Assembly: GCA_017403065.1 (NCBI GenBank)
Contig: JAFQOT010000006.1
Coordinates: 33,865-97,864 of the forward strand
Source of the DNA: Clostridia bacterium
Lineage (GTDB): Bacteria; Bacillota; Clostridia; Oscillospirales; Acutalibacteraceae
DNA: 64,000 nt
Direction: 5' to 3'
Part shown: positions 1 through 64,000 of the stretch, one piece after another
Layout of the letters: each line of letters opens with the position of its first letter
Position numbering within the stretch: position 1 is the first letter of the stretch
Translations under genes and position numbers: made by a program
Notes under the pieces: generated by a model
Seen by the model: only the letters and a program-made list of their open reading frames with translations
What the model was told of the DNA's origin: nothing
The model's database searches: none

Positions 1-37
1 AAGCAAACAAACCATAAAATTTATGTTAATTTATTCG

Positions 38-66
38 TTGACAAAATCTTGCATTTTTATTATAAT
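38..66 (+). promoter_or_regulatory. sigma-A-like promoter for the yitT-like gene
   Basis: TTGACA (38-43), 17-nt spacer, TATAAT (61-66). Confidence 0.5.
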
Positions 67-95
67 TACAGTGATTTTTAAACCGAGGTGTGCTT

Positions 96-935
96 ATGTC
101 AGATAAAATAACTAAATATGCAAAGATTTTTATAGGTGCCGTTATGACCGGTTTTGGCGTAAGCGGCTTTTTAACACCTAACAAAATTGTAAACGGCGGA
201 CTTTCAGGTTTATCCACCATTCTTTATCATACTTTAGGAATAGAAACAGGTATTTCCTTTTTCGCCATTAACGGTATTTTACTGTTGTTAGCGTTGAAAT
301 TTTTAGGCAAAAATTTTGTTATCAACACAATTTTCGGCGCTACTTCCCTCTCGATTACAGTTTATATTTTCTCATATTTCCCACCCGTTACTAACAATTT
401 GTTTTTAGCTACAATTTTAGGCTCTGCTTTATACGGTATGGGAATCGCCATTGTTTTAAGCGAAAACTCAACCACAGGTGGTACTGATATTTTAGGCCGT
501 CTTATCCAACGCGCCTTTCCCACCTCAAAAATAGGTAGCACAATTTTTGTTGCCGACATATTGGTGGTTGCAATTTCTCTTATCACCTTTAAACAGGTAG
601 AGCTTGTTTTATACGGAACAATCGCTCTATTTATTTCATCCTTTTCAATAAACTGGTTTATAAGAAAACTTAACATTTCAAAATTAGCATTCGTTATAAG
701 CGAAAACGGTGAAAAACTTGCAGAAACACTGGTGAATACTTCCCATCGCGGTGTTACGGTGTTAGATGCAAAGGGCGCCTACACATCGGTTTCTAAAACA
801 GTTTTATTATGTGCCCTTAAAGAAAAAGAAGTCGAAGGCTTTCAAAAAACAATTTCAGAAATTGACCCTGCCGCATTTATAATATTTTCGGAATCCTCCC
901 AAATAATAGGCAAAGGCTTTAGATTATACCGATAA
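96..935 (+). CDS. YitT-family integral membrane protein with a C-terminal soluble (DUF2179-like) domain
   Basis: ORF 90-935. The ATG at 96 follows GAGGTG. Multi-TM N-terminus plus C-terminal tail ...GVTVLDAKGAYT...IIFSESSQIIGKGF typical of YitT proteins. Confidence 0.8.
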   Translation: MSDKITKYAKIFIGAVMTGFGVSGFLTPNKIVNGGLSGLSTILYHTLGIETGISFFAINGILLLLALKFLGKNFVINTIFGATSLSITVYIFSYFPPVTNNLFLATILGSALYGMGIAIVLSENSTTGGTDILGRLIQRAFPTSKIGSTIFVADILVVAISLITFKQVELVLYGTIALFISSFSINWFIRKLNISKLAFVISENGEKLAETLVNTSHRGVTVLDAKGAYTSVSKTVLLCALKEKEVEGFQKTISEIDPAAFIIFSESSQIIGKGFRLYR

Positions 936-948
936 TTTCATAAAAAAC

Positions 949-986
949 AAAGAAGATGCAGTTTTAAATAACTGCATCTTCTTTTT
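949..986. terminator. bidirectional rho-independent terminator between the yitT-like gene and nadE
   Basis: Perfect stem aaagaagatgcagtt / aactgcatcttcttt, flanked by A-run and T-run. Confidence 0.7.
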
Positions 987-1716
987 ATATTTTCGGTTTA
1001 AAAGACGGCATCATTTGTAGCTTGAATAAATTTCGCTGATGCATACTGTCTATTTTTTCCTTTTTCTGCTTATCATCCATTTTTCCTGTACGGATATAAA
1101 CATCAAGCTCGGCATAGGTAAATCCTAAGTTTTCCTCATCGGTTTTACCACAAAGACCGTCTATAGGCACCTTGTCTACCAAACCTTCAGGAAGTCCCAA
1201 AATTTTGCCTATTTCCTTTACCTCGGTAACAGTTAAATTACTTAAAGGACTGAAATCCCCCGCAGCGTCACCGTAACGGGTAGAATATCCCACCCAGTCC
1301 TCCGACAGATTACAGGTGTTTACAACTCTGCCGTTTACACTTTGCGAAACCGCATAAAGAGTGCTCATACGTATCCGCGGCGGCAGATTTATATCACTTT
1401 GACGGCTAAGCTCCAGCTCTTTTGGAAAGCTTGATTTTAATCCGTCAATACAATCCTTGATATTAACCTCGTAATATTTAATTCCTAAGTGATTGCAAAG
1501 CTTATATGCGCAGTCAATATCACCCTGAACACCGCAGGGCATTAAAACACCTATGACGCGGTCTTTTCCCAAAGCCTCCACACATAAGGCCGCCGCAACC
1601 GAGCTATCCTTGCCGCCCGAAATTCCTATAACTGCATTACAGTCGCTGCCGTTTTCTTTGAAAAACTGCTTTATCCATTCCACACAGGAATTTTTTACCT
1701 TAATCGCATCAAACAT
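985..1716 (-). CDS. nadE: NH3-dependent NAD+ synthetase
   Basis: PP-loop motif ISGGKDSSV; length and overall sequence typical of NadE. Confidence 0.9.
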   Translation of the reverse strand: MFDAIKVKNSCVEWIKQFFKENGSDCNAVIGISGGKDSSVAAALCVEALGKDRVIGVLMPCGVQGDIDCAYKLCNHLGIKYYEVNIKDCIDGLKSSFPKELELSRQSDINLPPRIRMSTLYAVSQSVNGRVVNTCNLSEDWVGYSTRYGDAAGDFSPLSNLTVTEVKEIGKILGLPEGLVDKVPIDGLCGKTDEENLGFTYAELDVYIRTGKMDDKQKKEKIDSMHQRNLFKLQMMPSFKPKI

Positions 1717-1731
1717 ACTAAACCCTCTTAT

Positions 1732-2562
1732 TTAATCCAGCTTAGGCTTTTTGGATTTAGAAATGATTTTAACATCATCCCTATGCACCTTATAAATTAT
1801 TCCCTCGTCGTTAGATCTTATTGTAAGCCTTCCCGTTATAACGCTTGAGTCGGTAACGGTGGCAACTATACCATCCTTAGTTTTAACAACGTTTCCTACC
1901 AATGGTGTAAAAGAGTTAAGATATTCGTATGCCTCTTGCTCGTATTTAAGGCAACACATAAGTCTTCCACAGCTGCCCGAAACCTTTGTAGGATTAAGAG
2001 ATAGCCCCTGTTCCTTCGCCATTTTTATAGAAACGGTCTGAAAATCGTTTAAAAATTGCTTGCAGCAATAGGGCTGACCGCAAATTCCAATACCGCCAAG
2101 CATCTTAGCTTCATCACGGACACCTATCTGGCGAAGCTCTATTCTGGTGTGGAATTTCGCCGCCAAATCCTTTACAAGCTCGCGGAAATCCACTCTGCCA
2201 TCAGCAGTAAAGAAAAATACTATTCGGCTTGAGTCAAAGGAATATTCCACGTCAACAAGCTTCATAACAAGATTGTTTGCCAATATCATTTCTTCACAGA
2301 TTTTAAAGGCTTCTTGCTCTTTTTTCTTGTTTTCCTCTACCCTTTTAAAATCTTTTTCGTTAGCAAAGCGAAGCATTTTGCAAAGAGGCTTTACAATAGA
2401 AGCTTCGTCAACCTGATGGTTGCCCTCGCTTACGGTACCCATTTCCTTGCCACTTTGCATTTCAACTATTACCTTGTCTCCCTCTTTTGCCGTATTTCCT
2501 GCAGGGTCGAAGTAGTAGGCCTTTCCGCCTTCCTTAAATTTTACAGATATAACCTCTGTCAT
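1732..2562 (-). CDS. ricT: PSP1-domain protein RicT/YaaT (stage 0 sporulation / RNase Y maturation complex)
   Basis: PSP1 C-terminal domain with Cys cluster CGQPYCC...CGRLMCCL. ORF extends to 2574, but the ATG at 2562 has a GGAG SD. Confidence 0.85.
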   Translation of the reverse strand: MTEVISVKFKEGGKAYYFDPAGNTAKEGDKVIVEMQSGKEMGTVSEGNHQVDEASIVKPLCKMLRFANEKDFKRVEENKKKEQEAFKICEEMILANNLVMKLVDVEYSFDSSRIVFFFTADGRVDFRELVKDLAAKFHTRIELRQIGVRDEAKMLGGIGICGQPYCCKQFLNDFQTVSIKMAKEQGLSLNPTKVSGSCGRLMCCLKYEQEAYEYLNSFTPLVGNVVKTKDGIVATVTDSSVITGRLTIRSNDEGIIYKVHRDDVKIISKSKKPKLD

Positions 2563-2579
2563 ATTATTCTCCATTCGGT

Positions 2580-3506
2580 TTATTTCATAATTTTTACAGC
2601 CGTAGCCACAAGGTTAGAAAACCAAAGCCCTAAATTTATATTAGTGTTAAGACTTTTTTCCAGCTGAGGCAAAGTGCTGTATAATAAAGCTAATTTCTTA
2701 GCTTGAACACCCTTGTGATTATTTTTGATTTGAGTGACAATATAATATTTCAGCTCTTTTACAAAACGGTCTGCATCAACACGGGACCTTTCAAGACCGG
2801 CGCACACATTAAGACAGGCGTAACCGTCGCCCCGTAGCAAAAAACCTATAAATTCCTCTGCGGCGGCAGATATTTTACTTTGAGGCTTACCTGAAAGTAT
2901 TTTTTTCGCCTTGCCTATATTACAACGCGCATCAATTAAAGCGGATTTTATATCCTCCCTGTTATATGAGCTGTTTTCACTAAGCCAACTGGCAGCCACA
3001 TTTAATTCAGGGGTAGTTAGTGTTAAAATTACACACCGCGAAATAATCGTATCTAAAAAAGCGGCCTTGCTTTCAGCAATTAAAATAAACATTACCTGAG
3101 CGGGCGGCTCTTCCAAAATCTTTAATAAAGCGTTTTGCGACTGGGCATTCATAGTATCTGCAAAATCGATTATAAAAACACGTTTTTTTGCCTGATGGGG
3201 CTTTATATAAGCCTCGGTCTTCAACTGCCTTATTTGATTTACGCCGATATTTTTCTTCTTATCTTCAGGGGTGACTGTCAAAACATCGGGATGACCGCCT
3301 TTTTGGATTAAATCACAGTCTTTACATACTCCGCAGGGCTTATGCGCCTCTTTGCAAAGGGCGGCCTTAGCGATAAAATTTGCCAGAGTGTGTCTGCCTG
3401 TGCCTACATCCCCCTCAATTAAAACGGCATGAGGCAAGCGGTTTTCTTTTATTGCATTTAAGGTTATATCCTTAATTTTTTCATTTGCAATAAGAGGAAA
3501 AATCAT
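2580..3506 (-). CDS. holB: DNA polymerase III delta-prime subunit
   Basis: Clamp-loader AAA+ N-terminus HAVLIEGDVGTGRHT, Zn-module Cys CGVCKDC; synteny with ricT. Confidence 0.85.
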   Translation of the reverse strand: MIFPLIANEKIKDITLNAIKENRLPHAVLIEGDVGTGRHTLANFIAKAALCKEAHKPCGVCKDCDLIQKGGHPDVLTVTPEDKKKNIGVNQIRQLKTEAYIKPHQAKKRVFIIDFADTMNAQSQNALLKILEEPPAQVMFILIAESKAAFLDTIISRCVILTLTTPELNVAASWLSENSSYNREDIKSALIDARCNIGKAKKILSGKPQSKISAAAEEFIGFLLRGDGYACLNVCAGLERSRVDADRFVKELKYYIVTQIKNNHKGVQAKKLALLYSTLPQLEKSLNTNINLGLWFSNLVATAVKIMK

Positions 3507-4513
3507 AGTACAAAACCGACCTTTTTCATAGCCTTGAAATAAGTTTTCTTAGCTACCCTTTCAGCCTTTTGAGCGCCCTCGCGGTATAGCTGCTCTAAAG
3601 CCTTTTTATCGGTGATAATTTCGTCATATTTCTTTTTAATTGGGGCCAAGGTATCAGCCACAGTTTCGCCTACAGCAAGCTTAAATTCGCCGTAGCCCTT
3701 ACCCTCAAATTCCTTTTCAACCTCTTGACTGCTCTTGCCTGTAACAGCAGAATAAATAGTAATAAGGTTTGAAATTCCGGGCTTGTCTTCTGACATACGA
3801 ATAGTAGCATCAGAGTCGGTAACCGCGCGCTTGAATTTTCGTATAATATCGTCCTTACTGTCTAAAATAGCAACCCAAGAATTAAGATTATCGTCAGATT
3901 TCGACATTTTCTTAGATGGGTCCTGCAAAGACATAACACGTGCGCCCACCTTTGGAATATAAGGCTCGGGAACAGTAAATACGTCACCGTAAAGGTTGTT
4001 AAATCTTATTGCTATATCGCGGGCAATTTCCAAATGCTGCTTCTGGTCGTGACCTACAGGCACTAAATCAGGCTTGTATAAAAGAATATCAGCCGCCATA
4101 AGCACAGGATATGAAAATAATCCCACATTTACGTTGCTTGGATTTTTAGCTGATTTGTCTTTAAATTGGGTCATTCGTGACATCTCGCCAAACTGAGTAT
4201 TACAGGAAAGAAGCCAGGAAAGATTAGCGTGCTCAGGCACGTGGGATTGTATAAACAGGGTGTTTTTTTCGTGGTCAATACCCAACGCGAGAAGAAGCGC
4301 ATAGGTAGAATATATTTGTTGTCTTAGCTTTGCAGGCTCCTGACGTACTGTTATAGCGTGTAAATCGGCTACAGCAAAGGTACAGTCAAACTCATCCTGC
4401 ATAGCAACCCAGTTTTTTAACGCTCCCAAGTAATTACCCAAGGTCAGCATACCGCTGGGCTGTATACAGCTAAGCACCTTTTTTGGAGCTTGCTGAGAAT
4501 TTTTTTCGCACAT
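3503..4513 (-). CDS. trpS: tryptophan--tRNA ligase
   Basis: Class I aaRS KMSKS motif (KKMSKSD), HIGH-like GNYLG region; about 336 aa as expected for TrpRS. Confidence 0.9.
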   Translation of the reverse strand: MCEKNSQQAPKKVLSCIQPSGMLTLGNYLGALKNWVAMQDEFDCTFAVADLHAITVRQEPAKLRQQIYSTYALLLALGIDHEKNTLFIQSHVPEHANLSWLLSCNTQFGEMSRMTQFKDKSAKNPSNVNVGLFSYPVLMAADILLYKPDLVPVGHDQKQHLEIARDIAIRFNNLYGDVFTVPEPYIPKVGARVMSLQDPSKKMSKSDDNLNSWVAILDSKDDIIRKFKRAVTDSDATIRMSEDKPGISNLITIYSAVTGKSSQEVEKEFEGKGYGEFKLAVGETVADTLAPIKKKYDEIITDKKALEQLYREGAQKAERVAKKTYFKAMKKVGFVL

Positions 4514-4579
4514 TTATATCACACCTTAATTTTTCATAAAACTTAAAAAGATTTTATCATATAAAGAATTATTTTACAA

Positions 4580-5104
4580 CTACCGCTTAATAAACTGCAT
4601 CTCGAAAATTTTGTACTTTTTTATAGCAAGATAAAAAGGTATTCCTAAAACAAAACAAACTATAATCTCGCCTAAGCCAACCTGTAACGCCGAAATAACG
4701 AAGCCCCATACACTAAAATCCTGAGGCAGAAAAAATACCGCTATTTCAAGACCTATAATCAAAGCGTTAATAACCACAGGCGAAAGCATAGACAGTATAG
4801 GCAGCTTTTTAAAGGTAATGTTTCTTAGAAGATATGTTAATATCGCGGCTGTTAGGGTTGCCAATGTTCCAAAAATCATATCAACCCAGTTAAAAGAGCC
4901 TATATTTGCTATAAAACAGCCTACCGTAAGTCCGGGAATTGCCGCAGGGGTGAATATAGGTAACAAGGTCAAAACCTCAGACACTCTTAACTGAATAGGG
5001 CCATACGCCAGACCGAAGGCGTTGCTTAAATAGGTCAGCCCTGCATAAGCCGCGGCTATAAGCGCCCCTAAAACCATATTGCTTATGTGATTTTTTCTTT
5101 CCAT
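4580..5104 (-). CDS. queT: QueT-family queuosine-precursor transporter (ECF S-component-like)
   Basis: 174-aa, 5-6 TM protein resembling the QueT family (AYGPIQLRVSEVLTLLP). Confidence 0.7.
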   Translation of the reverse strand: MERKNHISNMVLGALIAAAYAGLTYLSNAFGLAYGPIQLRVSEVLTLLPIFTPAAIPGLTVGCFIANIGSFNWVDMIFGTLATLTAAILTYLLRNITFKKLPILSMLSPVVINALIIGLEIAVFFLPQDFSVWGFVISALQVGLGEIIVCFVLGIPFYLAIKKYKIFEMQFIKR

Positions 5105-5551
5105 TTAATCTTCCTGCAATCTTTTATAAAATTCTACAGCTAATTTATCACAACGCTCATTTTCAGGGTGACCGGCGTGACCCTTAACCCAATCAATAGT
5201 TACCTCGTGGTAATCAAATAAATCTAAAAGCCGCTCCCACAAATCAGGATTTAAAGCAGGCTTTTTATCAGCCTTACGCCAGTTGTTTTTACGCCAGGAT
5301 TCTGCCCATCCCTTAGTAATTGAATCTGCCAAATATTTAGAGTCAGTAACAAGGCGCACCTTACAGGGCTGATTCAAGGCAGAAAGCCCCATAATTGCCG
5401 CAGTTAGCTCCATTCGGTTATTTGTTGTGTTTATTTCGCCGCCTGAAAGCTCTTTTTCAACCCTTCCAAACCTTAAAATCACACCCCAGCCCCCAGGACC
5501 TGGGTTTCCCGAACAGGCGCCGTCTGTAAATATTTCTACATATTTTTTCAT
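5105..5551 (-). CDS. rnhA: ribonuclease HI
   Basis: N-terminus [17 protein letters not shown] and C-terminus [14 protein letters not shown] are classic RNase H1. Confidence 0.9.
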
Positions 5552-5555
5552 AAGC

Positions 5556-6143
5556 TTAATACTTTCTATAGCTTCCTACAACCTTGCCCAAAACCATTGG
5601 GTTTTCAGGGTAAATAGGAGAATAATCAGGATTTTCAGGCATAAATATTACCTGACCGTCTTTAATTTTAAGACGCTTTACGGTAGCATCGTCCCCATCC
5701 ATACCAACAATTATATCACCGTTGCGACAGGGCTTGTTTTTATCAGCCACGATAATATCACCATCTAAAATTCCCGCATCCCGCATAGAAAGTCCCACTA
5801 CCTTTAGGGCAAAAAGACCCTCTGCATCATTTGACGGGTATGGAATATAATCCTCAATTTCCTCTATAGCTAAAATAGGCTTGCCTGCGGTAATTTTACC
5901 CACCAACGGCACCATTGTTGAAGCTGCACCTATATCCAGCTTAATAGAACGGGAATTTTTAGGGTCGCGGATAATATATCCCCCCTCCTCCAACGCGCTT
6001 AAAACCGCATGAACCGTAGAGGTGGATTTTATTCCCGTAGCAGCGCAGATTTCTCTCACAGTAGGGGGAAATCCCGCTGACATCTGCTTAACCAGAAAAT
6101 TATAAACTTCCTGTTGTTTTTCTGTAAGTGGAGTTTTTGACAT
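5556..6143 (-). CDS. lexA: LexA repressor
   Basis: N-terminal wHTH plus S24 peptidase core ([16 protein letters not shown] ... KRL); GGAGG SD. Confidence 0.92.
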
Positions 6144-6165
6144 AGTTAACCTCCATAAATAAAAA

Positions 6166-6179
6166 CGAACTAATGTTTT
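6166..6179 (-). promoter_or_regulatory. SOS (Cheo-type) box overlapping the lexA promoter
   Basis: Minus strand AAAACATTAGTTCG = GAAC-N4-GTTC with one mismatch. It lies just downstream of a TTGATA-17-TATAAT promoter, 23 nt before the lexA ATG. Confidence 0.6.
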
Positions 6180-6239
6180 TTTAATTATAACAAATATATC
6201 CCTTTATATCAACAATTTTATAAACAAAAATTTAAAAAG

Positions 6240-6268
6240 TTGACATATAAATTTTAATATAGTAGAAT
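6240..6268 (+). promoter_or_regulatory. sigma-A-like promoter for mntP
   Basis: TTGACA (6240-6245), 17-nt spacer, TAGAAT (6263-6268). Confidence 0.5.
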
Positions 6269-6298
6269 ATAACCTATCTTTTGAAGGGTGGCAATAAC

Positions 6299-6859
6299 AT
6301 GGGCTTGTTAGAGCTTTTTATTTTGGCGGTAGGTCTTTCTATGGACGCTTGCGCCGTTTCTATATGCAAGGGCTTGGCATCAAAAAAAGTGACCTTTAAG
6401 CAAATGGGGCTTGCGGGTATATGGTTTGGCGGATTTCAGGCTCTGATGCCTCTTATCGGCTACTTTTTAGGCTCGGCTTTTGAAAAATACGTAACCGCTA
6501 TTGACCACTGGATAGCCTTTGTGCTTCTTGGTGCTATCGGCATAAATATGATTAAGGAGGCTTTTTCCTGCGAAGAAAACGAAGCCAACTGCGATTTTTC
6601 ACCAAAAACAATGTTTGTAATGGCTGTAGCTACAAGTATTGACGCTTTAGCAATCGGTATTACCTTTGCTCTTTTACCCGATGTCAATATTTTTGCCGCA
6701 GTTTTATTCATCGGTATTATAACCTTTGTTTTCTCTGCAGCAGGGGTACGGCTTGGCAACATTTTCGGAGCTAAATACAAGTCCAAAGCGGAGCTTACAG
6801 GTGGCGCAATACTTATTATTTTAGGGTCAAAAATACTTATCGAGCACTTGATGGGCTAA
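6299..6859 (+). CDS. mntP: manganese efflux pump MntP
   Basis: DUF204 repeats (GLSMDACAVS ... SIDALAIG). ORF begins at 6281, but the ATG at 6299 follows GAAGGGTGG and lies downstream of the promoter. Confidence 0.85.
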   Translation: MGLLELFILAVGLSMDACAVSICKGLASKKVTFKQMGLAGIWFGGFQALMPLIGYFLGSAFEKYVTAIDHWIAFVLLGAIGINMIKEAFSCEENEANCDFSPKTMFVMAVATSIDALAIGITFALLPDVNIFAAVLFIGIITFVFSAAGVRLGNIFGAKYKSKAELTGGAILIILGSKILIEHLMG

Positions 6860-6865
6860 AATATC

Positions 6866-6900
6866 AAACGGTTGTATTACTAAATGTAATACAACCGTTT
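6866..6900. terminator. bidirectional terminator
   Basis: aaacggttgtattac / gtaatacaaccgttt perfect inverted repeat between convergent genes. Confidence 0.75.
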
Positions 6901-7683
6901 TTATGTTTTGGGTTTATTTTTGTTTTTGGCAAACTGTGACGGCGGCAATCCCGCATACATTTTAAACATTTTACTAAAGGCATAAACATTTTCAAAGCCC
7001 AGTCTTTCAGCCGTTTTGCTTATGTCGGCAATATCATACAAAAGCATACTTTTCGCCTTTTCTATACGAAAACGGTTTTTATAGGTTATTGGAGACATCT
7101 GATATTCTTTTTTAAAATACCGTCTTAGCTGAGATTCGCTCATAAAGCAAAGCTTTGCCAAATAGCCTATATCGACCTTTTCTTTGTAGTGCGCCTCAAT
7201 GTACTCTATTGCGGGCTGTATTTTGCTATCGCTTTCCTTTTCAGCGGCATTCTGGGTAGGAATAAGAGTAGATATTTTATAAAGGCAGCTAAGCGCCTCC
7301 AGATAGCTTGACGGATCATTAGTGTTGTACAGATTTATTATTTTCTCGAAATAATCCTTTACACCCTCAAAGGTGTTGGTTTTACACGGATGGGTAACAT
7401 AAGAAATGCTACTGTTATGAATGTCAAACTCCACCTGATAGCAGTATGCCCTTTGACTGATTATTTTATAAGAGTAGGTGGCCCCCTTTGGCACATAAAT
7501 AATATCGTCTGCCTTAGCGGTGAATTCTTGTTTATCAAACCGATATTCGTACTCACCCTCGATAATATACATAAATGTATGCTGCGACCGAGAATTGATG
7601 CTCATAGTTTTATTTTGCGGATGATATCTCATTGCAAAAAGCAAGGACAACCAGATTTTTTTAAAATCTGTACCCTTTTCCAT
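6901..7683 (-). CDS. AraC-family transcriptional regulator (cupin + HTH)
   Basis: C-terminal AraC HTH (SESQLRRYFKKEYQMSPITYKNRFRIEKAKSML ... GFENVYAFSKMFK); divergent from the sugar-acid operon. Confidence 0.88.
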   Translation of the reverse strand: MEKGTDFKKIWLSLLFAMRYHPQNKTMSINSRSQHTFMYIIEGEYEYRFDKQEFTAKADDIIYVPKGATYSYKIISQRAYCYQVEFDIHNSSISYVTHPCKTNTFEGVKDYFEKIINLYNTNDPSSYLEALSCLYKISTLIPTQNAAEKESDSKIQPAIEYIEAHYKEKVDIGYLAKLCFMSESQLRRYFKKEYQMSPITYKNRFRIEKAKSMLLYDIADISKTAERLGFENVYAFSKMFKMYAGLPPSQFAKNKNKPKT

Positions 7684-7841
7684 TCCTCCACCCCCTTAAC
7701 TTGAATGAATTATACATCATTTTAGGGTAAAATGTCAACTGTATGACTGTATTTGATAAATCTATGCCTAATTTATACATTTACCCTTATGTATAAATAA
7801 TTTATAATCAAAATATAAAAGCAAATCTAAGGAGGTTTTTT

Positions 7842-8606
7842 ATGTCATCGGTTTTTATTACGGGCGCAACAAAAAACACAGGTCTTTGTATCGCCGAAAA
7901 ATTTGCAAGCGAGGGCTATGATGTTGCCATTTCAAGCAGAACTGAAAAGGAACTGAAGAGAGCCGTATCTTATCTTTCCGATAAGTATAAGGTTAAGGTT
8001 AAGGGCTATACTTTGCAGCTTGACAGCGTTTCGGATATAAAAAATGTGTTTGCCAAAATCGAAGCTGACTTTGGCGGATTAGACGTTTTTGTACCTAACG
8101 CCGCTAACTTAGGCGTAGATTACGATATGCTTACTGTTACTGAAGAGGATTATGATGCTGTTATAGACGTTAATCTTAAGGGTACATATTTTTGTTGTCA
8201 ACAAGCGGCGCTTATAATGAAAAAACAAAACAAAGGCTCTATCGTTATAATCAGCTCTATACACTCAAAGGAGTGTATTTGGGGCAGAAGCCTTTATACT
8301 GCGTCAAAAGGCGGCTTAAACGCGCTTATGCGTTCTATGGCTATTGAGCTTGGACCATTTGGCATACGTGCCAACTGTATTATTGCAGGAGCTATACGAA
8401 CAGATCGTTGGGACAATTTTACCCCAGAGCAAATTGCCAAAAGAAGAGCCAACTGGCCTGTTGGACTTGAATCCACAGGTGAGGATATTGCAAACGGAGT
8501 ATATTATTTAGGTACAGATTTATCAAAAACTGTTACTGGTACTGAACTTACTATTGATTCAGGCCTTTTGATTTGTCTGCTACCCTTTAACGGAGGTAAA
8601 CACTAA
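7842..8606 (+). CDS. SDR-family oxidoreductase
   Basis: TGATKNTG Rossmann motif, catalytic YTASK (YxxxK); strong AGGAGG SD. Confidence 0.88.
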   Translation: MSSVFITGATKNTGLCIAEKFASEGYDVAISSRTEKELKRAVSYLSDKYKVKVKGYTLQLDSVSDIKNVFAKIEADFGGLDVFVPNAANLGVDYDMLTVTEEDYDAVIDVNLKGTYFCCQQAALIMKKQNKGSIVIISSIHSKECIWGRSLYTASKGGLNALMRSMAIELGPFGIRANCIIAGAIRTDRWDNFTPEQIAKRRANWPVGLESTGEDIANGVYYLGTDLSKTVTGTELTIDSGLLICLLPFNGGKH

Positions 8607-9796
8607 TGAAAATTACAGATGTAAAAATTTACACACTTGACGCTTACAGAACAAACTGGGCATTTATTAAGGTTGAAACCGACGAAGGTCTTTACGGTTG
8701 GGGCGAAGCATCCTTAGGCACTAACGAAAATGCTCTTGAGGGTATGGTTGAGGACCTTAAGCGCCTTGTTGTAGGCAGAAACCCATTAGAAATTGAAAAA
8801 ATGTGCTTTGAGGTTTACCGTGATATTTACTGGAAAGGCGGAGCTGTTTTAATGTCTGCAATAAGCGGAATTGAAATTGCTTTATGGGATATTGCAGGTA
8901 AATACTTCAACACCCCTACATACAATCTTTTAGGCGGTAAAATGCGCGATAAGGTTAAGATGTACGCAAATGCTTGGTTTATAGGCGCAAGAACACCAGA
9001 GGAGTTTGCAAAAAAAGCTAAGCAAACCACCGACCTTGGCATTAAAGCGCTTAAGTGGGATCCCTTTGGAGCTTCCCATATGACAATTTCCCGTGAACAG
9101 CTGCACAAAAGCGTTGATATAGTAGGCGCCGTTCGTGAAGCAGTTGGAGATAACGTAGATTTGCTTATCGAATGTCACGGACGTTTCAATCCCACCACAG
9201 CTATTGAAATTTCACGTGAGATAGAGCAGTTTAAGCCTATGTTTATGGAGGAGCCCTGTGTTCCTGATAATATGGACTCTACCGCTTATGTAAGAGCTCA
9301 CTCAAATATTCCTGTTGCCGCAGGCGAACGCGGTTACACAAAATATGCTTTCCAGGAAATGTTTGATAAAAACGCTGTTGACTATGCTCAGCCTGACGTA
9401 TTCCACACAGGCGGTCTTATGGAAGGTAAAAAAATCGCCGCTATGGCAGAAGCTAAGCATATTATGGTATCATACCATAACCCATCAGGTCCTATTTCAA
9501 ACGCTGCTATTTTACAGCTTGCCGCAACAGTTCCTAACTTTGTTATTCACGAAATTATGCTTACCGACGGTTCTTTCAGAAAAGCCATAACAAATGAAGA
9601 GGTTGTTTTCGAAGACGGATATATTTTAATTCCAAACAAACCGGGTCTTGGTATAGACGTTAATGTTGAAGAGGTGCTTAAGCGTCCTTACACTCCTCGC
9701 AATTTACGTCATTATACAGGCACTGTTACCGACATCAGACCTAAGAACGATACCTTCTATTATTTCAAGGGATTAGAGGATAAAGTTTATGAATAA
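8606..9796 (+). CDS. enolase-superfamily acid-sugar dehydratase (mandelate racemase / galactonate-mannonate dehydratase-like)
   Basis: N-terminal capping domain (GWGEA), barrel with metal ligand contexts (KWDPFG, MEEP, AAGER) and a ~400-aa length. Confidence 0.8.
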   Translation: MKITDVKIYTLDAYRTNWAFIKVETDEGLYGWGEASLGTNENALEGMVEDLKRLVVGRNPLEIEKMCFEVYRDIYWKGGAVLMSAISGIEIALWDIAGKYFNTPTYNLLGGKMRDKVKMYANAWFIGARTPEEFAKKAKQTTDLGIKALKWDPFGASHMTISREQLHKSVDIVGAVREAVGDNVDLLIECHGRFNPTTAIEISREIEQFKPMFMEEPCVPDNMDSTAYVRAHSNIPVAAGERGYTKYAFQEMFDKNAVDYAQPDVFHTGGLMEGKKIAAMAEAKHIMVSYHNPSGPISNAAILQLAATVPNFVIHEIMLTDGSFRKAITNEEVVFEDGYILIPNKPGLGIDVNVEEVLKRPYTPRNLRHYTGTVTDIRPKNDTFYYFKGLEDKVYE

Positions 9797-10445
9797 TATG
9801 ATTTCTCAACAAGGTCTTATTGTAATTTTCAGGGGCGTTCCTTTAGAGAAAATCCCCGAAACTGCAAAGGCTCTTTACGAAGGTGGCGCAAGGGTTGTTG
9901 AAATTGCATTCAACCCCAGCGATAAAGATACCGTTAAAAAGACAACCGATATTATCAAAAAAGTGTACGAAACTATGGGCGACAAGCTTTTAGTAGGCGC
10001 AGGAACCGTTATTTGCGAAGAATATTTAATGGCAGCTTACGAGGCTGGTGCTAAATTTATTTTCTGCCCCAATACCGACGTTGATATTATCCGAAAAACA
10101 AAGGAGCTGGGACTGATTAGTATCCCAGGTTCCTTAACACCGTCAGAGGTTATGACAGCCTATAAAAACGGCGCTGACATTATCAAGCTTTTCCCTATCA
10201 CTAAGGACGATTTAGGCTACGTTACAAACATAACCCGCCCTCTTTCTCACATTCCGTTTATTTGCGTAGGCGGTGCAAACATAGATACTATAGAAGGATT
10301 TATCAAGGCTGGAGCATTAGGTGTAGGAACGGGAATTTCTATCTTAAAGCCTGAGCTTATAGAAAATGAAGATTATGCGGAAATCACAAGACTGACAAAA
10401 CTTCATTTAGAAAAAATTGATGCCGCAAGAAAGGAAAGCTTATGA
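9789..10445 (+). CDS. KDPG/KHG-type class I aldolase (Eda family)
   Basis: Eda-like pattern GARVVEIAFN ... IKLFPI ... GVGTG; ~218 aa. Confidence 0.8.
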   Translation: MNNMISQQGLIVIFRGVPLEKIPETAKALYEGGARVVEIAFNPSDKDTVKKTTDIIKKVYETMGDKLLVGAGTVICEEYLMAAYEAGAKFIFCPNTDVDIIRKTKELGLISIPGSLTPSEVMTAYKNGADIIKLFPITKDDLGYVTNITRPLSHIPFICVGGANIDTIEGFIKAGALGVGTGISILKPELIENEDYAEITRLTKLHLEKIDAARKESL

Positions 10446-11119
10446 AAGTAACTTGGTTAGGTCAAGGCGGTTTTTTGTTTGAGCACAACGAAACCAAAAT
10501 AATTGTAGACCCTTATCTGTCTGATAGTTGTGAAAAGGTTAACCCAAAATTAAAAAGACGTTTTCCTGTAGATAAAAAATTCTTGGAAATTTGTCCTGAT
10601 ATATTGATTCTTACCCACAATCATTTAGACCATACAGACCCCGAAACCTTAGAAATTTATCTGAACAAAGGCAAGCCCGTAACCGTGCTTGCTTCGGGCA
10701 ACGCTTGGACAACGGTAAGAAAATTCGGCGGAGAACACAATTATGTCACCTTTAACGAGGGAACAGAATTTACCGTTTCGGGAATAACCTTTAAAGCTAT
10801 CTATGCAGAGCATTCTGACGATTATTCAATAGGTGTGTTGTTCGGTATAGAGGGCAAAAACTACTACATAACAGGCGATACCCTTTACAACAAAAAAATA
10901 TTAAACCAGTTGCCCGAAGATATTTATGCGGTATTTCTACCCATAAACGGCAGGGGTAATAATATGAATGGCTACGATGCAAAAAGATTTGCAAAGGAAA
11001 CTAAGGCTGAAAAAGCAGTGCCCTATCACTTCAGTCTTTTCGACAGTATAAACGCCAAAGAAGAATTCGATTTCAAAAAGGCTGTTATACCCACTCCGTT
11101 CAACGAAATAGATATATAA
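10442..11119 (+). CDS. MBL-fold metallo-hydrolase (possible lactonase)
   Basis: HxHxDH motif (THNHLDHTD); start overlaps the aldolase stop (ATGA). Confidence 0.8.
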   Translation: MKVTWLGQGGFLFEHNETKIIVDPYLSDSCEKVNPKLKRRFPVDKKFLEICPDILILTHNHLDHTDPETLEIYLNKGKPVTVLASGNAWTTVRKFGGEHNYVTFNEGTEFTVSGITFKAIYAEHSDDYSIGVLFGIEGKNYYITGDTLYNKKILNQLPEDIYAVFLPINGRGNNMNGYDAKRFAKETKAEKAVPYHFSLFDSINAKEEFDFKKAVIPTPFNEIDI

Positions 11120-11136
11120 TTAAAGCATTAACTAAA

Positions 11137-11175
11137 ACAGGCTGTCTTACTAAACGTAAGACAGCCTGTTTTTTA
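11137..11175. terminator. bidirectional terminator
   Basis: acaggctgtcttac / gtaagacagcctgt followed by TTTTT. Confidence 0.8.
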
Positions 11176-12453
11176 TTCACCTGATGGGAAATTAAATGCT
11201 CCGCCCTGTGTAGCTGAAGTTTTATAGCTTGATTCGCTTATGTTAGCCCTAAGGGTAACTGTTACCTCTTTGGTCTGGCCCTTAGATGTAACTATGGTGA
11301 CGGTTATTTTCTCTCCCGCCTTGCTTTGCTCTATTATATCAAGGACCACAGTATCACTTGTTACCTCAATACCGTTAATTTGAGTAATATAATCTCCGCT
11401 CTGAGCTTTTCCGTAAAGGTCGCTATCCTGAGAGATTTCTCCGATTAAAAGACCCTCACAGAGATAGTTTCCTATTTCTTTTGTTACAGAATTTATTGCC
11501 GTGTAGGTAATTCCCAGTTTTGCGCGGCTTTCAACTCGGCCTTTAGAAATAAGCTCGTCAACTATACGCTTCATTGTAGTTGTAGGTATAGCGTAGCCCA
11601 CCGCATCATACTCCACACTTGCAAGCTTAGAGGATGTAACACCAATCACCTGACCGTACATATTTACCAACGCTCCACCCGAAGAGCCTGGGTTAATAGC
11701 GCTGTCGGTCTGAATAAGCTTTGCAGAATAGCTTGATGTGGTCTGAACACGGCGGTTTACAGCAGAAACAACACCTCTTGTAATGCTTGACGCATCAAAG
11801 GCATTATTAGGTCTTCCCACAGCAACCACGTTTTGTCCGTAATAAACCTCATCAGAATTTCCGAAAACAGCAGGGGTAAAGCCAGAGCCGTCGATTTTAA
11901 GTACTGCTAAATCACTCACCTTGTCACCTGCTACAAATTTCGCATCGTACTCGGTTCCGTCATAGGTGAAAATTTTGAATTTAGCAGAGGGAACCTCTGA
12001 ATAAATATGGTCATTTGTAACTATATATCCGTCCTTTGAAAAGACTATTCCGCTGGCTTGGCTCATAGCGGAGCTTTCATTATAAACTATAATTCCCACC
12101 ACCGAGCTGTTTACCTTTTCGTAAACCTGAGCCGTTGTCATTTCGTCAGTATTAGCAGGCTTTCCCTCAAGGTCAAGAGAAATATTACTCGATGGACTGC
12201 TTTTCACACTGTTTCTGCCGATAAAATAGCCCACTGTGCATACTGATGACAAAACAATCACCGCCACAAGAATGCCTGCAAACACCTTTAATCCCTTTGA
12301 TATAGGCTTATAATCTGCCACCGACTCTACAGGTGAATATTGCACAGAGTTATATACAGTCTTATTTTCCGCTTCATTTATATTTTCCCTATCAAACTGG
12401 TTTTCAAGGGTATCGTCATTCTGATTTTGGTTTTGATTAAAATTCTCGTTCAT
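11173..12453 (-). CDS. HtrA/DegP-family serine protease with N-terminal TM segment and C-terminal PDZ domain
   Basis: Catalytic contexts TNDHI, DLAVLK, GSSGGAL. ORF extends to 12465 (TTG), but the ATG at 12453 has a GGAG SD. Confidence 0.88.
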   Translation of the reverse strand: MNENFNQNQNQNDDTLENQFDRENINEAENKTVYNSVQYSPVESVADYKPISKGLKVFAGILVAVIVLSSVCTVGYFIGRNSVKSSPSSNISLDLEGKPANTDEMTTAQVYEKVNSSVVGIIVYNESSAMSQASGIVFSKDGYIVTNDHIYSEVPSAKFKIFTYDGTEYDAKFVAGDKVSDLAVLKIDGSGFTPAVFGNSDEVYYGQNVVAVGRPNNAFDASSITRGVVSAVNRRVQTTSSYSAKLIQTDSAINPGSSGGALVNMYGQVIGVTSSKLASVEYDAVGYAIPTTTMKRIVDELISKGRVESRAKLGITYTAINSVTKEIGNYLCEGLLIGEISQDSDLYGKAQSGDYITQINGIEVTSDTVVLDIIEQSKAGEKITVTIVTSKGQTKEVTVTLRANISESSYKTSATQGGAFNFPSGE

Positions 12454-12474
12454 TTCTTTCTCCAATTTTTCATT

Positions 12475-13899
12475 TTATAAGGGCAGGGTTACAATAAAGC
12501 TTGTAGCTTCATTTTCTTTAGCCGATACCCTTATTGTACCGGCGTGGGAATTTATGATGGTTTTTACTATATACAGTCCCAAGCCTGTACTGTTTTTTAC
12601 ACCCGACCTTGCTTTATCCCCCTTGTAAAACCGCTCGAATATATGCGGCAAATCCTTTTGGGGAATACCCTTACCTGTGTTGGTTATAGTAAATATAGCA
12701 AATTTACCCTCAGTCTTCAGACCAAACTTTATGCTTCCGTTAGGTTGGTTAAACTTTATTGCATTATCCACTAAATTATAAATGACTTGATGGATTAAAT
12801 CCTTGTCAGCATTTACACAAACACTTTCCATCTCGTCAAGGCCGATTATTTCAAGCTGTGATTTTTCAATTCTTTGCTCCTGACTTAAAACTATATTAAC
12901 CAGAAGCTCCCCTAAATCAAAAAGCTCAGGCTTTAAGGCAAATTCGCCTGATTCAAGCTTGGACATACTAAGCATAGAATTAACCAGTCGGGTAAGACGC
13001 TTAACCTCATCAGACACGATATTAAGGTAATAATCCTGCTTATCCTTAGGAATTGTACCGTCCAAAATACCGTCGATAAATCCGCCTATGGTAGTCATTG
13101 GGGTTTTTAGCTCGTGGGACACATTTGCCACAAAGCTTTTACGCATTCCCTCAAGCTGAGCCAATGAATTTGTCATCATATTAAAGGACATAGAAAGCTC
13201 GCCGATTTCATCGTCACTCATAACAGGAATACGCTTTGAAAAGTCGCCCTTTGCCATAGCCTTTGACGCTTGTGACATAGACTTAAGCGGCTTTGTCAGT
13301 CGATAAGTCATAGCGTAAATAGAAAGGAACATCAATATAAGGGGTATCATAGCCGATACAAGATAAAGCTTAACAACGGTAGACAAAAGTCTGCTTACTG
13401 CTGTTACAGGGGCGGCGGCATAAACTGTACCCATAAGCTCGCCCTGTGAATTTTTCAAGGGCGACATAGCCACGTAATGCGGCGCTTGGTATACACCCAA
13501 ATCACTTAAGCCTACTTCCCCGTTATGCAGATTTTGAGCTATTTCTGTATAGGAAACGGTATTAACGCTATGTAAACAGCTGCCCGACTCGCTAAAATCC
13601 ACACATCCACAGACAAAAACCCTGCCGTTTTGGTCGGTTATAAAAACGTCAGAATCGTAAACAGATGTAAGAGTTTTAACCGTATCTGTCAAATCCAATG
13701 TATCTATGCTTTTACCCTGTGTAACGGCAGTATTTATTTGCTCGCCAATCTCGTCACAGCATCTTAACAGTATCTGTTGCTTTGATTTTGCAATGTAGTT
13801 ATTAAGCACAAAGGACAAAATCATCATCATAACAGCAAGGCTGAAAATTATGATAAAAGAAGTGGTTAAAAAGAATTTGTTAAAAAGCTTTAACCTCAT
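12475..13899 (-). CDS. sensor histidine kinase (2 TM, HAMP, HisKA, HATPase_c)
   Basis: H-box FVANVSHELKTP, N-box NLVDNAIKF, G-boxes GKGIP / GLGL. Confidence 0.9.
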   Translation of the reverse strand: MRLKLFNKFFLTTSFIIIFSLAVMMMILSFVLNNYIAKSKQQILLRCCDEIGEQINTAVTQGKSIDTLDLTDTVKTLTSVYDSDVFITDQNGRVFVCGCVDFSESGSCLHSVNTVSYTEIAQNLHNGEVGLSDLGVYQAPHYVAMSPLKNSQGELMGTVYAAAPVTAVSRLLSTVVKLYLVSAMIPLILMFLSIYAMTYRLTKPLKSMSQASKAMAKGDFSKRIPVMSDDEIGELSMSFNMMTNSLAQLEGMRKSFVANVSHELKTPMTTIGGFIDGILDGTIPKDKQDYYLNIVSDEVKRLTRLVNSMLSMSKLESGEFALKPELFDLGELLVNIVLSQEQRIEKSQLEIIGLDEMESVCVNADKDLIHQVIYNLVDNAIKFNQPNGSIKFGLKTEGKFAIFTITNTGKGIPQKDLPHIFERFYKGDKARSGVKNSTGLGLYIVKTIINSHAGTIRVSAKENEATSFIVTLPL

Positions 13900-13902
13900 T
13901 TT

Positions 13903-14589
13903 TTATTTTACCTCAAATTTATAGCCCACACCCCAAACGGTTTTTAAGGACCATTCTTCCGACACATTTTCAAGCTTTTCTCTAAGCCTTTTCACGTGAA
14001 CATCAACCGTTCTTGAGTCACCGTAATAGTCAAAGCCCCAAACCTCATCAAGTAGCTGATCGCGGGTGTAAACCCTGTTTGGATTACTTGCCAAATGGTA
14101 TACAAGCTCTAATTCCTTAGGGGGTGTATCAACCTGAACTCCGTTTACGATTAGCTCATAATTAGTAAGGTTGATTTTTAATTTATCGTAACGTACCTCT
14201 TTGACTTGATTTTGCTTGTCGTTTTCATTACTGCGGCGAAGCACCGCTTTAATACGGGCAATAATTTCTTTAGTATCAAAGGGTTTGGTAACATAATCGT
14301 CGGCTCCAAGCTCAAGACCTAAAATCTTATCAAAAGTTTCTCCCTTAGCAGTAAGCATAATTATGGGAGTTTCGCTTGTTTTTCTGATTTCTCTGCAAAC
14401 CTGCCAACCGTCAAGCTCGGGCAGCATTATATCAAGCAAAATTAAATCGGGAGAATACTTTTCAGCATATTTTACCGCAGTTAAACCGTCGTTTGCAACA
14501 ACTGTTTCAAAACCATCCTTTTCAAGATAAAGCCTTAACAATTCGCAAATATTATTATCATCATCAACAATAAGTATTTTATACTGCAC
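13903..14589 (-). CDS. OmpR-family response regulator
   Basis: Receiver domain (ILIVDDD ... LLDIMLP) plus winged-helix C-terminus (VWGVGYKF). Confidence 0.92.
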   Translation of the reverse strand: MQYKILIVDDDNNICELLRLYLEKDGFETVVANDGLTAVKYAEKYSPDLILLDIMLPELDGWQVCREIRKTSETPIIMLTAKGETFDKILGLELGADDYVTKPFDTKEIIARIKAVLRRSNENDKQNQVKEVRYDKLKINLTNYELIVNGVQVDTPPKELELVYHLASNPNRVYTRDQLLDEVWGFDYYGDSRTVDVHVKRLREKLENVSEEWSLKTVWGVGYKFEVK

Positions 14590-14714
14590 TTTTATTCCCT
14601 CCTTAGCATTTATAAGGTTATTCTAAATAAATAATATAATAACAATATTAAGAAAATATGAATAATTATAATTTTATTTCACAAAACAATACTATGAGAA
14701 AAGGGGGACAATTT

Positions 14715-14888
14715 ATGGGTCTTATTCAATGCGCCGAGCAATGTAAATTCCAAATGGACGGCTACTGCAATTTAGAAAAATGCAGTACTGTAAATTCCTT
14801 AAACAAAAATTGCCCCTATTTTATACCCTTATCCTTTGATTATACCAATAGCTTGTCCCAAACTGCGAACACCTACAAGCTCAAGTGA
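14715..14888 (+). CDS. small Cys-rich hypothetical protein (57 aa)
   Basis: GGGGGA SD 7 nt before the ATG at 14715. The 3' third overlaps the convergent radA end. Confidence 0.35.
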   Translation: MGLIQCAEQCKFQMDGYCNLEKCSTVNSLNKNCPYFIPLSFDYTNSLSQTANTYKLK

Positions 14889-16196
14889 GTCAGGACAGGA
14901 AGAAATCTGCTTTATGCAAGCTTTAGGCAAAATACACTTTGTAAATCCAAGCCTTGCGGCTTCATTTATTCTCGCCTGCGCTCTGGGTACAGAACGCAAT
15001 TCGCCCGAAAGCCCAATTTCACCGAAAGCGATAACATTTTCATCTATAGGCACATCCTTTAGTCCTGAAACTAAAGCAAGGGCTACGGCTAAATCTGCCG
15101 CAGGCTCATCAAGGCGCATACCGCCTACAATATTTACATAAGCATCCAGATTAGAAAAGCCTAATCCTAAACGTTTTTCAAGCACAGCCAATAAAAGATT
15201 TAATCGGTTATAATCAAAGCCTGTAGCGGTTCTGCGCGCATTGCCAAAGCCGCTTGGGGTCACAAGTCCCTGTACCTCTGCCAAAATAGGACGGGTGCCC
15301 TCTATAACACATGTGATGCAACCGCCCGAAACCTCACTCATTCTGCCTGAAAGCAACATGGCAGAGGGGTTTTCCACCTCTTTAAGTCCTGTTTCGGTCA
15401 TTTCGAAAACACCGATTTCATTAGTAGAGCCAAATCGGTTTTTAATGCCTCTTAAAATTCGGTACGACTGATTTCTCTCTCCCTCAAAATACAGCACTGT
15501 ATCCACAATATGCTCCATAACCTTAGGTCCTGCAATATCGCCGCCCTTATTTACGTGTCCCACAATGAACACAGGTATTTCAAGGCTTTTGCCTGTACGC
15601 AAAAGCATATTTGTAGATTCCCTAACCTGAACTATGCTTCCTTGAGAAGAAGAAATTCCCTCTATTTGCATTGTCTGTATTGAATCTATCATAACAAGGT
15701 CAGGCTTTTGAGATTTAATATATTCACAAACTGCGCAAACGTCTGTTTCTGTCATTATAGAAAGATTATCGCTTTTTACACCTATTCTGCCTGCCCGCAT
15801 TTTAATCTGAAAGGCTGATTCCTCACCCGAAACATAAAGTATTTTTAGGTTTTTCTGTAACGCGTTACATATTTGTAGCAAAATAGTTGATTTACCAATG
15901 CCTGGGTCCCCGCTTAAAAGCACCACCGAGCCCTTAACTATTCCACCGCCGAGAACACGGTCTAATTCAGAAATTCCTGTTACAAAACGGGGTTCTTCGG
16001 TAAAGTCAATTTCCGACAAAGACTTTGCTGTGGCTATCCGTCCCGTAGGAATAACCGTCCCATTGGATTTTAACGGTACGGCAACCTCCTCTGTCATAGT
16101 ATTCCACTCGTTACAGTTAGGACATTTACCCACCCATTTAGCCGTTTCATAACCGCAATTTTCGCAAATATAAACTGTTTTTGCTTTAGGTGACAT
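14829..16196 (-). CDS. radA: DNA repair protein RadA/Sms
   Basis: N-terminal Zn finger CENCGY...CPNC, Walker A GDPGIGKST, KNRFG motif, Lon-like C-terminal domain. Confidence 0.95.
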   Translation of the reverse strand: MSPKAKTVYICENCGYETAKWVGKCPNCNEWNTMTEEVAVPLKSNGTVIPTGRIATAKSLSEIDFTEEPRFVTGISELDRVLGGGIVKGSVVLLSGDPGIGKSTILLQICNALQKNLKILYVSGEESAFQIKMRAGRIGVKSDNLSIMTETDVCAVCEYIKSQKPDLVMIDSIQTMQIEGISSSQGSIVQVRESTNMLLRTGKSLEIPVFIVGHVNKGGDIAGPKVMEHIVDTVLYFEGERNQSYRILRGIKNRFGSTNEIGVFEMTETGLKEVENPSAMLLSGRMSEVSGGCITCVIEGTRPILAEVQGLVTPSGFGNARRTATGFDYNRLNLLLAVLEKRLGLGFSNLDAYVNIVGGMRLDEPAADLAVALALVSGLKDVPIDENVIAFGEIGLSGELRSVPRAQARINEAARLGFTKCILPKACIKQISSCPDSLELVGVRSLGQAIGIIKG

Positions 16197-16914
16197 TTTT
16201 GTTCTCCTTAAAAAAGTTAGTAATTCCGCAATATATACTAAAAGCCATTTTGTTTTGGTAATCCTCCCGCTTTAATAATTCTAATTCAGAATTATTGCTT
16301 AAAAATCCGCACTCCACAAGAACACAGGGTATTGTAGCATTGTATAAAATGTAGGTGGATGAGGTTGCTTGTTTGTTAACGCGGGTATTTTCAGGCTGCA
16401 AAAGACCCACCACGCTTTTTCGTATTTCCTCGCCTAAGAGCTTTGATTTTTCTATCCTTGGGCTGTAAAAAATTTGCGCCCCCTTAGCCGAAGAGGTGGT
16501 AAACTTATTAAGATGAATACTTACAAAAATTGCGTCCTCATAATCCTCCATCAACTCAAGACGGTTTTTAAGGTCGCTTTTTTTACGCGCGCTGATTTTA
16601 TCCGTTTCCACATCATCGGTTGAAACATCTGATTCTCTTGTCATTATAACGTTATAACCGTCTAATTTCAAAAAATGGGAAAGCGTAGTGGCAATTTCTA
16701 AATTTATATCCTTTTCAACCGTACCGTCCCCCGCCACAGCCCCTCCGTCAAACCCGCCGTGGCCTGCATCGATGATGATTTGCGGTTTTGTATTTGCTTT
16801 TACCAATGTTTCCTTTGCCAGTCTATCAGGCGCTTTTATCATAGAAATACCCACAACCAAGCATAGCAAAAGACATATTCCAATAACTCTTTTTTTCAAA
16901 ATCACATTTATCAC
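16186..16914 (-). CDS. cwlD: N-acetylmuramoyl-L-alanine amidase, CwlD-like (Amidase_3)
   Basis: IIIDAGHGGFDGGA, HLN, ECGFLSN motifs; N-terminal TM/signal segment. Confidence 0.8.
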   Translation of the reverse strand: MINVILKKRVIGICLLLCLVVGISMIKAPDRLAKETLVKANTKPQIIIDAGHGGFDGGAVAGDGTVEKDINLEIATTLSHFLKLDGYNVIMTRESDVSTDDVETDKISARKKSDLKNRLELMEDYEDAIFVSIHLNKFTTSSAKGAQIFYSPRIEKSKLLGEEIRKSVVGLLQPENTRVNKQATSSTYILYNATIPCVLVECGFLSNNSELELLKREDYQNKMAFSIYCGITNFFKENKNVT

Positions 16915-17069
16915 TCCAGATTTTACTGTTTAATAAATATGATTTTTCGCTTTATAATATAATACCTTTAAATATTATATTGTATTTCTTTTTATTTTTC
17001 AATATTAAACATAAGCGTCAACTATAATATTGCACAAAAGATTTTCGTTATAGTGCTATTTAGGTAAAA

Positions 17070-17107
17070 CAAGCAAAACACCCTACAAATTATATTTTGT
17101 AAGGTGT
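17070..17107 (-). terminator. rho-independent terminator after the capD-like gene
   Basis: acaccctacaaa / tttgtaaggtgt hairpin; T-run on the minus strand. Confidence 0.65.
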
Positions 17108-17115
17108 TTAAAAAT

Positions 17116-18975
17116 TTATCTAATATTATTAGGAATATATGTAGGAACTATTTGCTGTACAAGAGAACGCACGTCCACGTTTTCATCATACATAACCGCC
17201 TTCATTCTTTCTAATGTTTTATAAAAAACTTCCTCGTCGAAGTCAATAGGCTTGCCTATATGGATTAAAGCATTTTCTGTAGCAGTTAATCCTTCCTCAG
17301 ACATTAAAAGCTCCTCATAAAGCTTTTCGCCCGGACGAAGCCCTGTGAATTTTATATCAATATCCTTATAAGGTGTAAAGCCTGAAAGTCTTATAAGATT
17401 TTCTGCAAGAGTCAAGATTTTTACAGGCTCGCCCATATCAAGAACAAAGATTTCGCCGCCCTTGGCGTTGGCGCCTGCCTCTAACACAAGGGATACCGCC
17501 TCAGGTATGGTCATAAAATATCTTATAATATTAGGGTCGGTAACAGTAACTGGGCCACCCTCTTTAATCTGCTCTTTAAATATAGGAATAACGCTACCGT
17601 TAGAGCCTAAAACATTACCGAAACGAACTGCAACAAATTCGGTTTTAGATTTTTTATTCCAAGACTGAACTATCATTTCGCAAATTCGCTTACTGGCGCC
17701 CATAATATTAGTAGGGTTAACCGCCTTGTCGGTTGAAATAAGCACAAATTTTTCGGCGCCGTATCTATGGGCGCATTCGGCGGTTTTATATGTACCGAAA
17801 ACATTATTTTTGATAGTTTCGTTGGGACTATCTTCCATCAAAGGAACGTGCTTATGGGCAGCCGCGTGGTATATAATATCAGGCTTGTAGGTTGCAAAAA
17901 CGCTGTCAAGCCGCTTGCTGTCACGCACCGAACCGATAAGGGTTAATAAATTAAGTGTTGGGAACTTTCGTAAAAGCTCGTTTTGAATTTCATAGGCTGT
18001 GTTTTCGTAAATATCAAAAATTATAAGCTTTTTTGGGTTATACGCCGCAATCTGACGGCAAAGCTCTGAGCCTATAGTACCGCCGCCGCCTGTAACCAAT
18101 ACGGTTTTGTCGGTAACATAGCCAAGCTTTTGTTCAAGACAAATATTTATTGGCTCTCTGCCCAATAAATCCTCAATTTCTACCTTGCGGATAGCAGGTG
18201 TCAGCTCAGACATTTCATACATTTTGCAAATTGATGGAACTATTCGTAATTCGCATCCTGTTTTTTGGCAGATGTTTAAAATAGCGGTTTTCTGCTCACT
18301 GCTGCAGTTGGGAATTGCAAAAACAATAAGGGAAATATCGTATTTCTTTACAGCCTCTGCTATTGCTTCCCTGCCGCCGATTATTTTAATGCCTAAAATA
18401 TACTGCCCGTGCTTATAGGGATTATCGTCAATAACGCACTTAATCTTGCAATTTCTGTGATTATACTTGCGAGAAACCTCGCTTATAAGCATTTCACCTG
18501 CGTTTCCCGCGCCGATAAGCATAATGTTACCTGAAAGCAACGTATCGTCTTTGGTCTGATTTTTTTTCCTTCTTGATTTGGAAAATTCATTCATAATTCT
18601 CTTAAACACAACACGCTGAGCTATGATTATACCACTTAAAATAAAGAAGGTAAGCACATATACAGAAACATCAAAGTATGCGCGGTAAACCGACATTTGC
18701 ACAATAAAAAGAATTACCATAGAAATTCCTGTTGCTACACAAATACGAATCCATTCTGCAATACGGGAATACCGCCAAAGAATATTGTAGATTTTAAAAA
18801 CATAGAAAACAACCAACAATATGCCGCCTAAAATAAGATATGACATATTTGTCATATGATAACCATAGGCTAAAAGCTCATTGTTAGTTAATAAATATGA
18901 TAAACCTAAAGAGAAAATTGCCGAAACGAAATCACAGAGCAAGAAAAATAACAAAGCGACGTAACGTTTTTTCAT
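17116..18975 (-). CDS. membrane-bound polysaccharide biosynthesis protein, CapD/PglF-like NDP-sugar 4,6-dehydratase
   Basis: 4 N-terminal TM helices, two Rossmann motifs (GAGNAG, VTGGGGTIG), YxxxK context (MGASKRICE). Confidence 0.88.
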   Translation of the reverse strand: MKKRYVALLFFLLCDFVSAIFSLGLSYLLTNNELLAYGYHMTNMSYLILGGILLVVFYVFKIYNILWRYSRIAEWIRICVATGISMVILFIVQMSVYRAYFDVSVYVLTFFILSGIIIAQRVVFKRIMNEFSKSRRKKNQTKDDTLLSGNIMLIGAGNAGEMLISEVSRKYNHRNCKIKCVIDDNPYKHGQYILGIKIIGGREAIAEAVKKYDISLIVFAIPNCSSEQKTAILNICQKTGCELRIVPSICKMYEMSELTPAIRKVEIEDLLGREPINICLEQKLGYVTDKTVLVTGGGGTIGSELCRQIAAYNPKKLIIFDIYENTAYEIQNELLRKFPTLNLLTLIGSVRDSKRLDSVFATYKPDIIYHAAAHKHVPLMEDSPNETIKNNVFGTYKTAECAHRYGAEKFVLISTDKAVNPTNIMGASKRICEMIVQSWNKKSKTEFVAVRFGNVLGSNGSVIPIFKEQIKEGGPVTVTDPNIIRYFMTIPEAVSLVLEAGANAKGGEIFVLDMGEPVKILTLAENLIRLSGFTPYKDIDIKFTGLRPGEKLYEELLMSEEGLTATENALIHIGKPIDFDEEVFYKTLERMKAVMYDENVDVRSLVQQIVPTYIPNNIR

Positions 18976-19071
18976 ATTGATTTTCCTTTAAAATATGTAA
19001 TAATTATTAAGAAATTAAAAACCATTATTATTTTACCATATAAAAAATAAATAGTCAACTTTTGAGCTATT

Positions 19072-19106
19072 TAAAAGACCGAAATTCTGAAAAGAACTTC
19101 GGTCTT
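19072..19106 (-). terminator. rho-independent terminator after uxaC
   Basis: agaccgaa...ttcggtct hairpin followed by TTTT on the minus strand. Confidence 0.65.
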
Positions 19107-19111
19107 TCTTA

Positions 19112-20509
19112 TTACAGATTAAAATATCTTGCAGCGTTGTTGTAGCATATATCTTCAACTAATTTGCCCAAGGTTTCTTCATCTGCGGGATATTCACCGT
19201 TTTCAACCCATTCACCTATTACATTACAGAGTATTCTTCTGAAATATTCGTGACGTGTATAGGATAAAAAGCTTCTTGAATCGGTAAGCATACCAACAAA
19301 GTTACCAAGTACAGAAAGGTTTGCCAAGGATTTAAGCTGATTTTCCATACCTGTTTTTGTATCGTTAAACCACCAAGCAGAGCCGTGCTGAATTTTGCCT
19401 GCCACCTCTGTGCCCTGGAAGCAGCCTAAAATAGTGCCAAGCATCTCATTATCCTGTGGGTTTAATGAGTACAGAATAGTCTTAGGAAGCATTCCCTCAA
19501 CCTGAAGGGCATTTAAAAAGCCTGTAATAGCAACGCCGCAATCCTTAACAGAAATGCAGTCAAAGCCTGTATCAGCCCCTAAACGCTCAAACATTTTGGT
19601 GTTTGTATTACGCTGCGCGCCGTAATGCAGCTGCATAACAATATTGCGCTTTGCATATTCGCGGCCCAAGTGAAGCATAATAGCGGTTTTATACATATCA
19701 GCTTCTTGCTGAGTGATTTTCTTACCCTTAATAGCTTTTTTGAATATTTTTTCTACCTGAGTCTCTGTTGCTGGTGAATAAACAACGTAATCCAGACCGT
19801 GGTCGGTAGCGCGACAGCCCAATGAACAGAAAAAGTCAAGTCGGTTTGTTAAGGCTTTTTTTACATCAGCGGCAGAGCTAATAGGCATACCAGCCGCCTT
19901 AGAAAGAGCACCTATGTACTCAACAAAGCCCTCTTTTTCGATGTTTATCGCCTTGTCAGGACGGTATGATGGAACAACCTTTACAGAAATACTTTCGTCC
20001 TCGGCGATCTTTTTATGCCATTCAAGAGTGTCAATAGGGTCATCGGTAGTTCCGATTAAAGCAACATTTGATTTTTCTATAATTTTACGAACCGTCATAT
20101 CGTCGCTTTGAAGCTTAGCATTACATTCATCCCACGCCTTTTGAGCAGTATTTCCGCTTAAAATCTCGTCAAAGTCAAAGTAACGCTTTAACTCAAGATG
20201 AGTCCAATGATACATAGGGTTGCCGATAGCGCGGGGTAACATTTCTGCAAAATGCTGAAACTTTGTACGGTCATCAGCAGAGCCTGTAATTTCGTTTTCG
20301 TCAACACCGTTGCTACGGATAAGACGCCATTTGTAATGGTCGCCGCCCAACCAGATTTGAGTTATATTTTCAAATTTACGGTTTTCGTAAATTTCCTTTG
20401 GGTTAATATGGCAGTGATAGTCGATAATCGGCATTTTTTCTGCATATTTGTGATAAAGGTTTTTAGCAGTTTGATTAGTTAAAATAAAATCGTCCTTAAT
20501 AATACTCAT
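19112..20509 (-). CDS. uxaC: glucuronate isomerase
   Basis: N-terminus YHKYAEKMPIIDYHCHI... and ~465-aa length are characteristic of UxaC. Confidence 0.92.
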   Translation of the reverse strand: MSIIKDDFILTNQTAKNLYHKYAEKMPIIDYHCHINPKEIYENRKFENITQIWLGGDHYKWRLIRSNGVDENEITGSADDRTKFQHFAEMLPRAIGNPMYHWTHLELKRYFDFDEILSGNTAQKAWDECNAKLQSDDMTVRKIIEKSNVALIGTTDDPIDTLEWHKKIAEDESISVKVVPSYRPDKAINIEKEGFVEYIGALSKAAGMPISSAADVKKALTNRLDFFCSLGCRATDHGLDYVVYSPATETQVEKIFKKAIKGKKITQQEADMYKTAIMLHLGREYAKRNIVMQLHYGAQRNTNTKMFERLGADTGFDCISVKDCGVAITGFLNALQVEGMLPKTILYSLNPQDNEMLGTILGCFQGTEVAGKIQHGSAWWFNDTKTGMENQLKSLANLSVLGNFVGMLTDSRSFLSYTRHEYFRRILCNVIGEWVENGEYPADEETLGKLVEDICYNNAARYFNL

Positions 20510-20521
20510 TTTAAACTCTCC

Positions 20522-22003
20522 TTAAAGGGTTACACCGTCTTTAAAAATTGCAAGCTCGTGTTTGTCAAGCTTTTCGGATTTAGCTTTTTTATCGCCTGAG
20601 GCAATTTGAATAATAAAGTCAATAAATTGGTCTGAAAGACTATCCATATCTGTTCCTTCAAGCAATGCCCCCGCATTAAAATCTATCCAGTTGTTTTTCT
20701 TGTTAAAAAGAGCTGTGTTACTGGAAATCTTAACTGTAGGAACAGGACAGCCAAAGGGTGTTCCACGTCCAGTAGTGAAAAGAACAATGTGTGCGCCCGA
20801 AGCCACAAGAGCGTTAGCTGCAACAAGGTCGTTGCCGGGTGCCTGTAAAACAGAAAGTCCTTTTTTATAAACAGGCTCGCCGTAGGAAAGAACTGCCTCA
20901 ACAACACCTGTTCCGCCTTTTTGAACGCAGCCTAACGACTTATCCTCCAAGGTGGTGATGCCGCCTGCCTTGTTACCTGGTGACGGATTTTCGTCCACCT
21001 TTTCGCCGTAACGCATAAAATATTGCTTAAAGTTGTTTATCAGCGCCACCATTTTTTCAAACTCATTTTCTGTTCGGCAACGGTTCATAAGTATGGTTTC
21101 TGCGCCGAACATTTCAGGCACTTCGGTTAATATAGAGCTTCCGCCCATTGAAATCAATTTGTCGGAAAAAGCGCCTAAAAGCGGATTTGCGGTAATGCCT
21201 GAAAATCCGTCAGAGCCGCCGCATTTAAGGCCTACAATCAACTCGCTTACAGGGCATTCTTCCCTCTTAAAGCGGTCTGCATATTGGCAAAGCTCTTTCA
21301 AAATTTCGCAGCCCTTAGCAATTTCATCCTCATAATCCTGACAAACGAGGAATTTAACCCTGTTTTCGTCACACTCGCCTAAAACTCGCTTAAGCTCGGC
21401 AATATTGCCGTTTTCACAGCCAAGACCCACAACTAAAACAGCCGCAGCATTAGGATGGCGGATAAGCCCTGCAAGATATTTGAGGGTGTTTTCCTGATCA
21501 TCGCCAAGCTGTGAACAGCCGTAAGGGTGATTATAGGAAAAAATACCGTCAATATTTTCGGTTTTAAAGTCAGCCGCTTGGGTTTCTAAGGTTCTTACAA
21601 TAGAATTTACACAGCCGACTGTTGGAATTATCCAAACCTCGTTACGAATACCAACCTTGCCGTCTGGCCTCTTGTAGCCCATAAAGGTTTTAGCTTCTTT
21701 AGAGGTTAATTCGCTGAAATCGGGCTTGTATTCATAGTCAAGCAGCTCGCCTAAATTAGATTTAACGTTAGGGGTGTGAACGTGGCTTCCCACCTTAATA
21801 TCAGTCTTTGCATGGCCGATGGGAAAACCGTATTTTATAATGTTCTCTCCCATTTCAATATCCCTTATAGCCACCTTGTGACCTGCGGGTATACTGTCAT
21901 TGGCAACAATAGTCTTGCCGTCAATTTCAAAGGAATCACCCTTTAAAATCTCGTTAACACAAACCGCAACATTGTCGCTTACGTGAATTTTTAATGCTTT
22001 CAT
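20522..22003 (-). CDS. uxaA: altronate dehydratase
   Basis: SAF N-terminal domain (DNVAV...AGHKVA) plus UxaA/GarD C-terminal region; ~493 aa. Confidence 0.9.
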   Translation of the reverse strand: MKALKIHVSDNVAVCVNEILKGDSFEIDGKTIVANDSIPAGHKVAIRDIEMGENIIKYGFPIGHAKTDIKVGSHVHTPNVKSNLGELLDYEYKPDFSELTSKEAKTFMGYKRPDGKVGIRNEVWIIPTVGCVNSIVRTLETQAADFKTENIDGIFSYNHPYGCSQLGDDQENTLKYLAGLIRHPNAAAVLVVGLGCENGNIAELKRVLGECDENRVKFLVCQDYEDEIAKGCEILKELCQYADRFKREECPVSELIVGLKCGGSDGFSGITANPLLGAFSDKLISMGGSSILTEVPEMFGAETILMNRCRTENEFEKMVALINNFKQYFMRYGEKVDENPSPGNKAGGITTLEDKSLGCVQKGGTGVVEAVLSYGEPVYKKGLSVLQAPGNDLVAANALVASGAHIVLFTTGRGTPFGCPVPTVKISSNTALFNKKNNWIDFNAGALLEGTDMDSLSDQFIDFIIQIASGDKKAKSEKLDKHELAIFKDGVTL

Positions 22004-22006
22004 TTG

Positions 22007-23470
22007 TTATTCTCCCAAAACGGATTTTATTGCCTTTGCGGTATCCTCTTTAATAGCCTTAACATACTCTGTAACCTTGTCTGAAAATTCAGGATATTTA
22101 GTTAAATCCTCGCCCCAGAAATCCACATTAGAAGCCACCGCATTTACAAAATCGCTGTCAGCCTTGCCGCTATTTGCAGCGAAAAATTGTAAAACCTGAG
22201 CATCGTCGTGTACTACATATTCAGTACCGTCAGCGCGTTTGTTGTATAATCCGTCTTCTCTTAAATCAGAGCTTCTGTAGAAAGAAAGCAAAGCCGCGAA
22301 CGAGAATGTAATCATTGTAGGAATTTTGCCGTTTGCATTGAAATTATCCTTAAATGAAGATAATACTCTCGCCTTCCATTTAGAAACTGAATTTAATGAT
22401 ATTGAAAGCAGAGCGTGGTCTATAAATGGGTTTTCGAAACGTTCAAATACAGATTCGCCGAAAGCCAAAACCTCATCTAAAGGAAGCTTAACCATTGGGG
22501 CAATTTCCTTTACGACAATATCTCTTACGAATTTACCCATAATTTCATCCTGCATACAATCTCTAACAATATCAAGACCGTAGAGATATCCTGCAAGTAC
22601 AGAAGATGTATGCGCACCGTTGAGAACACGTACCTTGCGCTCGCGGTATGGCTTTTGATTATCGGTAAATACAACCGGCAAACCGATTTTAGCAAGAGGA
22701 AGCTCGTCGCTTATATCCTTTTCGCTTTCGATTACCCAAAGAGCAAAAGGCTCGCCCACGTCTAAAAGGTTATCCTCATAGCCTAAAGCCTCGCAAATCT
22801 TATCAGCCTCGCCTCTTGGATAGCCTGTAACAATACGGTCAACGAGTGTGCTGCAGAAAACGCAAGCCTCGTTTAACCAAGCCTTGAACTGCTCGCCTAA
22901 ATTCCAGCAATCGCAAAGAGCCAAAACACATTCCTTAAGCTTAATTCCGTTATCCTCAATAAGCTCAACAGGTAAAATTATAAGTCCCTTTGATTTGTCG
23001 CCCGAAAAAGCATTAAAGCGTTCATAAAGCATTTTTGTAAGCTTGCCTGGGTATGTATTGGGAAGACCGTCAAAATTATCGTTTTTATCAAGTACAATAC
23101 CAGCCTCGGTTGTGTTTGAAACAACAAATCTTAAGCTGTCAAGACGGGCAATATCCATCATACCGTCATAATCCGCGTAACAGTCAACAACCTTTTCCAC
23201 CGAGGTAATCACGCGACTTTCGTCAACAACCTTTCCGTTTTCCTTGCCGCGCAGAACAACGGTATAAAGATTGTCCTGATTATTAAACATTTCAAGACTG
23301 CCAAAGGGCACTGCCTTTAAAATAGCGATATTGCCGTTGAAATCGCTTTTTTCGTTAGCAATATCAATCATATAGTCAACAAACGCGCGTAAAAAGTTGC
23401 CCTCGCCGAACTGAACAACCTTAATAGGTCTTTGCTGTCTCTTAATGTTTAGCTCTGTGATTTTTTTCAT
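22007..23470 (-). CDS. uxaB: tagaturonate reductase (altronate oxidoreductase)
   Basis: Mannitol-dehydrogenase-family N-terminus VQFGEGNFLRAF and ~487-aa length; synteny with uxaA/uxaC. Confidence 0.88.
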   Translation of the reverse strand: MKKITELNIKRQQRPIKVVQFGEGNFLRAFVDYMIDIANEKSDFNGNIAILKAVPFGSLEMFNNQDNLYTVVLRGKENGKVVDESRVITSVEKVVDCYADYDGMMDIARLDSLRFVVSNTTEAGIVLDKNDNFDGLPNTYPGKLTKMLYERFNAFSGDKSKGLIILPVELIEDNGIKLKECVLALCDCWNLGEQFKAWLNEACVFCSTLVDRIVTGYPRGEADKICEALGYEDNLLDVGEPFALWVIESEKDISDELPLAKIGLPVVFTDNQKPYRERKVRVLNGAHTSSVLAGYLYGLDIVRDCMQDEIMGKFVRDIVVKEIAPMVKLPLDEVLAFGESVFERFENPFIDHALLSISLNSVSKWKARVLSSFKDNFNANGKIPTMITFSFAALLSFYRSSDLREDGLYNKRADGTEYVVHDDAQVLQFFAANSGKADSDFVNAVASNVDFWGEDLTKYPEFSDKVTEYVKAIKEDTAKAIKSVLGE

Positions 23471-23506
23471 AATTAGCCTCTCCTTGCTGAATTTATATAA
23501 AGATTT

Positions 23507-24529
23507 TTATTTTTCAAACTCTTTGTTTGTTATACGGTCAAATTCGTTCCAGGCAACATCCTTGAAATAACGGTGTCCGCCCTCGCCTGTAACCATAGAA
23601 CAGTTTTGCTCGACCCCTGCGGATTTGTAAATTTCCTTAATAACCTCAAAAGTTTTTACAACTCCTTCGTGAAGGAAAATTTTATCCTCCCGTCCGTTAA
23701 CAACAACAAGCTTTCTTGGAGCTATCATAGCAGCCAAATCACCCATACGGAAGTACTTTGCTATTCCAGGTACATAGTTGCAGGTACAGTGGGGAACATT
23801 TGCAATAGATTCTTCGTAGGTGCAAATCCCGCAAGACGGCATCGCAACGGTTATGCGCTCGTCAAGACAAGCGGCATAATATGTAGCTGTTCCGCCACCT
23901 GAATTTCCTGTGCAGGCGATACGTGTTGCATCTATTTGTGGGAATGTAAGGGCGGCATCAATACCCACCGAAATATCCCAAACCCTGTCGCCTAAAAGGG
24001 TTCTTCCAAGTAATAGGTTTATCATGGCTGTTGGAGCGCATCTTGGCTTGCCGTTATCATTCTGATTCCAAGCTATTTTTGTGCGTCTTTCACCGAAACC
24101 TCTTTGCTCTAAGCAAATGGTGGCAAAGCCCTTTTCTAAAGCCTGAATAGCAATATCCCTGTCGCCTTCCTTTGCGTTGTCGCCCTGATATTTGTTTTCA
24201 CCCATTTGAATATGCATTCCTGTGCCGTGACCTGAAAGCACTACAACCAAAGGATATTTTTCCTTATTAAGCTTTGGTATGCAAAGACGGGCAAGTCCCT
24301 TGCAATTCTCTTCTACATCGTAATTTATACGGTATTCGGTATACTTTTCGGTTTCGGTTGTTTCCTCAACCACTAAGTTAAGATCCACTTTCTCTCTCTC
24401 GACACCTAAAAGCTCTCTTAATTTTTCCCTCATAGCCGTCTGCTGAGCTTTAAAATCCTTTGAACTGTCAAAAGCTAATCGAGGCTTATTAGCGAGTAAT
24501 TTTTTTTGTATATAATCAGGCGAATACAT
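23507..24529 (-). CDS. alpha/beta-hydrolase, probable carbohydrate esterase
   Basis: Nucleophile elbow GNSGGG, C-terminal GGH; first gene of the uxaBAC string. Substrate not inferable. Confidence 0.7.
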   Translation of the reverse strand: MYSPDYIQKKLLANKPRLAFDSSKDFKAQQTAMREKLRELLGVEREKVDLNLVVEETTETEKYTEYRINYDVEENCKGLARLCIPKLNKEKYPLVVVLSGHGTGMHIQMGENKYQGDNAKEGDRDIAIQALEKGFATICLEQRGFGERRTKIAWNQNDNGKPRCAPTAMINLLLGRTLLGDRVWDISVGIDAALTFPQIDATRIACTGNSGGGTATYYAACLDERITVAMPSCGICTYEESIANVPHCTCNYVPGIAKYFRMGDLAAMIAPRKLVVVNGREDKIFLHEGVVKTFEVIKEIYKSAGVEQNCSMVTGEGGHRYFKDVAWNEFDRITNKEFEK

Positions 24530-24687
24530 ATTATCAATCCTTTTTAAATTAAATCATAAAAAATCATTCAATAAAAACTTAAACAATTTTTTAACATTCT
24601 AATTTATATTAGTTAGCGTGACAGGGAGACACCCTGCCACGCTATTATAAATACTATGCAATTTTCTTAATAATTTAATTTTGCATT

Positions 24688-26448
24688 TTAGAATTTTTCT
24701 TCTTCGCCATTAGTGGTAAAGAAGGACTTTTCGAAATCGGAACGCTGATAGATTCTCATATAATCTATCTTTGTTTCATAGATATTGTCGATCATATCCT
24801 CGCTCCATCTAACGTTACCGTAGACACTGCTTCCAAGACGGCCGCCGAAAATAGGCTGAAGAATTACTTCTCTTAAAACTTCAGGTCCGCGGTTTTGGAA
24901 TTCACTCTTAATATCATAGGTGTAGAACACATCGCCGTTTGCTGCAAAGGACATAAAATCAGGTGTCCATTCCATGCTGAGAACGTAAAATTCGTCGTCT
25001 AAGAGAGGCTCGCCCTCTTTTACGTTGAATATTCTGTCCTCAGACCACTTTGTACCGTCGATAGAGGTATGACCTCCACTTGCATCAACACTTCCGTCCG
25101 CATTGTAAATGTCCCACCAACGGTGAACGTTAGATCTGAAATAGTCATTATAACCGAAGTTTTCTAATGCATCAATTTCTATACGGGGCTGCCATTTTAA
25201 CTGTTGAACAGTACCAAACCACCAAGACAATGTAGCTGGTGAGTCTGCCTGCTTATAGCGAGCTTCCCATAAACCATATCTAAACTGAACCTTTTTGTTC
25301 TGAGCACTCGGCGCATAGAAGTTTCTGGTAGTTTTATCGCACCAGTAAGGAAGTGTCCATATACCGTCCTTAACGGTGGTATATTTATCGAAATCCTCTC
25401 CGGAATACCAAATGAAGTCCGTACCGAGAACGCTTTGTTTTTCGTTAACCGATTTACCTCTGATAGTCCAACCTTTATAGTCGGCTTTAGAGTTGAAATC
25501 CAGACTCCAGACAAGCTTATAATCGCTGTCAGTAAAGGTTGCCATTTCGGTTACGTTATGGTCCTTAGTGTAAGAGAAGATCTTATCCTCTTTAGCGCTG
25601 TTAACAAAATCGTTATAGAAAACCTTTACTGCGATAGCTAAGGTTGCATCATCCTTAGCGTTGATAACAAGCTTCTTGCCTACAACGCGGATAGTGTAAT
25701 CCTTGCCTGCTAAATCAACCTGACTTTCCTTACGGTTTGTATTGCCAATAAGAATTTCATAATCGGTTTCAGCCTTTAAATCATTTACGAGTTCCATCTT
25801 AACGCCTGTCTGGGCGAAGTAAAAATCGGTCATTTCTTTGCAAGGCTTATAAGCAACCATAGCGCAGTTGAAAGGAGTAACAATACGGAATTTGCTAAGC
25901 TCGACTCCTGCTATGTTGTGCTTTTTTTCGTCGAACTTTTTCTGATAAATAAATTCGTATCCGTTATATAAATTCTCCCAGCTTTTCTCGTCTTTACAGA
26001 AGGTTTCTAAAAACCACTCCAAAGCTTTTTGTGTTACATCGTCACTAAAAGCATAAATAACGATTTTGTAGCCTGTTGCCTTAACAATAAAGTCATTTGC
26101 TGAATTTTTGCGGTTTTCTTTAAGAATTTTTTTAGCATCTGCTGTTTCGGGACGGTTTGTTTCACCTACTAAAAGCTCATAAGTCTGAGCATCGTAATCT
26201 AAAACGTCCTTCGAAAGAGTAGCAGCGCATGAAAGATTTTTACGAACATTTATTCTGAAATCTTTAACTGCATCAGTAAGCTCTGTAGTAGCTTTTTGTG
26301 GGTAAACAATAGCATAAGTAAATTTACCTTTTGTAAGCATTTCAGGGATTTCAACCGATGCGGTGGTAGAACCACCGCAGGCTGTTGCTGTTAAAATCAT
26401 AAGCAAAGCTAAGGTTAATGAAATTAAACGAATTATTTTAGTTTTCAT
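24688..26448 (-). CDS. lipoprotein with two N-terminal alpha/beta repeat domains and a C-terminal GH16-like beta-jelly-roll
   Basis: Lipobox LTATAC; repeated ...YE(L/I)L(V/I)G(E/N)TNR... modules; GH16 catalytic signature EIDALE in PRIEIDALENFG. Confidence 0.75.
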   Translation of the reverse strand: MKTKIIRLISLTLALLMILTATACGGSTTASVEIPEMLTKGKFTYAIVYPQKATTELTDAVKDFRINVRKNLSCAATLSKDVLDYDAQTYELLVGETNRPETADAKKILKENRKNSANDFIVKATGYKIVIYAFSDDVTQKALEWFLETFCKDEKSWENLYNGYEFIYQKKFDEKKHNIAGVELSKFRIVTPFNCAMVAYKPCKEMTDFYFAQTGVKMELVNDLKAETDYEILIGNTNRKESQVDLAGKDYTIRVVGKKLVINAKDDATLAIAVKVFYNDFVNSAKEDKIFSYTKDHNVTEMATFTDSDYKLVWSLDFNSKADYKGWTIRGKSVNEKQSVLGTDFIWYSGEDFDKYTTVKDGIWTLPYWCDKTTRNFYAPSAQNKKVQFRYGLWEARYKQADSPATLSWWFGTVQQLKWQPRIEIDALENFGYNDYFRSNVHRWWDIYNADGSVDASGGHTSIDGTKWSEDRIFNVKEGEPLLDDEFYVLSMEWTPDFMSFAANGDVFYTYDIKSEFQNRGPEVLREVILQPIFGGRLGSSVYGNVRWSEDMIDNIYETKIDYMRIYQRSDFEKSFFTTNGEEEKF

Positions 26449-29400
26449 TACAGTTTAGCCTCCTTATTCTTTTTATTCTTAATTAAAATTACGGTTAATA
26501 CTACGCCGCCTGCAATTAAAATTACAGCTGCGCAGATTATAATTACAAATACTGCTACAGGCATACCTGCTACAGAACCGCTTGAAGCAGGACGTGAGCC
26601 TAAGTTAGGATCAACAATCTTTTCTTCGCCCTGTTCCTGTGCTTGCGCATATTTCTCGTATGCTTTAACCTCAGCTTCGATTTCATAATCCTCTAAAGGT
26701 TGAACACCGCGGCTTAGCTGAGCGCCTTCGCCTTGATATTCTATCGTAAAGTCATCGAAGAACAAGCTGCACATACCAGGTGTTCTAAGAGAAATGTACT
26801 GCGCCTGAGCTACGAATGTGTAGGTTACCTCATGCCACTGATTGTCTGTTAAATCAGAAATGTTTATAACGTTAGTATAGTTACCCTTTCTGGAATAACC
26901 GTACTCTGGGCTGTGACAGGAAGCAATGGCAATAGAACCCTTTGTATGAGTTGTCTTATCCATCTTAACCCAGAAGGTAAGCTTGTATATAGCGCCTACA
27001 CCCATCATATCCTTAGGTGACATTATCTGCATAGCGCTATATGGTACGCCGTTACCAATTCTGTGGAAAGAATTATTGCCGCCGTGTACATTTGCCTTAT
27101 TATAGCCCGCGGTCTTTGGAGTATAAAGCTCTGAGTCGAAACCTTGGAACGGATTCAAAAGCGCTTCATCGAAATTCTCGAAATCCTGAGTGATAAGACG
27201 CTGTGCCCAAGAAGCATAAATCATTGTATCCTTAGTGAGCTTGAATTTCTTTATCTTGGTTGTCATTGAGTTTGAATCATAGTAGCCTACGAAAGCCATC
27301 TCCTTGTTACAAGGCTTAATCTCAGGAATGGTAACTGTTGTGTTTGTTTTGTAAATAAGGTATGGAACTTCCATTCTCTCAAAGGATGAGAAGGTTAACG
27401 CGCTTTGATTATCATCAAGACGGGTTATGGTGATGTTATCAATGCGGAAATCTGTATTAGCACCGCCAGCCAAAGATAATGCTAACTCGCCGTTTCTCTG
27501 AGTGGTGATAACACCTGCATAGGTGCCCCATTTCTCAAGAGGCGTGTTTTGAGTAAGCTGGTAAACAACGGCTTGATTTTTCGTATTCACACCAAGAATA
27601 GGTTCCTCTTCTTTTAGATCCTGGGTAGTGTATATAGTACGTGCTGTGTAGCCTATACTTCCTGTGTAGAATGTTATACCAGGTCTTTCAATGTTAATTG
27701 TAGGTGGAGTGATTAAATAATAATCAAACGATACCGCGTATCTTTCACCCTTCTTAGCAATAATATTCTCTCCGTCGAACATAAGCGGAATAGAGGTATA
27801 CATAGAGATACCTGGATTACCGTTAGAGTTAGGAATATTCGTGTCAAACTTAAGACTGTATTTACCTTCGGTTGCATAGTCTGTTACACGTGAGAGCTGC
27901 TTTGTATATTTGCCTGACTGGAAGTCGAATGTGTAATCGTCTTCAAATCCGCAAACAAGCCTTTGGCCTGCAGCGAATGCCCAGTTAGCATAAACGAATA
28001 TATCCTTATCGGTTTTAAAGGTGCCGATAGGTTGGCTTAAATCCTCGTCAGCATACCAACCGTAGAAGGTCTTTTTAGTACCAAGTGCAGCTCCGTCTAA
28101 TTTAGGCAGAGTTACATTAGCATTCTTCTTAACGATGAAGTATGGCTGAGTCTGTGCATATCCGCTCTTTGCAATTACAACAGCCTCATCAGCAGCAACA
28201 GCTTCAATACGGATATTGTCGATATAACCCTCGGATCCTTTACCTCCAGAAAAAGCAAAGGTTATGCAGTCTCTTGCATTTTCAAAGGTCATAGTGTCGG
28301 TCACAACAGACCACTTATCAACAACTGTTAGGTCATTTGGTGCCTTGTAACCAAGTTGTTTTTCGTTAGTTGATACAATATTACCGTATTTACCTAAGGT
28401 GTATTCCCCACCTGCTCTTGCAGAAAGACCTAAATACAGGTTACCTGAGGCAGCGTTGGTAACAATATAGTAATCATAAGAAATTACATATTTCTGACCT
28501 GCTTTTACAGTTACAGGCTTGCCTGAAGCGTCAACAAGAGCCAGACTTGCAGCACTTTTACCGTTATCAGCTACCGACTTATTAGGGTCAGGTGCCTTAA
28601 AGTGAAGCATTTTACCGTTAGCGCCGTCTACTACTTCAAAGAGGGCCTTTTTAGGATTAGCGGTAGATGAAGATTCTAAATCAACCGTTCCGTTACCTTC
28701 AAAGTCGATAAAATATTTATCTCTTGCGGCAATAACCCATCTTGCATATACAAGCTTGTTATCGTCAACAGCGGTAAAGCTTGATACCTTTTTATCTGCA
28801 GAGCAATCCTTGTCGGTATACCAGCCCTCAAATGTCATTTGAGAAGCAGAATCATAATACTCAACATTTGTAGGTAAGATATAATCCTCACCCTTTGTTA
28901 CTATGTAGTAAGGTGTATTAAGCTTCATACCTGAAACTGTAGAAACAACTACAGCCTGTTCATTATCTTCAAGCTTTCTGATTTTGATGTTATCGATATA
29001 ACCCTCGGTATTTTTACCGCCCATCATAACCAAAGCCAAGTACTTCTGGTTAGAACCGCTAGTAGTTGTGCCAATTGTTACAACGTCGGTCTGAGTAATC
29101 CAGCGACCCTCTTGGGTGTTACCGTAAGGAATAGCATGGTAAGCCGAGTAAATATACTGCTGAGATGCCTTACTTGCGGTAGTTGGGAAGAATTGTAAGA
29201 TATGGAATGCATTAGAGGTATTTCTGTTTTCAAAGCCTATGTAAAGCTTATTGCTATTAGTAGTAGCATTTGTCTTTAAGTAATATTCATAGGATATTAC
29301 ATATTTTTCCCCTGGGGTAGTTTCAATATAATTACCGCTTCCGTCCTTGAACATTAAGCGTGTAATTTTACTTATGGAGCCTACATGCTTATCTGTATCG

Positions 29401-31319
29401 GATTTGAAGTGGAAAGCCTTGTTGGTTGTTCCTGGGAAATCTGCAACCTCGAAGGTTGCGTTATAATCATTAGCACTCTTGGCGTCATTAGCATCGACAG
29501 TTCCGTTTTCAGTGGTATCAAAATCGATGTTGTAATAACCTTCAATCTGACTTGAGGGTGGTCCGCCAGGTGTTGGTGTTAAAGACTGTACGTCCCACTT
29601 ACACTTAACTGCAGCATCACCTGCAGGAGTTTTGGTCATATCGAGAGCTGAGCTTTCAGCATTTAACCAAGCGATAGTTGCAGTCTTTTCAGCGTCAGTA
29701 TATGTCTGGTTGGTTAAAATTTCAGCATAAGTTTTAGTAGTTACGCCGTTTTCACCGCCCTCATATGTGTAATATGGAACCTGAAGCGGATACTCTGTTG
29801 TATCAGGAATAAGAGCGTATTTACCTGCTGTTGTAGCACCGTCTCTTAATCTTTCGATTTTAAGGTTAGCAATGTAAAGGTCAGCGTTTTTACCCTTACT
29901 CAAAGCAAGAGATGCAGTGGTAAAGTCTTTACCAACAACCATAACACCTGTTACGGTAACCCACTTGCCTGTACCATCCTTTAGGATTTTAAAGTAGGTG
30001 TTGCCGCCGTGACCTGTTGTATAAGTTTTATTACCCATACGGGCAGTACCGTTTTCAATAACGTATGCATAAACGTCTTGGTCGCCTGACGCTAAATAAT
30101 ACTCAAAGGTTACTGCATAGTAAGCATTTTTTGCTATGCTTATTTTCTGACCCTCTGTATTATAAAGGTCGAAATAATACGGTGTATTTAAATTTGTTGA
30201 GTTCCAAGCACCGAATTCTTTACCGGATCTGTTAATAGCTGCATGATATGCGGTTCTGCCGTCTTTCTGAATAACTTCGGTAGTAACATTGCCGTTGTTA
30301 TCGTGAAGGGCAGTTGGGTTTGCACCCTGATATGCCGCATTATTAAAATCAACAGGTATTGCATTGGTGTTTATGGGCTTATCCTTCCAAGCGCACTTAA
30401 CTACCCCGTCCTTTACAGGAGATGTAGTCATATCAAGAGCTGCTGTACCCTCAGCGTTTAACCAAGAAATCATCTTCTCAGCGCCATTATCGTTATAGTA
30501 CTGAGTGTCTAATATATCGCTGTATTTAGCGGTTGTTACACCGTCTGCCTCAGCAGCAAATGTATAATATGGTTTGTCTAAAGGATAGGTTGTATTATCA
30601 GGAATAAGAGCGTAGTTACCTGCTGTTGTAGCGCCGTCTCTTAATCTTTCGATTTTAAGGTTAGCAATGTAAAGGTCAGCTCCTTTACCGAAACTCAAAG
30701 CAAGAGATGTTGTGGTAATGTTGCTACCAATAGCCATAACACCTGTTACGGTAACCCACTTGCCTGTACCATCCTTTAGGATTTTAAAGTAGGTGTTGCC
30801 GCCGTGACCTGTTGTGTAGGTCTTATTGCCCATACGAGCAGTGCCGTTTTGCATAATAGTTACATAAACATCTTGGTCGGCTGACGCTAAATAATACTCA
30901 AAGGTTACTGCATAGTAAGCATTTTTTGCTATGCTTATTGCCTGACCCTCTGTATTATAAAGGTCGAAATAATACTTTGAATAGTGCTTTTCGTTTATTT
31001 CGGTTGTTGTTGTATCGTCTGCTGTGGAATAGGTGCCGAAATCTTTACCGGCTTTGTTAATAGCTGCATGATATGCAGTTCTGCCGTCTTTCTGAATAAC
31101 TTCGGTAGTAACATTGCCGTTGTTATCGTGAAGGGCAGTTGGGTTTGCACCGCTATATGCCGCATTGCCGAAATCAACTGTAAAGCTTTGACCGTTTGAA
31201 AGTGTTACGGACTCAGCCGACGCAGCAAAGGGCAAACCTATAACCACAATAGCTATAGCGCAAACTATAGCAACAGTTCTGGCAGAAAGTTTTGATAAAA
31301 TATTTTTGATATTTCTCAT
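26448..31319 (-). CDS. 1623-aa cell-surface protein: signal peptide, six CBM4_9-like beta-sandwich modules, five of them followed by B-repeat-like modules (three clear, two variant), C-terminal TM anchor
   Basis: Module ends YI(A/D)N(L/I)KI(E/R); (F/Y)xG(W/Y)Y...(V/I)YA(R/N/S)W repeats; C-terminal VAVFVIIICAAVILIAGGVVLTVILIKNKKNK; no catalytic motif seen. Confidence 0.85.
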   Translation of the reverse strand: MRNIKNILSKLSARTVAIVCAIAIVVIGLPFAASAESVTLSNGQSFTVDFGNAAYSGANPTALHDNNGNVTTEVIQKDGRTAYHAAINKAGKDFGTYSTADDTTTTEINEKHYSKYYFDLYNTEGQAISIAKNAYYAVTFEYYLASADQDVYVTIMQNGTARMGNKTYTTGHGGNTYFKILKDGTGKWVTVTGVMAIGSNITTTSLALSFGKGADLYIANLKIERLRDGATTAGNYALIPDNTTYPLDKPYYTFAAEADGVTTAKYSDILDTQYYNDNGAEKMISWLNAEGTAALDMTTSPVKDGVVKCAWKDKPINTNAIPVDFNNAAYQGANPTALHDNNGNVTTEVIQKDGRTAYHAAINRSGKEFGAWNSTNLNTPYYFDLYNTEGQKISIAKNAYYAVTFEYYLASGDQDVYAYVIENGTARMGNKTYTTGHGGNTYFKILKDGTGKWVTVTGVMVVGKDFTTASLALSKGKNADLYIANLKIERLRDGATTAGKYALIPDTTEYPLQVPYYTYEGGENGVTTKTYAEILTNQTYTDAEKTATIAWLNAESSALDMTKTPAGDAAVKCKWDVQSLTPTPGGPPSSQIEGYYNIDFDTTENGTVDANDAKSANDYNATFEVADFPGTTNKAFHFKSDTDKHVGSISKITRLMFKDGSGNYIETTPGEKYVISYEYYLKTNATTNSNKLYIGFENRNTSNAFHILQFFPTTASKASQQYIYSAYHAIPYGNTQEGRWITQTDVVTIGTTTSGSNQKYLALVMMGGKNTEGYIDNIKIRKLEDNEQAVVVSTVSGMKLNTPYYIVTKGEDYILPTNVEYYDSASQMTFEGWYTDKDCSADKKVSSFTAVDDNKLVYARWVIAARDKYFIDFEGNGTVDLESSSTANPKKALFEVVDGANGKMLHFKAPDPNKSVADNGKSAASLALVDASGKPVTVKAGQKYVISYDYYIVTNAASGNLYLGLSARAGGEYTLGKYGNIVSTNEKQLGYKAPNDLTVVDKWSVVTDTMTFENARDCITFAFSGGKGSEGYIDNIRIEAVAADEAVVIAKSGYAQTQPYFIVKKNANVTLPKLDGAALGTKKTFYGWYADEDLSQPIGTFKTDKDIFVYANWAFAAGQRLVCGFEDDYTFDFQSGKYTKQLSRVTDYATEGKYSLKFDTNIPNSNGNPGISMYTSIPLMFDGENIIAKKGERYAVSFDYYLITPPTINIERPGITFYTGSIGYTARTIYTTQDLKEEEPILGVNTKNQAVVYQLTQNTPLEKWGTYAGVITTQRNGELALSLAGGANTDFRIDNITITRLDDNQSALTFSSFERMEVPYLIYKTNTTVTIPEIKPCNKEMAFVGYYDSNSMTTKIKKFKLTKDTMIYASWAQRLITQDFENFDEALLNPFQGFDSELYTPKTAGYNKANVHGGNNSFHRIGNGVPYSAMQIMSPKDMMGVGAIYKLTFWVKMDKTTHTKGSIAIASCHSPEYGYSRKGNYTNVINISDLTDNQWHEVTYTFVAQAQYISLRTPGMCSLFFDDFTIEYQGEGAQLSRGVQPLEDYEIEAEVKAYEKYAQAQEQGEEKIVDPNLGSRPASSGSVAGMPVAVFVIIICAAVILIAGGVVLTVILIKNKKNKEAKL
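29595..31181 (-). repeat. intragenic tandem duplication (about 0.8 kb per copy) inside the 1623-aa gene
   Basis: aa ~47-311 and ~322-575 are near-identical. A 74-nt identical DNA run occurs at 30253-30326 and 31078-31151 (offset 825 nt). Confidence 0.9.
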
Positions 31320-31440
31320 ATTTTGTATACCCGCAATACTTGTAAATATTGCAAAATATACTTTCCACCTTCCTTTCTGAAAGATTTGAAAAAGGGATTC
31401 TCCCCAAAATGTGACTAAAAATGCCTATAGCCACCAAATC

Positions 31441-31468
31441 GGATTGTCGGAAATTAACCCGACAACCC
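31441..31468 (-). terminator. intra-operon hairpin (partial terminator or stabiliser) after the 442-aa SBP gene
   Basis: Minus strand GGGTTGTCGG-N8-CCGACAATCC, 10-bp stem including one G-U pair, weak U-tract (GATTTGG). Confidence 0.4.
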
Positions 31469-31485
31469 GTTAAATTTTTTAAGAA

Positions 31486-32814
31486 TTATTTATATTCTTC
31501 TATAGTTTTATCAATAATAGCATTAGCTTCCTGAATGCAGTTATCTAATGTGCCACTTACGGTTGCGATGTTAGTGGTGATCTGGCTTGAAGAGCCCTTA
31601 ACAACAGGGTTCATAAAGACCTGAGGCATTCCGTTTGGATACAATACTCTGTATATAGTACCTTCACACATATAAATAGAAAAATCACCATTCTTAAGCT
31701 GGTCTTTCGCTAATTTAGCAGAAGATTCGTTCAGGTAAACCTCATCCATATCGTAGTTGTTATCATCTAAGAAGTAACGAATGAAGTAACCTGCTGCGAG
31801 TGGGTTTTTAGAGCCTTCGCAAAGACCGTATGTGCGTGAAGCAATATAAGTGCCAGGATAATTTTCATCAGAAGCATTTCTCTTAGGTAATTTTGTATAT
31901 GCTACAGTTGCTGGGTCAACGTTTTTATAATATCCATTCTTTCTTAAAGCAAACGCAGAGGTTAAACACATTACGCCTGTACCATCAGGGATGCCACTTG
32001 TAGTCATACCTGATGGTGTATAAGCAAGATTGCTTTCGCTTATTTCAAGTATGTACTTATAGCAGTCAAACAAGTTTGTGTTGGTAGAAATGTTTTCATA
32101 TTTACCTGTTTCGGTATTGAAATTGATCCACTGAGCGCCATAAGCATTTAAGAATTGTTGGACGTCGAGAGAGGTGTTGTTATTATCACCGTCAGCAGGA
32201 GCGTTTCTAATATCCTTCATACACTGCTTGAAGGTTTCCCAAGTCCAGTTGTTTTCTTTTATGTACTCATCAGGTGTTTTAATTCCGTAAGTTTCAAAAA
32301 ATTCAACGTTATAGGTAATAATAGAGGCAGCTAATCTATTGTATGAATTAGCACCGTTTACTGCGTAGGTCTTGCCACCAAAGGTGTAGTATGGTATTGC
32401 ATTTTGATCCCAGAATTTATCCTTGGGGTCTATTCCTGCATTTTCAATAGGTTGAAGAACCTGTAAAAGTGTGGCAATAGTACCGTTTTCAACTATAACA
32501 TCAGGAGCATCGTCAGCTGCTATCTGAGCCTGTAGCTTAGCAACGTACTGAGCTTCTGGATAAATTTCCATTTCAACGTCAATACCTGTTAAGTCAATAA
32601 AGCCCTCGATAACGCTTGCGCACTCATCTGCTGTATGGTCACGCCAAGAAGCAAATCTAACGGTTGAGCCAACTAAATCAACAGGAATATTGTCAAAATA
32701 CGCTGTATCAACGTTTGCTTGCTTGCCGCCCTTGTCTTTGTCGTCACCACAACCGGTGAAACAACAAGCGATCATGCAAACCGCCATAAGAATTGCTGAA
32801 ATTCTCTTAATCAT
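31486..32814 (-). CDS. CUT1-family sugar ABC transporter substrate-binding lipoprotein
   Basis: Lipobox CFTGC. ORF reaches 32829 (GTG), but the ATG at 32814 follows GGAGG by 8 nt. SBP family-1 architecture. Confidence 0.85.
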   Translation of the reverse strand: MIKRISAILMAVCMIACCFTGCGDDKDKGGKQANVDTAYFDNIPVDLVGSTVRFASWRDHTADECASVIEGFIDLTGIDVEMEIYPEAQYVAKLQAQIAADDAPDVIVENGTIATLLQVLQPIENAGIDPKDKFWDQNAIPYYTFGGKTYAVNGANSYNRLAASIITYNVEFFETYGIKTPDEYIKENNWTWETFKQCMKDIRNAPADGDNNNTSLDVQQFLNAYGAQWINFNTETGKYENISTNTNLFDCYKYILEISESNLAYTPSGMTTSGIPDGTGVMCLTSAFALRKNGYYKNVDPATVAYTKLPKRNASDENYPGTYIASRTYGLCEGSKNPLAAGYFIRYFLDDNNYDMDEVYLNESSAKLAKDQLKNGDFSIYMCEGTIYRVLYPNGMPQVFMNPVVKGSSSQITTNIATVSGTLDNCIQEANAIIDKTIEEYK

Positions 32815-32840
32815 AGGTTTTTCCTCCACTTTAATATTTT

Positions 32841-33347
32841 TTATTTATTAGCCGAAAAATCCCAAACTATTTTGTAATCATCGGCATATAGGGTTTCAAT
32901 CGAGTTTTTGGGGAATATAGCCAGGTCTAATCTGCCTTCGCCTTCGTCTCTCATACCTGTATTAAGGTCGTGAAATACGCTATAACGTCCCTCATTATTC
33001 TCGTGATCGTTTTTGAAATTATAATACATAGCGTAAACCATAGAGTCTGTTTTCTCTACATAGCCTACAACGTATTTTGCAAAATCATCAGTAGAATTGA
33101 TAACATAGTCATCTTCCTTGCGGCAAACAACTACATATTCTACATTTTCTTTTAATTCTAACTTCTTTTCTTCTGAAGAAGTTGCCTCAGAACTGTCTGT
33201 AGCAGTACCGTCCGAAGAATCTGTTACATCTGAAGAAGCCACAGTATCCTTCGAAGGTGTTTTTTCACCTGCATCGGTTTTGCCTTCGCCGCATGCAACT
33301 AAAGATGCTGCCATTAAAACTGCAAGAAATAAAGCTAATTTTTTCAC
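32841..33347 (-). CDS. small lipoprotein of unknown function (S/T/D-rich linker plus ~100-aa domain)
   Basis: Lipobox LVAC. The GTG at 33347 is preceded by AAAGGAG (the ORF track extends to 33389). Confidence 0.6.
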   Translation of the reverse strand: MKKLALFLAVLMAASLVACGEGKTDAGEKTPSKDTVASSDVTDSSDGTATDSSEATSSEEKKLELKENVEYVVVCRKEDDYVINSTDDFAKYVVGYVEKTDSMVYAMYYNFKNDHENNEGRYSVFHDLNTGMRDEGEGRLDLAIFPKNSIETLYADDYKIVWDFSANK

Positions 33348-33416
33348 ATTTATACTCCTTTCTTGAAAATTCGTTTGTGCAAAAGTCATAAAAAGACCTC
33401 ACATCGCACTATAATT

Positions 33417-34400
33417 TTATCCTGTAATGCCTACTTTGTCAATACTTTGTACGAATTTTTTTTGTACAATCATATACATAATTAAAACAGGTAAAATAAA
33501 GATTAAGCAAGCCGCCATAACTATCATCGCTTTTTCTGTTATGGCATGTTTTCTGAATAAAACACTAATAGATTCTTCTATAGTGTTCAGTTTAACTGCC
33601 ATTGGGTAATTCGATGATGTATACATAACGGCGAGATAATAATCGTTCCAGTGCCAGATTACAGAGAATACAGAAACTGTGAAGAGTATAACGCCTGAGG
33701 ATGGTATTGCAATACTTAGGAATGTTCTGAAAGGACCTGCGCCGTCGATCCACGCAGCTTCTTCAAGCTCTTTCGGAAGTCCCTTAAAGAACTGTATATA
33801 CATAAATATTATGATACCTGCGCGTAAGCCTACACCAAAAAGACTTGGTAAATAGAAAGGCCATACAGAATTTAACAAATTGATTTTTATAGGCTCACCT
33901 ATAATATTTTCAATAAGTCCCACTATTCCTAAAATATCAAAATCTGAGAAATTGATGGTCATAGGAATAATAATCATTTGTGAAGGGATGAATATAAGCA
34001 GCATAAGGAATACATTTAAAATACCCTTAAGCTTAAAGTCGAAACGTGCCATACCGTAAGCCGCCAATGTGCAAGAGAAAATTTCAATAACAGCGGCTAC
34101 TATTTCGTATACTAATGTGCTTATAAACGAATTAGAAAAATCTAACGCCTCGAAAGCCTGAGTAAAGCCTTCTAATGAAAACACCTTAGGAATCCACACA
34201 ATGCTTGGGTCTAAGAATGCGTCAGGTGTTTTTAAAGCTGTTGTTATCATAAATACCATAGGGTAAATAATAACGTAGCTTATTGAAATAAGCAGAACAT
34301 ATCGGTAAAGCGATACCAAAAATGAGCCTGCCTTTTGCATCATTTTTTTCTGGTAAAGAGCCTTACTCTCAGGGGTAGAAAACTGTTTCATTTTTAACAT
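33417..34400 (-). CDS. carbohydrate ABC transporter permease (MalG-like)
   Basis: 6 TM, EAA-type loop LEEAAWIDGAGPFRTFLSIAIP. Confidence 0.9.
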   Translation of the reverse strand: MLKMKQFSTPESKALYQKKMMQKAGSFLVSLYRYVLLISISYVIIYPMVFMITTALKTPDAFLDPSIVWIPKVFSLEGFTQAFEALDFSNSFISTLVYEIVAAVIEIFSCTLAAYGMARFDFKLKGILNVFLMLLIFIPSQMIIIPMTINFSDFDILGIVGLIENIIGEPIKINLLNSVWPFYLPSLFGVGLRAGIIIFMYIQFFKGLPKELEEAAWIDGAGPFRTFLSIAIPSSGVILFTVSVFSVIWHWNDYYLAVMYTSSNYPMAVKLNTIEESISVLFRKHAITEKAMIVMAACLIFILPVLIMYMIVQKKFVQSIDKVGITG

Positions 34401-34416
34401 AAAATCTACCTCCTTT

Positions 34417-35313
34417 TTATTGCCAACGGCTAGCGCAGAAACGGTTGTACAACCAAAGCACTAAACCTGTTGCGGCGCCAACGCATAAGAAATAGGTCCA
34501 AAGCATAGCAGAAGCTCTGCCATATAACTGAGAATCCATCAAAGCGTAAGCCTGCGTCATAACAACATCTGTCTGAGATGTCATAGCGTCAACTACTGTA
34601 AATACCAAAACTAAAACTATAACGTTTGAAAGCATTGGAAGTGTGATAAACCAGAATTCCTCCCATTTGGTTGCGCCCTCAACCTTGCCTACCTCGTAAA
34701 GAAGCTCAGGAATTGTTTGCATACCCGAAATAAAGAGAACTATCTGTATACCGCAGCTCCAGATGATATTCATAATACCGCTAAGTGTAGTGCTTATGAA
34801 ATCACCGATTTGCTGAGGAAGACCTGTGAAAGCGATAATCTCACTTACATCTATCATACCGGAGGATACCGATTCATCTGACTGTATAGAAGAAACGTCA
34901 CCTGCTTGATATTGGAAAAGCATTGCAAGAACCGAGCCCGCAGCCATAATAGCAGGTAAGAAGTACACTACTCTGAAGAACAAACGTCCTTTAAACTGGC
35001 CACTAAGCATAATTCCGATAATCATACTTAATATCAAAATTACAGGACAGGTATATAAAAGTGTGAATAAGCCTTGGCCTAAGTTATTTGCAAATTCAGG
35101 GTCTTTTTGGAATATGTAATTGATATTGTCAAGACCCACCCACTTCATCATTGTTCCGCCTACTACAACTCTAACGTCTGAGAAGATGTATATAAGCGAT
35201 TGGAAGATAGGATACACGAAGAAAAGCAGTAAGCCTATAATCCAAGGGGTTACAAACATTAAACCGTATCTGCTTTTAAGCGTTTCTATTCCTCTGTGCT
35301 TTTTTAGTTTCAT
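34417..35313 (-). CDS. sugar ABC transporter permease (MalF-like)
   Basis: 6 TM, EAA-type loop YEVGKVEGATKWEEFWFITLP. Confidence 0.88.
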   Translation of the reverse strand: MKLKKHRGIETLKSRYGLMFVTPWIIGLLLFFVYPIFQSLIYIFSDVRVVVGGTMMKWVGLDNINYIFQKDPEFANNLGQGLFTLLYTCPVILILSMIIGIMLSGQFKGRLFFRVVYFLPAIMAAGSVLAMLFQYQAGDVSSIQSDESVSSGMIDVSEIIAFTGLPQQIGDFISTTLSGIMNIIWSCGIQIVLFISGMQTIPELLYEVGKVEGATKWEEFWFITLPMLSNVIVLVLVFTVVDAMTSQTDVVMTQAYALMDSQLYGRASAMLWTYFLCVGAATGLVLWLYNRFCASRWQ

Positions 35314-37562
35314 GATTGTCCCCCCGATACATTGTTAATTACCAAATAATCCTTGGCTTCTACTACACCGTCGGCTGTTTGATAAGAAGTGTCGCCATAG
35401 TTTACGTAAATTACGCTGCCATTATCAAAGGTTGTTTTGCGAACGTTGTTTTCAACTATATCGTAGCCTTTGATTTTAGCGCCACAAACCGATTTGTAGC
35501 AATTTGAATATTCCTCAACCATTTTCGCTACAGTTTCTTTATTGCTTTCATATTCAGAAGCAAAGAAGGCAGTGTAGCTGTCATGCAGACCCTCGTTATA
35601 TTCGTCTGATAATGTGAAGAGCAAGCCAAGACCTGTCTGAACTGTATTAAGGAATGCCTTTTCAGGCTCATTAGAAAGGTTGATTGCGGTACCAGTCATA
35701 GGTACGTAGCCCTTGAAAACGATTTGATAGAAAGGAATGTCGCAGTCAAACAAATCGCTTTGAGATGATGTTGTAGGCGAATCATAAATTATGTCAGACA
35801 TAGTGGCAGCATAATCGAATGCGCCGTGTGACATGACCTTTTTGCCACTCTTTTTAACATTAGCAAGCTGCTGTGAAACCTGTGTTGCAACAGAGCCCTT
35901 ACTGTAATATTTTTGTTCTGAGTAATCAGAATACGCTGTGCTTGTTAAAGAATCTAAGGAAACTCCTGAAATTTCTAACTTATCAGCAAATTTAATAGCC
36001 TTTTGTATAGCTTCAGGTATTAAGTCACGTCCCAGAAGCTTATATGTTGGTAAATTTTTATCAACACCCTTGTTACCGATGTTGTAGGTTTTAATAGTGG
36101 TGGCTCTGTTGTTGGTTGCAACAGCAGAATCAAACATATTTGAGAAACCGTCGCCTGATTTTGCAAAGGCTGTAACATCCATATCAACATAAAGTGAAAA
36201 GTCTTGCTCCTCGCACCAAGCTGAAAGCTCTTTTACACCCTTTTTACCGCCCATACCTGAATGAATGGTATATCCACCGGCAATTTTACCCACATTTACA
36301 CCGCTTTCACCGAAGCCTACAAGGCAAACATTAGGGTTGGTATTTGTTGTTTTCTTAATATCCTTTAAAATGTCAACAACATCATCGGTTGTTGTTGAAG
36401 CAAACATAGATTTATAAGGAACACCTAAAAATGATTTTTGGGTTTCAGCTCCGCCCAAAATATTAAGGTTGAGAATATTTTCTTCTGCGTTTGCCTTCAT
36501 ACCGTAAGTATCCACAAGATAATCACGGTAAATATCTGCCATTCCGGTAATGTTTGCGTTACCGTTATTTAACGGATAGTAGGATACCGAAATTTTTTCA
36601 GAAATAAATTCATCAGAGTAAAGCTTTGACTCTTTAGTAATCATTCCCTTTGCGGTTACGTTTTGGTATCCGCGAATGTCAAATCTTGGATAAACGGTTG
36701 TATATCCAATATTTTTATTAGCGTAGTTTACCTGAAGTGTAGCAGCGCCTGCGCCACTGGTAATAATTCCGAACACACCTCTTGAGCCGCTTGCATCAGC
36801 CGAGCCGAAAACAGGCAAAGCAGTATTCTTTTCAATAGAATATTGAATTAAATCCTGTGGATAAATCTGTAAGTCGTTTCCGTAAACGCTTGTTGAGTAT
36901 GAAAGAGAAGCGTCTAAATTATCCTTAGCGTATATAAGCGCGCCGCTTCCTGACGGAACAAATAAATATCCGTTCTGGGCATTTTCAATACCACAGAAAT
37001 ATGGAGCAAGGTTAATGCTTATAAGAGTGTTTTTGCCCTCTTGAATTTCATTGGGGTCGATAGAAATCTCAATATGGTCGTCAGCAAGGATATAGCTTAC
37101 AGGGATTACAAATTCTTCCCTTTCAAAGCAGTATATAAGCTTAAAACCGTTATCGATTTTTTCTATCTTATAGTCCTTTTTCCTTAATGATGAGGTATAA
37201 CTGTTTGCAGTAGCTATCTCTATGCTGCCTTCCTTCATATAGTTAACCATCATTCCGGATTCAAGCATTACTGCATTGTTGATTACATTGCCTTTTTCGT
37301 CATACTTAGGAACCAATGCGCTTGAAGGAATATTAGTCCATACCGAGCCGTCATTTTTATCTGTCATAAGGATTCGGTAATTCTCAGAATCCCACGAAAG
37401 AGCATAGCGTGAGTTTTCAGCCGCTGTAAAGCTATCTACTGCTTTGGCGCTGAAAGCTTTGAACGCTTTAGGAGCTATAGGCTCCTCTCCGCCGCATGCC
37501 GTAAAGGTTGCGGTCATAACCAAGCACATCGCTAGAACAAAAATACGTTTTAAATTTTTCAT
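35310..37562 (-). CDS. 750-aa lipoprotein of unknown function (resembles proteins I recall labelled DUF5696; unverified)
   Basis: Lipobox TFTAC, GGAGG SD, start/stop coupling (ATGA) to the downstream permease; no motif I can assign. Confidence 0.8.
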   Translation of the reverse strand: MKNLKRIFVLAMCLVMTATFTACGGEEPIAPKAFKAFSAKAVDSFTAAENSRYALSWDSENYRILMTDKNDGSVWTNIPSSALVPKYDEKGNVINNAVMLESGMMVNYMKEGSIEIATANSYTSSLRKKDYKIEKIDNGFKLIYCFEREEFVIPVSYILADDHIEISIDPNEIQEGKNTLISINLAPYFCGIENAQNGYLFVPSGSGALIYAKDNLDASLSYSTSVYGNDLQIYPQDLIQYSIEKNTALPVFGSADASGSRGVFGIITSGAGAATLQVNYANKNIGYTTVYPRFDIRGYQNVTAKGMITKESKLYSDEFISEKISVSYYPLNNGNANITGMADIYRDYLVDTYGMKANAEENILNLNILGGAETQKSFLGVPYKSMFASTTTDDVVDILKDIKKTTNTNPNVCLVGFGESGVNVGKIAGGYTIHSGMGGKKGVKELSAWCEEQDFSLYVDMDVTAFAKSGDGFSNMFDSAVATNNRATTIKTYNIGNKGVDKNLPTYKLLGRDLIPEAIQKAIKFADKLEISGVSLDSLTSTAYSDYSEQKYYSKGSVATQVSQQLANVKKSGKKVMSHGAFDYAATMSDIIYDSPTTSSQSDLFDCDIPFYQIVFKGYVPMTGTAINLSNEPEKAFLNTVQTGLGLLFTLSDEYNEGLHDSYTAFFASEYESNKETVAKMVEEYSNCYKSVCGAKIKGYDIVENNVRKTTFDNGSVIYVNYGDTSYQTADGVVEAKDYLVINNVSGGQS

Positions 37563-37572
37563 GTTTTACCTC

Positions 37573-39696
37573 CTAACGAAATGCTACTTCTAAGAATATG
37601 GTGCCAACAAATGTGAAAATCTGCTGAACCATTATTATTGTTACTGCAATAAGGAATACAACGAGAAGTAATCCAAATATAGAAAGAATTGAAGTTCCAA
37701 CGAATTTACCGAATGTGTAATCGTGAATTTTCATCAAACCTATTGCCAAAAGCAACACTGTATATATAACAGCAACTGTGCCGATAATAGAAAGGAATGA
37801 TGCTTCGCTTTCTAACAGGAAGTTGGACAACACTGTTGTAACCACATTGGAAATTATTAAAACTATTAACGAGTAACAGGTAACAATGTAAATTTCTTTA
37901 ATTTTACCTAAACCGTTAAATAATGTACATACAGCCCAGTTAACAACTGTCCATATAAGTACCGCACCCAAGGAGCGAATTAAAACTACTATAGAGTTAA
38001 AGGCTGTAGCATCAGTTGAAGAAAATGTAAATCCGTAAAAATCGTTTTTGAGAATTTCAGAAATATAATAAACTACCAAAATTATTGTAGCGTAAATTAC
38101 AGAGCCTTTTTTCTTCTCTCTGATTTCGCCAAAATTGTTTGCAGGGTGAATAGGTACAGTAAGAGCAAGTCTTAAATCGTAATTTTTAATAAATACAATA
38201 CCCTTTTTCTTCTTGTAAACCAGTCCTGCCCAAAGCGCTGCCACCAACAAAACGCAGCCTACAAATATAAATCCGAAGTTTTTGCTTAACAGGTCACTTC
38301 TTAATTGCTCGTAAGCTCTTCCGTAGGTATCTCTGTCTAAGCCCTTCTTTGAATATTCAATAGCGGCTTCATAGTCAGCTCTGTTAAATGCAGCTCTTCC
38401 CAAGCCGATATACGCAAGCTGGCAGTTTTTATCCTGTGCGAGAATATTTTCCCAAAGGTCCTCTGCCTTATCATAATCACCGTCGTTAGAATACTGCTGA
38501 GCAGTTCTTAAAAGCTGACCGTATTCGGTAAACTTGAAAATGGTAACGCTTTGCTTTAACTGGTCGCAGACATAAAGCCTGTCGTTATAATAATCAATGC
38601 CGCAAGGCTTTTTAAATGTTCCCGCCTGAGTGCCGTTACCAACACCTCCACCGAAAGCAGAAACGAAATTGCAGCTGTTGTCATACATATATATATTGCC
38701 TAAGGAACTGTCGTAGCAATACAAGAAGCCTTGGTTATCTACGCATACACTTGAAATGTCAGGTTTAACGGTTCTTCCTAAAGAGTTATGGGTGATTTGA
38801 TCCTCGCCGAAAGGCTTTTCGCCTTTTAGTATATTTGTACCTATTGGGCTTAAGCGGCGAATAGCATTCACTCTGTTGTTGTTATTAGTAGAGCCGGTTG
38901 CAGTATAAACGAAGCCTTCGTTATCTACATATATATCTACCAACTGATACGGCAAGCTTTTTACACTATAGTCATACTTTTCGCTTGTCATTGTTAAGTT
39001 TTCCCACAAATTAGCAAGAGCTGACAAGAAGGAAGCTTCCGCTTCGTTAGCGCCGTAGAAGCCTATAAACTTACCGTCGGGATTATATAAAATCGCACCG
39101 TAATAGCAACCGTCACTTAAAACATAGGTATAACCGCTTTGGTCAACCGTTACTCGTATGGGACGGAAGGTAAAATCATCAGGCATAAGTGATGAATCCG
39201 GAACGGTGATAATATCACTTACGTTACCCTGCGTATCCGACACGATAATTCTTGCATTGTCGGTATCGCATATATACATTACGTTTTCGGGAGAAACAAA
39301 TATTCCTCTCGGTTTTTTAAGCTTTAACACTTCACCGTTATTGTTAAAAGAAGTAATCTGATGAGAAAGCTTATATTCTGAACTAATTACTGTTACCTTT
39401 GCCTCGGTTGTATCTACTAAATAAATAGAACCGTCAGGACCCACGCTCATATCAGCTATCTCGGTAAAGCCTGTAAGACCAAGTGTTCCCGCATCAACAA
39501 CTGTATCTACGCTGAATGCTGCTTTAGTGGGCACAGGCTTGTTTACATAAGAATCTTGCCAATATGTATACGAGTTATAGGCCGTATCTGATTCGTATCC
39601 CGCAGCAGATACAACCAATGTAGCAGACAAAATAAATGTAATCAGAGCAAAGATAAAACATCTTGTAAATAAGTTTTTAACTGAATGTTTTTTCAT
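37573..39696 (-). CDS. fusion membrane protein: signal peptide, six-bladed NHL-repeat propeller, TPR segment, Yip1-like 5-TM domain
   Basis: Six NHL-like blades (DGSIYLVDT, VMYICDTDNARIIV, GYTYVLSDG, GFVYTATGS, GFLYCYDSSLGNIYMYD, RLYVCDQLKQSVTIF), a TPR-like helix pair, then TM helices. Confidence 0.8.
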   Translation of the reverse strand: MKKHSVKNLFTRCFIFALITFILSATLVVSAAGYESDTAYNSYTYWQDSYVNKPVPTKAAFSVDTVVDAGTLGLTGFTEIADMSVGPDGSIYLVDTTEAKVTVISSEYKLSHQITSFNNNGEVLKLKKPRGIFVSPENVMYICDTDNARIIVSDTQGNVSDIITVPDSSLMPDDFTFRPIRVTVDQSGYTYVLSDGCYYGAILYNPDGKFIGFYGANEAEASFLSALANLWENLTMTSEKYDYSVKSLPYQLVDIYVDNEGFVYTATGSTNNNNRVNAIRRLSPIGTNILKGEKPFGEDQITHNSLGRTVKPDISSVCVDNQGFLYCYDSSLGNIYMYDNSCNFVSAFGGGVGNGTQAGTFKKPCGIDYYNDRLYVCDQLKQSVTIFKFTEYGQLLRTAQQYSNDGDYDKAEDLWENILAQDKNCQLAYIGLGRAAFNRADYEAAIEYSKKGLDRDTYGRAYEQLRSDLLSKNFGFIFVGCVLLVAALWAGLVYKKKKGIVFIKNYDLRLALTVPIHPANNFGEIREKKKGSVIYATIILVVYYISEILKNDFYGFTFSSTDATAFNSIVVLIRSLGAVLIWTVVNWAVCTLFNGLGKIKEIYIVTCYSLIVLIISNVVTTVLSNFLLESEASFLSIIGTVAVIYTVLLLAIGLMKIHDYTFGKFVGTSILSIFGLLLVVFLIAVTIIMVQQIFTFVGTIFLEVAFR

Positions 39697-39713
39697 TTAA
39701 TTTTCGCCTCCTA

Positions 39714-40619
39714 CTATTCCTTGATACCGGCGCTGCTCATAGATTCCATAATGTTGCTCTGGGAAATCATATAAACTAAGATAGGCGGTATCATCATAAT
39801 TACCGTAACCGCCATGGCGCTACCTGAACGGGCGATACCGCCGGCAGTAATTTGTTGCATGATGGTAGGTAATGTTTTTAAGCTTTCATTAAATATTGTA
39901 CCTTGTGGTGTAATAGCCCACGCTTCGCGGAATCCAAAAAGAATAAGGGTAAGAAGACAAGGCTTAACTATAGGCACAGCTATCTGGAAGAAAATTCTGT
40001 ACGCTCCTGCTCCGTCAACCCTTGCAGCTTCAAGAAGCGCGTTTGGTATAGCACCCTCCATATACTGCTTCATAAGGAATACACCCATTGTAGAAGCAAC
40101 GTGAGGAATAATCATAACCAAATATGTATCAATAAGACCAAACCAAGAATAAATCAAGTATCTTGGAATTGACAGTGTGTACGCATTAAACAAAAGCGCG
40201 AACTGTACTATAAGGAAGAAGGTCTTTCTACCTTTTATTTTTGACTTGCATAGAGCAAAAGCAGCCAATGTTGCCAAAAATACATATAAAAGAGTAGAGG
40301 TTATTGTAACAAACAAGCTGTTAAATACATATCTGGAAAGAGGTATTCTCAGGTTTGATAAAAGTCCCGGTAAAGCGGCGTAGTTAGCTACTGTAGGACG
40401 TATTACAAAGAAACGCGGCGGGAATACCAAAAGCTCATCCAAAGGCTTAAAAGATGTAACAATACAGTAAACCAAAGGAAGTACCGAAAAGGCGCCAAAT
40501 GCAACTAAAAACAAAACATAAAAGAAGTTGCCCACTTTTGATCTTGTATAGCGTTTATATTGACTTTCTTTTGACACCTTTAATTTGGGAGTCTTTGTCT
40601 TAACATTATTTTTTGTCAT
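39714..40619 (-). CDS. carbohydrate ABC transporter permease (MalG-like)
   Basis: EAA loop LLEAARVDGAGAYRIFFQIAVP; 6 TM. Confidence 0.9.
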   Translation of the reverse strand: MTKNNVKTKTPKLKVSKESQYKRYTRSKVGNFFYVLFLVAFGAFSVLPLVYCIVTSFKPLDELLVFPPRFFVIRPTVANYAALPGLLSNLRIPLSRYVFNSLFVTITSTLLYVFLATLAAFALCKSKIKGRKTFFLIVQFALLFNAYTLSIPRYLIYSWFGLIDTYLVMIIPHVASTMGVFLMKQYMEGAIPNALLEAARVDGAGAYRIFFQIAVPIVKPCLLTLILFGFREAWAITPQGTIFNESLKTLPTIMQQITAGGIARSGSAMAVTVIMMIPPILVYMISQSNIMESMSSAGIKE

Positions 40620-40632
40620 TATTAAATCCTCC

Positions 40633-41535
40633 CTATCTTCCTACAGAATCAATGGCCTTTTTGATTACAGCACGTGTTACGGCCATCATTACGAACAATA
40701 CAACTGCCAATGCAGATGCATATCCCATTTCATACTTAACAGTACCAACGTCATGCATATAAGAAACGATGGTATCAACTGCATAGTTAACGCTGGGGTA
40801 GCCTGCAAGCTCAATAGCGATAGCGCTAACCGAGAAGGCAGAGGCTATCTGCATAACAGCGCTGAACAACAGCATGTGCTGCATAGCAGGCAATGTAATG
40901 TACCAAAGCTCTTGCCAGCGGTTTCTGATACCGTCAATAGCGCCCGCCTCATACATTTCACCATTTACGTTCTGCAAACCTGAAATGTTAGAAAGGAAAG
41001 ATACACCCATACTCTGCCACAACTGGACAGCTATAATAATCGGCATAACATAGGTAGCATTTTTAAGCCAGGAAATCGGCTCGGTTAAGATGCCTATAGA
41101 CATTAAAAGGCTGTTTACATAACCGTAGCTATCTGACGAGAAGGCTGTCTGCCATACGAAGTAGGCGTTACCTACAAGGGCAGGACAATAGAAAAGGAAT
41201 GATAAAATAGTACGCACCATTGGACTGAATTCGTTAATAAACCAAGCTAAAACGAAGGCAAGCAAAAAGCCTAAAGGTCCTGTGATAATTGCGAATACTA
41301 CTGTATTTTTAACAGTAATAGAAAATATTTCATCATTTAATATCATACGGGCGTAGTTATCCACACCGTTAAATTTAGGGGCGGAAACCATATCAAAATC
41401 CGTAAAACTAAAAATTATGGAGGTGATAACAGGTAATACCGTTAATATAACGAATACTATAAAAAACGGTAACACCATTGTGTAATACGGAATCCATTCC
41501 TGAAGAATGTTCCGTGTTTTTGTAGTCATTTTCAT
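40633..41535 (-). CDS. sugar ABC transporter permease (MalF-like)
   Basis: EAA loop YEAGAIDGIRNRWQELWYITLP; 6 TM. Confidence 0.9.
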   Translation of the reverse strand: MKMTTKTRNILQEWIPYYTMVLPFFIVFVILTVLPVITSIIFSFTDFDMVSAPKFNGVDNYARMILNDEIFSITVKNTVVFAIITGPLGFLLAFVLAWFINEFSPMVRTILSFLFYCPALVGNAYFVWQTAFSSDSYGYVNSLLMSIGILTEPISWLKNATYVMPIIIAVQLWQSMGVSFLSNISGLQNVNGEMYEAGAIDGIRNRWQELWYITLPAMQHMLLFSAVMQIASAFSVSAIAIELAGYPSVNYAVDTIVSYMHDVGTVKYEMGYASALAVVLFVMMAVTRAVIKKAIDSVGR

Positions 41536-41552
41536 TAAATCTTCTCCTCCAT

Positions 41553-44441
41553 TTAATCAGCGTACTGTGCTATCTTACGTTGGATTTCGCTGTCGGCAAT
41601 CTTATCCCATTTGGTTAATGTATCCTTAGGGTTAGCGTCGTTATTATAAACATCCCAGAATGCCTGGTCAACAGATCTTGAGAGGTAATAGCTTCCCGGA
41701 ACCTCAGGAACCTCCTTAATCCAGGTTCTTTGCTCAAGAAGTGTAGCAAGATGCTCTTTATCCCAAGACATACGGCTGAAGGCTTCAACGTTAGCGGTTG
41801 TAACACGCGAAATAGCGCCTAAAATTGATTCTATATTGTTATTATATCTCAACTGTATGTCAGCGCTGGTCCACCACTTAAGGAATTCCCAAGCAGCTTC
41901 CTTGTTTTCGGAATGTTTAAGAATTCCACAGCCTGTACCCGAGCCTGAAACGGTATGATTAACCTTTCCGTTTTCATCCTTAACACCGGGCACCAATGCG
42001 ATAGACCATTTTCCATCAATTTCAGGGGCAGCGTCCGAAATAGTAGTATATATATTGTAGGGCTCTATACCCAAAGGTGTTGTACCTGCTCTGAATCGGT
42101 TATAGAAGCTTTGTACTGTTGGAATACGGTATTTTGTATACAAATCGGTCCAGAAGGTAAACGCCTTGAAGCTTGTTGGGCTTGTAAGCATAGCCTGAGT
42201 TTGTTTTTCATCATACAGGCTACCGCCGTGCTGCTGTAAAATACCGGCAAAGAGGTTAAGTCCGCCCACACCTGTATTTACAGTAGTTGCCGCGCTTATT
42301 TGTGTATAAGGTAAGCCTACCTGTAAATTATTGTGCTGAAGTGATGTTGTAACATCGATAAAATCTTCCCAGGTTTCAGGAACCTTTAATCCAAAGTCGG
42401 CTAAAATATCCTCACGGTAATACATTATATAGAATGCTTGTGTATCAGGAAGCGCATAAGCGCCGTTTTTATACTGATAAGGCATACCTGCAGAATCGCC
42501 AAAGCGCTTCATAATTTCTTCATAGTCATCAAAGTTCTTAAGGTCATATAATGCGCCGCGCATTGCAAGGTTTACAGGCTCGGTTCTCGCCATATGTAAC
42601 GAAAGGTCAGGGGCAATACCTGCCAGCATACCGTTAATAATGCTTGCATTTGTAAGCTCAAGATTAACGTTAATTCCTGTTTGAGGAGTAAAGGACTCCT
42701 GAATCAAGGAGTTCAATACCGTAGCCTGATCACGACCCCAGTTTACCCAGATTTTAATGGTTTCGCCTTCACCGGAAACGTGGGAGATACGGCTGTATTC
42801 ATCTCCGAAAGAAACAAGCAAACGCTTTGTTCCAAATGCAAGACCTTCAAAAAAGCCTGCTTCTCTGCTATCAAATTCCACATCTGCGCCTGTAAGCTGA
42901 ATGCAGTCAAGAGATAAAGGCATTGACTTCATTTCGCTTAACCAAGTACCTAATGTGGTATACTTTGTGAAATAATCCGCAACATAAATATGCGCTTTAT
43001 ATGAATCTTCGCACATAGAATTCAAAATACGAGACATATCGTTAATAGCAGCTATGTACTGACTGCTTCGTTTTCCCGACAAAGCCTTCATACCAGCGGC
43101 AAGGTCGTTGAGAGTGTCTCTGTATGATTCCAAATTTTCAACAAAATTAGGAATTTGCTTATGTAAATCATAGTCGCGGTTTTTATCAGGAGATGAGCCT
43201 GTAATTGTTACTATATCTAAGTAAAAATTACCTATTTTTTCTACCATACCCTCAAGTATGTCATAGGCGAAATCGGTTTCACCCATAGTACCTGCTAAGG
43301 ATATTGTATGCTTGCCCTCGTCCAGATAAATGAGGCAGTCCTCTTCACCGTTATCCAAAACAGTAAACGCCCAGTCAGTATTGTATTCAAACTTTACATT
43401 TTTAGCTTCTTCAAAAGGAGTTTTACCGTCAACTTTTAACCAACGGTAAGAAATACCGTCAATAATCTGGTCCTGCTTGTAATTAAAGCCTATTCTGTAA
43501 AGACCAGCTTTTTCTACGTTGAATTCCCATTGGATTTCTTCCCGTGGAGTTTTCCAGTTTGAAGCGCCAATGTAGTTCATAACAGACTTAGAAACTTCAC
43601 GCGGGCGGATATTAGCAGAAGAGTTGTCGCATTTAGGAACTAAGGATTTAACAGATTTCTTTATGGCATCCTCAGCCTCAATGGTAATAACCTTTCCGTC
43701 ATAATTCTTATAACCCGCAGCCTTATAATCCTTTTTAACATCAGAGTATGACTTAATTTCCTTAGGAGCAACAAGAGATATTTCAGCAATCGCAATATAA
43801 CCTTGGTCTTTTTCTATAGTAATAGTATGCTGACCTGCTGTGAAAGCAAACTGTAAATCCTCAGAAATGCCGCCTGCAGGGTCATACAAAACGGTTGTAT
43901 TGTATTCTCTTACCTGTACCTGCTCAGGAGCATATTCATTTCCTACATCATCCTTGTTTTTACCGTCAGCATCTTTCCACATACAAGTAAAATCAAGCTT
44001 TTCGGCAACAGGGAAAGGACTTACTCCATCTATTTTAAGAGAGAAATCGACATTAGCACCCGATTCATCAATTACGAAATATGTAACCTGAATTTCATAT
44101 AATCCCGCATTGGCAACCATAACAGGAATATTGATGGCATCCTTATCAGATAACCAGACTAAAGCGTTTTTACCCGCATAATCCTCGTATTTAACCGAAG
44201 GGTTTCCTTTTGCTACGGTAAAGGCCGAGAGGTCAAACTTAACATCCTCTTTAGCGGCGCTTAAACCACTTGCCGATTTATACAAATCATAGTCTGACTG
44301 TATAACCAACACATTTGAATCTGTTTCTTTTGCTTCTTCGGCGCTAACGTTGAAAGCAGCACCTACAGGAAGGAAAACCATTCCCACAAGCATAAAAAGC
44401 ATTAAAAGAAACGAAGTGCTTTGTTTAAATAATTTTGTCAT
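41553..44441 (-). CDS. 962-aa extracellular solute-binding protein with two N-terminal CBM6/35-like modules
   Basis: Signal peptide ...FNVSAEE; two beta-sandwich-like modules (AGLYEIQVTY..., IEAEDA...AGLYRIGFNY...GKHTISL); the C-terminal ~420 aa look SBP family-1-like. Confidence 0.8.
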   Translation of the reverse strand: MTKLFKQSTSFLLMLFMLVGMVFLPVGAAFNVSAEEAKETDSNVLVIQSDYDLYKSASGLSAAKEDVKFDLSAFTVAKGNPSVKYEDYAGKNALVWLSDKDAINIPVMVANAGLYEIQVTYFVIDESGANVDFSLKIDGVSPFPVAEKLDFTCMWKDADGKNKDDVGNEYAPEQVQVREYNTTVLYDPAGGISEDLQFAFTAGQHTITIEKDQGYIAIAEISLVAPKEIKSYSDVKKDYKAAGYKNYDGKVITIEAEDAIKKSVKSLVPKCDNSSANIRPREVSKSVMNYIGASNWKTPREEIQWEFNVEKAGLYRIGFNYKQDQIIDGISYRWLKVDGKTPFEEAKNVKFEYNTDWAFTVLDNGEEDCLIYLDEGKHTISLAGTMGETDFAYDILEGMVEKIGNFYLDIVTITGSSPDKNRDYDLHKQIPNFVENLESYRDTLNDLAAGMKALSGKRSSQYIAAINDMSRILNSMCEDSYKAHIYVADYFTKYTTLGTWLSEMKSMPLSLDCIQLTGADVEFDSREAGFFEGLAFGTKRLLVSFGDEYSRISHVSGEGETIKIWVNWGRDQATVLNSLIQESFTPQTGINVNLELTNASIINGMLAGIAPDLSLHMARTEPVNLAMRGALYDLKNFDDYEEIMKRFGDSAGMPYQYKNGAYALPDTQAFYIMYYREDILADFGLKVPETWEDFIDVTTSLQHNNLQVGLPYTQISAATTVNTGVGGLNLFAGILQQHGGSLYDEKQTQAMLTSPTSFKAFTFWTDLYTKYRIPTVQSFYNRFRAGTTPLGIEPYNIYTTISDAAPEIDGKWSIALVPGVKDENGKVNHTVSGSGTGCGILKHSENKEAAWEFLKWWTSADIQLRYNNNIESILGAISRVTTANVEAFSRMSWDKEHLATLLEQRTWIKEVPEVPGSYYLSRSVDQAFWDVYNNDANPKDTLTKWDKIADSEIQRKIAQYAD

Positions 44442-44816
44442 AATCTCTTTCCTCTTTTATCTGATAAAATTATAAGCTTTATTTAAATTCATAAAAATTT
44501 TATGAAATTGAAATAGGGTTATGTTTTGAAAAACCGTTTCCAAAACAGGTAGATGTATTCATATCAAATCACGTCCTTAAACAAATACAAAAAACGCAAA
44601 TTTGTGACAAAAAAAGACAATAAAAGCTTAAAATGGGGATACTATAAGCAATTATATCTTATGATACAGTATACATTATATCACATTTTAGGTGATTTTC
44701 TATAACAATTATGCTTTTTTTTCTTAAAAACAGAAAAAATATGTTCACTTTTTAGAAATAATATAGTATAATATTAACAAATAAATTGATTTTTTATGTA
44801 ACGGTGATTAAAACTT

Positions 44817-45620
44817 ATGGCTATAATGCATAAAAACGACTTTTTTTCTTCAAGCAAAGTTGCTAACGAACGCATACATACACCCCTTCATTTTCATACT
44901 GATTATGAGCTTTGCTATGTACAAGCAGGTGAATTCAGGTTCGTTTTGAATGAAAAAATACTTGATTTAACCCCCGGCGATGCAGTAATTGTTCCAAAAA
45001 ACGCTATACATAATACAGACAGCGGTGATTGCCTTTATAATTATCTTATAACCCTGTCATTCGACAATCACCACCTGTTTTACGAAACCTCAACTATGCT
45101 TTCTGAACTATGTGCCGAAAATATTGTGCATATTCCCACAGACAAAAAAGGTGAGGTCGAGGAGCTGCTTTATAAAATTGAGGATGAATATATAAAAAAG
45201 AGAGACAGCCACCAAACCCTTATTAAATTTTATATTGGCGAGCTTTTAACTATGCTATATCGGTATAGATTATCTCGGACTGAAAATCCCTCTCATTCTA
45301 TGTCTATTATCCAAAAGATTGTCGACTACATAACCTTAAACTTCGACCGTGATATTACCCTTAATACCCTTTGTAAAAAATACAACATAAGCAGCAGCTA
45401 TCTTTCACATAAATTCAAAAACACTATGGGCTGCAGTATCAGCGAATATATAACCTCTGTCCGCATTGCAAATGCCGAAAAGCTGCTTAAAAGCGGAAAA
45501 ATTTCAATTACAGAGGTTTCGGCAAAATGCGGCTTTAATGACAGCAATTATTTCGCCCGCGTCTTTAAACAGCATAAAGGCATAACCCCGTACAAATTTT
45601 TAAAGAATAATATGGAATAA
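44817..45620 (+). CDS. AraC-family transcriptional regulator (cupin + HTH), divergent from the glycan locus
   Basis: C-terminal AraC HTH (SSSYLSHKFKNTMGCSISEYITSVRIANAEKLL ... GFNDSNYFARVFK). Confidence 0.88.
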   Translation: MAIMHKNDFFSSSKVANERIHTPLHFHTDYELCYVQAGEFRFVLNEKILDLTPGDAVIVPKNAIHNTDSGDCLYNYLITLSFDNHHLFYETSTMLSELCAENIVHIPTDKKGEVEELLYKIEDEYIKKRDSHQTLIKFYIGELLTMLYRYRLSRTENPSHSMSIIQKIVDYITLNFDRDITLNTLCKKYNISSSYLSHKFKNTMGCSISEYITSVRIANAEKLLKSGKISITEVSAKCGFNDSNYFARVFKQHKGITPYKFLKNNME

Positions 45621-45622
45621 CG

Positions 45623-45670
45623 AATCAGCTCGGCACCAAAGTGCCGAGCTGATTTCTTTCTTCGTTTTTT
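45623..45670 (+). terminator. rho-independent terminator after the AraC gene
   Basis: aatcagctcggcac / gtgccgagctgatt 14-bp stem followed by a T-rich tract. Confidence 0.8.
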
Positions 45671-45713
45671 GTTAAAAAAGCGAAATATCGTTATTATAAG
45701 CCGTATTTTATTC

Positions 45714-46505
45714 CTAATCCACGTTTACACCCTTATTAAACAATTTAATGTTTATTAAAAATCCAACAATATTTATTACTATATAACTTATAATGCTGTA
45801 AACAACAGCAAATTTAATAACCTCTAAATTCATCGCCTTAGTTGTAACAAATATATTCATAAAATCGCTATTAAAAATTGCAGGTATAAACATTAAAATC
45901 ACAATCGTAATTTGGCTTAGCATATAGATTATAAAGCCAAATAAAACCGACATTCCCAATTTGCCGTTGTTAAAGCGGTGGCCTAAAATAATACCTGTAA
46001 AGCCACACTGTAAAATATTTATAAACTCAAGATATAACACAAAAACAACTAAAACCAAACCCGTCAGTAAGGATATATTAAAGGTATTCAAAATTGGAGA
46101 TATCATAGCTTTTAGGGCATCCGCATTTTCCTTGCTGTAATAGATTACAAAAAGACCCAAAATTAAAACAATTAAGCTAACAAAAGCGGTTATAACGGCT
46201 GTCAGCATTTTTGAGCTATAGATACAATGCTTTTTCACAGGTAAGGTATGGGTAAGATAGGATTCATCTCCATAAACGCTTTGACGAAACTTAACCCAAA
46301 GGCGCAATATGTTATTCGCAAAAGCGCTGAAAAGCATAGAAAAGGCAGCGCCTCTGCATATTTCACCTACTATTTTCATGAACAGGGAATTATCGATATT
46401 TAAAAACAGTCTTGTTAAAACTGCAAAAAACAGACCGAGAATATAAAAAACACTTAAAAATTTCAAAAACTGTTTTAAATCATATTTTAAAAGCCTACCT
46501 AACAT
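45714..46505 (-). CDS. ABC-2-type transporter membrane protein (function unknown)
   Basis: 6-7 TM hydrophobic protein overlapping the upstream ATPase gene. Confidence 0.7.
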   Translation of the reverse strand: MLGRLLKYDLKQFLKFLSVFYILGLFFAVLTRLFLNIDNSLFMKIVGEICRGAAFSMLFSAFANNILRLWVKFRQSVYGDESYLTHTLPVKKHCIYSSKMLTAVITAFVSLIVLILGLFVIYYSKENADALKAMISPILNTFNISLLTGLVLVVFVLYLEFINILQCGFTGIILGHRFNNGKLGMSVLFGFIIYMLSQITIVILMFIPAIFNSDFMNIFVTTKAMNLEVIKFAVVYSIISYIVINIVGFLINIKLFNKGVNVD

Positions 46506-47197
46506 CTGAACATCCTCCTGAAAATTTCATCCACAGAACCGCCTTGTTCTGTACGTAGCTTGTCACACTCAGAATGAAGAATAATTTTACCGTCGTTTAT
46601 AAAAATAACATCATCTAATATACGTTCTATATCGTTTATCAGGTGGGTAGAAATAATAACGCTTGCCCCCTCGTTAAAGTTAGAAAGTATAGTGTCGAGA
46701 ATATATTCTCTCGTAGCAGGGTCGACACCCCCAAGTGGCTCATCAAGTATATAAAGGTCGGCTTTTCGACTCATAACTAAAACCAACTGCACCTTTTCTT
46801 GCATACCCTTGCTCATCTTGGCAAGCTTTTGATTAACATCAAGACCCAATTCTTCTAATAGCTTATATGCCTTTTGGCTATCAAAATTATCATAAAATTC
46901 AGCAAAATATTTTATAACCTGTGCAACCTTCATCGATTTGTCAAGGTAGGTGCGTTCAGGTAAATAAGCAATAATTTTTTTAGATTCCACGCTTGGCGAT
47001 TTGCCGTTAATCAATACTTCTCCTGATGTGGGGGTGAGCAAATCGTTTATAAGCTTTATTAGAGTTGATTTGCCCGTTCCGTTTTTACCAAGTAAGCCAA
47101 CAATCTTGCCACGAGGTATGGTCAGGTTTATATTTTCCAAAACCTTTTTAGCGCCAAAACTTTTGTTTAAATTTTTAAGTTCTAATATGGTATTCAT
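46499..47197 (-). CDS. ABC transporter ATP-binding protein
   Basis: Walker A GKNGTGKST, signature MSKGMQ, Walker B LYILDEP. Confidence 0.92.
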   Translation of the reverse strand: MNTILELKNLNKSFGAKKVLENINLTIPRGKIVGLLGKNGTGKSTLIKLINDLLTPTSGEVLINGKSPSVESKKIIAYLPERTYLDKSMKVAQVIKYFAEFYDNFDSQKAYKLLEELGLDVNQKLAKMSKGMQEKVQLVLVMSRKADLYILDEPLGGVDPATREYILDTILSNFNEGASVIISTHLINDIERILDDVIFINDGKIILHSECDKLRTEQGGSVDEIFRRMFRC

Positions 47198-47559
47198 TTG
47201 TTACCTCCCAGTTGTTCGATTTGTTTGGATATTTCTCCAAGAGAATACCCTATGTCATACATTCTTTTTAAGTAAGTAAGGGTTAATTCCTCAGCATATT
47301 TTTGCTTATAAAAATTTATCAAAGAAGTATCGTGGGTTATAAATTTACCGTTGGTGCGCTCGGTAAAAACAAGTCCCGATTCCTCTAATTCAACAAGCGC
47401 TTTTTGCATAGTGTTAGGATTAACCTTAGTTTCATTGGCAAAATCCCTAACCGACGGTAAACGTTCTCCAGGCTTAAATTTGCCCGCTACAATGTCGGTT
47501 TTGATTTGTTCCACAATTTGAATGTATATGGGTATGTTATTATTAAAGTCAAATTTCAT
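47194..47559 (-). CDS. GntR-family (YtrA-subfamily) transcriptional regulator
   Basis: Short 121-aa GntR wHTH (LPSVRDFANETKVNPNTMQKAL); first gene of the GntR-ATPase-permease operon. Confidence 0.88.
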   Translation of the reverse strand: MKFDFNNNIPIYIQIVEQIKTDIVAGKFKPGERLPSVRDFANETKVNPNTMQKALVELEESGLVFTERTNGKFITHDTSLINFYKQKYAEELTLTYLKRMYDIGYSLGEISKQIEQLGGNK

Positions 47560-47573
47560 ACAAACCTCCTTAC

Positions 47574-47622
47574 TGTATTACTAAACTAATACAATAATAC
47601 ACCGCAATAACGCCTTTGTCAA
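47574..47622 (-). promoter_or_regulatory. promoter plus palindromic operator of the ytrA-like operon
   Basis: Minus strand TTGACA (47617-47622), 17 nt, TATTAT (47594-47599), then inverted repeat TGTATTA-N6-TAATACA (47574-47593). Confidence 0.55.
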
Positions 47623-47633
47623 GAAAAATTAAA

Positions 47634-47663
47634 ATAGAGCGACATTTTGTCGCTCTATTTTTG
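47634..47663. terminator. bidirectional terminator
   Basis: atagagcgac / gtcgctctat stem flanked by an A-run and a T-run. Confidence 0.7.
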
Positions 47664-47730
47664 TTGAAAGGGTTATGTAAATTTTATGTTTCTCTAATTT
47701 TTTCTATGTGTTCGAACCCGGACATATTTA

Positions 47731-47898
47731 GTGATATTGTGCCTTTGGCACAGTGATATTTTTATTCCATAAAAGTGATATTTCTGCTAACGCAGAAGTG
47801 ATATTATATTCGCCATTAAAACTCGCGAAGCGAATATCACTTGGACGAAGTCCAAATATAACTGCGAAGCAATATAACTCGCCAAAGGCGAATATAAC
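47731..47898. repeat. array of about 8 mini-hairpins, each flanked by a conserved heptamer (GTGATAT / its complement ATATCAC / variant ATATAAC)
   Basis: GTGATATT at 47731, 47753, 47775, 47798. ATATCAC at 47834; ATATAAC at 47856, 47872, 47892. Short variable stems with 3-4-nt loops lie between them. Confidence 0.85.
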
Positions 47899-47900
47899 TA

Positions 47901-47932
47901 AAAAAGACGATTGCTTTCGCAATCGTCTTTTT
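47901..47932. terminator. bidirectional terminator-like hairpin
   Basis: aaaaagacgattgc-tttc-gcaatcgtcttttt perfect stem with flanking A/T runs. Confidence 0.7.
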
Positions 47933-48074
47933 CTTTGAAAGGGATTTTGTCTCGGTGCTGCCGCGCCTATCGCCTCGCTCGCGCTCGTTGCCACGTCGGC
48001 GAAAACAACCATTTAGGTTCTTTTCTTCCGCTTCGCTCCCTCCTTGTTCGAATCCCTTTCTCCATATAAAAATT

Positions 48075-48108
48075 AAAAAGGAACCAATCCTTTGGACTGA
48101 TTCCTTTT
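48075..48108 (-). terminator. rho-independent terminator immediately after tRNA-Arg
   Basis: Minus strand GGAATCAGTCC-AAA-GGATTGGTTCC followed by TTTTTAATTTTT. Confidence 0.7.
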
Positions 48109-48112
48109 TAAT

Positions 48113-48189
48113 TGGCACGCTGAAAGGGATTCGAACCCCCGACCCTCTGCTTAGAAGGCAGATGCTCTATCCAACTGAGCTATCAGCGC
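48113..48189 (-). tRNA. tRNA-Arg (anticodon UCU), CCA encoded
   Basis: Hand-folded cloverleaf: acceptor GCGCTGA/TCAGCGT, D-arm GCTC-AGTTGGATA-GAGC, anticodon loop CT-TCT-AA, T-arm GGGGG-TTCGAAT-CCCTT, discriminator G, CCA. Confidence 0.9.
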
Positions 48190-48249
48190 ATACGCTTTAT
48201 CTTAAAGCAAAAGTGATTATATCACACAACCAAAAAATAATCAAGTGTT

Positions 48250-49167
48250 TTATTTTATTTTTTCTATATCATAAGGGGTTGTCTGATAAACGAAATAGTT
48301 AAGCCAGTTAGAGTAGAGTAAATTTGCGTGGGAACGCCACGTAACAATGGGTTTTTTGTCCGCATTGTCTTGGGGAAAATAATTTTTAGGCATTTCAATA
48401 GGCTTATTTGCCTTTAAGTCTCTAAAATATTCGTTAGCTAAGGTTTCACCGTCATACTCGGAATGGCCCGTGATGAAAATCTGCTTTCCGTTTTTGGTAG
48501 AAACGGCATATACACCCGCTTCTTTGGAGCTTGCTAAAATTTTAAGTCCTTTAACCTTTTTTATATCCTCTTCTAAAACGGTAGTGTGCCTTGAATGAGG
48601 CACCATAAATTCATCATCAAAGCCGCGGAACAGTATGGAATTTTTATAGTCCACTCTGTGAGGAAATACCCCGAACATTTTCTTAGAAAGAGGCTTTTTA
48701 TCAATACCAAAGTGGTAATAAAGCCCAGCCTGCGCCCCCCAGCAAATATGAAAGGTGGAATGTACGTGGGTTTTGGTCCACTCCATAATTTCGCAAAGCT
48801 CTTCCCAATACTCCACCTCTTCAAAGGGCATATTTTCTACTGGTGCGCCTGTGATAATCATACCGTCAAAGGTGCGGTCCTTAACCTCGTCAAAGGTTTT
48901 GTAAAAGGTAAACAAATGCTCGGCAGAGGTGTTTTTTGATATGTGACTTTTTGTGTGAATAAATTCTAAATCCACCTGCAAGGGCGAATTGCCCAAAAGT
49001 CTTGAAATCTGGGTTTCGGTTTCAATTTTTTTGGGCATAAGATTAAGCATTAAAATTTTTAGAGGACGAATATCCTGTGTTATGGCTCTGGTTTCGGTCA
49101 TAACAAAGATATTTTCGTCATTTAATGTTTTTACCGCAGGTAAATCGTTTGGAATTTTAATAGGCAT
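48250..49167 (-). CDS. metA: homoserine O-acyltransferase (MetA family)
   Basis: N-terminus [11 protein letters not shown]...LNLMP and ~305-aa length are typical of MetA; active-site Cys context [10 protein letters not shown]. Confidence 0.9.
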
Positions 49168-49191
49168 TAGTCTATACCATTCCTTTTTAAA

Positions 49192-50475
49192 TTAAATATT
49201 GTCTAAAGCTTGCTTTATATCTGCAATTAAATCCTCGGCATCCTCAATACCGCAGGAAAAACGTATCAAATCAGGAGAAATGCCTGCCGCTGTAAGCTCA
49301 TCGTCATTCATCTGACGGTGGGTAGCGCTTGCAGGGTGCAAGCAGCAAGAACGGGCATCTGCAACGTGGGTTTCAATAGCTGTAATTTTAAGACCCTTCA
49401 TAAAGGCTTCTGCGCTTTTTCTGCCGCCCTTAACGCCGAAGCTTACTACACCGCAGCTTCCGTTAGGCAAATATTTCTGGGCAAGGGCATACTCACTGTC
49501 ACCCTCAAGACCTGGGTAGGTAACCCACTCTATTCTATCGTCTTGCTGTAATGCCTTTGCCACAGCCAAACCGTTTTCGCAGTGCTTTTTCATTCTTACG
49601 TGCAGACTTTCAAGTCCGAGATTGATATAAAAAGCGTTCTGTGGTGACTGAATAGAGCCAAAATCTCGCATAAGCTGAGCAGTAGCCTTAGTAATATAAG
49701 CACCCTCAAGCCCGAATCTTTCTGTGTAGGTAACACCGTGATAGCTTTCATCAGGAGTGCAAAGGCCAGGGAACTTATCTGGATACTTTGTCCAGTCGAA
49801 TTTTCCCGAATCTACAATACATCCGCCTACAGAAACACCGTGACCGTCAATATATTTAGTGGTAGAATGGGTAACAATATCCGCTCCCCATTCAAACGGT
49901 CTGCAGTTTACAGGGGTTGCAAAGGTATTATCTATAATAAGAGGAACCCCGTGGTCGTGGGCAGCCTTTGCAAATCTTTCAATATCCAACACCTTTAAGG
50001 CGGGGTTTGCAATAGTTTCGCCGAAAACAGCCTTTGTGTTTTCCTTAAAAGCGGCATTTAATTCCTCGTCGGAGCAGTCGGGTGAAACAAAGGTAAAATC
50101 GATGCCCATACGCTTCATTGTAACTGCAAAGAGGTTATATGTTCCGCCGTAAATTGCCGAAGAAGCAACAATATGGTCTCCACAAGAGGCAATGTTAAAA
50201 ACAGAATAAAAAGATGCTGCCTGACCCGATGAGGTGAGCATTGCGGCAGTACCGCCCTCAAGCTCGCAGATTTTTGCTGCAACTGTGTCGTTTGTAGGGT
50301 TTTGAAGACGTGTATAAAAATATCCGCTTGCTTCTAAATCAAAAAGCTTGCCCATATCCTCGCTTGTTGCATATTTAAAGGTGGTTGACTGAATAATTGG
50401 TACCTGACGAGGCTCGCCGTTACCTGCTGTGTAACCGCCCTGTACACATTTTGTGCCGATTTTTAAGTCTTTCAT
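49192..50475 (-). CDS. metY: O-acetylhomoserine sulfhydrylase (PLP-dependent, Cys/Met metabolism family)
   Basis: PLP-lysine context HSTTKYIDGHG; ~427 aa. Confidence 0.88.
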   Translation of the reverse strand: MKDLKIGTKCVQGGYTAGNGEPRQVPIIQSTTFKYATSEDMGKLFDLEASGYFYTRLQNPTNDTVAAKICELEGGTAAMLTSSGQAASFYSVFNIASCGDHIVASSAIYGGTYNLFAVTMKRMGIDFTFVSPDCSDEELNAAFKENTKAVFGETIANPALKVLDIERFAKAAHDHGVPLIIDNTFATPVNCRPFEWGADIVTHSTTKYIDGHGVSVGGCIVDSGKFDWTKYPDKFPGLCTPDESYHGVTYTERFGLEGAYITKATAQLMRDFGSIQSPQNAFYINLGLESLHVRMKKHCENGLAVAKALQQDDRIEWVTYPGLEGDSEYALAQKYLPNGSCGVVSFGVKGGRKSAEAFMKGLKITAIETHVADARSCCLHPASATHRQMNDDELTAAGISPDLIRFSCGIEDAEDLIADIKQALDNI

Positions 50476-50481
50476 ATTATA

Positions 50482-51288
50482 TCACTCCAAATTAAATACT
50501 CTTTTTGCGTTCATATTTAGTATACACTTAATTTCCCATTCGTCAAGCCCAAGCGACAAAAAATATTCCATTTCGCTCTTACTGTCCCACATAGGATAAT
50601 CGGTGCCAAAAAGAACCTTATCTGCGCCGTATTTACGTATAATTTCTTTAGCCGTTTCAGGCTTGAGGGAATAAAAGCTTGATGAGCAGTCAACATAAAA
50701 ATTTTTTATGCCCTTGTATTCATCTACAGCCGTTTCCCAGAGCGACCATCCGCCCAAATGGGCGCCGATAACGGTTAAATTTGTGTAAATATCCAAAATT
50801 GGCAATAATCTGTTAGGGTTTGAATAGTCGTATCGGATATCCCCCGTGTGCATTAAAACAGGAAGCCCTTTTTCTTCGCAAAGCTCATAAATTTTAAGGC
50901 ATCGCCAGTCATCAATCTTAAAGGCTTGTATATCGGGGTGAAGCTTTACACCTTTAAGCCCTAAGGACAAAAGATGCTCTATATCCCCCTTTATATCCTG
51001 ACTGTCAGGATGCAAAGTGCCCAAACCCACTAATTTTTCAGGGTTTGCGGCAACCTCGTTGGCAATAAATTCATTTATACTTTGCACCTGTTTTGGAGTA
51101 GTAGCAACCGACTGAACAATAAATTTGTCAATCCCTGCTTCTTCGCCCCTTTTTAAAAGATCTTCTACCGTACCGCTTCCAACTGAATGGGTAGAATAAA
51201 AATTATCGGTACCCATTACTGCCTTTTGTGCTATTTTTTCAGGATAAATATGGCAGTGGGCATCTATAGCGTAAATTCCGTTTATCAT
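50482..51288 (-). CDS. metal-dependent TIM-barrel hydrolase (Amidohydrolase_2-like)
   Basis: IDAHCHIYP N-terminal HxH, later KLHP, MHTG, GAHLG, FGTDYP ligand contexts. Confidence 0.8.
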   Translation of the reverse strand: MINGIYAIDAHCHIYPEKIAQKAVMGTDNFYSTHSVGSGTVEDLLKRGEEAGIDKFIVQSVATTPKQVQSINEFIANEVAANPEKLVGLGTLHPDSQDIKGDIEHLLSLGLKGVKLHPDIQAFKIDDWRCLKIYELCEEKGLPVLMHTGDIRYDYSNPNRLLPILDIYTNLTVIGAHLGGWSLWETAVDEYKGIKNFYVDCSSSFYSLKPETAKEIIRKYGADKVLFGTDYPMWDSKSEMEYFLSLGLDEWEIKCILNMNAKRVFNLE

Positions 51289-53780
51289 ACTAAGCCTAAT
51301 CTCTTTGCTGCGTCCTCGCGCATTTTGTATTTCAATATTTTTCCTGCCGCATTCATAGGGAATTTGTCCACAAATTCTATATAACGGGGCACCTTGTGTC
51401 TTGCCATATGGTCGGCAATGTAGGTGCGCATTTCCTCCTGTGTCATATTCTCGCCCTCTTTAAGTATAATGCAAGCCATTATTTCCTCGCCATATTGCTT
51501 ATCGGGTACACCTATAACCTGAACATCCCTTACCTTGTCACAGGTGTATATAAATTCCTCTATCTCTTTTGGATAAATATTTTCGCCGCCGCGAATTATC
51601 ATATCCTTAAGACGACCTGTAATTTTGTAGTTTCCGTCATCATCCTTGCAAGCAAGGTCGCCTGTGTGAAGCCATCCGTCCTGGTCGATAGCCTCAGCAG
51701 TAGCGTAGGGCATTTTATAGTAGCCCTTCATTATATTATACCCCCGCGCAACAAACTCGCCGTTTTCTCCGTTTTTACACTCCTCGTTTGTTTCGGGATT
51801 AACCACCTTGCACTCTACATTTGCAAAGGCGCTGCCTACAGTTTCGGTACGCACCTCAAGAGAGTCGTAATAACTGCTCATAGTACATCCTGGAGATGCC
51901 TCGGTCTGACCGTAAACCGACACAATTTCTCTCATATTCATATCAACTGTAGCTCGCTTCATAAGGTCGGCAGGACAGTTAGCCCCTGCCATAATTCCCA
52001 CGCGCATATATGAAAAGTCGGTTTTTGCAAAATCAGGATGATTCATCATAGCTATAAACATTGTAGGCACACCGTTAAAGGCGGTAATGCGCTCAGAATT
52101 TATACAAGCTAAGGATGATTTTGCCGAAAAATAGGGCATAGGGCACATTGTAGCGCCGTGTGTCATAGAAGACGTCATAGAAAGCACCATTCCAAAGCAA
52201 TGAAACATAGGAACCTGTATCATCATTCGGTCTGCGGTGGACAATTCCATATGGTCGCCTATATATTTACCGTTGTTAACTACGTTATAGTGGGTTAGCA
52301 TAACACCCTTTGGAAAGCCTGTAGTACCTGAGGTGTACTGCATATTGCATACATCGTCCTTATCAACCAAGGCTGCCATACGGTGAACCTCAGAAACAGG
52401 CACCTGTGATGCCCTTTCTAAAGCCTTGCTCCAGGTTAAACACCCTTTTTGGCTGTAGCCTACGGTAATAACATTTCTCAGAAAGGGCAAACGCTTGCTG
52501 TGTAAAGGCTTGCCCTCTTTTGTAGCTTCAAGCTCTGGGCATAATTGGGCTACAATTTCACCGTAATTGCAGTCCCGTGCTCCCTCGGTCATAATAAGGG
52601 TATGGGTATCAGACTGCTTTAAAAGATACTCAATTTCGTGAATTTTGTAGGCGGTATTAACCGTTACCAAAACTGCGCCTATTTTTACAGTTGCCCAAAA
52701 GGCGATATACCACTGAGGAACGTTTGTTGCCCATACCGCAACATGAGTTCCCGCCTTTACCCCCAAGGAAATCAGCGCGCGGGCAAAATTGTCAACATCG
52801 TCCCTGAATTCGCTATAGGTTCTTGTGTAATCAAGAGTAGTATATTTAAAGGCGTATTGGTCGGGAAATTCTTCAACCATACGGTCAAGCACCTGAGAAA
52901 AGGTGCAATCAATAAGTCGGTCCTTCTCCCATACGTACTTGCCTGTATGAGCGCGGTTATAATAAAGGGAATTATCACTTTTAGAGGTGTCGCTGTATTG
53001 CTTCATATAATTTATGAATTGAGCAAAAATAATCTCCATATCCTTTAATTCCTGACACCACTCAGGGTCCCATTCAAGAGATATAAAACCGTCATAATTC
53101 ACCGAGCTAAGACCCAGCATCATATCCCCGATAGGCATTTCGCCCTCGCCAATAAGGCAAAATTCAGCGCCGTTTTCAGTCTTTACAGCATCCTTAATAT
53201 GCACGTGCTTAATATAAGCCCCTAAATTTTTAATAGTGGCTTCAGGGTCCTCGTCATTTAAGAAATATGGGGGATACATATCCCACAAGGCAGCTACATT
53301 GTCGTGAGCAAAGCTATCCAACAGATTTCTCAAGTTTGAGGTGTTGGAATAAATTCCTGTAGTTTCTATTAAAAGGGTTACGTTTTTCTCCTCTGCCTGA
53401 GGTAAAACCTTAGAAATAACCTCTTTCATCATTTCGTTTTTCTCTTGGGTATATTCGCCCCCTGTAGCCCTGATTCTGATATTAGGAATATGCAGCTTTG
53501 CCGCAATTTCTATGCAGGAAGAAATTTCATCAATATCGCAGGTGTTTTTATCTATAGGGTTGCAAACCGTATCAAGACAGGGAAGCTCAAGCCTTTTTTC
53601 ATAAAGCTTTCTTACCGTTGCGTTTGCTTTATAATCGTAAAAAGCCCCGTCTTTATCTGTAAACAAGGGATTATGTATGTCGTGTATTTCAATTCCCTTA
53701 AATTTTAAATCCTCGGCAATATCACAAAAATCCCAAAAGGTGCTGTTTACCCAACCCTTTGTGGAAAAAGATAATTTCAT
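51285..53780 (-). CDS. fusion protein: xylose-isomerase-like TIM barrel (aa ~1-270) plus AMP-forming adenylating enzyme / acyl-CoA-synthetase-like (aa ~290-831)
   Basis: N-terminus KGIEIH...LLIETTG...VHIKD...ISLEWDPEW. C-terminal AMP-binding motifs YTSGTTGFPKGVMLTH, GYYK, TGDLA, RLKDMIIRGGENIYP. Confidence 0.85.
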   Translation of the reverse strand: MKLSFSTKGWVNSTFWDFCDIAEDLKFKGIEIHDIHNPLFTDKDGAFYDYKANATVRKLYEKRLELPCLDTVCNPIDKNTCDIDEISSCIEIAAKLHIPNIRIRATGGEYTQEKNEMMKEVISKVLPQAEEKNVTLLIETTGIYSNTSNLRNLLDSFAHDNVAALWDMYPPYFLNDEDPEATIKNLGAYIKHVHIKDAVKTENGAEFCLIGEGEMPIGDMMLGLSSVNYDGFISLEWDPEWCQELKDMEIIFAQFINYMKQYSDTSKSDNSLYYNRAHTGKYVWEKDRLIDCTFSQVLDRMVEEFPDQYAFKYTTLDYTRTYSEFRDDVDNFARALISLGVKAGTHVAVWATNVPQWYIAFWATVKIGAVLVTVNTAYKIHEIEYLLKQSDTHTLIMTEGARDCNYGEIVAQLCPELEATKEGKPLHSKRLPFLRNVITVGYSQKGCLTWSKALERASQVPVSEVHRMAALVDKDDVCNMQYTSGTTGFPKGVMLTHYNVVNNGKYIGDHMELSTADRMMIQVPMFHCFGMVLSMTSSMTHGATMCPMPYFSAKSSLACINSERITAFNGVPTMFIAMMNHPDFAKTDFSYMRVGIMAGANCPADLMKRATVDMNMREIVSVYGQTEASPGCTMSSYYDSLEVRTETVGSAFANVECKVVNPETNEECKNGENGEFVARGYNIMKGYYKMPYATAEAIDQDGWLHTGDLACKDDDGNYKITGRLKDMIIRGGENIYPKEIEEFIYTCDKVRDVQVIGVPDKQYGEEIMACIILKEGENMTQEEMRTYIADHMARHKVPRYIEFVDKFPMNAAGKILKYKMREDAAKRLGLV

Positions 53781-55159
53781 TAGTTTGCCTCCTCGTAGAC
53801 AATTTTGTTAATAGCGCCTATATAAGCCTTTATGCTTGCGCCTATAATATCGGTGGAAATACCGTTACCTGAATACACCTTTCCGCCGCTTCTCAGCTTA
53901 ACAAGAGCCGAGCCCAAAGCCTGCTTACCCTCGGTTACCGACTGAATCTGGAAATCATCCAGCTCGTAATGGTGTCCGATAATCTGCTCAATAGCTAAGA
54001 AAGCTGCGTCAATAGGTCCGTCGCCTATACTTACCCCCTGTATATTCAAACCGTCCTTTTCAAGTGTAATCTGAGCGGTGGCTGAAATAATATTACCATT
54101 ATTTATCAAATAATTTACAAGCTTGTATGTTGGCGGTACCTGTAAAGCCACGCTAGCTACAATAGCGTCTAATTCCTTAGAACCAACGCTTTTCTTTTCG
54201 GCAACGCGTAAAAATTCCTCGTAAACCTTTTGGCTGTCCTCTTCAGAAAGGTCGTAGCCCAGCTTCATTACTGCGGCAGCTACTGTATCCTTATCGTCAT
54301 TGACACCTAAGGCTATACCGCTGTCAAAAGAAGCAACACTACAGGCTGATTTTTCATTTTTTGCGTTAGAAATAATCCAGCTTATCTGGTTTATAATGCG
54401 GTTAAGCTCGGTGTATTTGATGTCAGAATTAAAACCGTTTATATCACCGCAGTTTTTAATAATTCCTGTTATTGTTTCAAGGGGTATCCCCTCGCCCTTA
54501 ACGTCGGTCTTTATAACCGAAACGCCCTTTTCTAAAGCCATAACTGCATTAGCTGCGGCAAGTCCGTTTTTATTGCTGCACATAACACCGTATTCTACAT
54601 TGTCGCTATCCTTTACATTGGCTGCGGCAAATTCACCAAAAGCCTGAGGCATCATCTCTGCGGCAGAATCGCAAATAGTTACAGCCGTAGCGCCGGCTTT
54701 TACTGCGGTAGAAACAATACTTTCTAAAACATCCTTTTCGGCTCTTGCGGCATCAACCGCGCAAAATTCAACATCATTTATTTTTGATTTTGCCGCCTTT
54801 ATAAGCTTTTCAACAAGCAGCTCCATCTTGTCTGCCTTTTTGTGACAGGTATACTCCATTCCCACGGTAGATACGGGAAGCTCTATTCTGAGCCTTGGCT
54901 TTTTAGTGGTCTGTAAGGCTGCGGCAGCCGCCTCAACGCTCTGCTCGGTCATTCCTGCATTTACCGAAATTACAGTATTTTTAATAAAAGATGCCATAGT
55001 TTTAATCAACAAGGTATCGGTTTTAACATTTGCCATAGCAGGTAATTCTATAACGTCTACCTGAAGCTTATCAAGCTGACGGGCAATTTCAATTTTCTCT
55101 TTAAAGCTAAAAGCGTTTTCTTCTTTGCATAAAGTTCTGTCTGCAATTTTGATTTTCAT
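53780..55159 (-). CDS. LeuA-like protein with degenerate catalytic barrel and intact C-terminal LeuA-dimer/regulatory domain
   Basis: HMGL-like fold, but DRTLCKEEN replaces DTTLRDGEQ and MCSNKNG replaces HxHNDxG. C-terminus ...SGNGISTDIIGASIKAYIGAINK matches the LeuA allosteric domain. Confidence 0.75.
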   Translation of the reverse strand: MKIKIADRTLCKEENAFSFKEKIEIARQLDKLQVDVIELPAMANVKTDTLLIKTMASFIKNTVISVNAGMTEQSVEAAAAALQTTKKPRLRIELPVSTVGMEYTCHKKADKMELLVEKLIKAAKSKINDVEFCAVDAARAEKDVLESIVSTAVKAGATAVTICDSAAEMMPQAFGEFAAANVKDSDNVEYGVMCSNKNGLAAANAVMALEKGVSVIKTDVKGEGIPLETITGIIKNCGDINGFNSDIKYTELNRIINQISWIISNAKNEKSACSVASFDSGIALGVNDDKDTVAAAVMKLGYDLSEEDSQKVYEEFLRVAEKKSVGSKELDAIVASVALQVPPTYKLVNYLINNGNIISATAQITLEKDGLNIQGVSIGDGPIDAAFLAIEQIIGHHYELDDFQIQSVTEGKQALGSALVKLRSGGKVYSGNGISTDIIGASIKAYIGAINKIVYEEAN

Positions 55160-55200
55160 AATTTTCGCTCCTTGATAAAGTCTTATGCAATATAGATAAT

Positions 55201-55462
55201 AAAAAATCCCTGAGACTGCTATATTGCAATCTCAGGGACGAATAATATTCGCGGTACCACCCTGATTACCATAAAAGGTCACTCTACGAGCTCTAACAAG
55301 CTCTTTGTCGTGATAACGGGACAAACCGTAACAGCTTACTTTGTTTCAGCCGTTCTGCTCGGGAATGAGACTTGACACCTTGCACCGCCGCCGACTTGCA
55401 CCAACCGTCAGCTCTCTGAATTTTAGTAACAAAGGCAATAATTCCTTCAACGCATTTATACC
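55201..55462 (-). promoter_or_regulatory. T-box riboswitch leader, probable Leu (CUC) specifier
   Basis: Minus strand: K-turn-like TGCGTTGA...CGAGCA, AGAGAG bulge, GGTTGGTGCAA distal loop, T-box AATCAGGGTGGTACCGCG (55250-55267), terminator 55201-55238 with a T6 run. Confidence 0.9.
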
Positions 55463-55467
55463 TCATC

Positions 55468-55496
55468 ATTATAATACAAGCAAAAAACTTTGTCAA
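55468..55496 (-). promoter_or_regulatory. consensus sigma-A promoter driving the T-box operon
   Basis: Minus strand TTGACA (55491-55496), 17-nt spacer, TATAAT (55468-55473). Confidence 0.7.
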
Positions 55497-55513
55497 GTAT
55501 TTTCTAAAATATT

Positions 55514-55546
55514 AAAGAGGTAAGCTTTTTAAAGCCTACCTCTTTT
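55514..55546 (-). terminator. rho-independent terminator after the oxidoreductase operon
   Basis: aagaggtaggc...gcttacctctt hairpin followed by TTTAATATTTT on the minus strand. Confidence 0.7.
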
Positions 55547-55548
55547 TC

Positions 55549-56541
55549 TTACTTATTGCAACATTTTGTAATAAGCTTATGAAGCCGCAGCTCGTAATCC
55601 GGAGTATACGGATTGGTTTTTTCGCCAGCCACCATTTGAGCAAAGCTTGCAAGCATCGAATCGAAACGATAGTTAGGCTCACACTCGCTGATAATTGATT
55701 GATCGCGCCATTGCTCGCTGAAATATTCTCTTACCCTTGTAGTCTGTGAATCAGGCAGTCCTATCTCAAGAGGGTTTACCTCAACTGTTCCTTTAGAACC
55801 TGTGATTACAAGCTGTCTTCTCTCAAATCCACCTCGTTCTACACCTGAGGTTTTAGCAAAGGATACACCGTTTTTATACCTTAAAGCTACCATGCCCTGA
55901 TCTATATTATGTATCCCGTCGAAGCCTGTTGACGCGCTAAGATTGATAATTTCCTCAGGTTCACCTTGTATTTGATAAATCAAATCTATTAAATGACAAC
56001 CTAGAAAATAAAGCATACCACTTGGGAAGGTGGAAAGCCACTGACGAAGCTCAGGCTTTTGCCAACAGCTCATCTGTGCCTCAACGCTTTGTATTTCACC
56101 GTACTTACCCTCTTTTACGTCCTTAAGCACCTGCATTACACTAGGGTTATATCTATACATATATCCCGTATGAAAAACAAGGTTTTTGGCTTTTACGGTT
56201 TCTATCATTTCCTCAAAGAGAGTGTGGTCTAAGCCGCCCGGCTTTTCCATATGAATGTGCTTTCCTGCCTTAGCGGCAAGCAAAGCATATTTTGTAAGAT
56301 AAATTTCTTCTGTTTCTATAATAACAGCTTCTATTTCTTTATTATTTAAAATTTCCTCAACCGTCATTTCGCGACATTCAGCAAAGGCTTCTACCAAATC
56401 GGGAAATTTTTCCTTTTCGTTTTCAGGAAAAGCACAGCCCACCATTTCAAAAATGTGACTTTGACGCTTAATGCTAGCAAAAATAGGATTACCGTGACTG
56501 TTCTTACTTGTCCCTATTTGCGCTATTTTTATTTTACCCAT
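55549..56541 (-). CDS. Gfo/Idh/MocA-family oxidoreductase
   Basis: N-terminal Rossmann IKIAQIGTS, EKP motif (HMEKPGG). The ATG at 56541 follows GGGAGA and overlaps the upstream stop (TAATG); the ORF track extends to 56556. Confidence 0.85.
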   Translation of the reverse strand: MGKIKIAQIGTSKNSHGNPIFASIKRQSHIFEMVGCAFPENEKEKFPDLVEAFAECREMTVEEILNNKEIEAVIIETEEIYLTKYALLAAKAGKHIHMEKPGGLDHTLFEEMIETVKAKNLVFHTGYMYRYNPSVMQVLKDVKEGKYGEIQSVEAQMSCWQKPELRQWLSTFPSGMLYFLGCHLIDLIYQIQGEPEEIINLSASTGFDGIHNIDQGMVALRYKNGVSFAKTSGVERGGFERRQLVITGSKGTVEVNPLEIGLPDSQTTRVREYFSEQWRDQSIISECEPNYRFDSMLASFAQMVAGEKTNPYTPDYELRLHKLITKCCNK

Positions 56542-57560
56542 TAAAATTTCTCCCAATTAAACTGAACAACAGGAAATGCAGGCTCTTCGACAAGACGTTT
56601 ATACACCTGAGGTGCCTCATCGGGTGTATGAATCTCTTCAACAAGCGAAGCAAACTCGATTCTACCGCAGCTTACCATTTTTTGAATTGCGTACATATCG
56701 TCCTTTAAGGTCCACCATCCGTTAGAGGATTCCTCGTTAGGACGGGCGCAGGTATGAGCGCCAACAAGGGTAATGCCCGGTCCGTGAACCTTTTTGTAAT
56801 AATCTATAGTAAAATCAGAATTACGGGTACAACCTAAAAGAGCCACACGGCCGTATCTTGCCATACAGTCTAATACAGAATCCAAAGCCTTGCCGTTACC
56901 TGTAACCTCAATAGCAACATTAACGCCGCCATTTGTCACACCGCGTACCTGCTCTTCAAAATCCTCGATAAAAGGGTCAAAGGCATAATCTGCGCCTAAT
57001 TTTAAAGCTAACTCCCGCTTTTCAGGAATAGGATCTACAGCAATAATTGGGGAGGCTGCTGCCGCGCGTAAAAGTTTGATTGCCATTATTCCCAATATTC
57101 CCATACCCATTACGATAGCAGACTCGCCCATTTCAAAGCGGCATTTTCTGATTGCTGCAAGGGGAAATGTCGCTATATGCCACAACGCGGCTTCGCTGAA
57201 GCTTATAGACTCATCCTCAATTTTGAAAATATTTTTTTCTTCCATTAACACATAATTTCTGTGTTGAGTCCAAGCCATAGCCACTCTGTCGCCTGGCTTT
57301 ACTGATGTAACCCCTTCGCCTACCTCTACAACTACACCGGATGTGCTATATCCAGATATTCTTGGGTATGTAGCCGTTGTATCTGTATGTCGCTTAGGGC
57401 TTATACTAACACCGCCCATAAGATTAGCGCGCTCAGTTCCGCTGCTTATCGTCGATGACATAACCCTAACCAAAACTTTTCCCGCAGTTGTTTCGGGACA
57501 TTTTCCTTCTACAACCTCTACCACCTTAGGAGCATTGAACATTATTGATTTTCTATTCAT
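56541..57560 (-). CDS. zinc-type medium-chain alcohol/polyol dehydrogenase
   Basis: MDR fold with GxGxxG-like GMGILG and GroES-like N-terminal domain. Confidence 0.8.
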   Translation of the reverse strand: MNRKSIMFNAPKVVEVVEGKCPETTAGKVLVRVMSSTISSGTERANLMGGVSISPKRHTDTTATYPRISGYSTSGVVVEVGEGVTSVKPGDRVAMAWTQHRNYVLMEEKNIFKIEDESISFSEAALWHIATFPLAAIRKCRFEMGESAIVMGMGILGIMAIKLLRAAAASPIIAVDPIPEKRELALKLGADYAFDPFIEDFEEQVRGVTNGGVNVAIEVTGNGKALDSVLDCMARYGRVALLGCTRNSDFTIDYYKKVHGPGITLVGAHTCARPNEESSNGWWTLKDDMYAIQKMVSCGRIEFASLVEEIHTPDEAPQVYKRLVEEPAFPVVQFNWEKF

Positions 57561-57664
57561 TAAAACTCACCTCATTTTTTATTATACATCTTGTTTTTCC
57601 TTTTTAAATATGCTATTCTATAAAAAAAGAGGTAAATTTATCCTTGTTTTCGGAGGTTTTTTAG

Positions 57665-58417
57665 ATGAATGATGTAATTTTCTCAAATAGCTTTGTTTTT
57701 AACCGATGCGAAAGAAGCAAATACTCTTATACCGATTGCACAAAAGGTAGCTGTAAGCACTATTTTGCATATATGCACAAGGGTACTGCAAAAATTGTTT
57801 CTGATAAAACCACTATATATATCAAAGAGGGGGATGTTTTTTATATTCCAAATAAATGTAGCTATAAATCCTACTGGTATGGTGAAGACGCTATCATATT
57901 TGATTCCTTAGGCTTTAAATATATGCCTAATTTCGATGAAAACGGCTTTGTTCTGCAGTCAATCTCCTCAACCAAAGAGGAAATAGATTTAATAGAAAAG
58001 CTTGTTTTGCGTAAACCTATTGACTATGAAGCTGTGGCTGATTTTTACCGTTTAGTATCCCTTTTAGCGCCTAAAATGAAAAAGGACGAAAAAAGCTACG
58101 CTGAACATGTTATAAAAACGATAAAAAAAGAGATTTACTTTGATTGCCACGCAAAAATATCCCATATTGCAAAAAAATGTAATATAAGTGAGTCGGTAAT
58201 CTACGCAACCTTCAAAAAGTACGCCAACATAACCCCCAACGAATTCAGACAGAAGGTTTTAATAGAAAAAGCTAACGAAATTCTTATAACCACCGATAAG
58301 TCTATCGAGGAAATCAGTCAAGCACTTCAATTCAGCTCAAGCTCTTACTTTAGGAAAATATTTAAAAAATACACAGGAACAACACCTAAAGCAGTGCGTA
58401 AAAAAACTATACTTTAA
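57665..58417 (+). CDS. AraC-family transcriptional regulator
   Basis: C-terminal AraC HTH (ISESVIYATFKKYANITPNEFRQKVLIEKANEIL ... SSYFRKIFKKYTG). Confidence 0.88.
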   Translation: MNDVIFSNSFVFNRCERSKYSYTDCTKGSCKHYFAYMHKGTAKIVSDKTTIYIKEGDVFYIPNKCSYKSYWYGEDAIIFDSLGFKYMPNFDENGFVLQSISSTKEEIDLIEKLVLRKPIDYEAVADFYRLVSLLAPKMKKDEKSYAEHVIKTIKKEIYFDCHAKISHIAKKCNISESVIYATFKKYANITPNEFRQKVLIEKANEILITTDKSIEEISQALQFSSSSYFRKIFKKYTGTTPKAVRKKTIL

Positions 58418-59679
58418 TATTTTTCCTTAACATCAACATTCTCGCATTGAATAACTGTTATTTTCTCTTTTGGACAAGAAATACCAATATCACTTATGTT
58501 AACAGTTGAAGCATTTTTTAAATATATACCCTCGCCGTATGAACGCAGTCGTTCGAATGCCATAATCGGCTCTATTCCCTTTTGGGTGCCTGTAATCTCC
58601 ATATCTATATTTTTTATTGTAATATCCCGTACAGGCATCTCGGGCAGACCGTTGATGTAAATTCCTACTCCTCGAACGTTACGGCAAACCGCTTTATCAA
58701 GAGTTATACCCTGTATGCGAGGGGTGGCTTCATCAGGCGTCAGCTTTTCCGGATTTGGTAAATCAGGATCATTTAAATCAGCGCCGCAACGGTAAAATTC
58801 GTTTATAGTAAACGCCGCCATTATATTGTCCATAGTAATATCACTTATATTGATATTTTCTACAAAGCCGCCTCTTTTTCGACGGGTTTTTATTCGGATA
58901 CCCCTGTCGGTATTTTTAAAGATACAGTTGCTTACTGTTACATTTTTTACTCCGCCTGACATCTCGCTTCCAATTACAAGTCCCCCGTGGCCGTGAGCCA
59001 TAACACAGCTTGTTACAGTTATATTTTCACAAGGATACCTTTTTTGAAGCAGGTCGGTTTCGGTTCCCGATTTTAATGTTACGCAGTCGTCCCCTACATC
59101 TATATAACAGTTTTTAATGGTTACATTTTTACAGCTTTCAGGGTTTATGCCGTCTGTATTAGGGGAATCGTACGGGTTAATTACCTTTACCGAATCGATA
59201 ACCACATTTTCACAACACATTGGGTGAACTGTCCAACAAGGAGAGTTTACAACGGTTATGTCCTTTATTTCCACATTTTTGCACAGAATAGGATTTATCG
59301 TTCTGGGTCTTAGCAAATCAGAGGGCATACTCTTCCACCAGTTATAGCCTCTGCCGTCGATTTTACCGCTGCCCTCTATCGTTATGTTTTCAGCGTTATA
59401 GGCGGTGACAATTCCGCTGAAGCCCCCTCTTGTGTAGCCGTCAAGCTGGATTTTTTGGTAATCCTTAATGTCCGAGCTTGCTAAAATTTCACAACCGTCT
59501 TCTAAATAAAGGCTCATATTTGAGTAAAGGGTTATTGTTCCTGTAACATATTTTCCTTTTGGAAAATAGACTGTCCCTCCCTTTTCCTTAAGGCTTTCAA
59601 TAAGCTTTTTTATTAAAGCCGTGTTGTTTGTTTCTCCATCACCAATTATACCATACTTTGTAACATCATACCTCGTCAT
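58414..59679 (-). CDS. glycoside hydrolase family 28 (polygalacturonase-like), no signal peptide
   Basis: GH28 signature set NTDGI, GDDC, GHGG, RIK on a parallel beta-helix repeat. The ATG at 59679 is preferred over the GTG at 59685. Confidence 0.85.
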   Translation of the reverse strand: MTRYDVTKYGIIGDGETNNTALIKKLIESLKEKGGTVYFPKGKYVTGTITLYSNMSLYLEDGCEILASSDIKDYQKIQLDGYTRGGFSGIVTAYNAENITIEGSGKIDGRGYNWWKSMPSDLLRPRTINPILCKNVEIKDITVVNSPCWTVHPMCCENVVIDSVKVINPYDSPNTDGINPESCKNVTIKNCYIDVGDDCVTLKSGTETDLLQKRYPCENITVTSCVMAHGHGGLVIGSEMSGGVKNVTVSNCIFKNTDRGIRIKTRRKRGGFVENINISDITMDNIMAAFTINEFYRCGADLNDPDLPNPEKLTPDEATPRIQGITLDKAVCRNVRGVGIYINGLPEMPVRDITIKNIDMEITGTQKGIEPIMAFERLRSYGEGIYLKNASTVNISDIGISCPKEKITVIQCENVDVKEKY

Positions 59680-59729
59680 TATCACCCTTTTTTGCTAATT
59701 TCAAAACGCAAAATAAAATTTACTCGCTT

Positions 59730-60896
59730 TTAATAATTAAGACCCATAGAACAATGGAAATCTTCAGTAAACTCGGTAACGCCCCAAGAAATCCAACGCT
59801 CATAGTCTGAAAAGTCGTGACGGAATACCTCCCACACCGATGCAAAATAACCTGCCTGAGTAATTTTTCTTGCAATTTCCTCGGTACATTCCTTTGCCCG
59901 TACCTCTATACCCACGCGGCAACCCTTCGCATCAATACCACTGTTACTCAGTTCATCGATTAGAGAGTCATCCCATTCTCTGATATCATAGGTGTATCCT
60001 TCAATATCGGTTCCAAACACCTCATAAGCCGTTTTTAAAATTGGCATATCAAAGCTCTTAATGTGGAAATTCTTGAGTAGTCCTCGGCACTCAAGCATAT
60101 CTCTTACCTGTTTCCACTGCTGTGTCGTAAGTTCTGGGTGGGTACTAAACATTGGACGCATACCCGTTTTTGCACACAAATCAAAGAAGTCTGAAAGAAG
60201 AGGAAGCTTTGTACCCTTATATATCTTATTTTTATAAGAACCATACTCCCACTCCTGAAGCTCGTCATAGGTTTTATCCCAAACATAAATAGGCTCTGTA
60301 GGAGGATTGTTGTCTTTATCTCTTGCAGTTTTATTGATAGTATCATCGTGAATACATACAAAAACCCCGTCCGCAGTTACCTTAGGTACTACAATACAAG
60401 CGGGAAATCCACAAGCTGCCGCCAACTCAAATGCGGGCATAGTATTGTTTGGCGCAAGCCCCCAAAAGCCCAGATGGGCATTGTGTCGCATACCGCCGTG
60501 CCAGTCTCTTGTACCGCGATCCGCTGCTGAGCCAAAGTCAAGCACGCTCAAAACTGTGCCTTCCGGAATTTGTATATGTACCCCCGCTGTTACCTCTTGG
60601 CAGTATAAGGGCGGAACGCGCCATTCCTGTCTTGTGTACTCTTCTTTTTTTCCAACCCTATAGTTGTGTGATTTGTAAAAAGGATTTTTCTGTCCCTTCG
60701 GTGTCAGAGTTATTTGAATTTTAGGAGCCTCTTCGCCTGTGTAGCTGGATAGCATGCAAACTAAAAAACAAGGGTCTGTACCTCTGCGCTCGCAGGTTAC
60801 AGAAAAGCTATCCTTAATTTGCAGCACACCGTCAACAACCTGCCCAAACTGTGATAACGAATTGTAAGAAAACATACTATTCTTTCCTTGTTTCAT
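59730..60896 (-). CDS. GDPD-like (PLC-like phosphodiesterase fold) protein with an unassigned N-terminal domain; non-canonical active site
   Basis: AHLGFWGLAPNNTMPAFELAAACGF...VCIHDDT aligns with GDPD HRG...PENT...ExD...HD, with several ligand substitutions. An alternative start at 60875 has the better SD. Confidence 0.55.
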   Translation of the reverse strand: MKQGKNSMFSYNSLSQFGQVVDGVLQIKDSFSVTCERRGTDPCFLVCMLSSYTGEEAPKIQITLTPKGQKNPFYKSHNYRVGKKEEYTRQEWRVPPLYCQEVTAGVHIQIPEGTVLSVLDFGSAADRGTRDWHGGMRHNAHLGFWGLAPNNTMPAFELAAACGFPACIVVPKVTADGVFVCIHDDTINKTARDKDNNPPTEPIYVWDKTYDELQEWEYGSYKNKIYKGTKLPLLSDFFDLCAKTGMRPMFSTHPELTTQQWKQVRDMLECRGLLKNFHIKSFDMPILKTAYEVFGTDIEGYTYDIREWDDSLIDELSNSGIDAKGCRVGIEVRAKECTEEIARKITQAGYFASVWEVFRHDFSDYERWISWGVTEFTEDFHCSMGLNY

Positions 60897-61049
60897 TTAT
60901 ATAATACTTTCTGTAATAATTTATTTCCTAAAAAATACGGGCTTCAATTATGAATTCGGCTTCGCCGAATGTTATGGTATTTTCGCCAAATTTACCGCAA
61001 TACAACTCATAACACAGCGAAGCCGTTTATTTTTTATAAAACTTAAATC

Positions 61050-62030
61050 CTATTCGAACTCTATTGTACCAACAGGCTTTGGAGTTAAATCCATAAGCAC
61101 CCTGTTTATACCCTCAACCTCGTGGGTTATACGATAGGTTATTTTGTGAAGTATTTCATACGGAATTTCTTCAACAGTTGCGCTCATAGCGTCGGTAGTG
61201 TTAACTGCGCGGATAATGGCAGTCCAACCCTCGTAGCGCTTGCCGTCGCGAACGCCAACACTCTTCATATCAGGTACTGCAATAAAATACTGCCAAACCT
61301 TTTTGGATAACGAACAGTTGTCAAATTCTTCCCTTAAAATCGCATCTGCCTCCCGCAAGGCGTGTAATCTGTCTCTTGTTATTGCGCCAAGACAGCGTAC
61401 GCCTAAGCCAGGACCTGGGAAAGGCTGACGGTAAACCATTTCGTGAGGAAGGCCTAACGCCTCGCCCACAACGCGAACCTCGTCCTTATAAAGAAGCTTA
61501 ACAGGCTCTACCAATTCAAATTCCATATCCTCAGGAAGTCCGCCCACGTTGTGATGCGCCTTTACTCCGTCAGATTCAAGAATATCAGGATAAATTGTAC
61601 CCTGAGCCAAGAAGGATATACCCTCTAACTTGCCTGCTTCCTCATCAAAAACCTTAATAAATTCGCCGCCGATAATCTTTCTTTTTCTTTCAGGCTCGCT
61701 TACTCCTGCCAATAAATCTAAAAAGCGGTCGGTAGCATCTACATATATAAGATTTGCGTCGAGCTTGTTTTTGAAAAGGTCAATAACAGCTTCGCTTTCG
61801 CCCTTGCGCATAAGTCCGTGATTAACGTGAACGCAAACCAACTGCTTGCCTATAGCTTTAATCAGTAAAGCCGCAACAACAGATGAATCTACGCCGCCTG
61901 AGAGGGCTAAAAGCACCTTTTTGTCGCCAACCTGCTCTTTTATTAAAGCAATCTGCTCATCAATAAAAGCATTAGCAAGCTCTCGGGTTGTAATTCGTGC
62001 CATTGAATCGGGACGTACATTACTATTCAT
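61050..62030 (-). CDS. GMP-synthase-type ATP pyrophosphatase plus dimerisation domains only (GuaA subunit-B-like, no GATase domain)
   Basis: PP-loop SGGVDSSV, C-terminal ...GTIEFE. The ATG at 62030 follows GGGAGG by 7 nt (the ORF track extends to 62045). Confidence 0.85.
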   Translation of the reverse strand: MNSNVRPDSMARITTRELANAFIDEQIALIKEQVGDKKVLLALSGGVDSSVVAALLIKAIGKQLVCVHVNHGLMRKGESEAVIDLFKNKLDANLIYVDATDRFLDLLAGVSEPERKRKIIGGEFIKVFDEEAGKLEGISFLAQGTIYPDILESDGVKAHHNVGGLPEDMEFELVEPVKLLYKDEVRVVGEALGLPHEMVYRQPFPGPGLGVRCLGAITRDRLHALREADAILREEFDNCSLSKKVWQYFIAVPDMKSVGVRDGKRYEGWTAIIRAVNTTDAMSATVEEIPYEILHKITYRITHEVEGINRVLMDLTPKPVGTIEFE

Positions 62031-62044
62031 ATTTTTTCCTCCCA

Positions 62045-63241
62045 TTAGTTAGTATAGTTATCGAAATATCCCTGTACAAGAATTACAGGTGTACCTTTAT
62101 CACCCGAGCCGCTTGTAAGGTCGCATAAAGAACCGATAAGGTCGGTAAGCTGACGGGGAGTTGTTCCCTGTGAAGCCATACTGCCAACAAGATTGCTATC
62201 CTTAGCCTTAATGCTGTCAGAAATAGCCTTTTTAAGCTCATCGCCGCTTAAATCCTTATAATCATTATCTGCAAGATATTTCAGCTTTAATTCGTTAGGT
62301 GTACCTACAAGACCGTCGGTAAATGCGGGAGAAACAACAGGGTCTGCAAGCTCCCAGATTTTGCCCTGAGGGTCTTTAAAGGCGCCGTCGCCGTAAACCA
62401 TAACCTCAACATTTTTACCTGTAGCCTTTAAAATACGCGCCTGAATATCTAATACCAAATCCTTGCACTCTCTTGGGAAAAGCTTTACAGTATCTTCGTT
62501 TGCTTTGTTGGAGCCTAAAAGACCGTATTTTTCGTTGTAGCCGTTTTGCACAGGGGCGGTCAAAATCTCGTCAAGACCGTATACGGTCTTAGCGCCTGCC
62601 GCCTTTAAAATACGCTTTGTACGAGCGCGGGTATGGATATCACAGGTTAGTACACAGTCGGTATAATCAAGTATTGCTTTTGGCTGATTAGCAAAAATAA
62701 TCTCAACCTCTGCGCCGCTTTCGCGAACAATATTCATATAATAATCAACATAATCAACACCTGTAAAGGGATGAAGATTTGTTCCAAAAAGCTCGCGGTA
62801 TTTTTCTAAGGTTAAAACGTCTGAATAAGGGTTAATGCCCACCTCGTCAAGCTTGTCAATGCTAACAAGCTCGTTGCCAACCTCATCTGAAGGATAGCTT
62901 AGCATTAAGACAATTTTCTTTGCTCCCTTTGCTATACCCTTAAGGCAGATAGCAAAACGGTTGCGCGAATATATTGGAAAAATAACGCCTAAGGTGCCGC
63001 CGCCGAATTTTGCCTTTACGTCCTGAGCAATATCGTCAATAGAGGCGTAATTGCCCTGAGCTCTTGCAACTATAGATTCTGTCATCGCAATAACGTCACG
63101 GTCGCGAAGCTTAAAGCCCTCGTTTTCTGCCGCTTCAAGAACACTGCTTGTTACTATATCAGCAAGATCATCTCCTTGTCTGATAATAGGACAACGGATA
63201 CCCATAGAGATAGTGCCTACTCTGCGTTCCTTGTTTTCCAT
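62045..63241 (-). CDS. CofE-like (F420-0:gamma-glutamyl ligase family) domain protein, 398 aa
   Basis: N-terminus IRCPIIRQGDDLADIV...DRDVIAMTESIVARAQG resembles the CofE / F420 ligase fold; longer than canonical CofE. Confidence 0.6.
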   Translation of the reverse strand: MENKERRVGTISMGIRCPIIRQGDDLADIVTSSVLEAAENEGFKLRDRDVIAMTESIVARAQGNYASIDDIAQDVKAKFGGGTLGVIFPIYSRNRFAICLKGIAKGAKKIVLMLSYPSDEVGNELVSIDKLDEVGINPYSDVLTLEKYRELFGTNLHPFTGVDYVDYYMNIVRESGAEVEIIFANQPKAILDYTDCVLTCDIHTRARTKRILKAAGAKTVYGLDEILTAPVQNGYNEKYGLLGSNKANEDTVKLFPRECKDLVLDIQARILKATGKNVEVMVYGDGAFKDPQGKIWELADPVVSPAFTDGLVGTPNELKLKYLADNDYKDLSGDELKKAISDSIKAKDSNLVGSMASQGTTPRQLTDLIGSLCDLTSGSGDKGTPVILVQGYFDNYTN

Positions 63242-63372
63242 AAATCATTATCCTTTCAAACCGCTGTTTTTAAGTATTATAATACCCAAAACAGCTTCAA
63301 AATAAGCATACTGTTTGCGAAATAAATACCTTATGGCTTTCTATTTATTTCTACAACCTTCGTAACAGAGTT

Positions 63373-63401
63373 ATTATATACCTATATAATAATTTTTTCA
63401 A
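63373..63401 (-). promoter_or_regulatory. sigma-A-like promoter for the cofE-like/guaA-like operon
   Basis: Minus strand TTGAAA (63396-63401), 17-nt spacer, TATAAT (63373-63378). Confidence 0.5.
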
Positions 63402-63481
63402 GAAATTTCTCATTACACTTAAAAAAATTTTTTAAAACGGATTTTTTATATCACACATTGATAAAAAAAGGTATAACTTTC

Positions 63482-63510
63482 TTGACAGATTTTGTTACAG
63501 ATGTTAAAAT
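63482..63510 (+). promoter_or_regulatory. sigma-A-like promoter for rny
   Basis: TTGACA (63482-63487), 17-nt spacer, TAAAAT (63505-63510). Confidence 0.5.
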
Positions 63511-63660
63511 GTAATCGATATTATAATAAATTTATATAAAGATTGGCGAGCTTTGTATAAAGAATTAGAATTGTATCACGGGCTTAACGCACGGTGCCCG
63601 TTACCTTAATATATGTTTATTTAAAGGATAAATCCGTGTTTATTATATAGGAGGTGCAAT

Positions 63661-64000
63661 ATGCTACCGTACATTATTGGCGGCGTTGCGGCTCTTGTTT
63701 TTGCAGTAGTAGGATTTTTTGCAGGTTCTGCATACCGTAAAAAGTCTGCCGAAGCTACCATCGGCTCTGCCGAGGATGAAGCAAGACGTATTTTAAGCGA
63801 CGCTATGAAAAATGCAGCATCAAAGAAAAAAGAGGCTTTATTAGAAGCAAAAGACGAAATTCACCAGCTCCGTCAGGAAACCGAAAAGGAACTTAGGGAG
63901 CGCAGAAGCGAGGTTCAGCGTCAAGAGCATAGAATTCAACAAAAAGAAGAAACTCTTGATAAAAAGATGGATAATCTTGAAGCTAAAGAGGAAAAGCTTT
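63661..64000 (+). CDS. rny: ribonuclease Y, N-terminal part (truncated by the window end)
   Basis: ATG after AGGAGGTG. N-terminal TM helix then the coiled-coil ...EARRILSDAMKNA...EIHQLRQETEKELRERRSEVQRQE typical of RNase Y. Confidence 0.85.
   Translation, partial: MLPYIIGGVAALVFAVVGFFAGSAYRKKSAEATIGSAEDEARRILSDAMKNAASKKKEALLEAKDEIHQLRQETEKELRERRSEVQRQEHRIQQKEETLDKKMDNLEAKEEKL

Follow-up and report, generated by a model that had tools for sequence, protein, structure and literature searches.

A probable Gram-positive polysaccharide utilisation locus with a conserved seven-gene transport and processing core in uncultured gut Clostridia

We analysed an eleven-gene locus in a 64-kb stretch of DNA, hereafter the window, from an uncultured gut Clostridia MAG (NCBI locus tags IJD55_). 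The locus is, in our judgement, probably a Gram-positive PUL (gpPUL) that is built on a conserved seven-gene core for transport and processing, and for which a mechanism can be proposed. A gpPUL combines at least one enzyme that degrades polysaccharides, a system for carbohydrate transport and a regulator of transcription (Sheridan et al. 2016, PMC5320581). In the window, we found a GH16-family domain and a protein with a predicted GH129-like fold, two SBPs with four permeases, and a gene of the AraC family. A sequence-only reading had already likened the locus to a Gram-positive analogue of a PUL, and this view is supported by the GH16-like enzyme, the ABC components and the divergent AraC gene being in place.

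Layout of the locus and conservation of its core

The locus spans positions 24688-44441 on the minus strand (Table 1). The sequence-only reading had described eleven co-directional, tightly joined genes, and this layout was reproduced in full, including the limits of every ORF and the shared strand. In operon order, the junctions calculated from the coordinates measure 17, 13, 17, 10, -4, 16, 27, 11, 166 and -1 nt. The hairpin that had been noted in the 166-nt gap was also recovered, with an MFE of -20.1 kcal/mol (z = -4.54) that none of 200 shuffled sequences equalled. It received no call in the terminator scan and is likely a partial terminator or an mRNA-stabilising element. A second hairpin closes the eleven-gene unit.

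At the other end, the intergenic region that separates the locus from the divergent AraC-family gene is presumed to hold the promoter and operator. Read directly, it shows a Shine-Dalgarno-like AGAGGAAAG ahead of the SBP start codon, and promoter-like hexamers lie at 44702-44675 (-) and 44744-44772 (+), such sites being no more numerous across the region scanned than in shuffled sequences. Promoter and terminator scans gave counts not above shuffles, and an Rfam search of the locus returned no RNA element. The AraC-family protein matches Pfam HTH_18 (5.7e-21) and AraC_binding (2e-8), 27 of the 80 related loci have a homologue adjoining the cassette, and we infer that this gene regulates the eleven-gene locus.

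Table 1. Positions in the window of the genes and RNA elements discussed in the text
Feature	Position	Strand	Description
Giant SBP	41553-44441	-	962 aa; type-I signal peptide without lipobox; C-terminal CUT1-type SBP domain
Permease A1	40633-41535	-	MalF-like; EAA loop EAGAIDG...ITLP; BPD_transp_1 2.9e-8
Permease A2	39714-40619	-	MalG-like; EAA loop EAARVDGAG; BPD_transp_1 2.7e-5
NHL-TPR-Yip1 membrane protein	37573-39696	-	707 aa; Yip1 (PF04893) 1.1e-15; NHL and TPR matches
DUF5696 lipoprotein	35310-37562	-	750 aa; Pfam DUF5696 3.1e-138; lipobox FTAC
Permease B1	34417-35313	-	BPD_transp_1 5.4e-6; start codon overlaps DUF5696 stop by 4 nt
Permease B2	33417-34400	-	EAA loop EAAWIDGAG; BPD_transp_1 1.4e-12
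Small lipoprotein	32841-33389	-	182 aa; lipobox LVAC; Ser/Thr/Asp-rich linker; C-terminal domain of ~100 aa
Second SBP	31486-32829	-	Lipoprotein of ordinary size; 447 aa from GTG, 442 aa from the ATG taken in the sequence-only reading; SBP_bac_1 1.4e-9
RNA hairpin	31440-31469	-	12 bp; within the 166-nt gap, 3' of second SBP gene; then only GAUUUGG
Anchored surface protein	26448-31319	-	1623 aa; signal peptide; C-terminal transmembrane anchor 1590-1608
GH16-like lipoprotein	24688-26448	-	586 aa; two NAGLU_N-like alpha/beta domains, divergent C-terminal GH16 domain with EIDALE
Closing hairpin	24614-24644	-	13 bp, without U tract; MFE -25.1 kcal/mol, z = -6.64
Divergent intergenic region	44442-44816		375 nt; AT-rich
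AraC-family regulator	44817-45620	+	267 aa; cupin sensor domain and HTH_18; divergent, upstream of the locus
Esterase	23507-24529	-	Cytoplasmic alpha/beta-hydrolase; Pfam AXE1, Abhydrolase_7; without signal peptide
UxaB-like oxidoreductase	22007-23470	-	Pfam Mannitol_dh
UxaA altronate dehydratase	20522-22003	-	Pfam GD_AH_C 3.5e-101
UxaC uronate isomerase	19112-20509	-	Pfam UxaC 7e-211

Downstream of the eleven genes, the co-directional run continues to position 19112 with an esterase gene and uxaB-uxaA-uxaC, homologues of which were found within 10 kb in none of the 80 related loci. The association of these genes with the locus is specific to the window and lies outside the conserved system. 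We dropped uxaCAB and the esterase as a general clue to galacturonate or pectin because they are absent from all 80 loci and a strong hairpin lies in between; they may still be relevant to the window organism. This organism also carries a GH28 gene at 58414-59685, and a polysaccharide-biosynthesis gene lies at 17116-18975.

The core consists of the giant SBP, permeases A1 and A2, the NHL-TPR-Yip1 protein, the DUF5696 lipoprotein and permeases B1 and B2. In 68 of the 80 related loci all seven genes are present and their order is unchanged, and the other 12 show contiguous runs of the core that are cut by contig ends, with no exceptions. As the DUF5696 proteins of these loci are only 34-46% identical to the window copy, co-linearity in 80 of 80 loci places the arrangement far beyond chance. 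The gene order was the same for loci retrieved via Yip1 homologues and for those retrieved via a cluster member, and median junctions inside the core are 11-15 nt. The neighbourhood that the sequence-only reading had taken to be recurrent but functionally uncharacterised is thus real and larger than it had claimed, the conserved unit being seven genes long and including the second permease pair.

All 80 related loci come from uncultured gut Clostridia, the system is present in gut organisms of many hosts, and stool contigs of the Human Microbiome Project yielded one copy of the cassette. Two to three copies of the core are present in at least 9 of the assemblies that contribute to the 80 loci. 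A genome scan found 315 relatives of the window DUF5696 protein in GTDB species-representative genomes, and in public data the family amounts to 5,796 representatives of 50%-identity clusters. The core is usually accompanied by GH16 enzymes, anchored proteins of several modules and exo-glycosidases that vary: GH16 genes occur in 35 of the 80 loci, and other co-directional flank genes encode GH2 (7), GH36 (6), GH63-like (5), GH3 (4) and GH78 (3) enzymes.

Transport, processing and surface proteins

The features of a type I (CUT1) importer, namely SBP_bac_1/8 proteins and paired transmembrane subunits with an EAA loop, are present in the locus. In the giant SBP, two CBM35-like beta-sandwich modules are followed by a conserved helical mid-domain without any match and then by the SBP domain (Pfam SBP_bac_8 2.1e-21, residues 583-865; SBP_bac_1 5e-19), for which the best matches among solved structures are Lin1841 (5ysb, 3.9e-14) and further sugar SBPs. 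The modules are termed CBM35-like on sub-threshold or transitive matches: below-threshold matches were found in the window protein (CBM_35) and among 24 homologues, of which 12 match CBM_35 (best 8.9e-9) and 14 match Golvesin_C, and the best PDB match of the N-terminal profile was the CBM35 structure 2vzp, with an E-value of 0.018. A lipobox occurs in just 1 of the 24 homologues, and we class the giant SBP by its sequence as a protein other than a lipoprotein. For the second SBP, the closest solved relative is an arabino-oligosaccharide-binding protein (6rjy, E 4.2e-6), and a homologous SBP lies 3' of permease B2 in 43 of the 70 related loci that could be assessed. Substrate hints from the two SBPs were set aside, the matches being too weak (Lin1841 3.9e-14, AbnE 4e-6).

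All four permeases carry the EAA-x3-G...P coupling-loop motif, as read from the translations. Permease A1 has about six hydrophobic segments, and permease A2 scores 24.4 bits with BPD_transp_1, slightly below the 26.4-bit cut-off. Between the two pairs, B1 and A1 share 24% identity, as do B2 and A2. In agreement with the sequence-only reading, the eleven-gene locus encodes no ABC ATPase; the sole ABC ATPase in the window is an unrelated, exporter-type protein of 232 aa that is GntR-linked (46499-47197). This state is general among related loci, with an ABC ATPase within 10 kb in just 2 of 80 and none in the other 78. The sharing of an ATPase is established for sugar importers of Firmicutes, by MsmK in streptococci and MsmX in B. 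subtilis (PMC4519317, PMC5730181, PMC7658222). CUT1 operons served by MsmK or MsmX likewise encode an SBP and two permeases without an ATPase gene of their own, but each of them has a single permease pair and, as its SBP, an ordinary lipoprotein of ~420 aa, whereas the window locus has two pairs.

The AlphaFold model of the DUF5696 lipoprotein (pLDDT 90.7, pTM 0.90) comprises an N-terminal beta-sandwich, a (beta/alpha)8 barrel and a C-terminal beta-sandwich. In Foldseek searches, this model matched the GH129 structures 5opq (E 3.4e-34) and 5wzr (E 5e-28), followed by GH101 (~1e-19), with alignments that span the whole length, target-normalised TM-scores of 0.69-0.73 and 10-14% identity; GH36 and GH31 came next. 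GH129, GH101, GH36 and GH31 are all families of retaining alpha-glycosidases, and we counted this for reading DUF5696 as a putative surface alpha-glycosidase with a GH129/GH101-like fold. At the sequence level, the family profile matched 5opq (ZgGH129) in three co-linear stretches (E 7e-5), the HMMER alignment covering the N- and C-terminal domains only; a single-sequence PDB search with the window protein gave no match, and a paralogue in related locus L083 has a weak precomputed Glyco_hydro_101 match. Pfam gives DUF5696 alone, with no sequence-level membership of GH129 or GH101, and we classify the protein as a relative of these families and not a member. It shares the three-domain architecture and the barrel fold with the GH129 enzymes NagBb, an alpha-N-acetylgalactosaminidase (5wzn/5wzr), and ZgGH129, a 3,6-anhydro-D-galactosidase (5opq/8rzk), and with GH101 endo-alpha-GalNAc-ases; it differs from GH129 and GH101 in forming a separate Pfam family, in being a lipoprotein and in being embedded in a transporter operon. 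A literature search for DUF5696 or PF18952 found no papers.

Across 260 family members, 203 of which have a lipobox, the most conserved acidic residues E175, D230, D462 and D546 are near-invariant, and all four are kept in the window copy. Position 582 is Asn in 256 of the 260 and Phe in the window copy. We looked for a conserved Glu or Asp ~30-40 residues past D546, which we take to be where GH101 and GH129 carry their acid/base, and found none in the family. FxPSGSGA, the motif with the strongest conservation, belongs to the N-terminal domain and is outside the barrel. As a sign of a dead enzyme in the window, E642Q was dropped, given that the column is Glu in only 213 of 260 sequences and that residue 642 appears, from predicted secondary structure, to sit at the non-catalytic end of the barrel. 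The junction between DUF5696 and permease B1 has a median of -4 nt across 79 related loci. A plain beta-glucan substrate would leave an alpha-glycosidase without an obvious role, and it is odd that a glycosidase should be invariant in this core when the enzymes in its flanks vary.

The NHL-TPR-Yip1 protein is encoded in every related cassette. It begins with an N-terminal helix, followed by a six-bladed NHL beta-propeller (residues 43-389), predicted to be extracellular, and by TPR helices (391-452); a transmembrane helix (475-493) then leads to the five-helix Yip1 domain in the membrane (~515-706). The Yip1 match covers residues 515-682 at 58.4 bits, against a cut-off of 28.6 bits, and the AlphaFold model (pLDDT 84.1) has five long helices between 533 and 706. 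With Foldseek, the propeller matched generic NHL propellers only (TRIM71, TRIM2, Brat; target-normalised TM-score 0.75-0.83), and we accordingly dropped the idea that it is a lectin or a lyase.

Among the proteins outside the core, the 586-aa lipoprotein taken alone has no Pfam GH16 match, and its best PDB match is 3i4i, at an E-value of 0.011. The profile of its family, however, matches GH16 laminarinase-type structures (6xof 4e-45, 6t2n 5e-40), and E424, D426 and E429 of the ExDxxE motif (E424-I-D426-A-L-E429) are invariant in a 20-sequence alignment. From these matches the protein, which the sequence-only reading had called GH16-like, probably belongs to a divergent GH16 family, the domain of the window copy being very divergent. 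The sole close homologue scanned (L051:18882-20528) likewise has no Pfam match, and the proteins in related loci that exceed the Pfam GH16 threshold are a different group of flank proteins from this family.

The 1623-aa protein contains five homologous units of ~265 aa, each a putative beta-sandwich with a Flg_new-like repeat, at residues 42-311, 317-590 (76% identical to the first unit), 596-868, 869-1135 and 1136-1395, and then a sixth, CBM_4_9-like module. Flg_new scores 26 bits in the protein itself and reaches 1e-29 in its homologues in loci L023 and L031, where CBM_4_9 scores 31 and 28 bits (cut-off 25.9) in regions that align to window residues 1331-1621. We call the protein CBM-like through these homologues only. 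No homologue was retrieved with unit 3 as the query, a PDB sequence search gave no match, and the gene has no tandem repeat at the DNA level. Lastly, the 182-aa lipoprotein has weak Pfam and NCBIfam lipoprotein matches only, and a homologue in just two of the 80 related loci (L001 and L004). The sequence-only reading had recognised only one glycosidase signature in the locus, which does not hold in light of the GH129/GH101-like fold predicted for the 750-aa protein, and it had called several surface proteins unassignable; two of these can now be assigned, by the DUF5696 fold and by the divergent GH16 family of the 586-aa protein.

Proposed mechanism and alternative explanations

We propose that the C-terminally anchored 1623-aa protein, with its repeated CBM-like modules, would hold the polymer at the cell surface, where the GH16-like lipoprotein would cut a beta-linked backbone into oligosaccharides. 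A backbone of the beta-1,3(4)-glucan or beta-galactan type is suggested by the GH16 partners of related loci. Long oligosaccharides would be captured by the CBM35-like modules and SBP domain of the giant SBP, which would dock on permease pair A. The DUF5696 lipoprotein, translationally coupled to permease B1, would trim or debranch glycans at the membrane surface, and smaller products, bound by the 447-aa SBP, would enter via permease pair B. Energy for both transporters would come from a shared MsmK/MsmX-type ATPase whose gene lies elsewhere in the genome. The NHL-TPR-Yip1 protein would serve as a membrane scaffold that holds extracellular components beside the permeases, possibly including the lipid-less giant SBP, and the divergent AraC regulator would switch the unit on.

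It is also conceivable, if unlikely, that the seven core proteins form an undescribed ABC import machine, that is, one complex which couples surface glycan cleavage to uptake and is a functional counterpart of SusC/SusD. In such a machine DUF5696 would be the binder of a second triad and would pass what it has bound or cleaved straight to permease pair B, and the Yip1 protein would bridge the two pairs. The gene order can indeed be read as two triads, SBP-A1-A2 and DUF5696-B1-B2; the 4-nt overlap of DUF5696 and B1 equals the median of 79 loci; DUF5696, the Yip1 protein and the permeases are equally invariant, while the flank enzymes vary; and the giant SBP, having no lipid anchor, needs a partner to remain at the surface. 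Moreover, permease pair B is constant, yet the second SBP is missing in 27 of the 70 assessable loci, which indicates that the two pairs may not be independent importers. Against a single machine, the window and the 43 other loci do have a second SBP, and the missing ones could be divergent or encoded elsewhere; nor do we know of a type I importer that is served by a glycoside-hydrolase-fold protein in place of an SBP.

The invariance of DUF5696 within a core whose partner enzymes vary would equally suit a non-catalytic, glycan-binding lipoprotein that has retained a glycosidase fold, akin to SusE/F-type accessory proteins of Bacteroidota PULs. We hold this to be quite unlikely. The lack of a conserved acid/base candidate at the place presumed for GH101 and GH129, the Phe of the window copy at the near-invariant Asn582 and the location of the top conserved motif, FxPSGSGA, in the N-terminal domain and not in the barrel all agree with it, but E175, D230, D462 and D546 are near-invariant over 260 diverse sequences, a pattern typical of an active site, and the strong fold matches to active enzymes extend over the whole length. 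It seems very improbable that the locus recycles or remodels wall or capsule glycans of the cell itself and not dietary or host glycans. Cell-wall recycling systems also combine surface-anchored hydrolases with importers, and the polysaccharide-biosynthesis gene at 17116-18975 would fit such a role; the 2-3 paralogous copies per genome with differing exo-glycosidase partners, the CBM-like capture modules and AraC sugar-type regulator in the locus, and the presence of the system in gut organisms of many hosts argue against it.

Comparison with known systems and significance

The gpPUL reading that we favour has close parallels. The nearest studied case is Blautia producta, in which a cell-anchored GH16 enzyme and an ABC importer use mixed-linkage glucan (PMC10318527). 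The gpPULs of B. producta (PMC10318527) and of Roseburia and Eubacterium rectale (PMC5320581) resemble the window locus in having a multi-modular endo-glycanase anchored at the surface (GH16 in B. producta), SBPs that are lipoproteins, permease pairs of the CUT1 type and a linked regulator, and in these systems oligosaccharides are imported and then digested by exo-enzymes. The window locus differs from them in its two permease pairs per unit, its 962-aa non-lipoprotein SBP fused to CBM35-like modules, its invariant NHL-TPR-Yip1 membrane protein and invariant GH129-like lipoprotein, and in the conservation of its core as one block, with multiplication of this block within genomes. We found none of these distinguishing features described in the literature on gpPULs, and a 2026 review of glycoside transporters contains neither the word Yip1 nor any DUF name (PMC13543919).

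For the Yip1 protein, a likeness exists in Bacillus, where the Yip1-family membrane protein YknW is encoded and works with ABC components as an accessory of the YknXYZ transporter (PMC4887032); YknXYZ, however, effects SDP toxin efflux, whereas the window locus contains genes of a type I importer. Our literature search found no paper that pairs a Yip1 protein with a sugar ABC importer. YknW presumably lacks the NHL propeller and TPR ectodomain. With the Sus-like PULs of Bacteroidota, the locus shares a genomic logic, namely an invariant transport core in several paralogous copies with variable CAZymes, surface binders and regulator. Its components, in contrast, have no Sus homology; there is no outer membrane, TonB-dependent transporter or SusD, and transport would run through ABC permeases across a single membrane. 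Scans of 21 proteins from the locus and its surroundings gave no match to SusC-like or SusD-like Pfam families.

Acutalibacteraceae, Oscillospiraceae and Ruminococcaceae are abundant and mostly uncultured gut lineages, whose glycan harvest is, to our knowledge, barely known. Our analysis defines a conserved, multi-copy transport core for these lineages, usable as a marker for their polysaccharide utilisation loci in the way that SusC/SusD pairs are used in Bacteroidota. DUF5696 receives an assignment that can be put to the test, as a GH129/GH101-like glycosidase, and what the Yip1-propeller protein and the second permease pair do could reveal a new coupling between surface processing and ABC import.

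A recurrent seven-gene core

The eleven ORFs of the locus are real and all lie on the minus strand, and the protein list drawn up in the sequence-only reading was upheld by Pfam. Seven of the genes, here called the core, encode in order a giant SBP of 962 aa (an SBP_bac_1/8 domain makes up its C-terminal third), permeases A1 and A2, a 707-aa protein with Yip1 (1e-15), NHL and TPR matches, a 750-aa protein, and permeases B1 and B2. An EAA loop is legible in the translations of all four BPD_transp_1 permeases. The remaining products include a 182-aa lipoprotein, a second SBP, a 1623-aa protein and a 586-aa lipoprotein; the second SBP is 442 aa long from the ATG chosen earlier and 447 aa if a GTG start is used. 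In operon order the gene junctions measure 17, 13, 17, 10, -4, 16, 27, 11, 166 and -1 nt, and the hairpin reported in the 166-nt gap was recovered (12 bp, -20.1 kcal/mol, z -4.5). As had been claimed, the locus encodes no ABC ATPase, the sole one in the window being part of a GntR-linked exporter-type trio.

The earlier reader had described part of this arrangement, namely the giant SBP, two permeases, the Yip1-type protein and the large lipoprotein, as a recurrent neighbourhood. Scanning GTDB species-representative genomes with DUF5696-derived patterns (the 750-aa protein belongs to this family, see below) gave 315 relatives of the window protein, and the loci of the best 80 were compared. 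Indeed, the core is co-linear throughout: 68 of the 80 carry all seven genes in the same order and on the same strand, and the other 12 are contiguous sub-runs broken at contig ends, with no exceptions, at a DUF5696 identity to the window copy of only 34–46%. All 80 loci come from uncultured Clostridia MAGs, mostly labelled Acutalibacteraceae, Oscillospiraceae or Ruminococcaceae, with Hadza humans, ruminants, rabbits and chickens as hosts. The same cassette was reached from homologues of the Yip1 protein as an independent starting point, and again in a locus that a cluster member led to, on stool contigs of the Human Microbiome Project. A candidate for a culturable host is the organism that encodes WP_178722276.1, on a contig of 3.5 Mb. 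Median junctions within the core are 11–15 nt (-4 nt from DUF5696 to B1), and at least 9 assemblies hold two or three copies.

The partners of the core are more variable. Of the 70 loci that could be assessed, 43 have a second SBP after B2; GH16-domain genes occur in 35/80, mostly directly adjoining the core, and other co-directional flanking genes encode GH2, GH36, GH63-like, GH3 and GH78 proteins. An ABC ATPase of any kind lies within 10 kb in only two of the 80. A type I dockerin (2.8e-10) is present in one GH16 protein encoded beside a related cassette, suggesting that the partner enzyme of some species is attached to a cellulosome-like scaffold. Separately, a 1251-aa TIR_2/NB-ARC protein, probably a defence gene product, directly adjoins another related cassette.

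Features of the locus, its surroundings and related loci
Feature	Sequence	Position	Strand	Remarks
Locus, eleven ORFs	window	24688-44441	-	
Giant SBP gene	window	41553-44441		
DUF5696 Phe582 codon	window	35819-35821		
1623-aa protein, units 1 and 2	window	29550-31196	-	residues 42-590
AraC-family regulator gene	window	44817-45620		divergent, upstream of locus
GntR regulator, 232-aa ABC ATPase, 263-aa membrane protein	window	45714-47559	-	small exporter-type trio
tRNA gene	window	48116-48189		
T-box gene run	window	48250-55459	-	
T-box leader	window	55231-55459		Rfam RF00230, 109 bits
GH28 gene and own divergent AraC regulator	window	57665-59685		423 aa, polygalacturonase or rhamnogalacturonase type; 14 kb from locus
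GH16 protein with dockerin	L002 (related locus)	844-3132		
TIR_2/NB-ARC protein	L081 (related locus)	18390-22145	-	
569-aa DUF5696 paralogue	L083, L084 (human stool contigs)	1-483 in each		

Assignment of the surface proteins

Two proteins that the sequence-only reading had left unassignable can now be placed. The 750-aa protein, annotated as a hypothetical protein in the NCBI MAG (“Clostridia bacterium”, locus tags IJD55_), matches Pfam DUF5696 at 3e-138, a family that counts 5,796 cluster representatives when clustered at 50% identity (E <= 1e-3). An AlphaFold model built with a 56-sequence alignment is confident (pLDDT 90.7, pTM 0.90) and shows a (beta/alpha)8 barrel flanked on its N- and C-terminal sides by beta-sandwich domains. 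Its top Foldseek matches in the PDB are GH129 enzymes (ZgGH129, 5opq, E 3.4e-34; NagBb, 5wzr, E 5e-28), with target-normalised TM-scores of 0.69–0.73, followed by GH101, GH36 and GH31, all retaining alpha-glycosidase families. The family profile also matches ZgGH129 at the sequence level (E 7e-5, three co-linear stretches), and a DUF5696 paralogue adjoining a related cassette has a weak precomputed GH101 match. Because of this fold and profile evidence, DUF5696 is distantly related to both GH129 and GH101 and belongs to neither family; judging from the model, the window protein is a putative glycosidase with a GH129/GH101-like fold. E175, D230, D462 and D546 are near-invariant among 260 diverse relatives and are all retained in the window copy. 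The catalytic pairs of the GH129 enzymes are D435/E478 in NagBb (5WZN) and D486/E517 in ZgGH129 (8RZK). At position 582, which comes after barrel strand 5 on the face predicted to hold the active site, the window copy has Phe, against Asn in 256 of the 260 family members; the Phe recurs in just two further sequences of the alignment, one of them (P0001) 99% identical. The paralogue with the weak GH101 match is 569 aa long and also matches DUF6259 weakly in Pfam (the GH101 model is Glyco_hydro_101); its gene closely precedes a pair of GH16 genes and a complete cassette, and DUF5696-type proteins are therefore also found outside the core position.

The 586-aa lipoprotein by itself bears hardly any resemblance to GH16 in Pfam and PDB sequence searches. 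It contains the motif EIDALE, and E424, D426 and E429 are invariant in an alignment with 19 homologues from related loci; the family profile matches GH16 structures of laminarinase and O-glycanase type at 4e-45 to 5e-40. Profile and motif together would place this protein with GH16.

The giant SBP has two CBM35-like modules. The CBM_35 match in the N-terminal part of the window protein is below the Pfam threshold, as are those that half of the 24 homologues show, the strongest at 9e-9. In the PDB, this part matches the CBM35 2vzp best. A conserved helical mid-domain of ~150 aa (residues ~400–545) had no Pfam or PDB match. Members of the family have type-I signal peptides, and 23 of 24 lack a lipobox, which is unusual among Gram-positive SBPs (alignment A3 of the giant SBPs). 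The Yip1 protein, modelled at pLDDT 84, begins with a helix, which is followed by an NHL propeller of six blades, TPR helices, a single transmembrane helix and a Yip1 domain of five helices; a fold search returned generic NHL propellers and nothing more specific. Lastly, in the 1623-aa protein five homologous units of ~265 aa are followed by a sixth module, and a transmembrane anchor lies at the C-terminus. Units 1 and 2 (~270 aa each) are 76% identical as against 25–43% for the remaining units, indicating a recent internal duplication. Taken alone, the window protein has only a weak Flg_new match in Pfam; homologues carry CBM_4_9 and strong Flg_new matches in the aligning regions, and by way of these its modules are putatively CBM-like.

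Surroundings of the locus in the window

Downstream of the locus, beyond a 13-bp hairpin (-25.1 kcal/mol), the same strand carries a cytoplasmic esterase gene and then uxaB, uxaA and uxaC, a run whose gene content points to galacturonate catabolism. Together with the GH28 gene, uxaCAB suggests that this organism may use pectic uronates. Because esterase, uxaB, uxaA and uxaC were found near none of the 80 related loci, we take their link to the locus to be genome-specific or coincidental. On the other side, the GntR trio, whose membrane protein had no Pfam match, sits between the AraC gene of the locus and the tRNA gene. The T-box leader heads an unusual gene run encoding an HMGL-like/LeuA_dimer protein, an 831-aa protein in which a xylose-isomerase-like TIM barrel (AP_endonuc_2) is fused to an AMP-binding enzyme, an amidohydrolase, a Cys/Met PLP enzyme and a homoserine O-succinyltransferase.

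A possible import route and related systems

We observed a defined parts list with fold assignments, a tight operon structure and a conserved core with variable partners, and these could be combined as follows. The anchored multi-module 1623-aa protein would capture the polymer and the GH16 lipoprotein would endo-cleave it; the CBM-fused giant SBP would bind long oligosaccharides for import through pair A, while the DUF5696 lipoprotein would do the trimming and smaller products would enter via pair B and the 447-aa SBP. Energy would come from a shared MsmK/MsmX-type ATPase, for which there are precedents (PMC4519317, PMC5730181, PMC7658222), the Yip1 protein may serve as a membrane scaffold, with YknW as a precedent (PMC4887032), and the AraC regulator would control the locus.

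The core might instead work as one coupled machine in which DUF5696 takes the place of a binding protein. Two triads can be read in the gene order, the DUF5696 gene overlaps that of permease B1, and the second SBP is frequently absent, all of which speak for such a machine; we regard it as a live, though improbable, alternative to the route above.

A search of the accessible literature library found DUF5696 or PF18952 in no paper, and no description of a doubled permease pair, a lipid-less giant SBP, a Yip1-propeller protein or the GH129-like lipoprotein; a 2026 review of glycoside transporters (PMC13543919) mentions neither Yip1 nor any DUF name. The closest studied system is the GH16/ABC beta-glucan locus of Blautia producta (PMC10318527). 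The locus falls within the definition of a Gram-positive polysaccharide utilisation locus (PMC5320581), in agreement with its earlier interpretation as a Gram-positive analogue of such loci. Although it has zero homology to the SusC/SusD loci, it resembles them in its logic, in which the transport core is invariant and present in several copies while the enzymes around it vary.

Follow-up and report, generated by a model that had tools for sequence, protein, structure and literature searches.

Carbohydrate-binding modules of the CBM_4_9 superfamily (PF02018; CBM4, CBM9, CBM16 and CBM22) share a jelly-roll fold with a terminal 'YxDNI/DDI' strand. Described examples, such as the CBM4 of C. thermocellum CelK (3p6b), the CBM16 of Caldanaerobius ManA (2zez) and CBM4-2 of T. 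maritima Lam16A (1gui), usually occur as one to three modules on an enzyme. In the PULs of Bacteroidota, the SGBPs SusE and SusF are non-catalytic, multi-domain, membrane-tethered binders found near a surface endo-glycanase and an importer. In the Gram-positive PULs known so far, the CBMs are carried by the enzyme itself, usually sortase-anchored.

In Gram-positive PULs (Sheridan et al. 2016; PMC5320581), a regulator and a solute-binding protein (SBP) with its ABC permeases go together with an endo-acting enzyme at the surface and with finishing enzymes inside the cell, as exemplified by the mixed-linkage glucan locus of Blautia producta, which pairs a surface GH16 with an ABC importer (PMC10318527). 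The extracellular xanthanase RuGH5a of an uncultured Ruminococcaceae UCG13 bears tandem CBMs and Listeria-Bacteroides repeats (Ostrowski et al., bioRxiv 10.1101/2021.06.02.446819). Finally, scaffoldins of Ruminococcus, which carry cohesins and assemble dockerin enzymes, are anchored by a C-terminal transmembrane (TM) helix and not by a sortase signal (bioRxiv 10.64898/2026.02.05.704116). Here we describe, from a window of 64,000 nucleotides of a Clostridia bacterium (Acutalibacteraceae), a very long enzyme-free cell-surface protein with six modules of a sugar-binding type and its tail in the membrane, hereafter the binder, together with the GH16-like lipoprotein encoded next to it, hereafter the partner.

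Modular architecture of the binder

The binder gene (26448..31319) is read from 31319 to 26448 on the minus strand, on which all features given below lie, and encodes 1623 amino acids from an ATG start. An earlier note on this DNA had given the span and the length exactly, and a sequence motif check recovered every motif that it had quoted: LYIANLKIERL at aa 216 and 481, YIDNIKIRKL at aa 774, YIDNIRIEAV at aa 1032, RIDNITITRL at aa 1292, FFDDFTIEY at aa 1520, GWY...YAxW pairs at aa 829/857, 1084/1109 and 1342/1367, KNKKNK at aa 1614, as well as WLNAE, VKCAW and VKCKW. The protein begins with a signal peptide (aa 1-35, MRNIKNILSKLSARTVAIVCAIAIVVIGLPFAASA|ES; 31215..31319) that has a basic n-region, a hydrophobic core and an A-S-A cleavage site; hydrophobic N-terminal segments are general across the binder family. 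The ectodomain of ~1550 aa strings together six jelly-roll modules of the CBM_4_9 superfamily, A to F, spaced by three InlB-type B-repeats, two 80-aa segments without assignment and one Pro/Thr/Ser linker (aa 578-589, SLTPTPGGPPSS; 29553..29588).

Modules A (aa 40-232; 30624..31202), B (aa 315-497; 29829..30377), C (aa 590-787; 28959..29552), D (aa 864-1045; 28185..28730) and E (aa 1116-1304; 27408..27974) are homologous to one another, the modular repeat lying far above chance. Module A has an A2 profile envelope at aa 40-230 (E 1e-50), and B, D and E are placed by module homology and profile. Module-module comparison gave 71% identity between A and B (E 2e-128) and 35% between C and D over 247 aa (E 2e-34), with weaker pairings of D with E (E 2e-14), C with E (E 5e-13) and A with D (E 1e-9). 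Judged from its sequence, module B is a recent tandem duplicate of A, and the DNA of the A/B region contains direct repeats of 85-92% identity at a spacing of 795-825 nt.

The modules had been described as CBM-like, with a Pfam CBM_4_9 scan and structure prediction proposed as checks. Scanned alone, the membrane-proximal module F (aa 1374-1535; 26715..27200) passed as a canonical CBM_4_9 domain (PF02018, 33.1 bits, E 8.5e-8; gathering score 25.9), and none of modules A to E, each scanned alone, had a Pfam match. These five are tied to the superfamily by their profile, which aligned with that of F-type modules (hhalign profile-profile, 98.1%, E 8.5e-14) and matched a CBM16 (E 5e-4) and a CBM4 (E 6e-3) in the PDB. 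Of 29 relatives, 10 also gave direct CBM_4_9 scores, the best at E 2e-23. Module C was modelled with AlphaFold to a medium quality (pLDDT 76, pTM 0.79, one 24-residue loop below 50), and the model was searched with Foldseek; its best PDB neighbours were the CBM4 3p6b (E 1.5e-5), CBM16 and CBM22, at TM-scores to CBMs of only about 0.5. As modelled, the module fold is a jelly-roll, not Ig-like. Protein-binding domains share this fold, however, and the Foldseek list holds some of them (MAM, the Eph-receptor ligand-binding domain and gingipain adhesin), which counts against a carbohydrate-binding role.

Searches of the full-length binder against Pfam, NCBIfam and the PDB revealed no catalytic domain, nor did scans of the single modules, and unfused relatives carry no catalytic family, in agreement with the description of the protein as enzyme-less.

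B-repeats follow modules C (aa 788-863; 28731..28958), D (aa 1046-1115; 27975..28184) and E (aa 1305-1373; 27201..27407), with E-values of 9e-15, 1e-14 and 5e-13 respectively against a family B-repeat HMM trained on relatives alone. Against Pfam Flg_new, the segment after C just missed the gathering score of 27 (26.8 bits, E 6e-6), that after D gave E 6e-4 and that after E had no Pfam match; most of the repeat after C was modelled by AlphaFold at a pLDDT of ~83-94. The earlier note was right about these three, but its 'variant' B-repeats after A (aa 233-314; 30378..30623) and B (aa 498-577; 29589..29828) were not confirmed, because the family HMM misses both segments (E 0.04 and 0.1, not significant, 5 sequences). 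Scanned singly, neither had a Pfam match.

Module F leads into a charged, probably helical linker (aa 1536-1585; 26565..26714) with a juxtamembrane IVDPNLG, repeated in relatives as a similar 'IIDxxL' motif. A 28-residue hydrophobic TM helix (aa 1586-1613; 26481..26564; Kyte-Doolittle score 3.2) and a cytoplasmic stop-transfer tail, KNKKNKEAKL, with the TAA stop codon (26448..26480) complete the protein. A motif search of the whole binder showed LPXTG-like or sortase motifs to be absent, Pfam found no SLH, dockerin or cohesin domain in it, and 97 of 152 family members likewise end in a TM helix and K/R tail without a sortase motif; the proposal of a TM anchor in place of a sortase signal therefore stands. 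Across the family the F-type module is nearly always present in a single copy per protein, ending a median of 82 aa before the C-terminus, and in 67 of 71 cases the protein that has it also has the TM anchor.

The GH16-fold partner and the surrounding locus

The partner (24688..26448) is a lipoprotein of 586 aa (Cys24). Two alpha/beta domains make up its N-terminal part; the C-terminal domain has a GH16 fold, resembles laminarinases in Foldseek (E 4e-16, TM 0.74) and holds the ExDxxE motif as E424-I-D426-A-L-E429. Among 25 partner homologues E424 and E429 are invariant, D426 is kept in at least 90% and the lipobox Cys24 in at least 90%. Most homologues carry PF00722, and the orthologue in the related locus L001 reached 39.5 bits in a Pfam GH16 scan; the window partner itself fell below score against the Pfam GH16 models. 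Its modelled fold and motif make the partner a putative lipid-anchored GH16-fold endo-glycanase.

The overlap of the two genes that the earlier note had pointed out is real: the stop codon of the binder and the start codon of the partner share one base (26448) as TAATG, and AGGAGG lies 9 nt upstream of the partner ATG. This overlap suggests translational coupling. In 7 of 7 independently looked-up relatives the partner lies directly downstream of the binder, at -4 to +45 nt, and L001 holds the same pair at 26-27% identity. Of 37 multi-module ORFs in partner-seeded loci, 28 are followed by the partner, a count biased to adjacency as these loci were fetched via the partner gene; the seven independent look-ups lessen this concern. 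In at least 7 representative relatives, binder and GH16 domain (E 1e-32 to 1e-74) are fused into one protein, which has no TM anchor. Fold and motif of the partner, adjacency and these Rosetta-stone fusions together strongly support a binder-enzyme pair.

Clustered at 50% identity, the binder family comprises ~525 groups. The related loci came only from gut MAGs of uncultured Acutalibacteraceae, Oscillospiraceae and Clostridia, and the genomes often hold many binder paralogues.

Directly upstream of the binder, here and in many relatives, lies a 447-aa solute-binding lipoprotein of an ABC importer (31486..32829). Two ABC permease genes (33417-35313) and a DUF5696 lipoprotein gene (35310-37562) keep the same order in several relatives (loci L036, L037 and L067 among them), and near the binder the succession of importer, SBP, DUF5696 and Yip1/NHL genes is found repeatedly. 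All surface components of the locus have a signal peptide or a lipobox. The accessory glycosidases differ between loci.

A structured gap of 166 nt separates the binder-partner pair from the importer genes, so that the two groups may or may not share a transcript.

Discussion

The best explanation as a whole, which we regard as probable, is that the binder is a non-catalytic surface protein predicted to bind glycans, acting with its GH16 partner and ABC uptake. The binder would be exported by Sec, its signal peptide being cut after Ala35, and held by its C-terminal TM helix in type I topology with the KNKKNK tail inside. Its chain of modules may reach through and past the cell wall and capture polysaccharide, which the GH16-fold partner would cut at the membrane beside it. 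Since the C-terminus of the binder and the N-terminus of the enzyme are both membrane-tethered, the pair would be kept side by side, an arrangement that would mimic the single-chain binder-GH16 fusions of relatives. Oligosaccharides would then be taken up through the solute-binding lipoprotein and the ABC permeases encoded nearby. As the binder is consistently paired, and sometimes fused, with a GH16 lipoprotein, capture and cutting of polysaccharide ahead of this uptake system is the most likely joint role of the two. The flanks hold a CE15-like esterase and uxaC/uxaA/uxuB-type genes, a faint hint that the substrate might be a uronic-acid-bearing plant or gum-type glycan.

The protein could instead be a structural stalk or scaffold that mainly positions or retains the GH16 lipoprotein and other surface components by protein contacts, for instance through B-repeats or module F, with no glycan binding. 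B-repeats usually count as spacers or as domains for protein interaction (bioRxiv 10.1101/2021.06.02.446819), module F, linker and TM helix form a conserved cassette, dockerins occur in 3 of 29 relatives with some loci beside cohesin and dockerin genes, and C-terminally TM-anchored scaffoldins are reported in Ruminococcus (bioRxiv 10.64898/2026.02.05.704116). We nevertheless hold this to be unlikely: the modules fall within a superfamily of carbohydrate binders, fused relatives carry the same modules on the enzyme like classical appended CBMs, and the window protein lacks cohesin and dockerin. Slightly less likely still is an adhesin, whose modules would fasten the cell to host mucus, plant particles or other microbes for colonisation, apart from nutrient uptake. 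Adhesins are typically long, repetitive surface proteins with B-repeats, and the structural neighbours of module C include adhesin and lectin domains (YwfG, SraP, gingipain K1 and K3, and MAM). Against this reading stand the strict association with a GH16 enzyme, as neighbour or in one chain, the position of the gene within an importer and catabolic operon, and accessory glycosidases that vary by locus, pointing to substrate processing.

An enzymatic activity, such as that of a lyase or esterase, going unrecognised in the modules or in the segments after A and B is very improbable. Modules A to E and these 80-aa segments match no Pfam model, and some lyases and hydrolases also have jelly-roll folds; yet the only near-invariant residues of the jelly-roll part in a 37-sequence alignment (F11, Y84, Y90, W151 and D187) lie in core strands, with no conserved acid/base pair evident, the best structural neighbours are all non-catalytic CBMs, and catalysis comes from the partner.

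Read as a glycan-binding protein, the binder has the jelly-roll fold and the terminal 'YxDNI/DDI' strand of the known CBM_4_9 examples and departs from them in having six modules on an enzyme-free, membrane-anchored chain, of which A to E represent a divergent subfamily missed by Pfam. It may be likened to SusE/SusF as a non-catalytic, membrane-tethered protein next to an endo-glycanase and an importer; there is no sequence homology, and whereas SusE/SusF have an N-terminal lipid anchor and work with SusC/D, the binder has a C-terminal TM helix in a Gram-positive envelope, and the importer beside it is of the ABC type. With RuGH5a it shares an extracellular location, an origin in uncultured gut Oscillospirales, tandem CBMs and Listeria-Bacteroides repeats, but RuGH5a has its own GH5 catalytic domain where the binder has a separate GH16-like lipoprotein. 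The Ruminococcus scaffoldins, from a related clade, use the same TM-helix anchoring, although with cohesins for dockerin enzymes, neither of which the binder has. Finally, the locus follows the same logic as Gram-positive PULs, but its binder and enzyme are encoded by two overlapping genes and each has a membrane anchor of its own, and DUF5696 and Yip1/NHL proteins are further conserved components.

The binder gene and its membrane anchor

The gene for the multi-module surface protein, referred to here as the binder, starts with ATG and runs from position 31319 to position 26448 on the minus strand of the window, encoding 1623 aa. These are exactly the limits proposed in the earlier note, and all the peptide motifs quoted there were found where expected in the sequence. 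A plus-strand reading of the ORF was ruled out, its frames being riddled with stops, and an alternative TTG start located upstream in the window, behind a Shine-Dalgarno-like site (GGAAGGTGG), was discarded because it is out of frame.

The binder begins with a standard Sec signal peptide (MRNIKNILSKLSARTVAIVCAIAIVVIGLPFAASA/ES) and ends in a charged linker, a hydrophobic helix of 28 residues (aa 1586-1613) and the tail KNKKNKEAKL, so that the linker, single transmembrane (TM) helix and KNKKNK tail described from the sequence are indeed present. A motif scan of the whole protein detected no [LSPNI]PxT[GASN], NPxTN or LAxTG motif, NCBIfam returned no sorting-signal match and a Pfam scan no SLH, dockerin or cohesin domain, in agreement with the claim that LPXTG, SLH and dockerin sequences are absent. 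Many TM-anchored relatives share a juxtamembrane 'IIDxxL' sequence, of which the binder version is IVDPNLG. The stop codon of the binder has one base in common with the ATG of the downstream gene (TAATG, as had been noticed), and an AGGAGG lies 9 nt 5' of this ATG; such an overlap suggests that the two genes may be translationally coupled.

Putative carbohydrate-binding modules and B-repeats

Pairwise BLAST of segments of the binder revealed five mutually homologous modules of ~190 aa each (A to E). Modules A and B share 71% identity (E 2e-128) and C and D 35% (E 2e-34), the E values being 5e-13 for C with E, 2e-14 for D with E and 1e-9 for A with D. At the DNA level A and B (window 29737-31178, minus strand) appear as direct repeats of 85-92% nucleotide identity with a period of ~800 nt, and to judge from these sequences they are a recent tandem duplication. 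An orthologue of the binder with 88% identity, P0002, lacks one of the copies. This difference is due either to copy-number variation among strains or to assembly collapse, the latter being possible because the contig carrying P0002 is short (7.5 kb).

The sixth module, F (aa ~1374-1535), matched CBM_4_9 (PF02018) when aa 1372-1535 were scanned alone (33.1 bits, E 8.5e-8, gathering score 25.9) and is, by the Pfam criterion applied to its sequence, a member of that family. The match vanishes when the whole 1623-aa binder is scanned, and a PDB sequence search with module F alone gave no useful match. The equivalent module also matched CBM_4_9 in P0002 and in another relative, P0003.

Modules A to E scanned singly matched no Pfam family, and PF02018 gave no match to any of them even at E ≤ 10. 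A profile of 11 modules of the A-E type (A2) matched solved structures of CBM16 (2zez, E 5e-4) and CBM4-2 (1gui, E 6e-3) in a PDB profile search, aligned with a profile of 59 F-type modules at 98.1% probability (hhalign, E 8.5e-14) and detected the F-type module of P0003 and of a further relative, P0005; in the latter, a direct Pfam CBM_4_9 match sits inside an A-E-type module. An AlphaFold2 model of module C with its B-repeat, made from 37 sequences, had a pLDDT of 76 and a pTM of 0.79, with one disordered loop of 24 residues. Its nearest PDB neighbours by Foldseek were the CBM4 of CelK (3p6b, E 1.5e-5), CBM16, CBM22 and CBM4-2, with modest TM-scores of ~0.5 normalised to the target. Because the best neighbours are CBM4, CBM16 and CBM22, the modules are predicted to adopt the CBM4/9/16/22 jelly-roll, and the alternative of an Ig-like adhesin, which the earlier note had set against CBM-like beta-sandwiches, was not borne out. 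MAM, Eph-receptor and gingipain adhesin domains are among the Foldseek neighbours too, and the fold alone is accordingly no proof of carbohydrate binding. On the strength of the profile matches and the model, we consider modules A to E to be a divergent subfamily of the CBM_4_9 superfamily that lacks a Pfam model. The protein had been described as enzyme-less, and searches of Pfam, NCBIfam and PDB, together with scans of single modules, likewise found no catalytic domain in it.

Listeria-Bacteroides-type B-repeats had been reported after each of the first five modules, those after A and B as variants. An HMM built solely from the B-repeats of relatives matched the segments of ~70 aa after C, D and E (E 1e-13 to 1e-15), which upholds the claim for these three; the 80-aa segments after A and B were not significant against the same HMM. 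Scores against Flg_new were 26.1 bits for the whole binder, 26.8 for the repeat after C and 20.2 for that after D, all a little under the gathering score of 27, and the TIGR02543 score of the binder was 17.7 vs 20.95. Flg_new was passed by 27 of the 29 relatives submitted to the Pfam scan.

The GH16-like lipoprotein encoded downstream

Directly downstream of the binder gene lies that of its partner (window 24688-26448, minus strand), a 586-aa lipoprotein (…LTATAC/GG) whose lipobox residue Cys24 is kept in at least 90% of homologues. The partner itself has no Pfam match, PF00722 being absent even at E ≤ 10, and its only PDB sequence match had an E value of 0.011. It is related over its full length (27% identity, E 3e-68) to the orthologue encoded beside P0003 in locus L001, which matches Glyco_hydro_16 (PF00722) with 39.5 bits, and most of its 41 homologues carry PF00722. 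Its AlphaFold model (pLDDT 84) matched GH16 laminarinases in Foldseek with E 4e-16 and TM-scores of 0.74-0.76. The motif E424-I-D426-A-L-E429, located on a predicted strand (residues 422-429), corresponds to the GH16 signature ExDx(x)E; both glutamates (E424 and E429) are invariant among 25 homologues, at least 90% of which also have D426, and the ExDxxE motif was present in six of six extra partners checked. The designation as a GH16-like lipoprotein is therefore correct. Model and sequence together predict a GH16 beta-jelly-roll fold with its catalytic motif; specificity is not readable from the structural matches, which include GH16 O-glycanases, carrageenases and agarases as well as laminarinases.

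The N-terminal half of the partner (aa ~25-300, window 25500-26380, minus strand) comprises two alpha/beta domains with a weak resemblance to NAGLU_N and GH67_N. N-terminal domains of this type are found in other lipoproteins joined to Exo_endo_phos, alkaline-phosphatase/metalloenzyme or metallo-beta-lactamase domains. Their attachment to phosphatase- and nuclease-type domains elsewhere suggests a general membrane-proximal pedestal or interaction module.

A family of split and fused binder-enzyme cassettes

A word-indexed search with the binder returned only four relatives, and the same kind of search with the A2 alignment none at all. Exhaustive HMMER searching with the A2 profile found 525 cluster representatives at E ≤ 1e-3, 204 of them at E ≤ 1e-10; the zero is thus an artefact of sensitivity and the four-relative result greatly understates the size of the family. 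Most members are 1000-2200 aa long with 3-8 modules, and a search of GTDB representative genomes with the whole binder detected no close relative. Among the 29 members scanned, Pfam recognised Flg_new_2 and CBM_4_9 in 10 each, GH16 and Dockerin_1 in three each and MAM in two, besides a few single-member matches and the Flg_new domains already mentioned; no catalytic family other than GH16 was detected in them.

The anchor of the binder is common in the family: 97 of the 152 listed members end in a TM helix and a tail rich in K and R (median length 8 residues, K+R content 56%), with no sortase motif. Roughly one and a half dozen of the listed members have [SP]PxTG[DE]-like signals in place of the plain TM anchor; these sortase-like members include P0040, P0056, P0087, P0117, P0118 and P0127, and their signal often reads 'GYTGxxTGD-SSVSP...KKVF[AS]K'. 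Where present, the F-type module is a single copy per protein and ends at a median of 82 aa before the C-terminus; F module and TM helix were found together in 67 members, F without TM in 4, TM without F in 30 and neither in 50.

Seven representatives are binder-GH16 fusions, in which a multi-module N-terminal part precedes a stretch with homology to partner residues ~180-590 (E values from 1e-32 to 1e-74). All seven lack both the TM anchor and an F module. The expectation that in such fusions F would lie next to the enzyme was rejected; F instead accompanies the TM anchor.

The pairing is conserved. In each of seven relatives reached through the binder and not through the partner (P0003, P0005, P0013, P0027, P0036, P0053 and P0084), a lipoprotein of the partner family with ExDxxE is encoded directly downstream, at a spacing of -4 to +45 nt. 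With the partner as query, a GTDB-wide scan yielded 438 matches, from which 74 loci were kept. They belong to 36 genomes, every one an uncultured gut MAG with the label Acutalibacteraceae, Oscillospiraceae, Ruminococcaceae, Clostridiaceae, Eubacteriales or Clostridia; where the records name a source, it is a sheep, goat, yak, rabbit or Hadza human sample. Of the 37 multi-module ORFs in these loci, 28 have a partner gene immediately after them. Binder and enzyme genes also form tandem arrays (L006, L008 and L016), and the DNA fetched from a single MAG already contains as many as 12 paralogues of the partner. Fused genes and split pairs stand side by side in arrays of loci L006, L008, L016, L009, L020, L029, L032, L078 and L079. 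Some fused forms, as in L079, carry dockerins, and through them these modules also serve a cellulosome-like mode of display.

Genomic context in the window and in related loci

The window has a G+C content of 39.5%, with each gene in a single copy. Its minus-strand locus starts opposite a divergent AraC regulator. It encodes in order a 962-aa solute-binding protein (SBP), two permeases, a 707-aa Yip1/NHL/TPR membrane protein, a DUF5696 lipoprotein, two further permeases, a 182-aa lipoprotein and a 447-aa SBP lipoprotein; then, after a gap of 166 nt, the binder overlapping the GH16 lipoprotein; and, after a second gap of 158 nt, a CE15-like esterase devoid of signal peptide, a mannitol-dehydrogenase-family reductase, UxaA and UxaC. 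Within blocks the genes are separated by -4 to 27 nt, the one exception being the 36 nt that separate the CE15-like gene from that of the reductase. A regulator, an ABC importer with its SBP and a polysaccharide-degrading enzyme, the components by which a Gram-positive polysaccharide utilisation locus (PUL) is defined, are hence co-located.

The 166-nt gap between SBP and binder (31320-31485, minus strand) folds strongly (-53 kcal/mol, z = -6.4) and contains a GC-rich hairpin of 12 bp immediately 3' of the SBP stop, with only a short U run behind it. This hairpin may be an attenuator or partial terminator, or a stabiliser of the upstream mRNA, setting the levels of SBP and binder. A consensus scan of the window for promoters and terminators was uninformative, its counts being near background.

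The order DUF5696 - permease - permease - SBP - binder - GH16 is repeated in L036, L037, L067, L081 and L083. Accessory enzymes vary: GH3 in L001, GH78-like in L078, GH30 in L079, GH29 in L082, and in the window the CE15-like esterase with uxuB/uxaA/uxaC. The genes for the 750-aa DUF5696 lipoprotein, the 707-aa protein and the 962-aa SBP (window 35310-44441, minus strand) travel with the binder/GH16 cassette in the distant loci L001, L067, L081 and L083. The 707-aa protein combines NHL and TPR repeats with a C-terminal Yip1 membrane domain, and the 962-aa SBP has a long N-terminal extension with a weak CBM_35 match; a PDB sequence search with DUF5696 gave no useful match.

Elsewhere on the minus strand of the window, a T-box leader (55231-55459, 109 bits) precedes a LeuA/HMGL-like gene (53780-55159), and a tRNA gene lies at 48116-48189. 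In an 831-aa protein (51285-53780) a xylose-isomerase-like TIM barrel (AP_endonuc_2) is joined to an adenylate-forming, AMP-binding enzyme, an unusual domain combination; this protein is encoded in a cluster with an amidohydrolase and the LeuA-like enzyme.

Discussion

The feature is real and had been correctly read from the sequence alone. The binder itself is unsurprising in kind, and it is the family of loci that is the more interesting. The binder would have a type I topology, its ectodomain reaching beyond the cell wall, and its modules would capture polysaccharide to be cleaved by the membrane-tethered GH16 partner, the resulting oligosaccharides being handed to the SBP and ABC importer. 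As the C-terminus of the binder and the N-terminus of the enzyme are both fixed to the membrane, the split pair would be connected in the same way as the fused form. As to the substrate, a uronic-acid-bearing plant or gum glycan is hinted at, with low confidence, by the uronate genes and the CE15-like esterase.

Polysaccharide capture in Gram-positive gut bacteria is far less understood than the Sus paradigm of Bacteroidota, and the Oscillospirales clades with this system, though abundant in the guts of herbivores and humans, are mostly uncultured. We tentatively propose, giving the proposal somewhat less than an even chance, that the binder-GH16 pair is the variable 'front end' of an undescribed Sus-like system of uncultured gut Acutalibacteraceae and Oscillospiraceae, which would otherwise consist of the SBP lipoprotein, the ABC permeases, the DUF5696 lipoprotein and the Yip1/NHL/TPR protein. 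If so, the cassette would have been duplicated and diversified many times per genome, in the manner of SusC/D pairs in Bacteroidota, and the tandem arrays with their many partner paralogues would represent cassette expansion. The varying accessory enzymes (GH3, GH29, GH30, GH78-like, CE15) suggest that each copy would then be tuned to a different glycan, and the split pair, with both of its proteins tethered to the membrane, would have evolved as an alternative to the fused CBM-enzyme form.

The locus defines a recurrent and easily recognised pair in which a multi-CBM binder is anchored by a TM helix and a GH16-like enzyme by a lipid. Being recurrent, both fused and split, rich in paralogues and accompanied by conserved partners (DUF5696, Yip1/NHL), this pair is a handle for predicting glycan-foraging loci in MAGs, as well as for finding the divergent CBM_4_9 subfamily, possibly new GH16 specificities, and for assigning a function to DUF5696.

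In the literature we found no description of a conserved split-or-fused binder/GH16-lipoprotein cassette or of its expansion in these MAGs, and nothing on DUF5696, on PF18952 or on Flg_new combined with CBMs; a mucinolysome paper on Acutalibacteraceae was judged not relevant. Several elements have precedents. Gram-positive PULs with a surface GH16 are already known (PMC10318527), and a C-terminal TM anchor has been reported in scaffoldins of Ruminococcus (bioRxiv 10.64898/2026.02.05.704116). By analogy, the binder would be functionally akin to the SusE/F-type surface glycan-binding proteins and to the arrays of CBMs found on surface enzymes of Gram-positive bacteria; one such enzyme, RuGH5a of Ruminococcaceae UCG13, likewise joins CBMs to Listeria-Bacteroides repeats (bioRxiv 10.1101/2021.06.02.446819).

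Follow-up and report, generated by a model that had tools for sequence, protein, structure and literature searches.

What does a protein that combines an NHL beta-propeller, TPR motifs and a Yip1 membrane domain do inside a sugar-importer operon? The question is raised by a 64,000-nucleotide stretch of a Clostridia bacterium genome (Acutalibacteraceae), referred to here as the window, in which the first-pass annotation had read such a protein from its translation as an oddity of this one operon. The protein (707 aa; 37573..39696, minus strand) is encoded by an uninterrupted frame with AGGAGG 5' of its ATG. The membrane protein is real and is widely conserved among gut Clostridia. We recovered 191 homologues, and all those among the 120 listed are about 700 aa long, with a coverage of 92–100%. 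GTDB species genomes hold at least 214 copies of the protein or its cassette, mostly in gut MAGs of Acutalibacteraceae and Oscillospirales, where one genome may carry as many as three, and a 99%-identical copy of the protein was found on independent contigs from three sequencing runs. Far from being a one-off, the protein stands at the centre of a seven-gene module present in hundreds of genomes. Most likely, it holds a sugar-uptake machine together.

Architecture of the 707-aa protein

Five parts make up the protein: its cleavable signal peptide is followed by an NHL propeller of six blades, a pair of TPR motifs, a TM helix with a K/R-rich cytoplasmic loop and a five-TM Yip1 domain (all coordinates below refer to the minus strand unless stated otherwise). 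Hydropathy and charge predict the signal peptide (hydrophobic stretch at about residues 13–31) and the outward-facing topology proposed in the first-pass annotation, with an ectodomain at residues 32–474, a TM helix at 475–493, a cytoplasmic loop at 494–530 containing 10 K/R and, after it, five TM helices. The protein is bitopic-plus-polytopic, its NHL and TPR parts being predicted to lie outside the cell and its five-TM Yip1 part within the membrane. The AlphaFold2 model has a pLDDT of 85 and a pTM of 0.72. The signal peptide (39604..39696; residues 1–31) is of type I and has no lipobox, its hydropathy peak at residues 13–31 being followed by VVSA/AG. Signal peptides of the relatives also have A-x-A-type ends, with a loose lipobox pattern in 10 out of 85.

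The extracellular propeller (38530..39570; residues 43–389) is borderline with the Pfam NHL profile (PF01436), scoring 21.7 bits over the whole protein against a cut-off of 20, and each single repeat falls short. However, the assignment is secured by three further results. Family members score 26–57 bits, phmmer retrieves the solved NHL domains of Thin (7.6e-13), TRIM71 (1.3e-6) and PknD (3e-3), and the beta part of the model superposes on the NHL propellers of TRIM71, Thin and TRIM2 (Foldseek E 5e-16, TM 0.76–0.80 on the target). The predicted strand pattern at residues 43–389 corresponds to six blades, which carry the six motifs from which the propeller had originally been read, and a low-confidence helical insert (residues 218–247) separates blades 3 and 4 in the model. 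YVLSDGSYYGA (residues 191–205) is the best-conserved stretch of the family. No His or Glu of the ectodomain is conserved at 80% or more, a level at which just two Arg and one Lys appear; the conserved ectodomain residues are Gly, aromatic residues and the blade Asp. This set, lacking conserved His and Glu, suits binding over catalysis.

Two TPR motifs (38341..38526; residues 391–452) join the propeller to the membrane. All Pfam TPR profiles are sub-threshold on this protein, TPR_16 being the best (24.9 bits against 32.7) and TPR_19, TPR_2 and TPR_14 falling short as well, but phmmer aligns residues 400–457 with consensus-TPR structures (E 1e-16 to 2e-26) and the model contains four helices (391–404, 408–421, 426–438 and 442–452), that is, two TPR motifs. 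TPR_19 is passed by relatives (26.8 against 25). The stalk helix and first TM helix follow (38218..38334; residues 455–493), with a hydropathy of 2.52 at 475–493, and are modelled as a single unbroken helix spanning residues 455–498. The next segment is the cytoplasmic loop (38107..38217; residues 494–530), in which 10 K/R stand against 3 D/E. It contains a conserved HP...F motif, with an invariant P518 and conserved H517, F522 and K528.

The C-terminal five-TM domain (37576..38106; residues 531–707) had been called Yip1-like, and the Pfam profile PF04893 bears this out with 58.4 bits against a cut-off of 28.6, covering residues 515–682 and model positions 4–171 of 173; relatives score 47–61 bits. 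Its predicted topology comprises five hydrophobic segments at residues 531–688, after the K/R-rich loop, and five long helices in the model. An exhaustive representative search detected 1395 relatives at E<=1e-3, and the top matches were mostly fused forms of about 700 aa. In some Oscillospiraceae and Ruminococcus MAGs, the same cassette slot is occupied by two adjacent genes, encoding an NHL-TPR-TM protein (490–585 aa) and then a 209-aa Yip1 protein. In these, the stalk/TM helix anchors the separate NHL-TPR protein at its C terminus, and the ends and starts of the split genes fall inside the K/R-rich loop, which is the point of fusion or fission.

Membership of Yip1 denotes a domain family alone and not the eukaryotic functional class, and Rab-like genes are absent from the cassette. 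The first-pass annotation had also stated that bacterial Yip1 proteins have no established function. This is wrong: YknW of Bacillus subtilis is a Yip1-family protein that modulates the assembly of the ABC transporter YknXYZ (PMC4887032, PMC4338810). Bacteriocin ABC-transporter clusters are another recurrent setting of Yip1 genes, and one of them encodes the Yip1 protein BawG (PMC10707071).

None of the canonical ABC subunit classes (SBP, BPD_transp_1 and ABC_tran) was matched in the 707-aa protein by Pfam or NCBIfam profiles, which makes it an extra component of a CUT1 importer. NCBIfam has an equivalog for neither this protein nor its DUF5696 neighbour, and the similarities to ScyF-NHL were partial and far under the cut-off. 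That such a protein is not a described transporter component agrees with our full-text literature search, which returned no description of one and nothing relevant on a bacterial combination of NHL and Yip1 or on Yip1 proteins together with SBPs and permeases.

An undescribed sugar-uptake cassette

The 707-aa protein is central to an undescribed seven-gene sugar-uptake cassette, ordered giant SBP (about 950–1100 aa), permease A1, permease A2, 707-aa protein, DUF5696 lipoprotein, permease B1 and permease B2. As the first-pass annotation had it, the gene lies between ABC permeases, MalF/MalG-type pairs being encoded on both sides. Upstream are A1 (40633..41535), which is MalF/UgpA-type (Pfam BPD_transp_1, NCBIfam GlcT/UgpA), carries the EAA-like coupling helix YEAGAIDG and has a mean identity of 67% to its counterparts in related loci, and A2 (39714..40619), which is MalG/UgpE-type (NCBIfam UgpE/GlcU/MalG) with an EAARVDGAG motif. 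Downstream are B1 (34417..35313), a divergent MalF-type permease (Pfam 26.7 bits, NCBIfam UgpA) with the coupling helix YEVGKVEGA, whose start overlaps the stop of the DUF5696 gene by 4 nt, and the MalG-type B2 (33417..34400; Pfam 48 bits, NCBIfam UgpE/MalG), with an EAAWIDGAG motif. A strict EAA pattern fails on A1 and B1, but a lack of coupling helices in these two was rejected, their variants being present. Since all four permeases keep helices for coupling to an NBD, the cassette encodes two translocators. These EAA helices, together with the SBP_bac_1/8 domains, bear out the proposed sugar-importer context. Neither an ATPase gene nor an HlyD/MFP or FtsX/MacB permease gene was found in the cassette.

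The first gene encodes the giant solute-binding protein (962 aa; 41553..44441), with a type I signal peptide, two CBM35-like modules and a sugar SBP domain. Pfam SBP_bac_1/8 matches at residues 579–865, Lin1841 is the closest solved SBP (3.9e-14), the CBM_35 match is weak and the internal repeat is detected at E 8e-6. The window copy has no lipobox, and the loose lipobox pattern occurs in 5 out of 69 relatives, leaving about 64 without one; the corresponding counts with a lipobox are 72 out of 79 for DUF5696 and 30 out of 31 for the small SBP. Lacking a lipid anchor, the giant SBP would diffuse off a monoderm cell unless held. Instead of an adaptor, its own CBM-like modules bound to the cell wall could account for its retention, as could a signal anchor left uncleaved.

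Directly downstream of the 707-aa gene lies the gene for the DUF5696 protein (750 aa; 35310..37562; Pfam PF18952, 462 bits). The first-pass annotation had correctly taken it for a lipoprotein (lipobox TAC/GG in the window copy) and had missed that it is DUF5696 and has a fold like that of GH129 glycosidases, which puts the function of the locus in a different light. Its model (pLDDT 91) is predicted to contain an N-terminal beta-sandwich, a (beta/alpha)8 TIM barrel and a C-terminal beta-sandwich. Foldseek aligned it with ZgGH129 (5opq, 1e-34) and NagBb (5wzr, 2e-28), then with GH101, GH36 and GH31, and the DUF5696 profile gives a weak but collinear match to the ZgGH129 sequence (E 1e-4). D462 and D546, at least 90% conserved and near barrel strand ends in the model, are candidate catalytic residues. 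The protein is best described, from its predicted structure, as a lipoprotein with a GH129-like glycosidase fold and putative activity. Full-text literature searches on DUF5696/PF18952 returned nothing on this family, the matches coming from GH129 alone, and DUF5696 was not found listed as a GH family in the sources searched. The window copy has Q642 where 56 out of 59 homologues have E; we rejected this as the mark of an inactive enzyme because it is unsupported, the residue lying in a predicted helix and not at a strand end.

Other genes around the core vary. A further lipoprotein SBP, of the ordinary kind (listed at 447 aa; 31486..32829; Pfam SBP_bac_1/8; lipobox FTGC) probably starts at an ATG 5 codons in and is an optional member, detected in 31 related loci (about 40%). 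The small 182-aa lipoprotein (32841..33389; lipobox LVAC/GE) is not a conserved member, as it was found in two other loci only. Transcribed divergently from the operon, which it probably controls, is the gene of an AraC-family regulator (44817..45620, plus strand; Pfam HTH_18, HTH_AraC and AraC_binding). Near the window cassette are, besides this regulator, esterase, uronate catabolism and GH28 genes, and another cassette is flanked by GH16 genes; the uronate, esterase and GH28 genes were companions of the cassette in 0 out of 81 loci. A promoter and terminator scan of 26–45 kb gave background levels (62 against 55.5 expected and 16 against 14.4, respectively), which are uninformative on internal transcription units. 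PDB sequence searches with a 586-aa lipoprotein and a 1623-aa surface protein returned nothing usable.

Synteny and co-inheritance

The order of the seven genes is invariant wherever the contig reaches, in 80 GTDB loci and in the metagenome loci, despite an identity of 36–43% (about 40%) to the window 707-aa protein. The whole cassette is co-inherited. Pairwise distance matrices of all cassette components correlate at 0.85–0.94, so that a raw mirror-tree is uninformative. A partial-correlation version, a heuristic on about 67 related operons with a bootstrap that ignores kinship, gives soft evidence; known partners were recovered in it as controls (A1–A2 0.40, B1–B2 0.34 and SBP C-domain–A1 0.26). 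By this measure, the Yip1 half is linked to permease A1 (0.31, bootstrap 0.23–0.41) and to B1/B2 (0.17), and the ectodomain to DUF5696 (0.26, 0.15–0.37), B1 (0.20) and the N-terminal modules of the SBP (0.19). The two halves of the 707-aa protein are unlinked (0.03–0.04).

A possible role for the 707-aa protein

We estimate at about 0.5 the probability that the 707-aa protein acts as the central adaptor subunit in a seven-gene machine with which gut Oscillospirales take up glycans. Its Yip1 half would dock laterally on the transmembrane domains of the permeases, for which YknW is a precedent, and its propeller/TPR half, just over the bilayer on a rigid helix, would bind extracellular partners that stay constant, namely the GH129-like lipoprotein and the giant SBP; a glycan chain is a further possible ligand. 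Capture, trimming and import of oligosaccharides would be kept at one place, and the ATPase subunits would be encoded at other sites of the genome, the usual arrangement in Firmicute CUT1 systems. The adaptor reading draws on the invariant synteny, the co-inheritance of the whole cassette, fission and fusion, the anchoring statistics, the partial-correlation mirror-tree, the residue set of the ectodomain, the Yip1 precedents and the glycan context. Among the roles suggested in the first-pass annotation, that of a scaffold or retention device is favoured by the absence of a lipid anchor on the giant SBP, the invariant gene order and the existence of the two halves as separate adjacent genes. 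A more far-reaching version is possible but doubtful: all seven core proteins may assemble into a single supercomplex that would be for Gram-positive cells what the 'utilisome' is for Bacteroidetes. In it, Yip1 would bridge the two ABC translocators, the propeller/TPR part would dock the otherwise unanchored CBM-bearing SBP and the GH129-like surface glycosidase, and the products trimmed from a captured polysaccharide end would pass directly into both importers.

Alternatively, the propeller could be the working part, acting on the incoming polysaccharide as a surface glycan-binding module like SGBPs or as an NHL/SGL-type lyase or lactonase, with Yip1 as a mere anchor. We regard this as unlikely. 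Weak similarity to SGL/gluconolactonase and ScyF NHL families and the presence of virginiamycin B lyase among the Foldseek matches speak for it, but the ectodomain is devoid of conserved His and Glu, and the metal- or acid/base-dependent chemistry that catalytic propellers are known to use is thereby made less likely. Also in its favour are the conserved blade 3–4 segments YVLSDGSYYGA and GFYGAN, which are aromatic-rich, as in many sugar-binding sites, and which would form surface loops judging from the strand order of the model. However, these best-conserved segments are kept across paralogous cassettes with differing flanking enzymes (GH16 versus uronate/GH28), and this argues for a constant ligand. 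Mean identity to the window copy in related loci is 67% for permeases A, 46% for the giant SBP and about 40% for the 707-aa protein; as one of the more variable members of the cassette, the last would suit a substrate-facing role too. Some relatives carry large extra domains inside the propeller (P0267, a protein of 1030 aa, and P0289, one of 897 aa), although the inserted domains had no Pfam carbohydrate-binding match. As for Yip1 being a mere anchor, one TM helix would do, yet the five-TM domain stays as an adjacent gene when the protein is split.

A transient, sub-stoichiometric role is distinctly less probable, namely that of a YknW-like assembly or quality-control factor for the oligomerization or insertion of the permease pairs and the positioning of the lipoprotein. 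YknW is described as modulating YknXYZ assembly and not as transporting (PMC4887032, PMC4338810), TPR motifs are typical of such factors (weak TPR matches to LapB and Slam are a faint hint), and the invariant operon position fits this role as well as it fits an adaptor. Each paralogous cassette nevertheless has its own copy at 1:1, even where a genome has three cassettes, which is more typical of a dedicated subunit than of a general assembly factor open to sharing; the divergence of the protein in parallel with its own cassette also points to a dedicated subunit.

It is very improbable that the protein is a sensor whose propeller detects an extracellular glycan or cell-wall cue and signals across the membrane so as to gate the transporters or inform the AraC regulator. 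This idea of the first-pass annotation is weak because a cytoplasmic output domain is absent, the cytoplasmic parts amounting to a basic loop of 37 residues and the short loops between helices, even though phmmer and Foldseek both detect similarity to the NHL sensor propeller of PknD from M. tuberculosis. AraC regulators are frequent neighbours, AraC-like ORFs being found in 28 out of 81 related loci, but an AraC gene lies directly upstream in only 8 out of 59 loci, whereas the 707-aa protein is always permease-linked, and the AraC regulators here have their own cupin ligand-binding domain. Finally, the chance is negligible that the long ORF is an artefact fusing an NHL gene and a Yip1 gene through mis-assembly or read-through, as the first-pass annotation had allowed: the two halves do occur split in other lineages, but the full-length homologues (at least 120), the GTDB relatives, the predominance of fused forms among the top representative-search matches, the 99%-identical protein on independent contigs, the continuity of the ORF and the conservation of its linker loop exclude this.

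Implications for glycan uptake in gut Oscillospirales

Oscillospirales (Acutalibacteraceae, Ruminococcaceae and Oscillospiraceae) are abundant, mostly uncultured fibre degraders of the human and livestock gut, and their glycan uptake is far less understood than that of Bacteroidetes. The cassette occurs at 214 or more GTDB sites, as many as three times in one genome and with differing CAZyme flanks, and this pattern is the hallmark of a modular uptake engine for general use, of which the NHL-TPR-Yip1 protein and DUF5696 are obligatory parts. Working out both would extend the roles of bacterial Yip1 proteins past YknW, account for the retention of an unanchored SBP at the transporter of a monoderm cell and yield a marker for predicting glycan-utilization loci in Firmicute MAGs, and working out DUF5696 would probably add a glycoside-hydrolase family. 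If the supercomplex were true, it would give Yip1 its first defined molecular role in nutrient uptake and establish a new class of ABC-importer accessory.

Comparison with known systems

Polysaccharide-utilization loci of Bacteroidetes (SusCD 'utilisomes') share a common logic with the cassette: a constant core, paralogous copies, surface capture with a glycosidase-like lipoprotein, variable CAZymes and a regulator. This is analogy only: none of the parts is homologous to SusC, SusD or the SGBPs, and SusCD loci rely on a TonB-dependent outer-membrane barrel whereas the cassette encodes ABC importers of a monoderm membrane. DUF5696 is predicted to have the three-domain architecture of GH129 and GH129-like enzymes (NagBb of Bifidobacterium bifidum and DagB/ZgGH129 of Zobellia galactanivorans; PMC5698469), but identity is about 12–14% and its catalytic residues are candidates only.

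The propeller resembles known NHL propellers (TRIM71/Lin41, Thin, TRIM2, Brat and the bacterial PknD sensor) in being six-bladed by sequence and predicted fold. Those either have RNA or proteins as ligands in the cytosol of eukaryotes or serve as sensors linked to a kinase, whereas this one is predicted to be extracellular and Yip1-tethered, with a helical insert at blades 3/4 and no kinase or RING partner. With eukaryotic Yip1/YIPF proteins, the 707-aa protein shares PF04893 (58 bits), a five-TM core and a cytosolic N-terminal segment. Eukaryotic Yip1/YIPF proteins act in ER–Golgi vesicle traffic with Rab GTPases, partners that bacteria do not have, and nothing in the 707-aa protein points to vesicle traffic.

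YknW, compared by description (YknWXYZ of B. subtilis and B. amyloliquefaciens), is likewise a bacterial polytopic Yip1 protein encoded in an ABC-transporter operon. However, YknW stands alone, with about 200 aa and no ectodomain, and its partners, the MacB-type exporter YknYZ and the membrane-fusion protein YknX, protect against a peptide toxin. The partners here would be two MalFG-type binding-protein-dependent sugar importers, and Yip1 is joined to an NHL-TPR ectodomain or encoded next to one. The analogy is therefore loose.

With the CUT1 importers of Firmicutes (MalEFG/MsmEFG-type, with a shared MsmX/MsmK-type ATPase), the cassette shares MalF/MalG pairs, EAA helices, SBP_bac_1/8 and an operon without an ATPase. 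To our knowledge, no described CUT1 system has the extras of the cassette, and a literature search for one with NHL-TPR-Yip1 and related extras found none. What sets the cassette apart from CUT1 systems is that it has two permease pairs per operon, an SBP that is about 960 aa long, carries two CBM-like modules and lacks a lipid anchor, and, between the pairs, an obligatory NHL-TPR-Yip1 protein and GH129-like lipoprotein.

Domain architecture and topology of the NHL-TPR-Yip1 protein

The open reading frame at 37573..39696 (-) has 707 open codons and an ATG start with AGGAGG ahead of it. Its product, which databases name 'YIP1 family protein' and nothing more, had been read in the first-pass annotation as a fusion of NHL, TPR and Yip1 domains, and HMM and phmmer searches, a structure model and topology prediction together confirm this observation. 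The Yip1 region scored 58.4 bits against PF04893 (cut-off 28.6), nearly the full model being covered. The Pfam NHL match was borderline, just above the cut-off (21.7 vs 20 bits), and relatives of the protein reach 57 bits. Searches with phmmer against solved NHL domains retrieved Thin (7.6e-13), TRIM71 (1e-6) and PknD (3e-3). In an AlphaFold2 model built with 63 homologues (pLDDT 85, pTM 0.72), the beta region superposes on the propellers of TRIM71, Thin and TRIM2 (Foldseek E 5e-16, TM 0.76-0.80), and the six blade motifs of the first-pass annotation map onto six modelled blades. TPR scores fell under all Pfam cut-offs; consensus-TPR proteins match by phmmer at E 1e-16 or better, and the model contains four helices at 391-452.

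Hydropathy and charge predict a type I signal peptide ahead of a 440-residue ectodomain. Then come a TM helix (475-493), which forms the last part of a long helix that begins at residue 455, a cytoplasmic loop containing 10 K/R and five further TM helices. The protein belongs to the Yip1, NHL and TPR families, the last two with borderline and sub-threshold Pfam scores, respectively, and lies outside every canonical ABC subunit class.

A conserved seven-gene uptake cassette

The gene sits in a tight co-directional run, whose members are separated by 10-27 nt except where two overlap by 4 nt. The run opens with a 962-aa giant solute-binding protein (SBP; 41553-44441 (-)), followed by the permeases A1 (MalF/UgpA-like, 40633-41535 (-)) and A2 (MalG/UgpE-like, 39714-40619 (-)), the NHL-TPR-Yip1 gene, a 750-aa DUF5696 protein (35310-37562 (-)) and the permeases B1 (MalF/UgpA-like, 34417-35313 (-)) and B2 (MalG/UgpE-like, 33417-34400 (-)). 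Next on the same strand come a 182-aa lipoprotein, an ordinary SBP listed as 447 aa (31486-32829 (-)) and, beginning 166 nt past the latter, 1623-aa and 586-aa proteins (24688-31319 (-)). An AraC-family regulator is encoded divergently (44817-45620 (+)). As listed, the 447-aa SBP starts at a GTG that lacks a ribosome-binding site and itself includes GGAGG; translation probably begins five codons later, at the ATG of MIKRIS..., ahead of the lipobox.

We called ORFs in all related loci and matched them to the window proteins. In every locus with enough contig the order was the same: giant SBP (approximately 920-1100 aa), A1, A2, NHL-TPR-Yip1, DUF5696, B1 and B2. This core, at 33417-44441 (-) in the window and represented by loci L001, L002 and L006-L091, keeps its order across at least 80 genomes. 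Some genomes carry two or three paralogous copies (e.g. L008/L012/L020, L024/L033/L071 and L050/L057/L077). A second, ordinary SBP lies downstream in about 40% of loci, and the 1623-aa and 586-aa proteins often have relatives adjoining the cassette. Mean identity to the window protein was 67% for A1/A2, 48-50% for B1/B2, 46% for the giant SBP, 40% for the NHL-TPR-Yip1 protein, 35.5% for DUF5696 and 28% for the small SBP. The distance matrices of the components all correlate at 0.85-0.94, so the cassettes have been inherited and duplicated as units. All four permeases retain the EAA-type coupling helix, so that two complete translocator cores are encoded.

No ATPase gene is present in the cassette, which is usual for Firmicute CUT1 systems sharing an MsmX-type ATPase. 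Just upstream of the AraC gene, a small operon (45714-47559 (-)) encodes a GntR regulator, an ABC ATPase and a 263-aa protein without a Pfam match. The unit looks like an ABC-2-type exporter and does not supply the ATPase missing from the sugar importers.

Flanking genes and likely substrate

A carbohydrate esterase (AXE1/glucuronoyl-esterase-like), a mannitol-dehydrogenase-family reductase, an altronate/galactarate dehydratase and a glucuronate isomerase are encoded at 19112-24529 (-), and a GH28 enzyme farther along the window (58414-59685 (-)). By their annotation, these genes point to a putative uronic-acid-containing (pectic) substrate for the window cassette. The window catabolic genes recur beside none of the 81 related loci, and one cassette (L090) is flanked by two GH16 genes and a dockerin protein. 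The pattern is that of a generic uptake core whose accessories vary with the substrate.

The 1623-aa protein is secreted and gave only a weak Listeria-Bacteroides repeat hit; neither it nor the 586-aa lipoprotein matched a family or PDB sequence. Since relatives of both lie beside the cassette in many other genomes (e.g. L091), both may be additional components or enzymes that have so far escaped recognition.

In one Acutalibacteraceae MAG, a defence-like 1251-aa TIR + NB-ARC protein directly follows a cassette (L002:18390-22145 (-)). Within the window, a xylose-isomerase-like TIM barrel (AP_endonuc_2) and an AMP-binding (adenylate-forming) enzyme are fused in an 831-aa protein (51285-53780 (-)), which adjoins an HMGL-like/LeuA-dimer protein and an amidohydrolase. 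The combination is unusual. Beside a GMP-synthase C-terminal/NAD-synthase-like protein, a 398-aa protein (62045-63241 (-)) has a long insertion in its match to F420-0:gamma-glutamyl ligase (PF01996).

Distribution and split forms

A word-indexed search retrieved 191 homologues of the NHL-TPR-Yip1 protein. All 120 listed sequences are about 700 aa long, with 92-100% query coverage and 37-59% identity; where named, they are 'YIP1 family protein' of Clostridia or Acutalibacteraceae MAGs. A 99%-identical copy was found on independent contigs from three runs. Together with the 120 full-length homologues, this copy refutes an artefactual joining of two genes. Scanning one genome per GTDB species gave 214 relatives, the best 80 of which belong nearly all to Acutalibacteraceae, Ruminococcaceae or 'Eubacteriales' MAGs from the guts of humans (Hadza), cattle, goat, sheep, yak, deer, rabbit and chicken. 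Several genomes hold two or three copies of the gene.

With the Yip1 half alone, an exhaustive HMMER search retrieved 1395 representative clusters (928 at E<1e-10). The best 150 of these are mostly fused forms of about 700 aa, some with insertions of 100-300 residues, and include some stand-alone Yip1 proteins of about 210 aa. Among the relatives are enlarged forms: P0267 (1030 aa), P0289 (897 aa), P0378 (1000 aa), P0381 (912 aa) and P0345 (822 aa). In these, 100-300 extra residues lie within the propeller or follow it, or a long coiled linker precedes Yip1; a Pfam search of the inserts gave no match.

The cassettes of Oscillospiraceae and Ruminococcus MAGs have two adjacent genes in this slot (L087:8242-10630; L088, same coordinates; L089:8453-10630; L086:368-997). 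The product of the first (490-585 aa) has a signal peptide, an NHL propeller and a TPR pair and ends in a single TM helix and a basic tail; the second gene encodes a 209-aa Yip1 protein starting with a conserved HPFxGF motif. The split point falls precisely within the loop that is cytoplasmic in the fused form. The halves are thus separable modules, yet always kept together, a classic signature of proteins that would cooperate physically.

DUF5696 and the giant SBP

The 750-aa neighbour matches PF18952 (DUF5696) at 462 bits and is a lipoprotein in the window and in 72 of 79 relatives. A full-text literature search found no mention of DUF5696. Its model (pLDDT 91, pTM 0.91) has a TIM barrel between two beta-sandwiches. 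Foldseek matched it best to DagB of Zobellia (1e-34), a 'GH129-like' 3,6-anhydro-D-galactosidase, followed by NagBb (2e-28), a GH129 alpha-N-acetylgalactosaminidase (PMC5698469), and then by GH101, GH36 and GH31 enzymes. The family profile also matches the DagB sequence (E 1e-4) in three collinear pieces. Two residues conserved in at least 90% of sequences, D462 and D546, are candidate catalytic residues. A three-domain glycosidase fold of the GH129/GH101/GH36/GH31 type is predicted with high confidence, and DUF5696 may be an unrecognised glycoside-hydrolase family. At residue 642, in a predicted helix, the window protein has Gln vs Glu in 56 of 59 homologues (motif ...ETG.GL...).

The giant SBP has a type I signal peptide without a lipobox, and a loose lipobox pattern occurs in only 5 of 69 relatives. 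It contains two CBM35-like modules of about 170 aa each (internal repeat E 8e-6; weak CBM_35) and, at the C-terminus, a sugar-SBP domain whose closest match is Lin1841. It is unusual for the SBP of a Gram-positive cell to be unanchored; on a monoderm it needs something to hold it at the membrane.

Proposed role of the NHL-TPR-Yip1 protein

Partial correlations of pairwise distance matrices (a ContextMirror-type heuristic) were computed over 67 cassettes, i.e. 66 loci and the window. Known pairs served as controls: A1-A2 (0.40), B1-B2 (0.34) and SBP C-domain-A1 (0.26). The Yip1 half correlated with A1 at 0.31 (bootstrap 0.23-0.41) and with B1 and B2 at 0.17 each, and the ectodomain with DUF5696 at 0.26 (0.15-0.37), B1 at 0.20 and the SBP N-terminal modules at 0.19. 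Between the two halves of the same protein the value was 0.03 (bootstrap mean 0.04). These values would fit membrane contacts of the Yip1 half and extracellular contacts of the propeller half; the evidence is weak because the sequences are few and related.

Our preferred reading, with a probability of about 0.5, is that the protein is an adaptor. The Yip1 half would dock on the permease transmembrane domains, and a rigid stalk helix would keep the propeller/TPR platform close to the bilayer, where it would position the GH129-like lipoprotein, the unanchored CBM-bearing SBP and possibly also the glycan over the two translocators. The scaffold suggested by the first-pass annotation gains support from the unanchored SBP, the fixed gene order and the split halves, features that it had missed along with the GH129-like neighbour.

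Ectodomain residues conserved at 80% or above are Gly, aromatics (28 in all) and blade Asp, with no His or Glu at that level, which argues against conserved catalysis and for a putative binding surface. Conservation across the family peaks at YVLSDGSYYGA, followed by GFYGAN, in blades 3-4, adjoining the helical insert. As this stretch persists whichever enzymes flank the cassette, we infer a constant ligand, more likely a partner protein than a variable glycan. We consider it rather improbable that the propeller is itself a glycan-binding or catalytic element and Yip1 a mere anchor.

Comparison with known systems

The first-pass statement that bacterial Yip1 proteins have no established function is outdated. 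In YknWXYZ of B. subtilis, the fourth component, YknW, is a Yip1-family protein and modulates how the ABC transporter assembles with its membrane-fusion protein (PMC4887032, PMC4338810). Yip1 genes also recur in bacteriocin ABC clusters (PMC10707071). A transient assembly factor would resemble YknW in this respect, and we hold that role to be still less probable than the propeller-centred one. A sensor is very improbable, since no output domain exists.

A search of 8 million full texts found no description of the NHL-TPR-Yip1 architecture or of the cassette. What is new in this ABC sugar-uptake locus is that two of its obligatory components, the NHL-TPR-Yip1 protein and DUF5696, are uncharacterised; the interest would be higher if the cassette formed a supercomplex. 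In its working the proposed adaptor would most resemble YknW; they differ in their partners, an importer here vs a MacB exporter with a membrane-fusion protein for YknW. The utilisation loci of Bacteroidetes are like the cassette in logic only.
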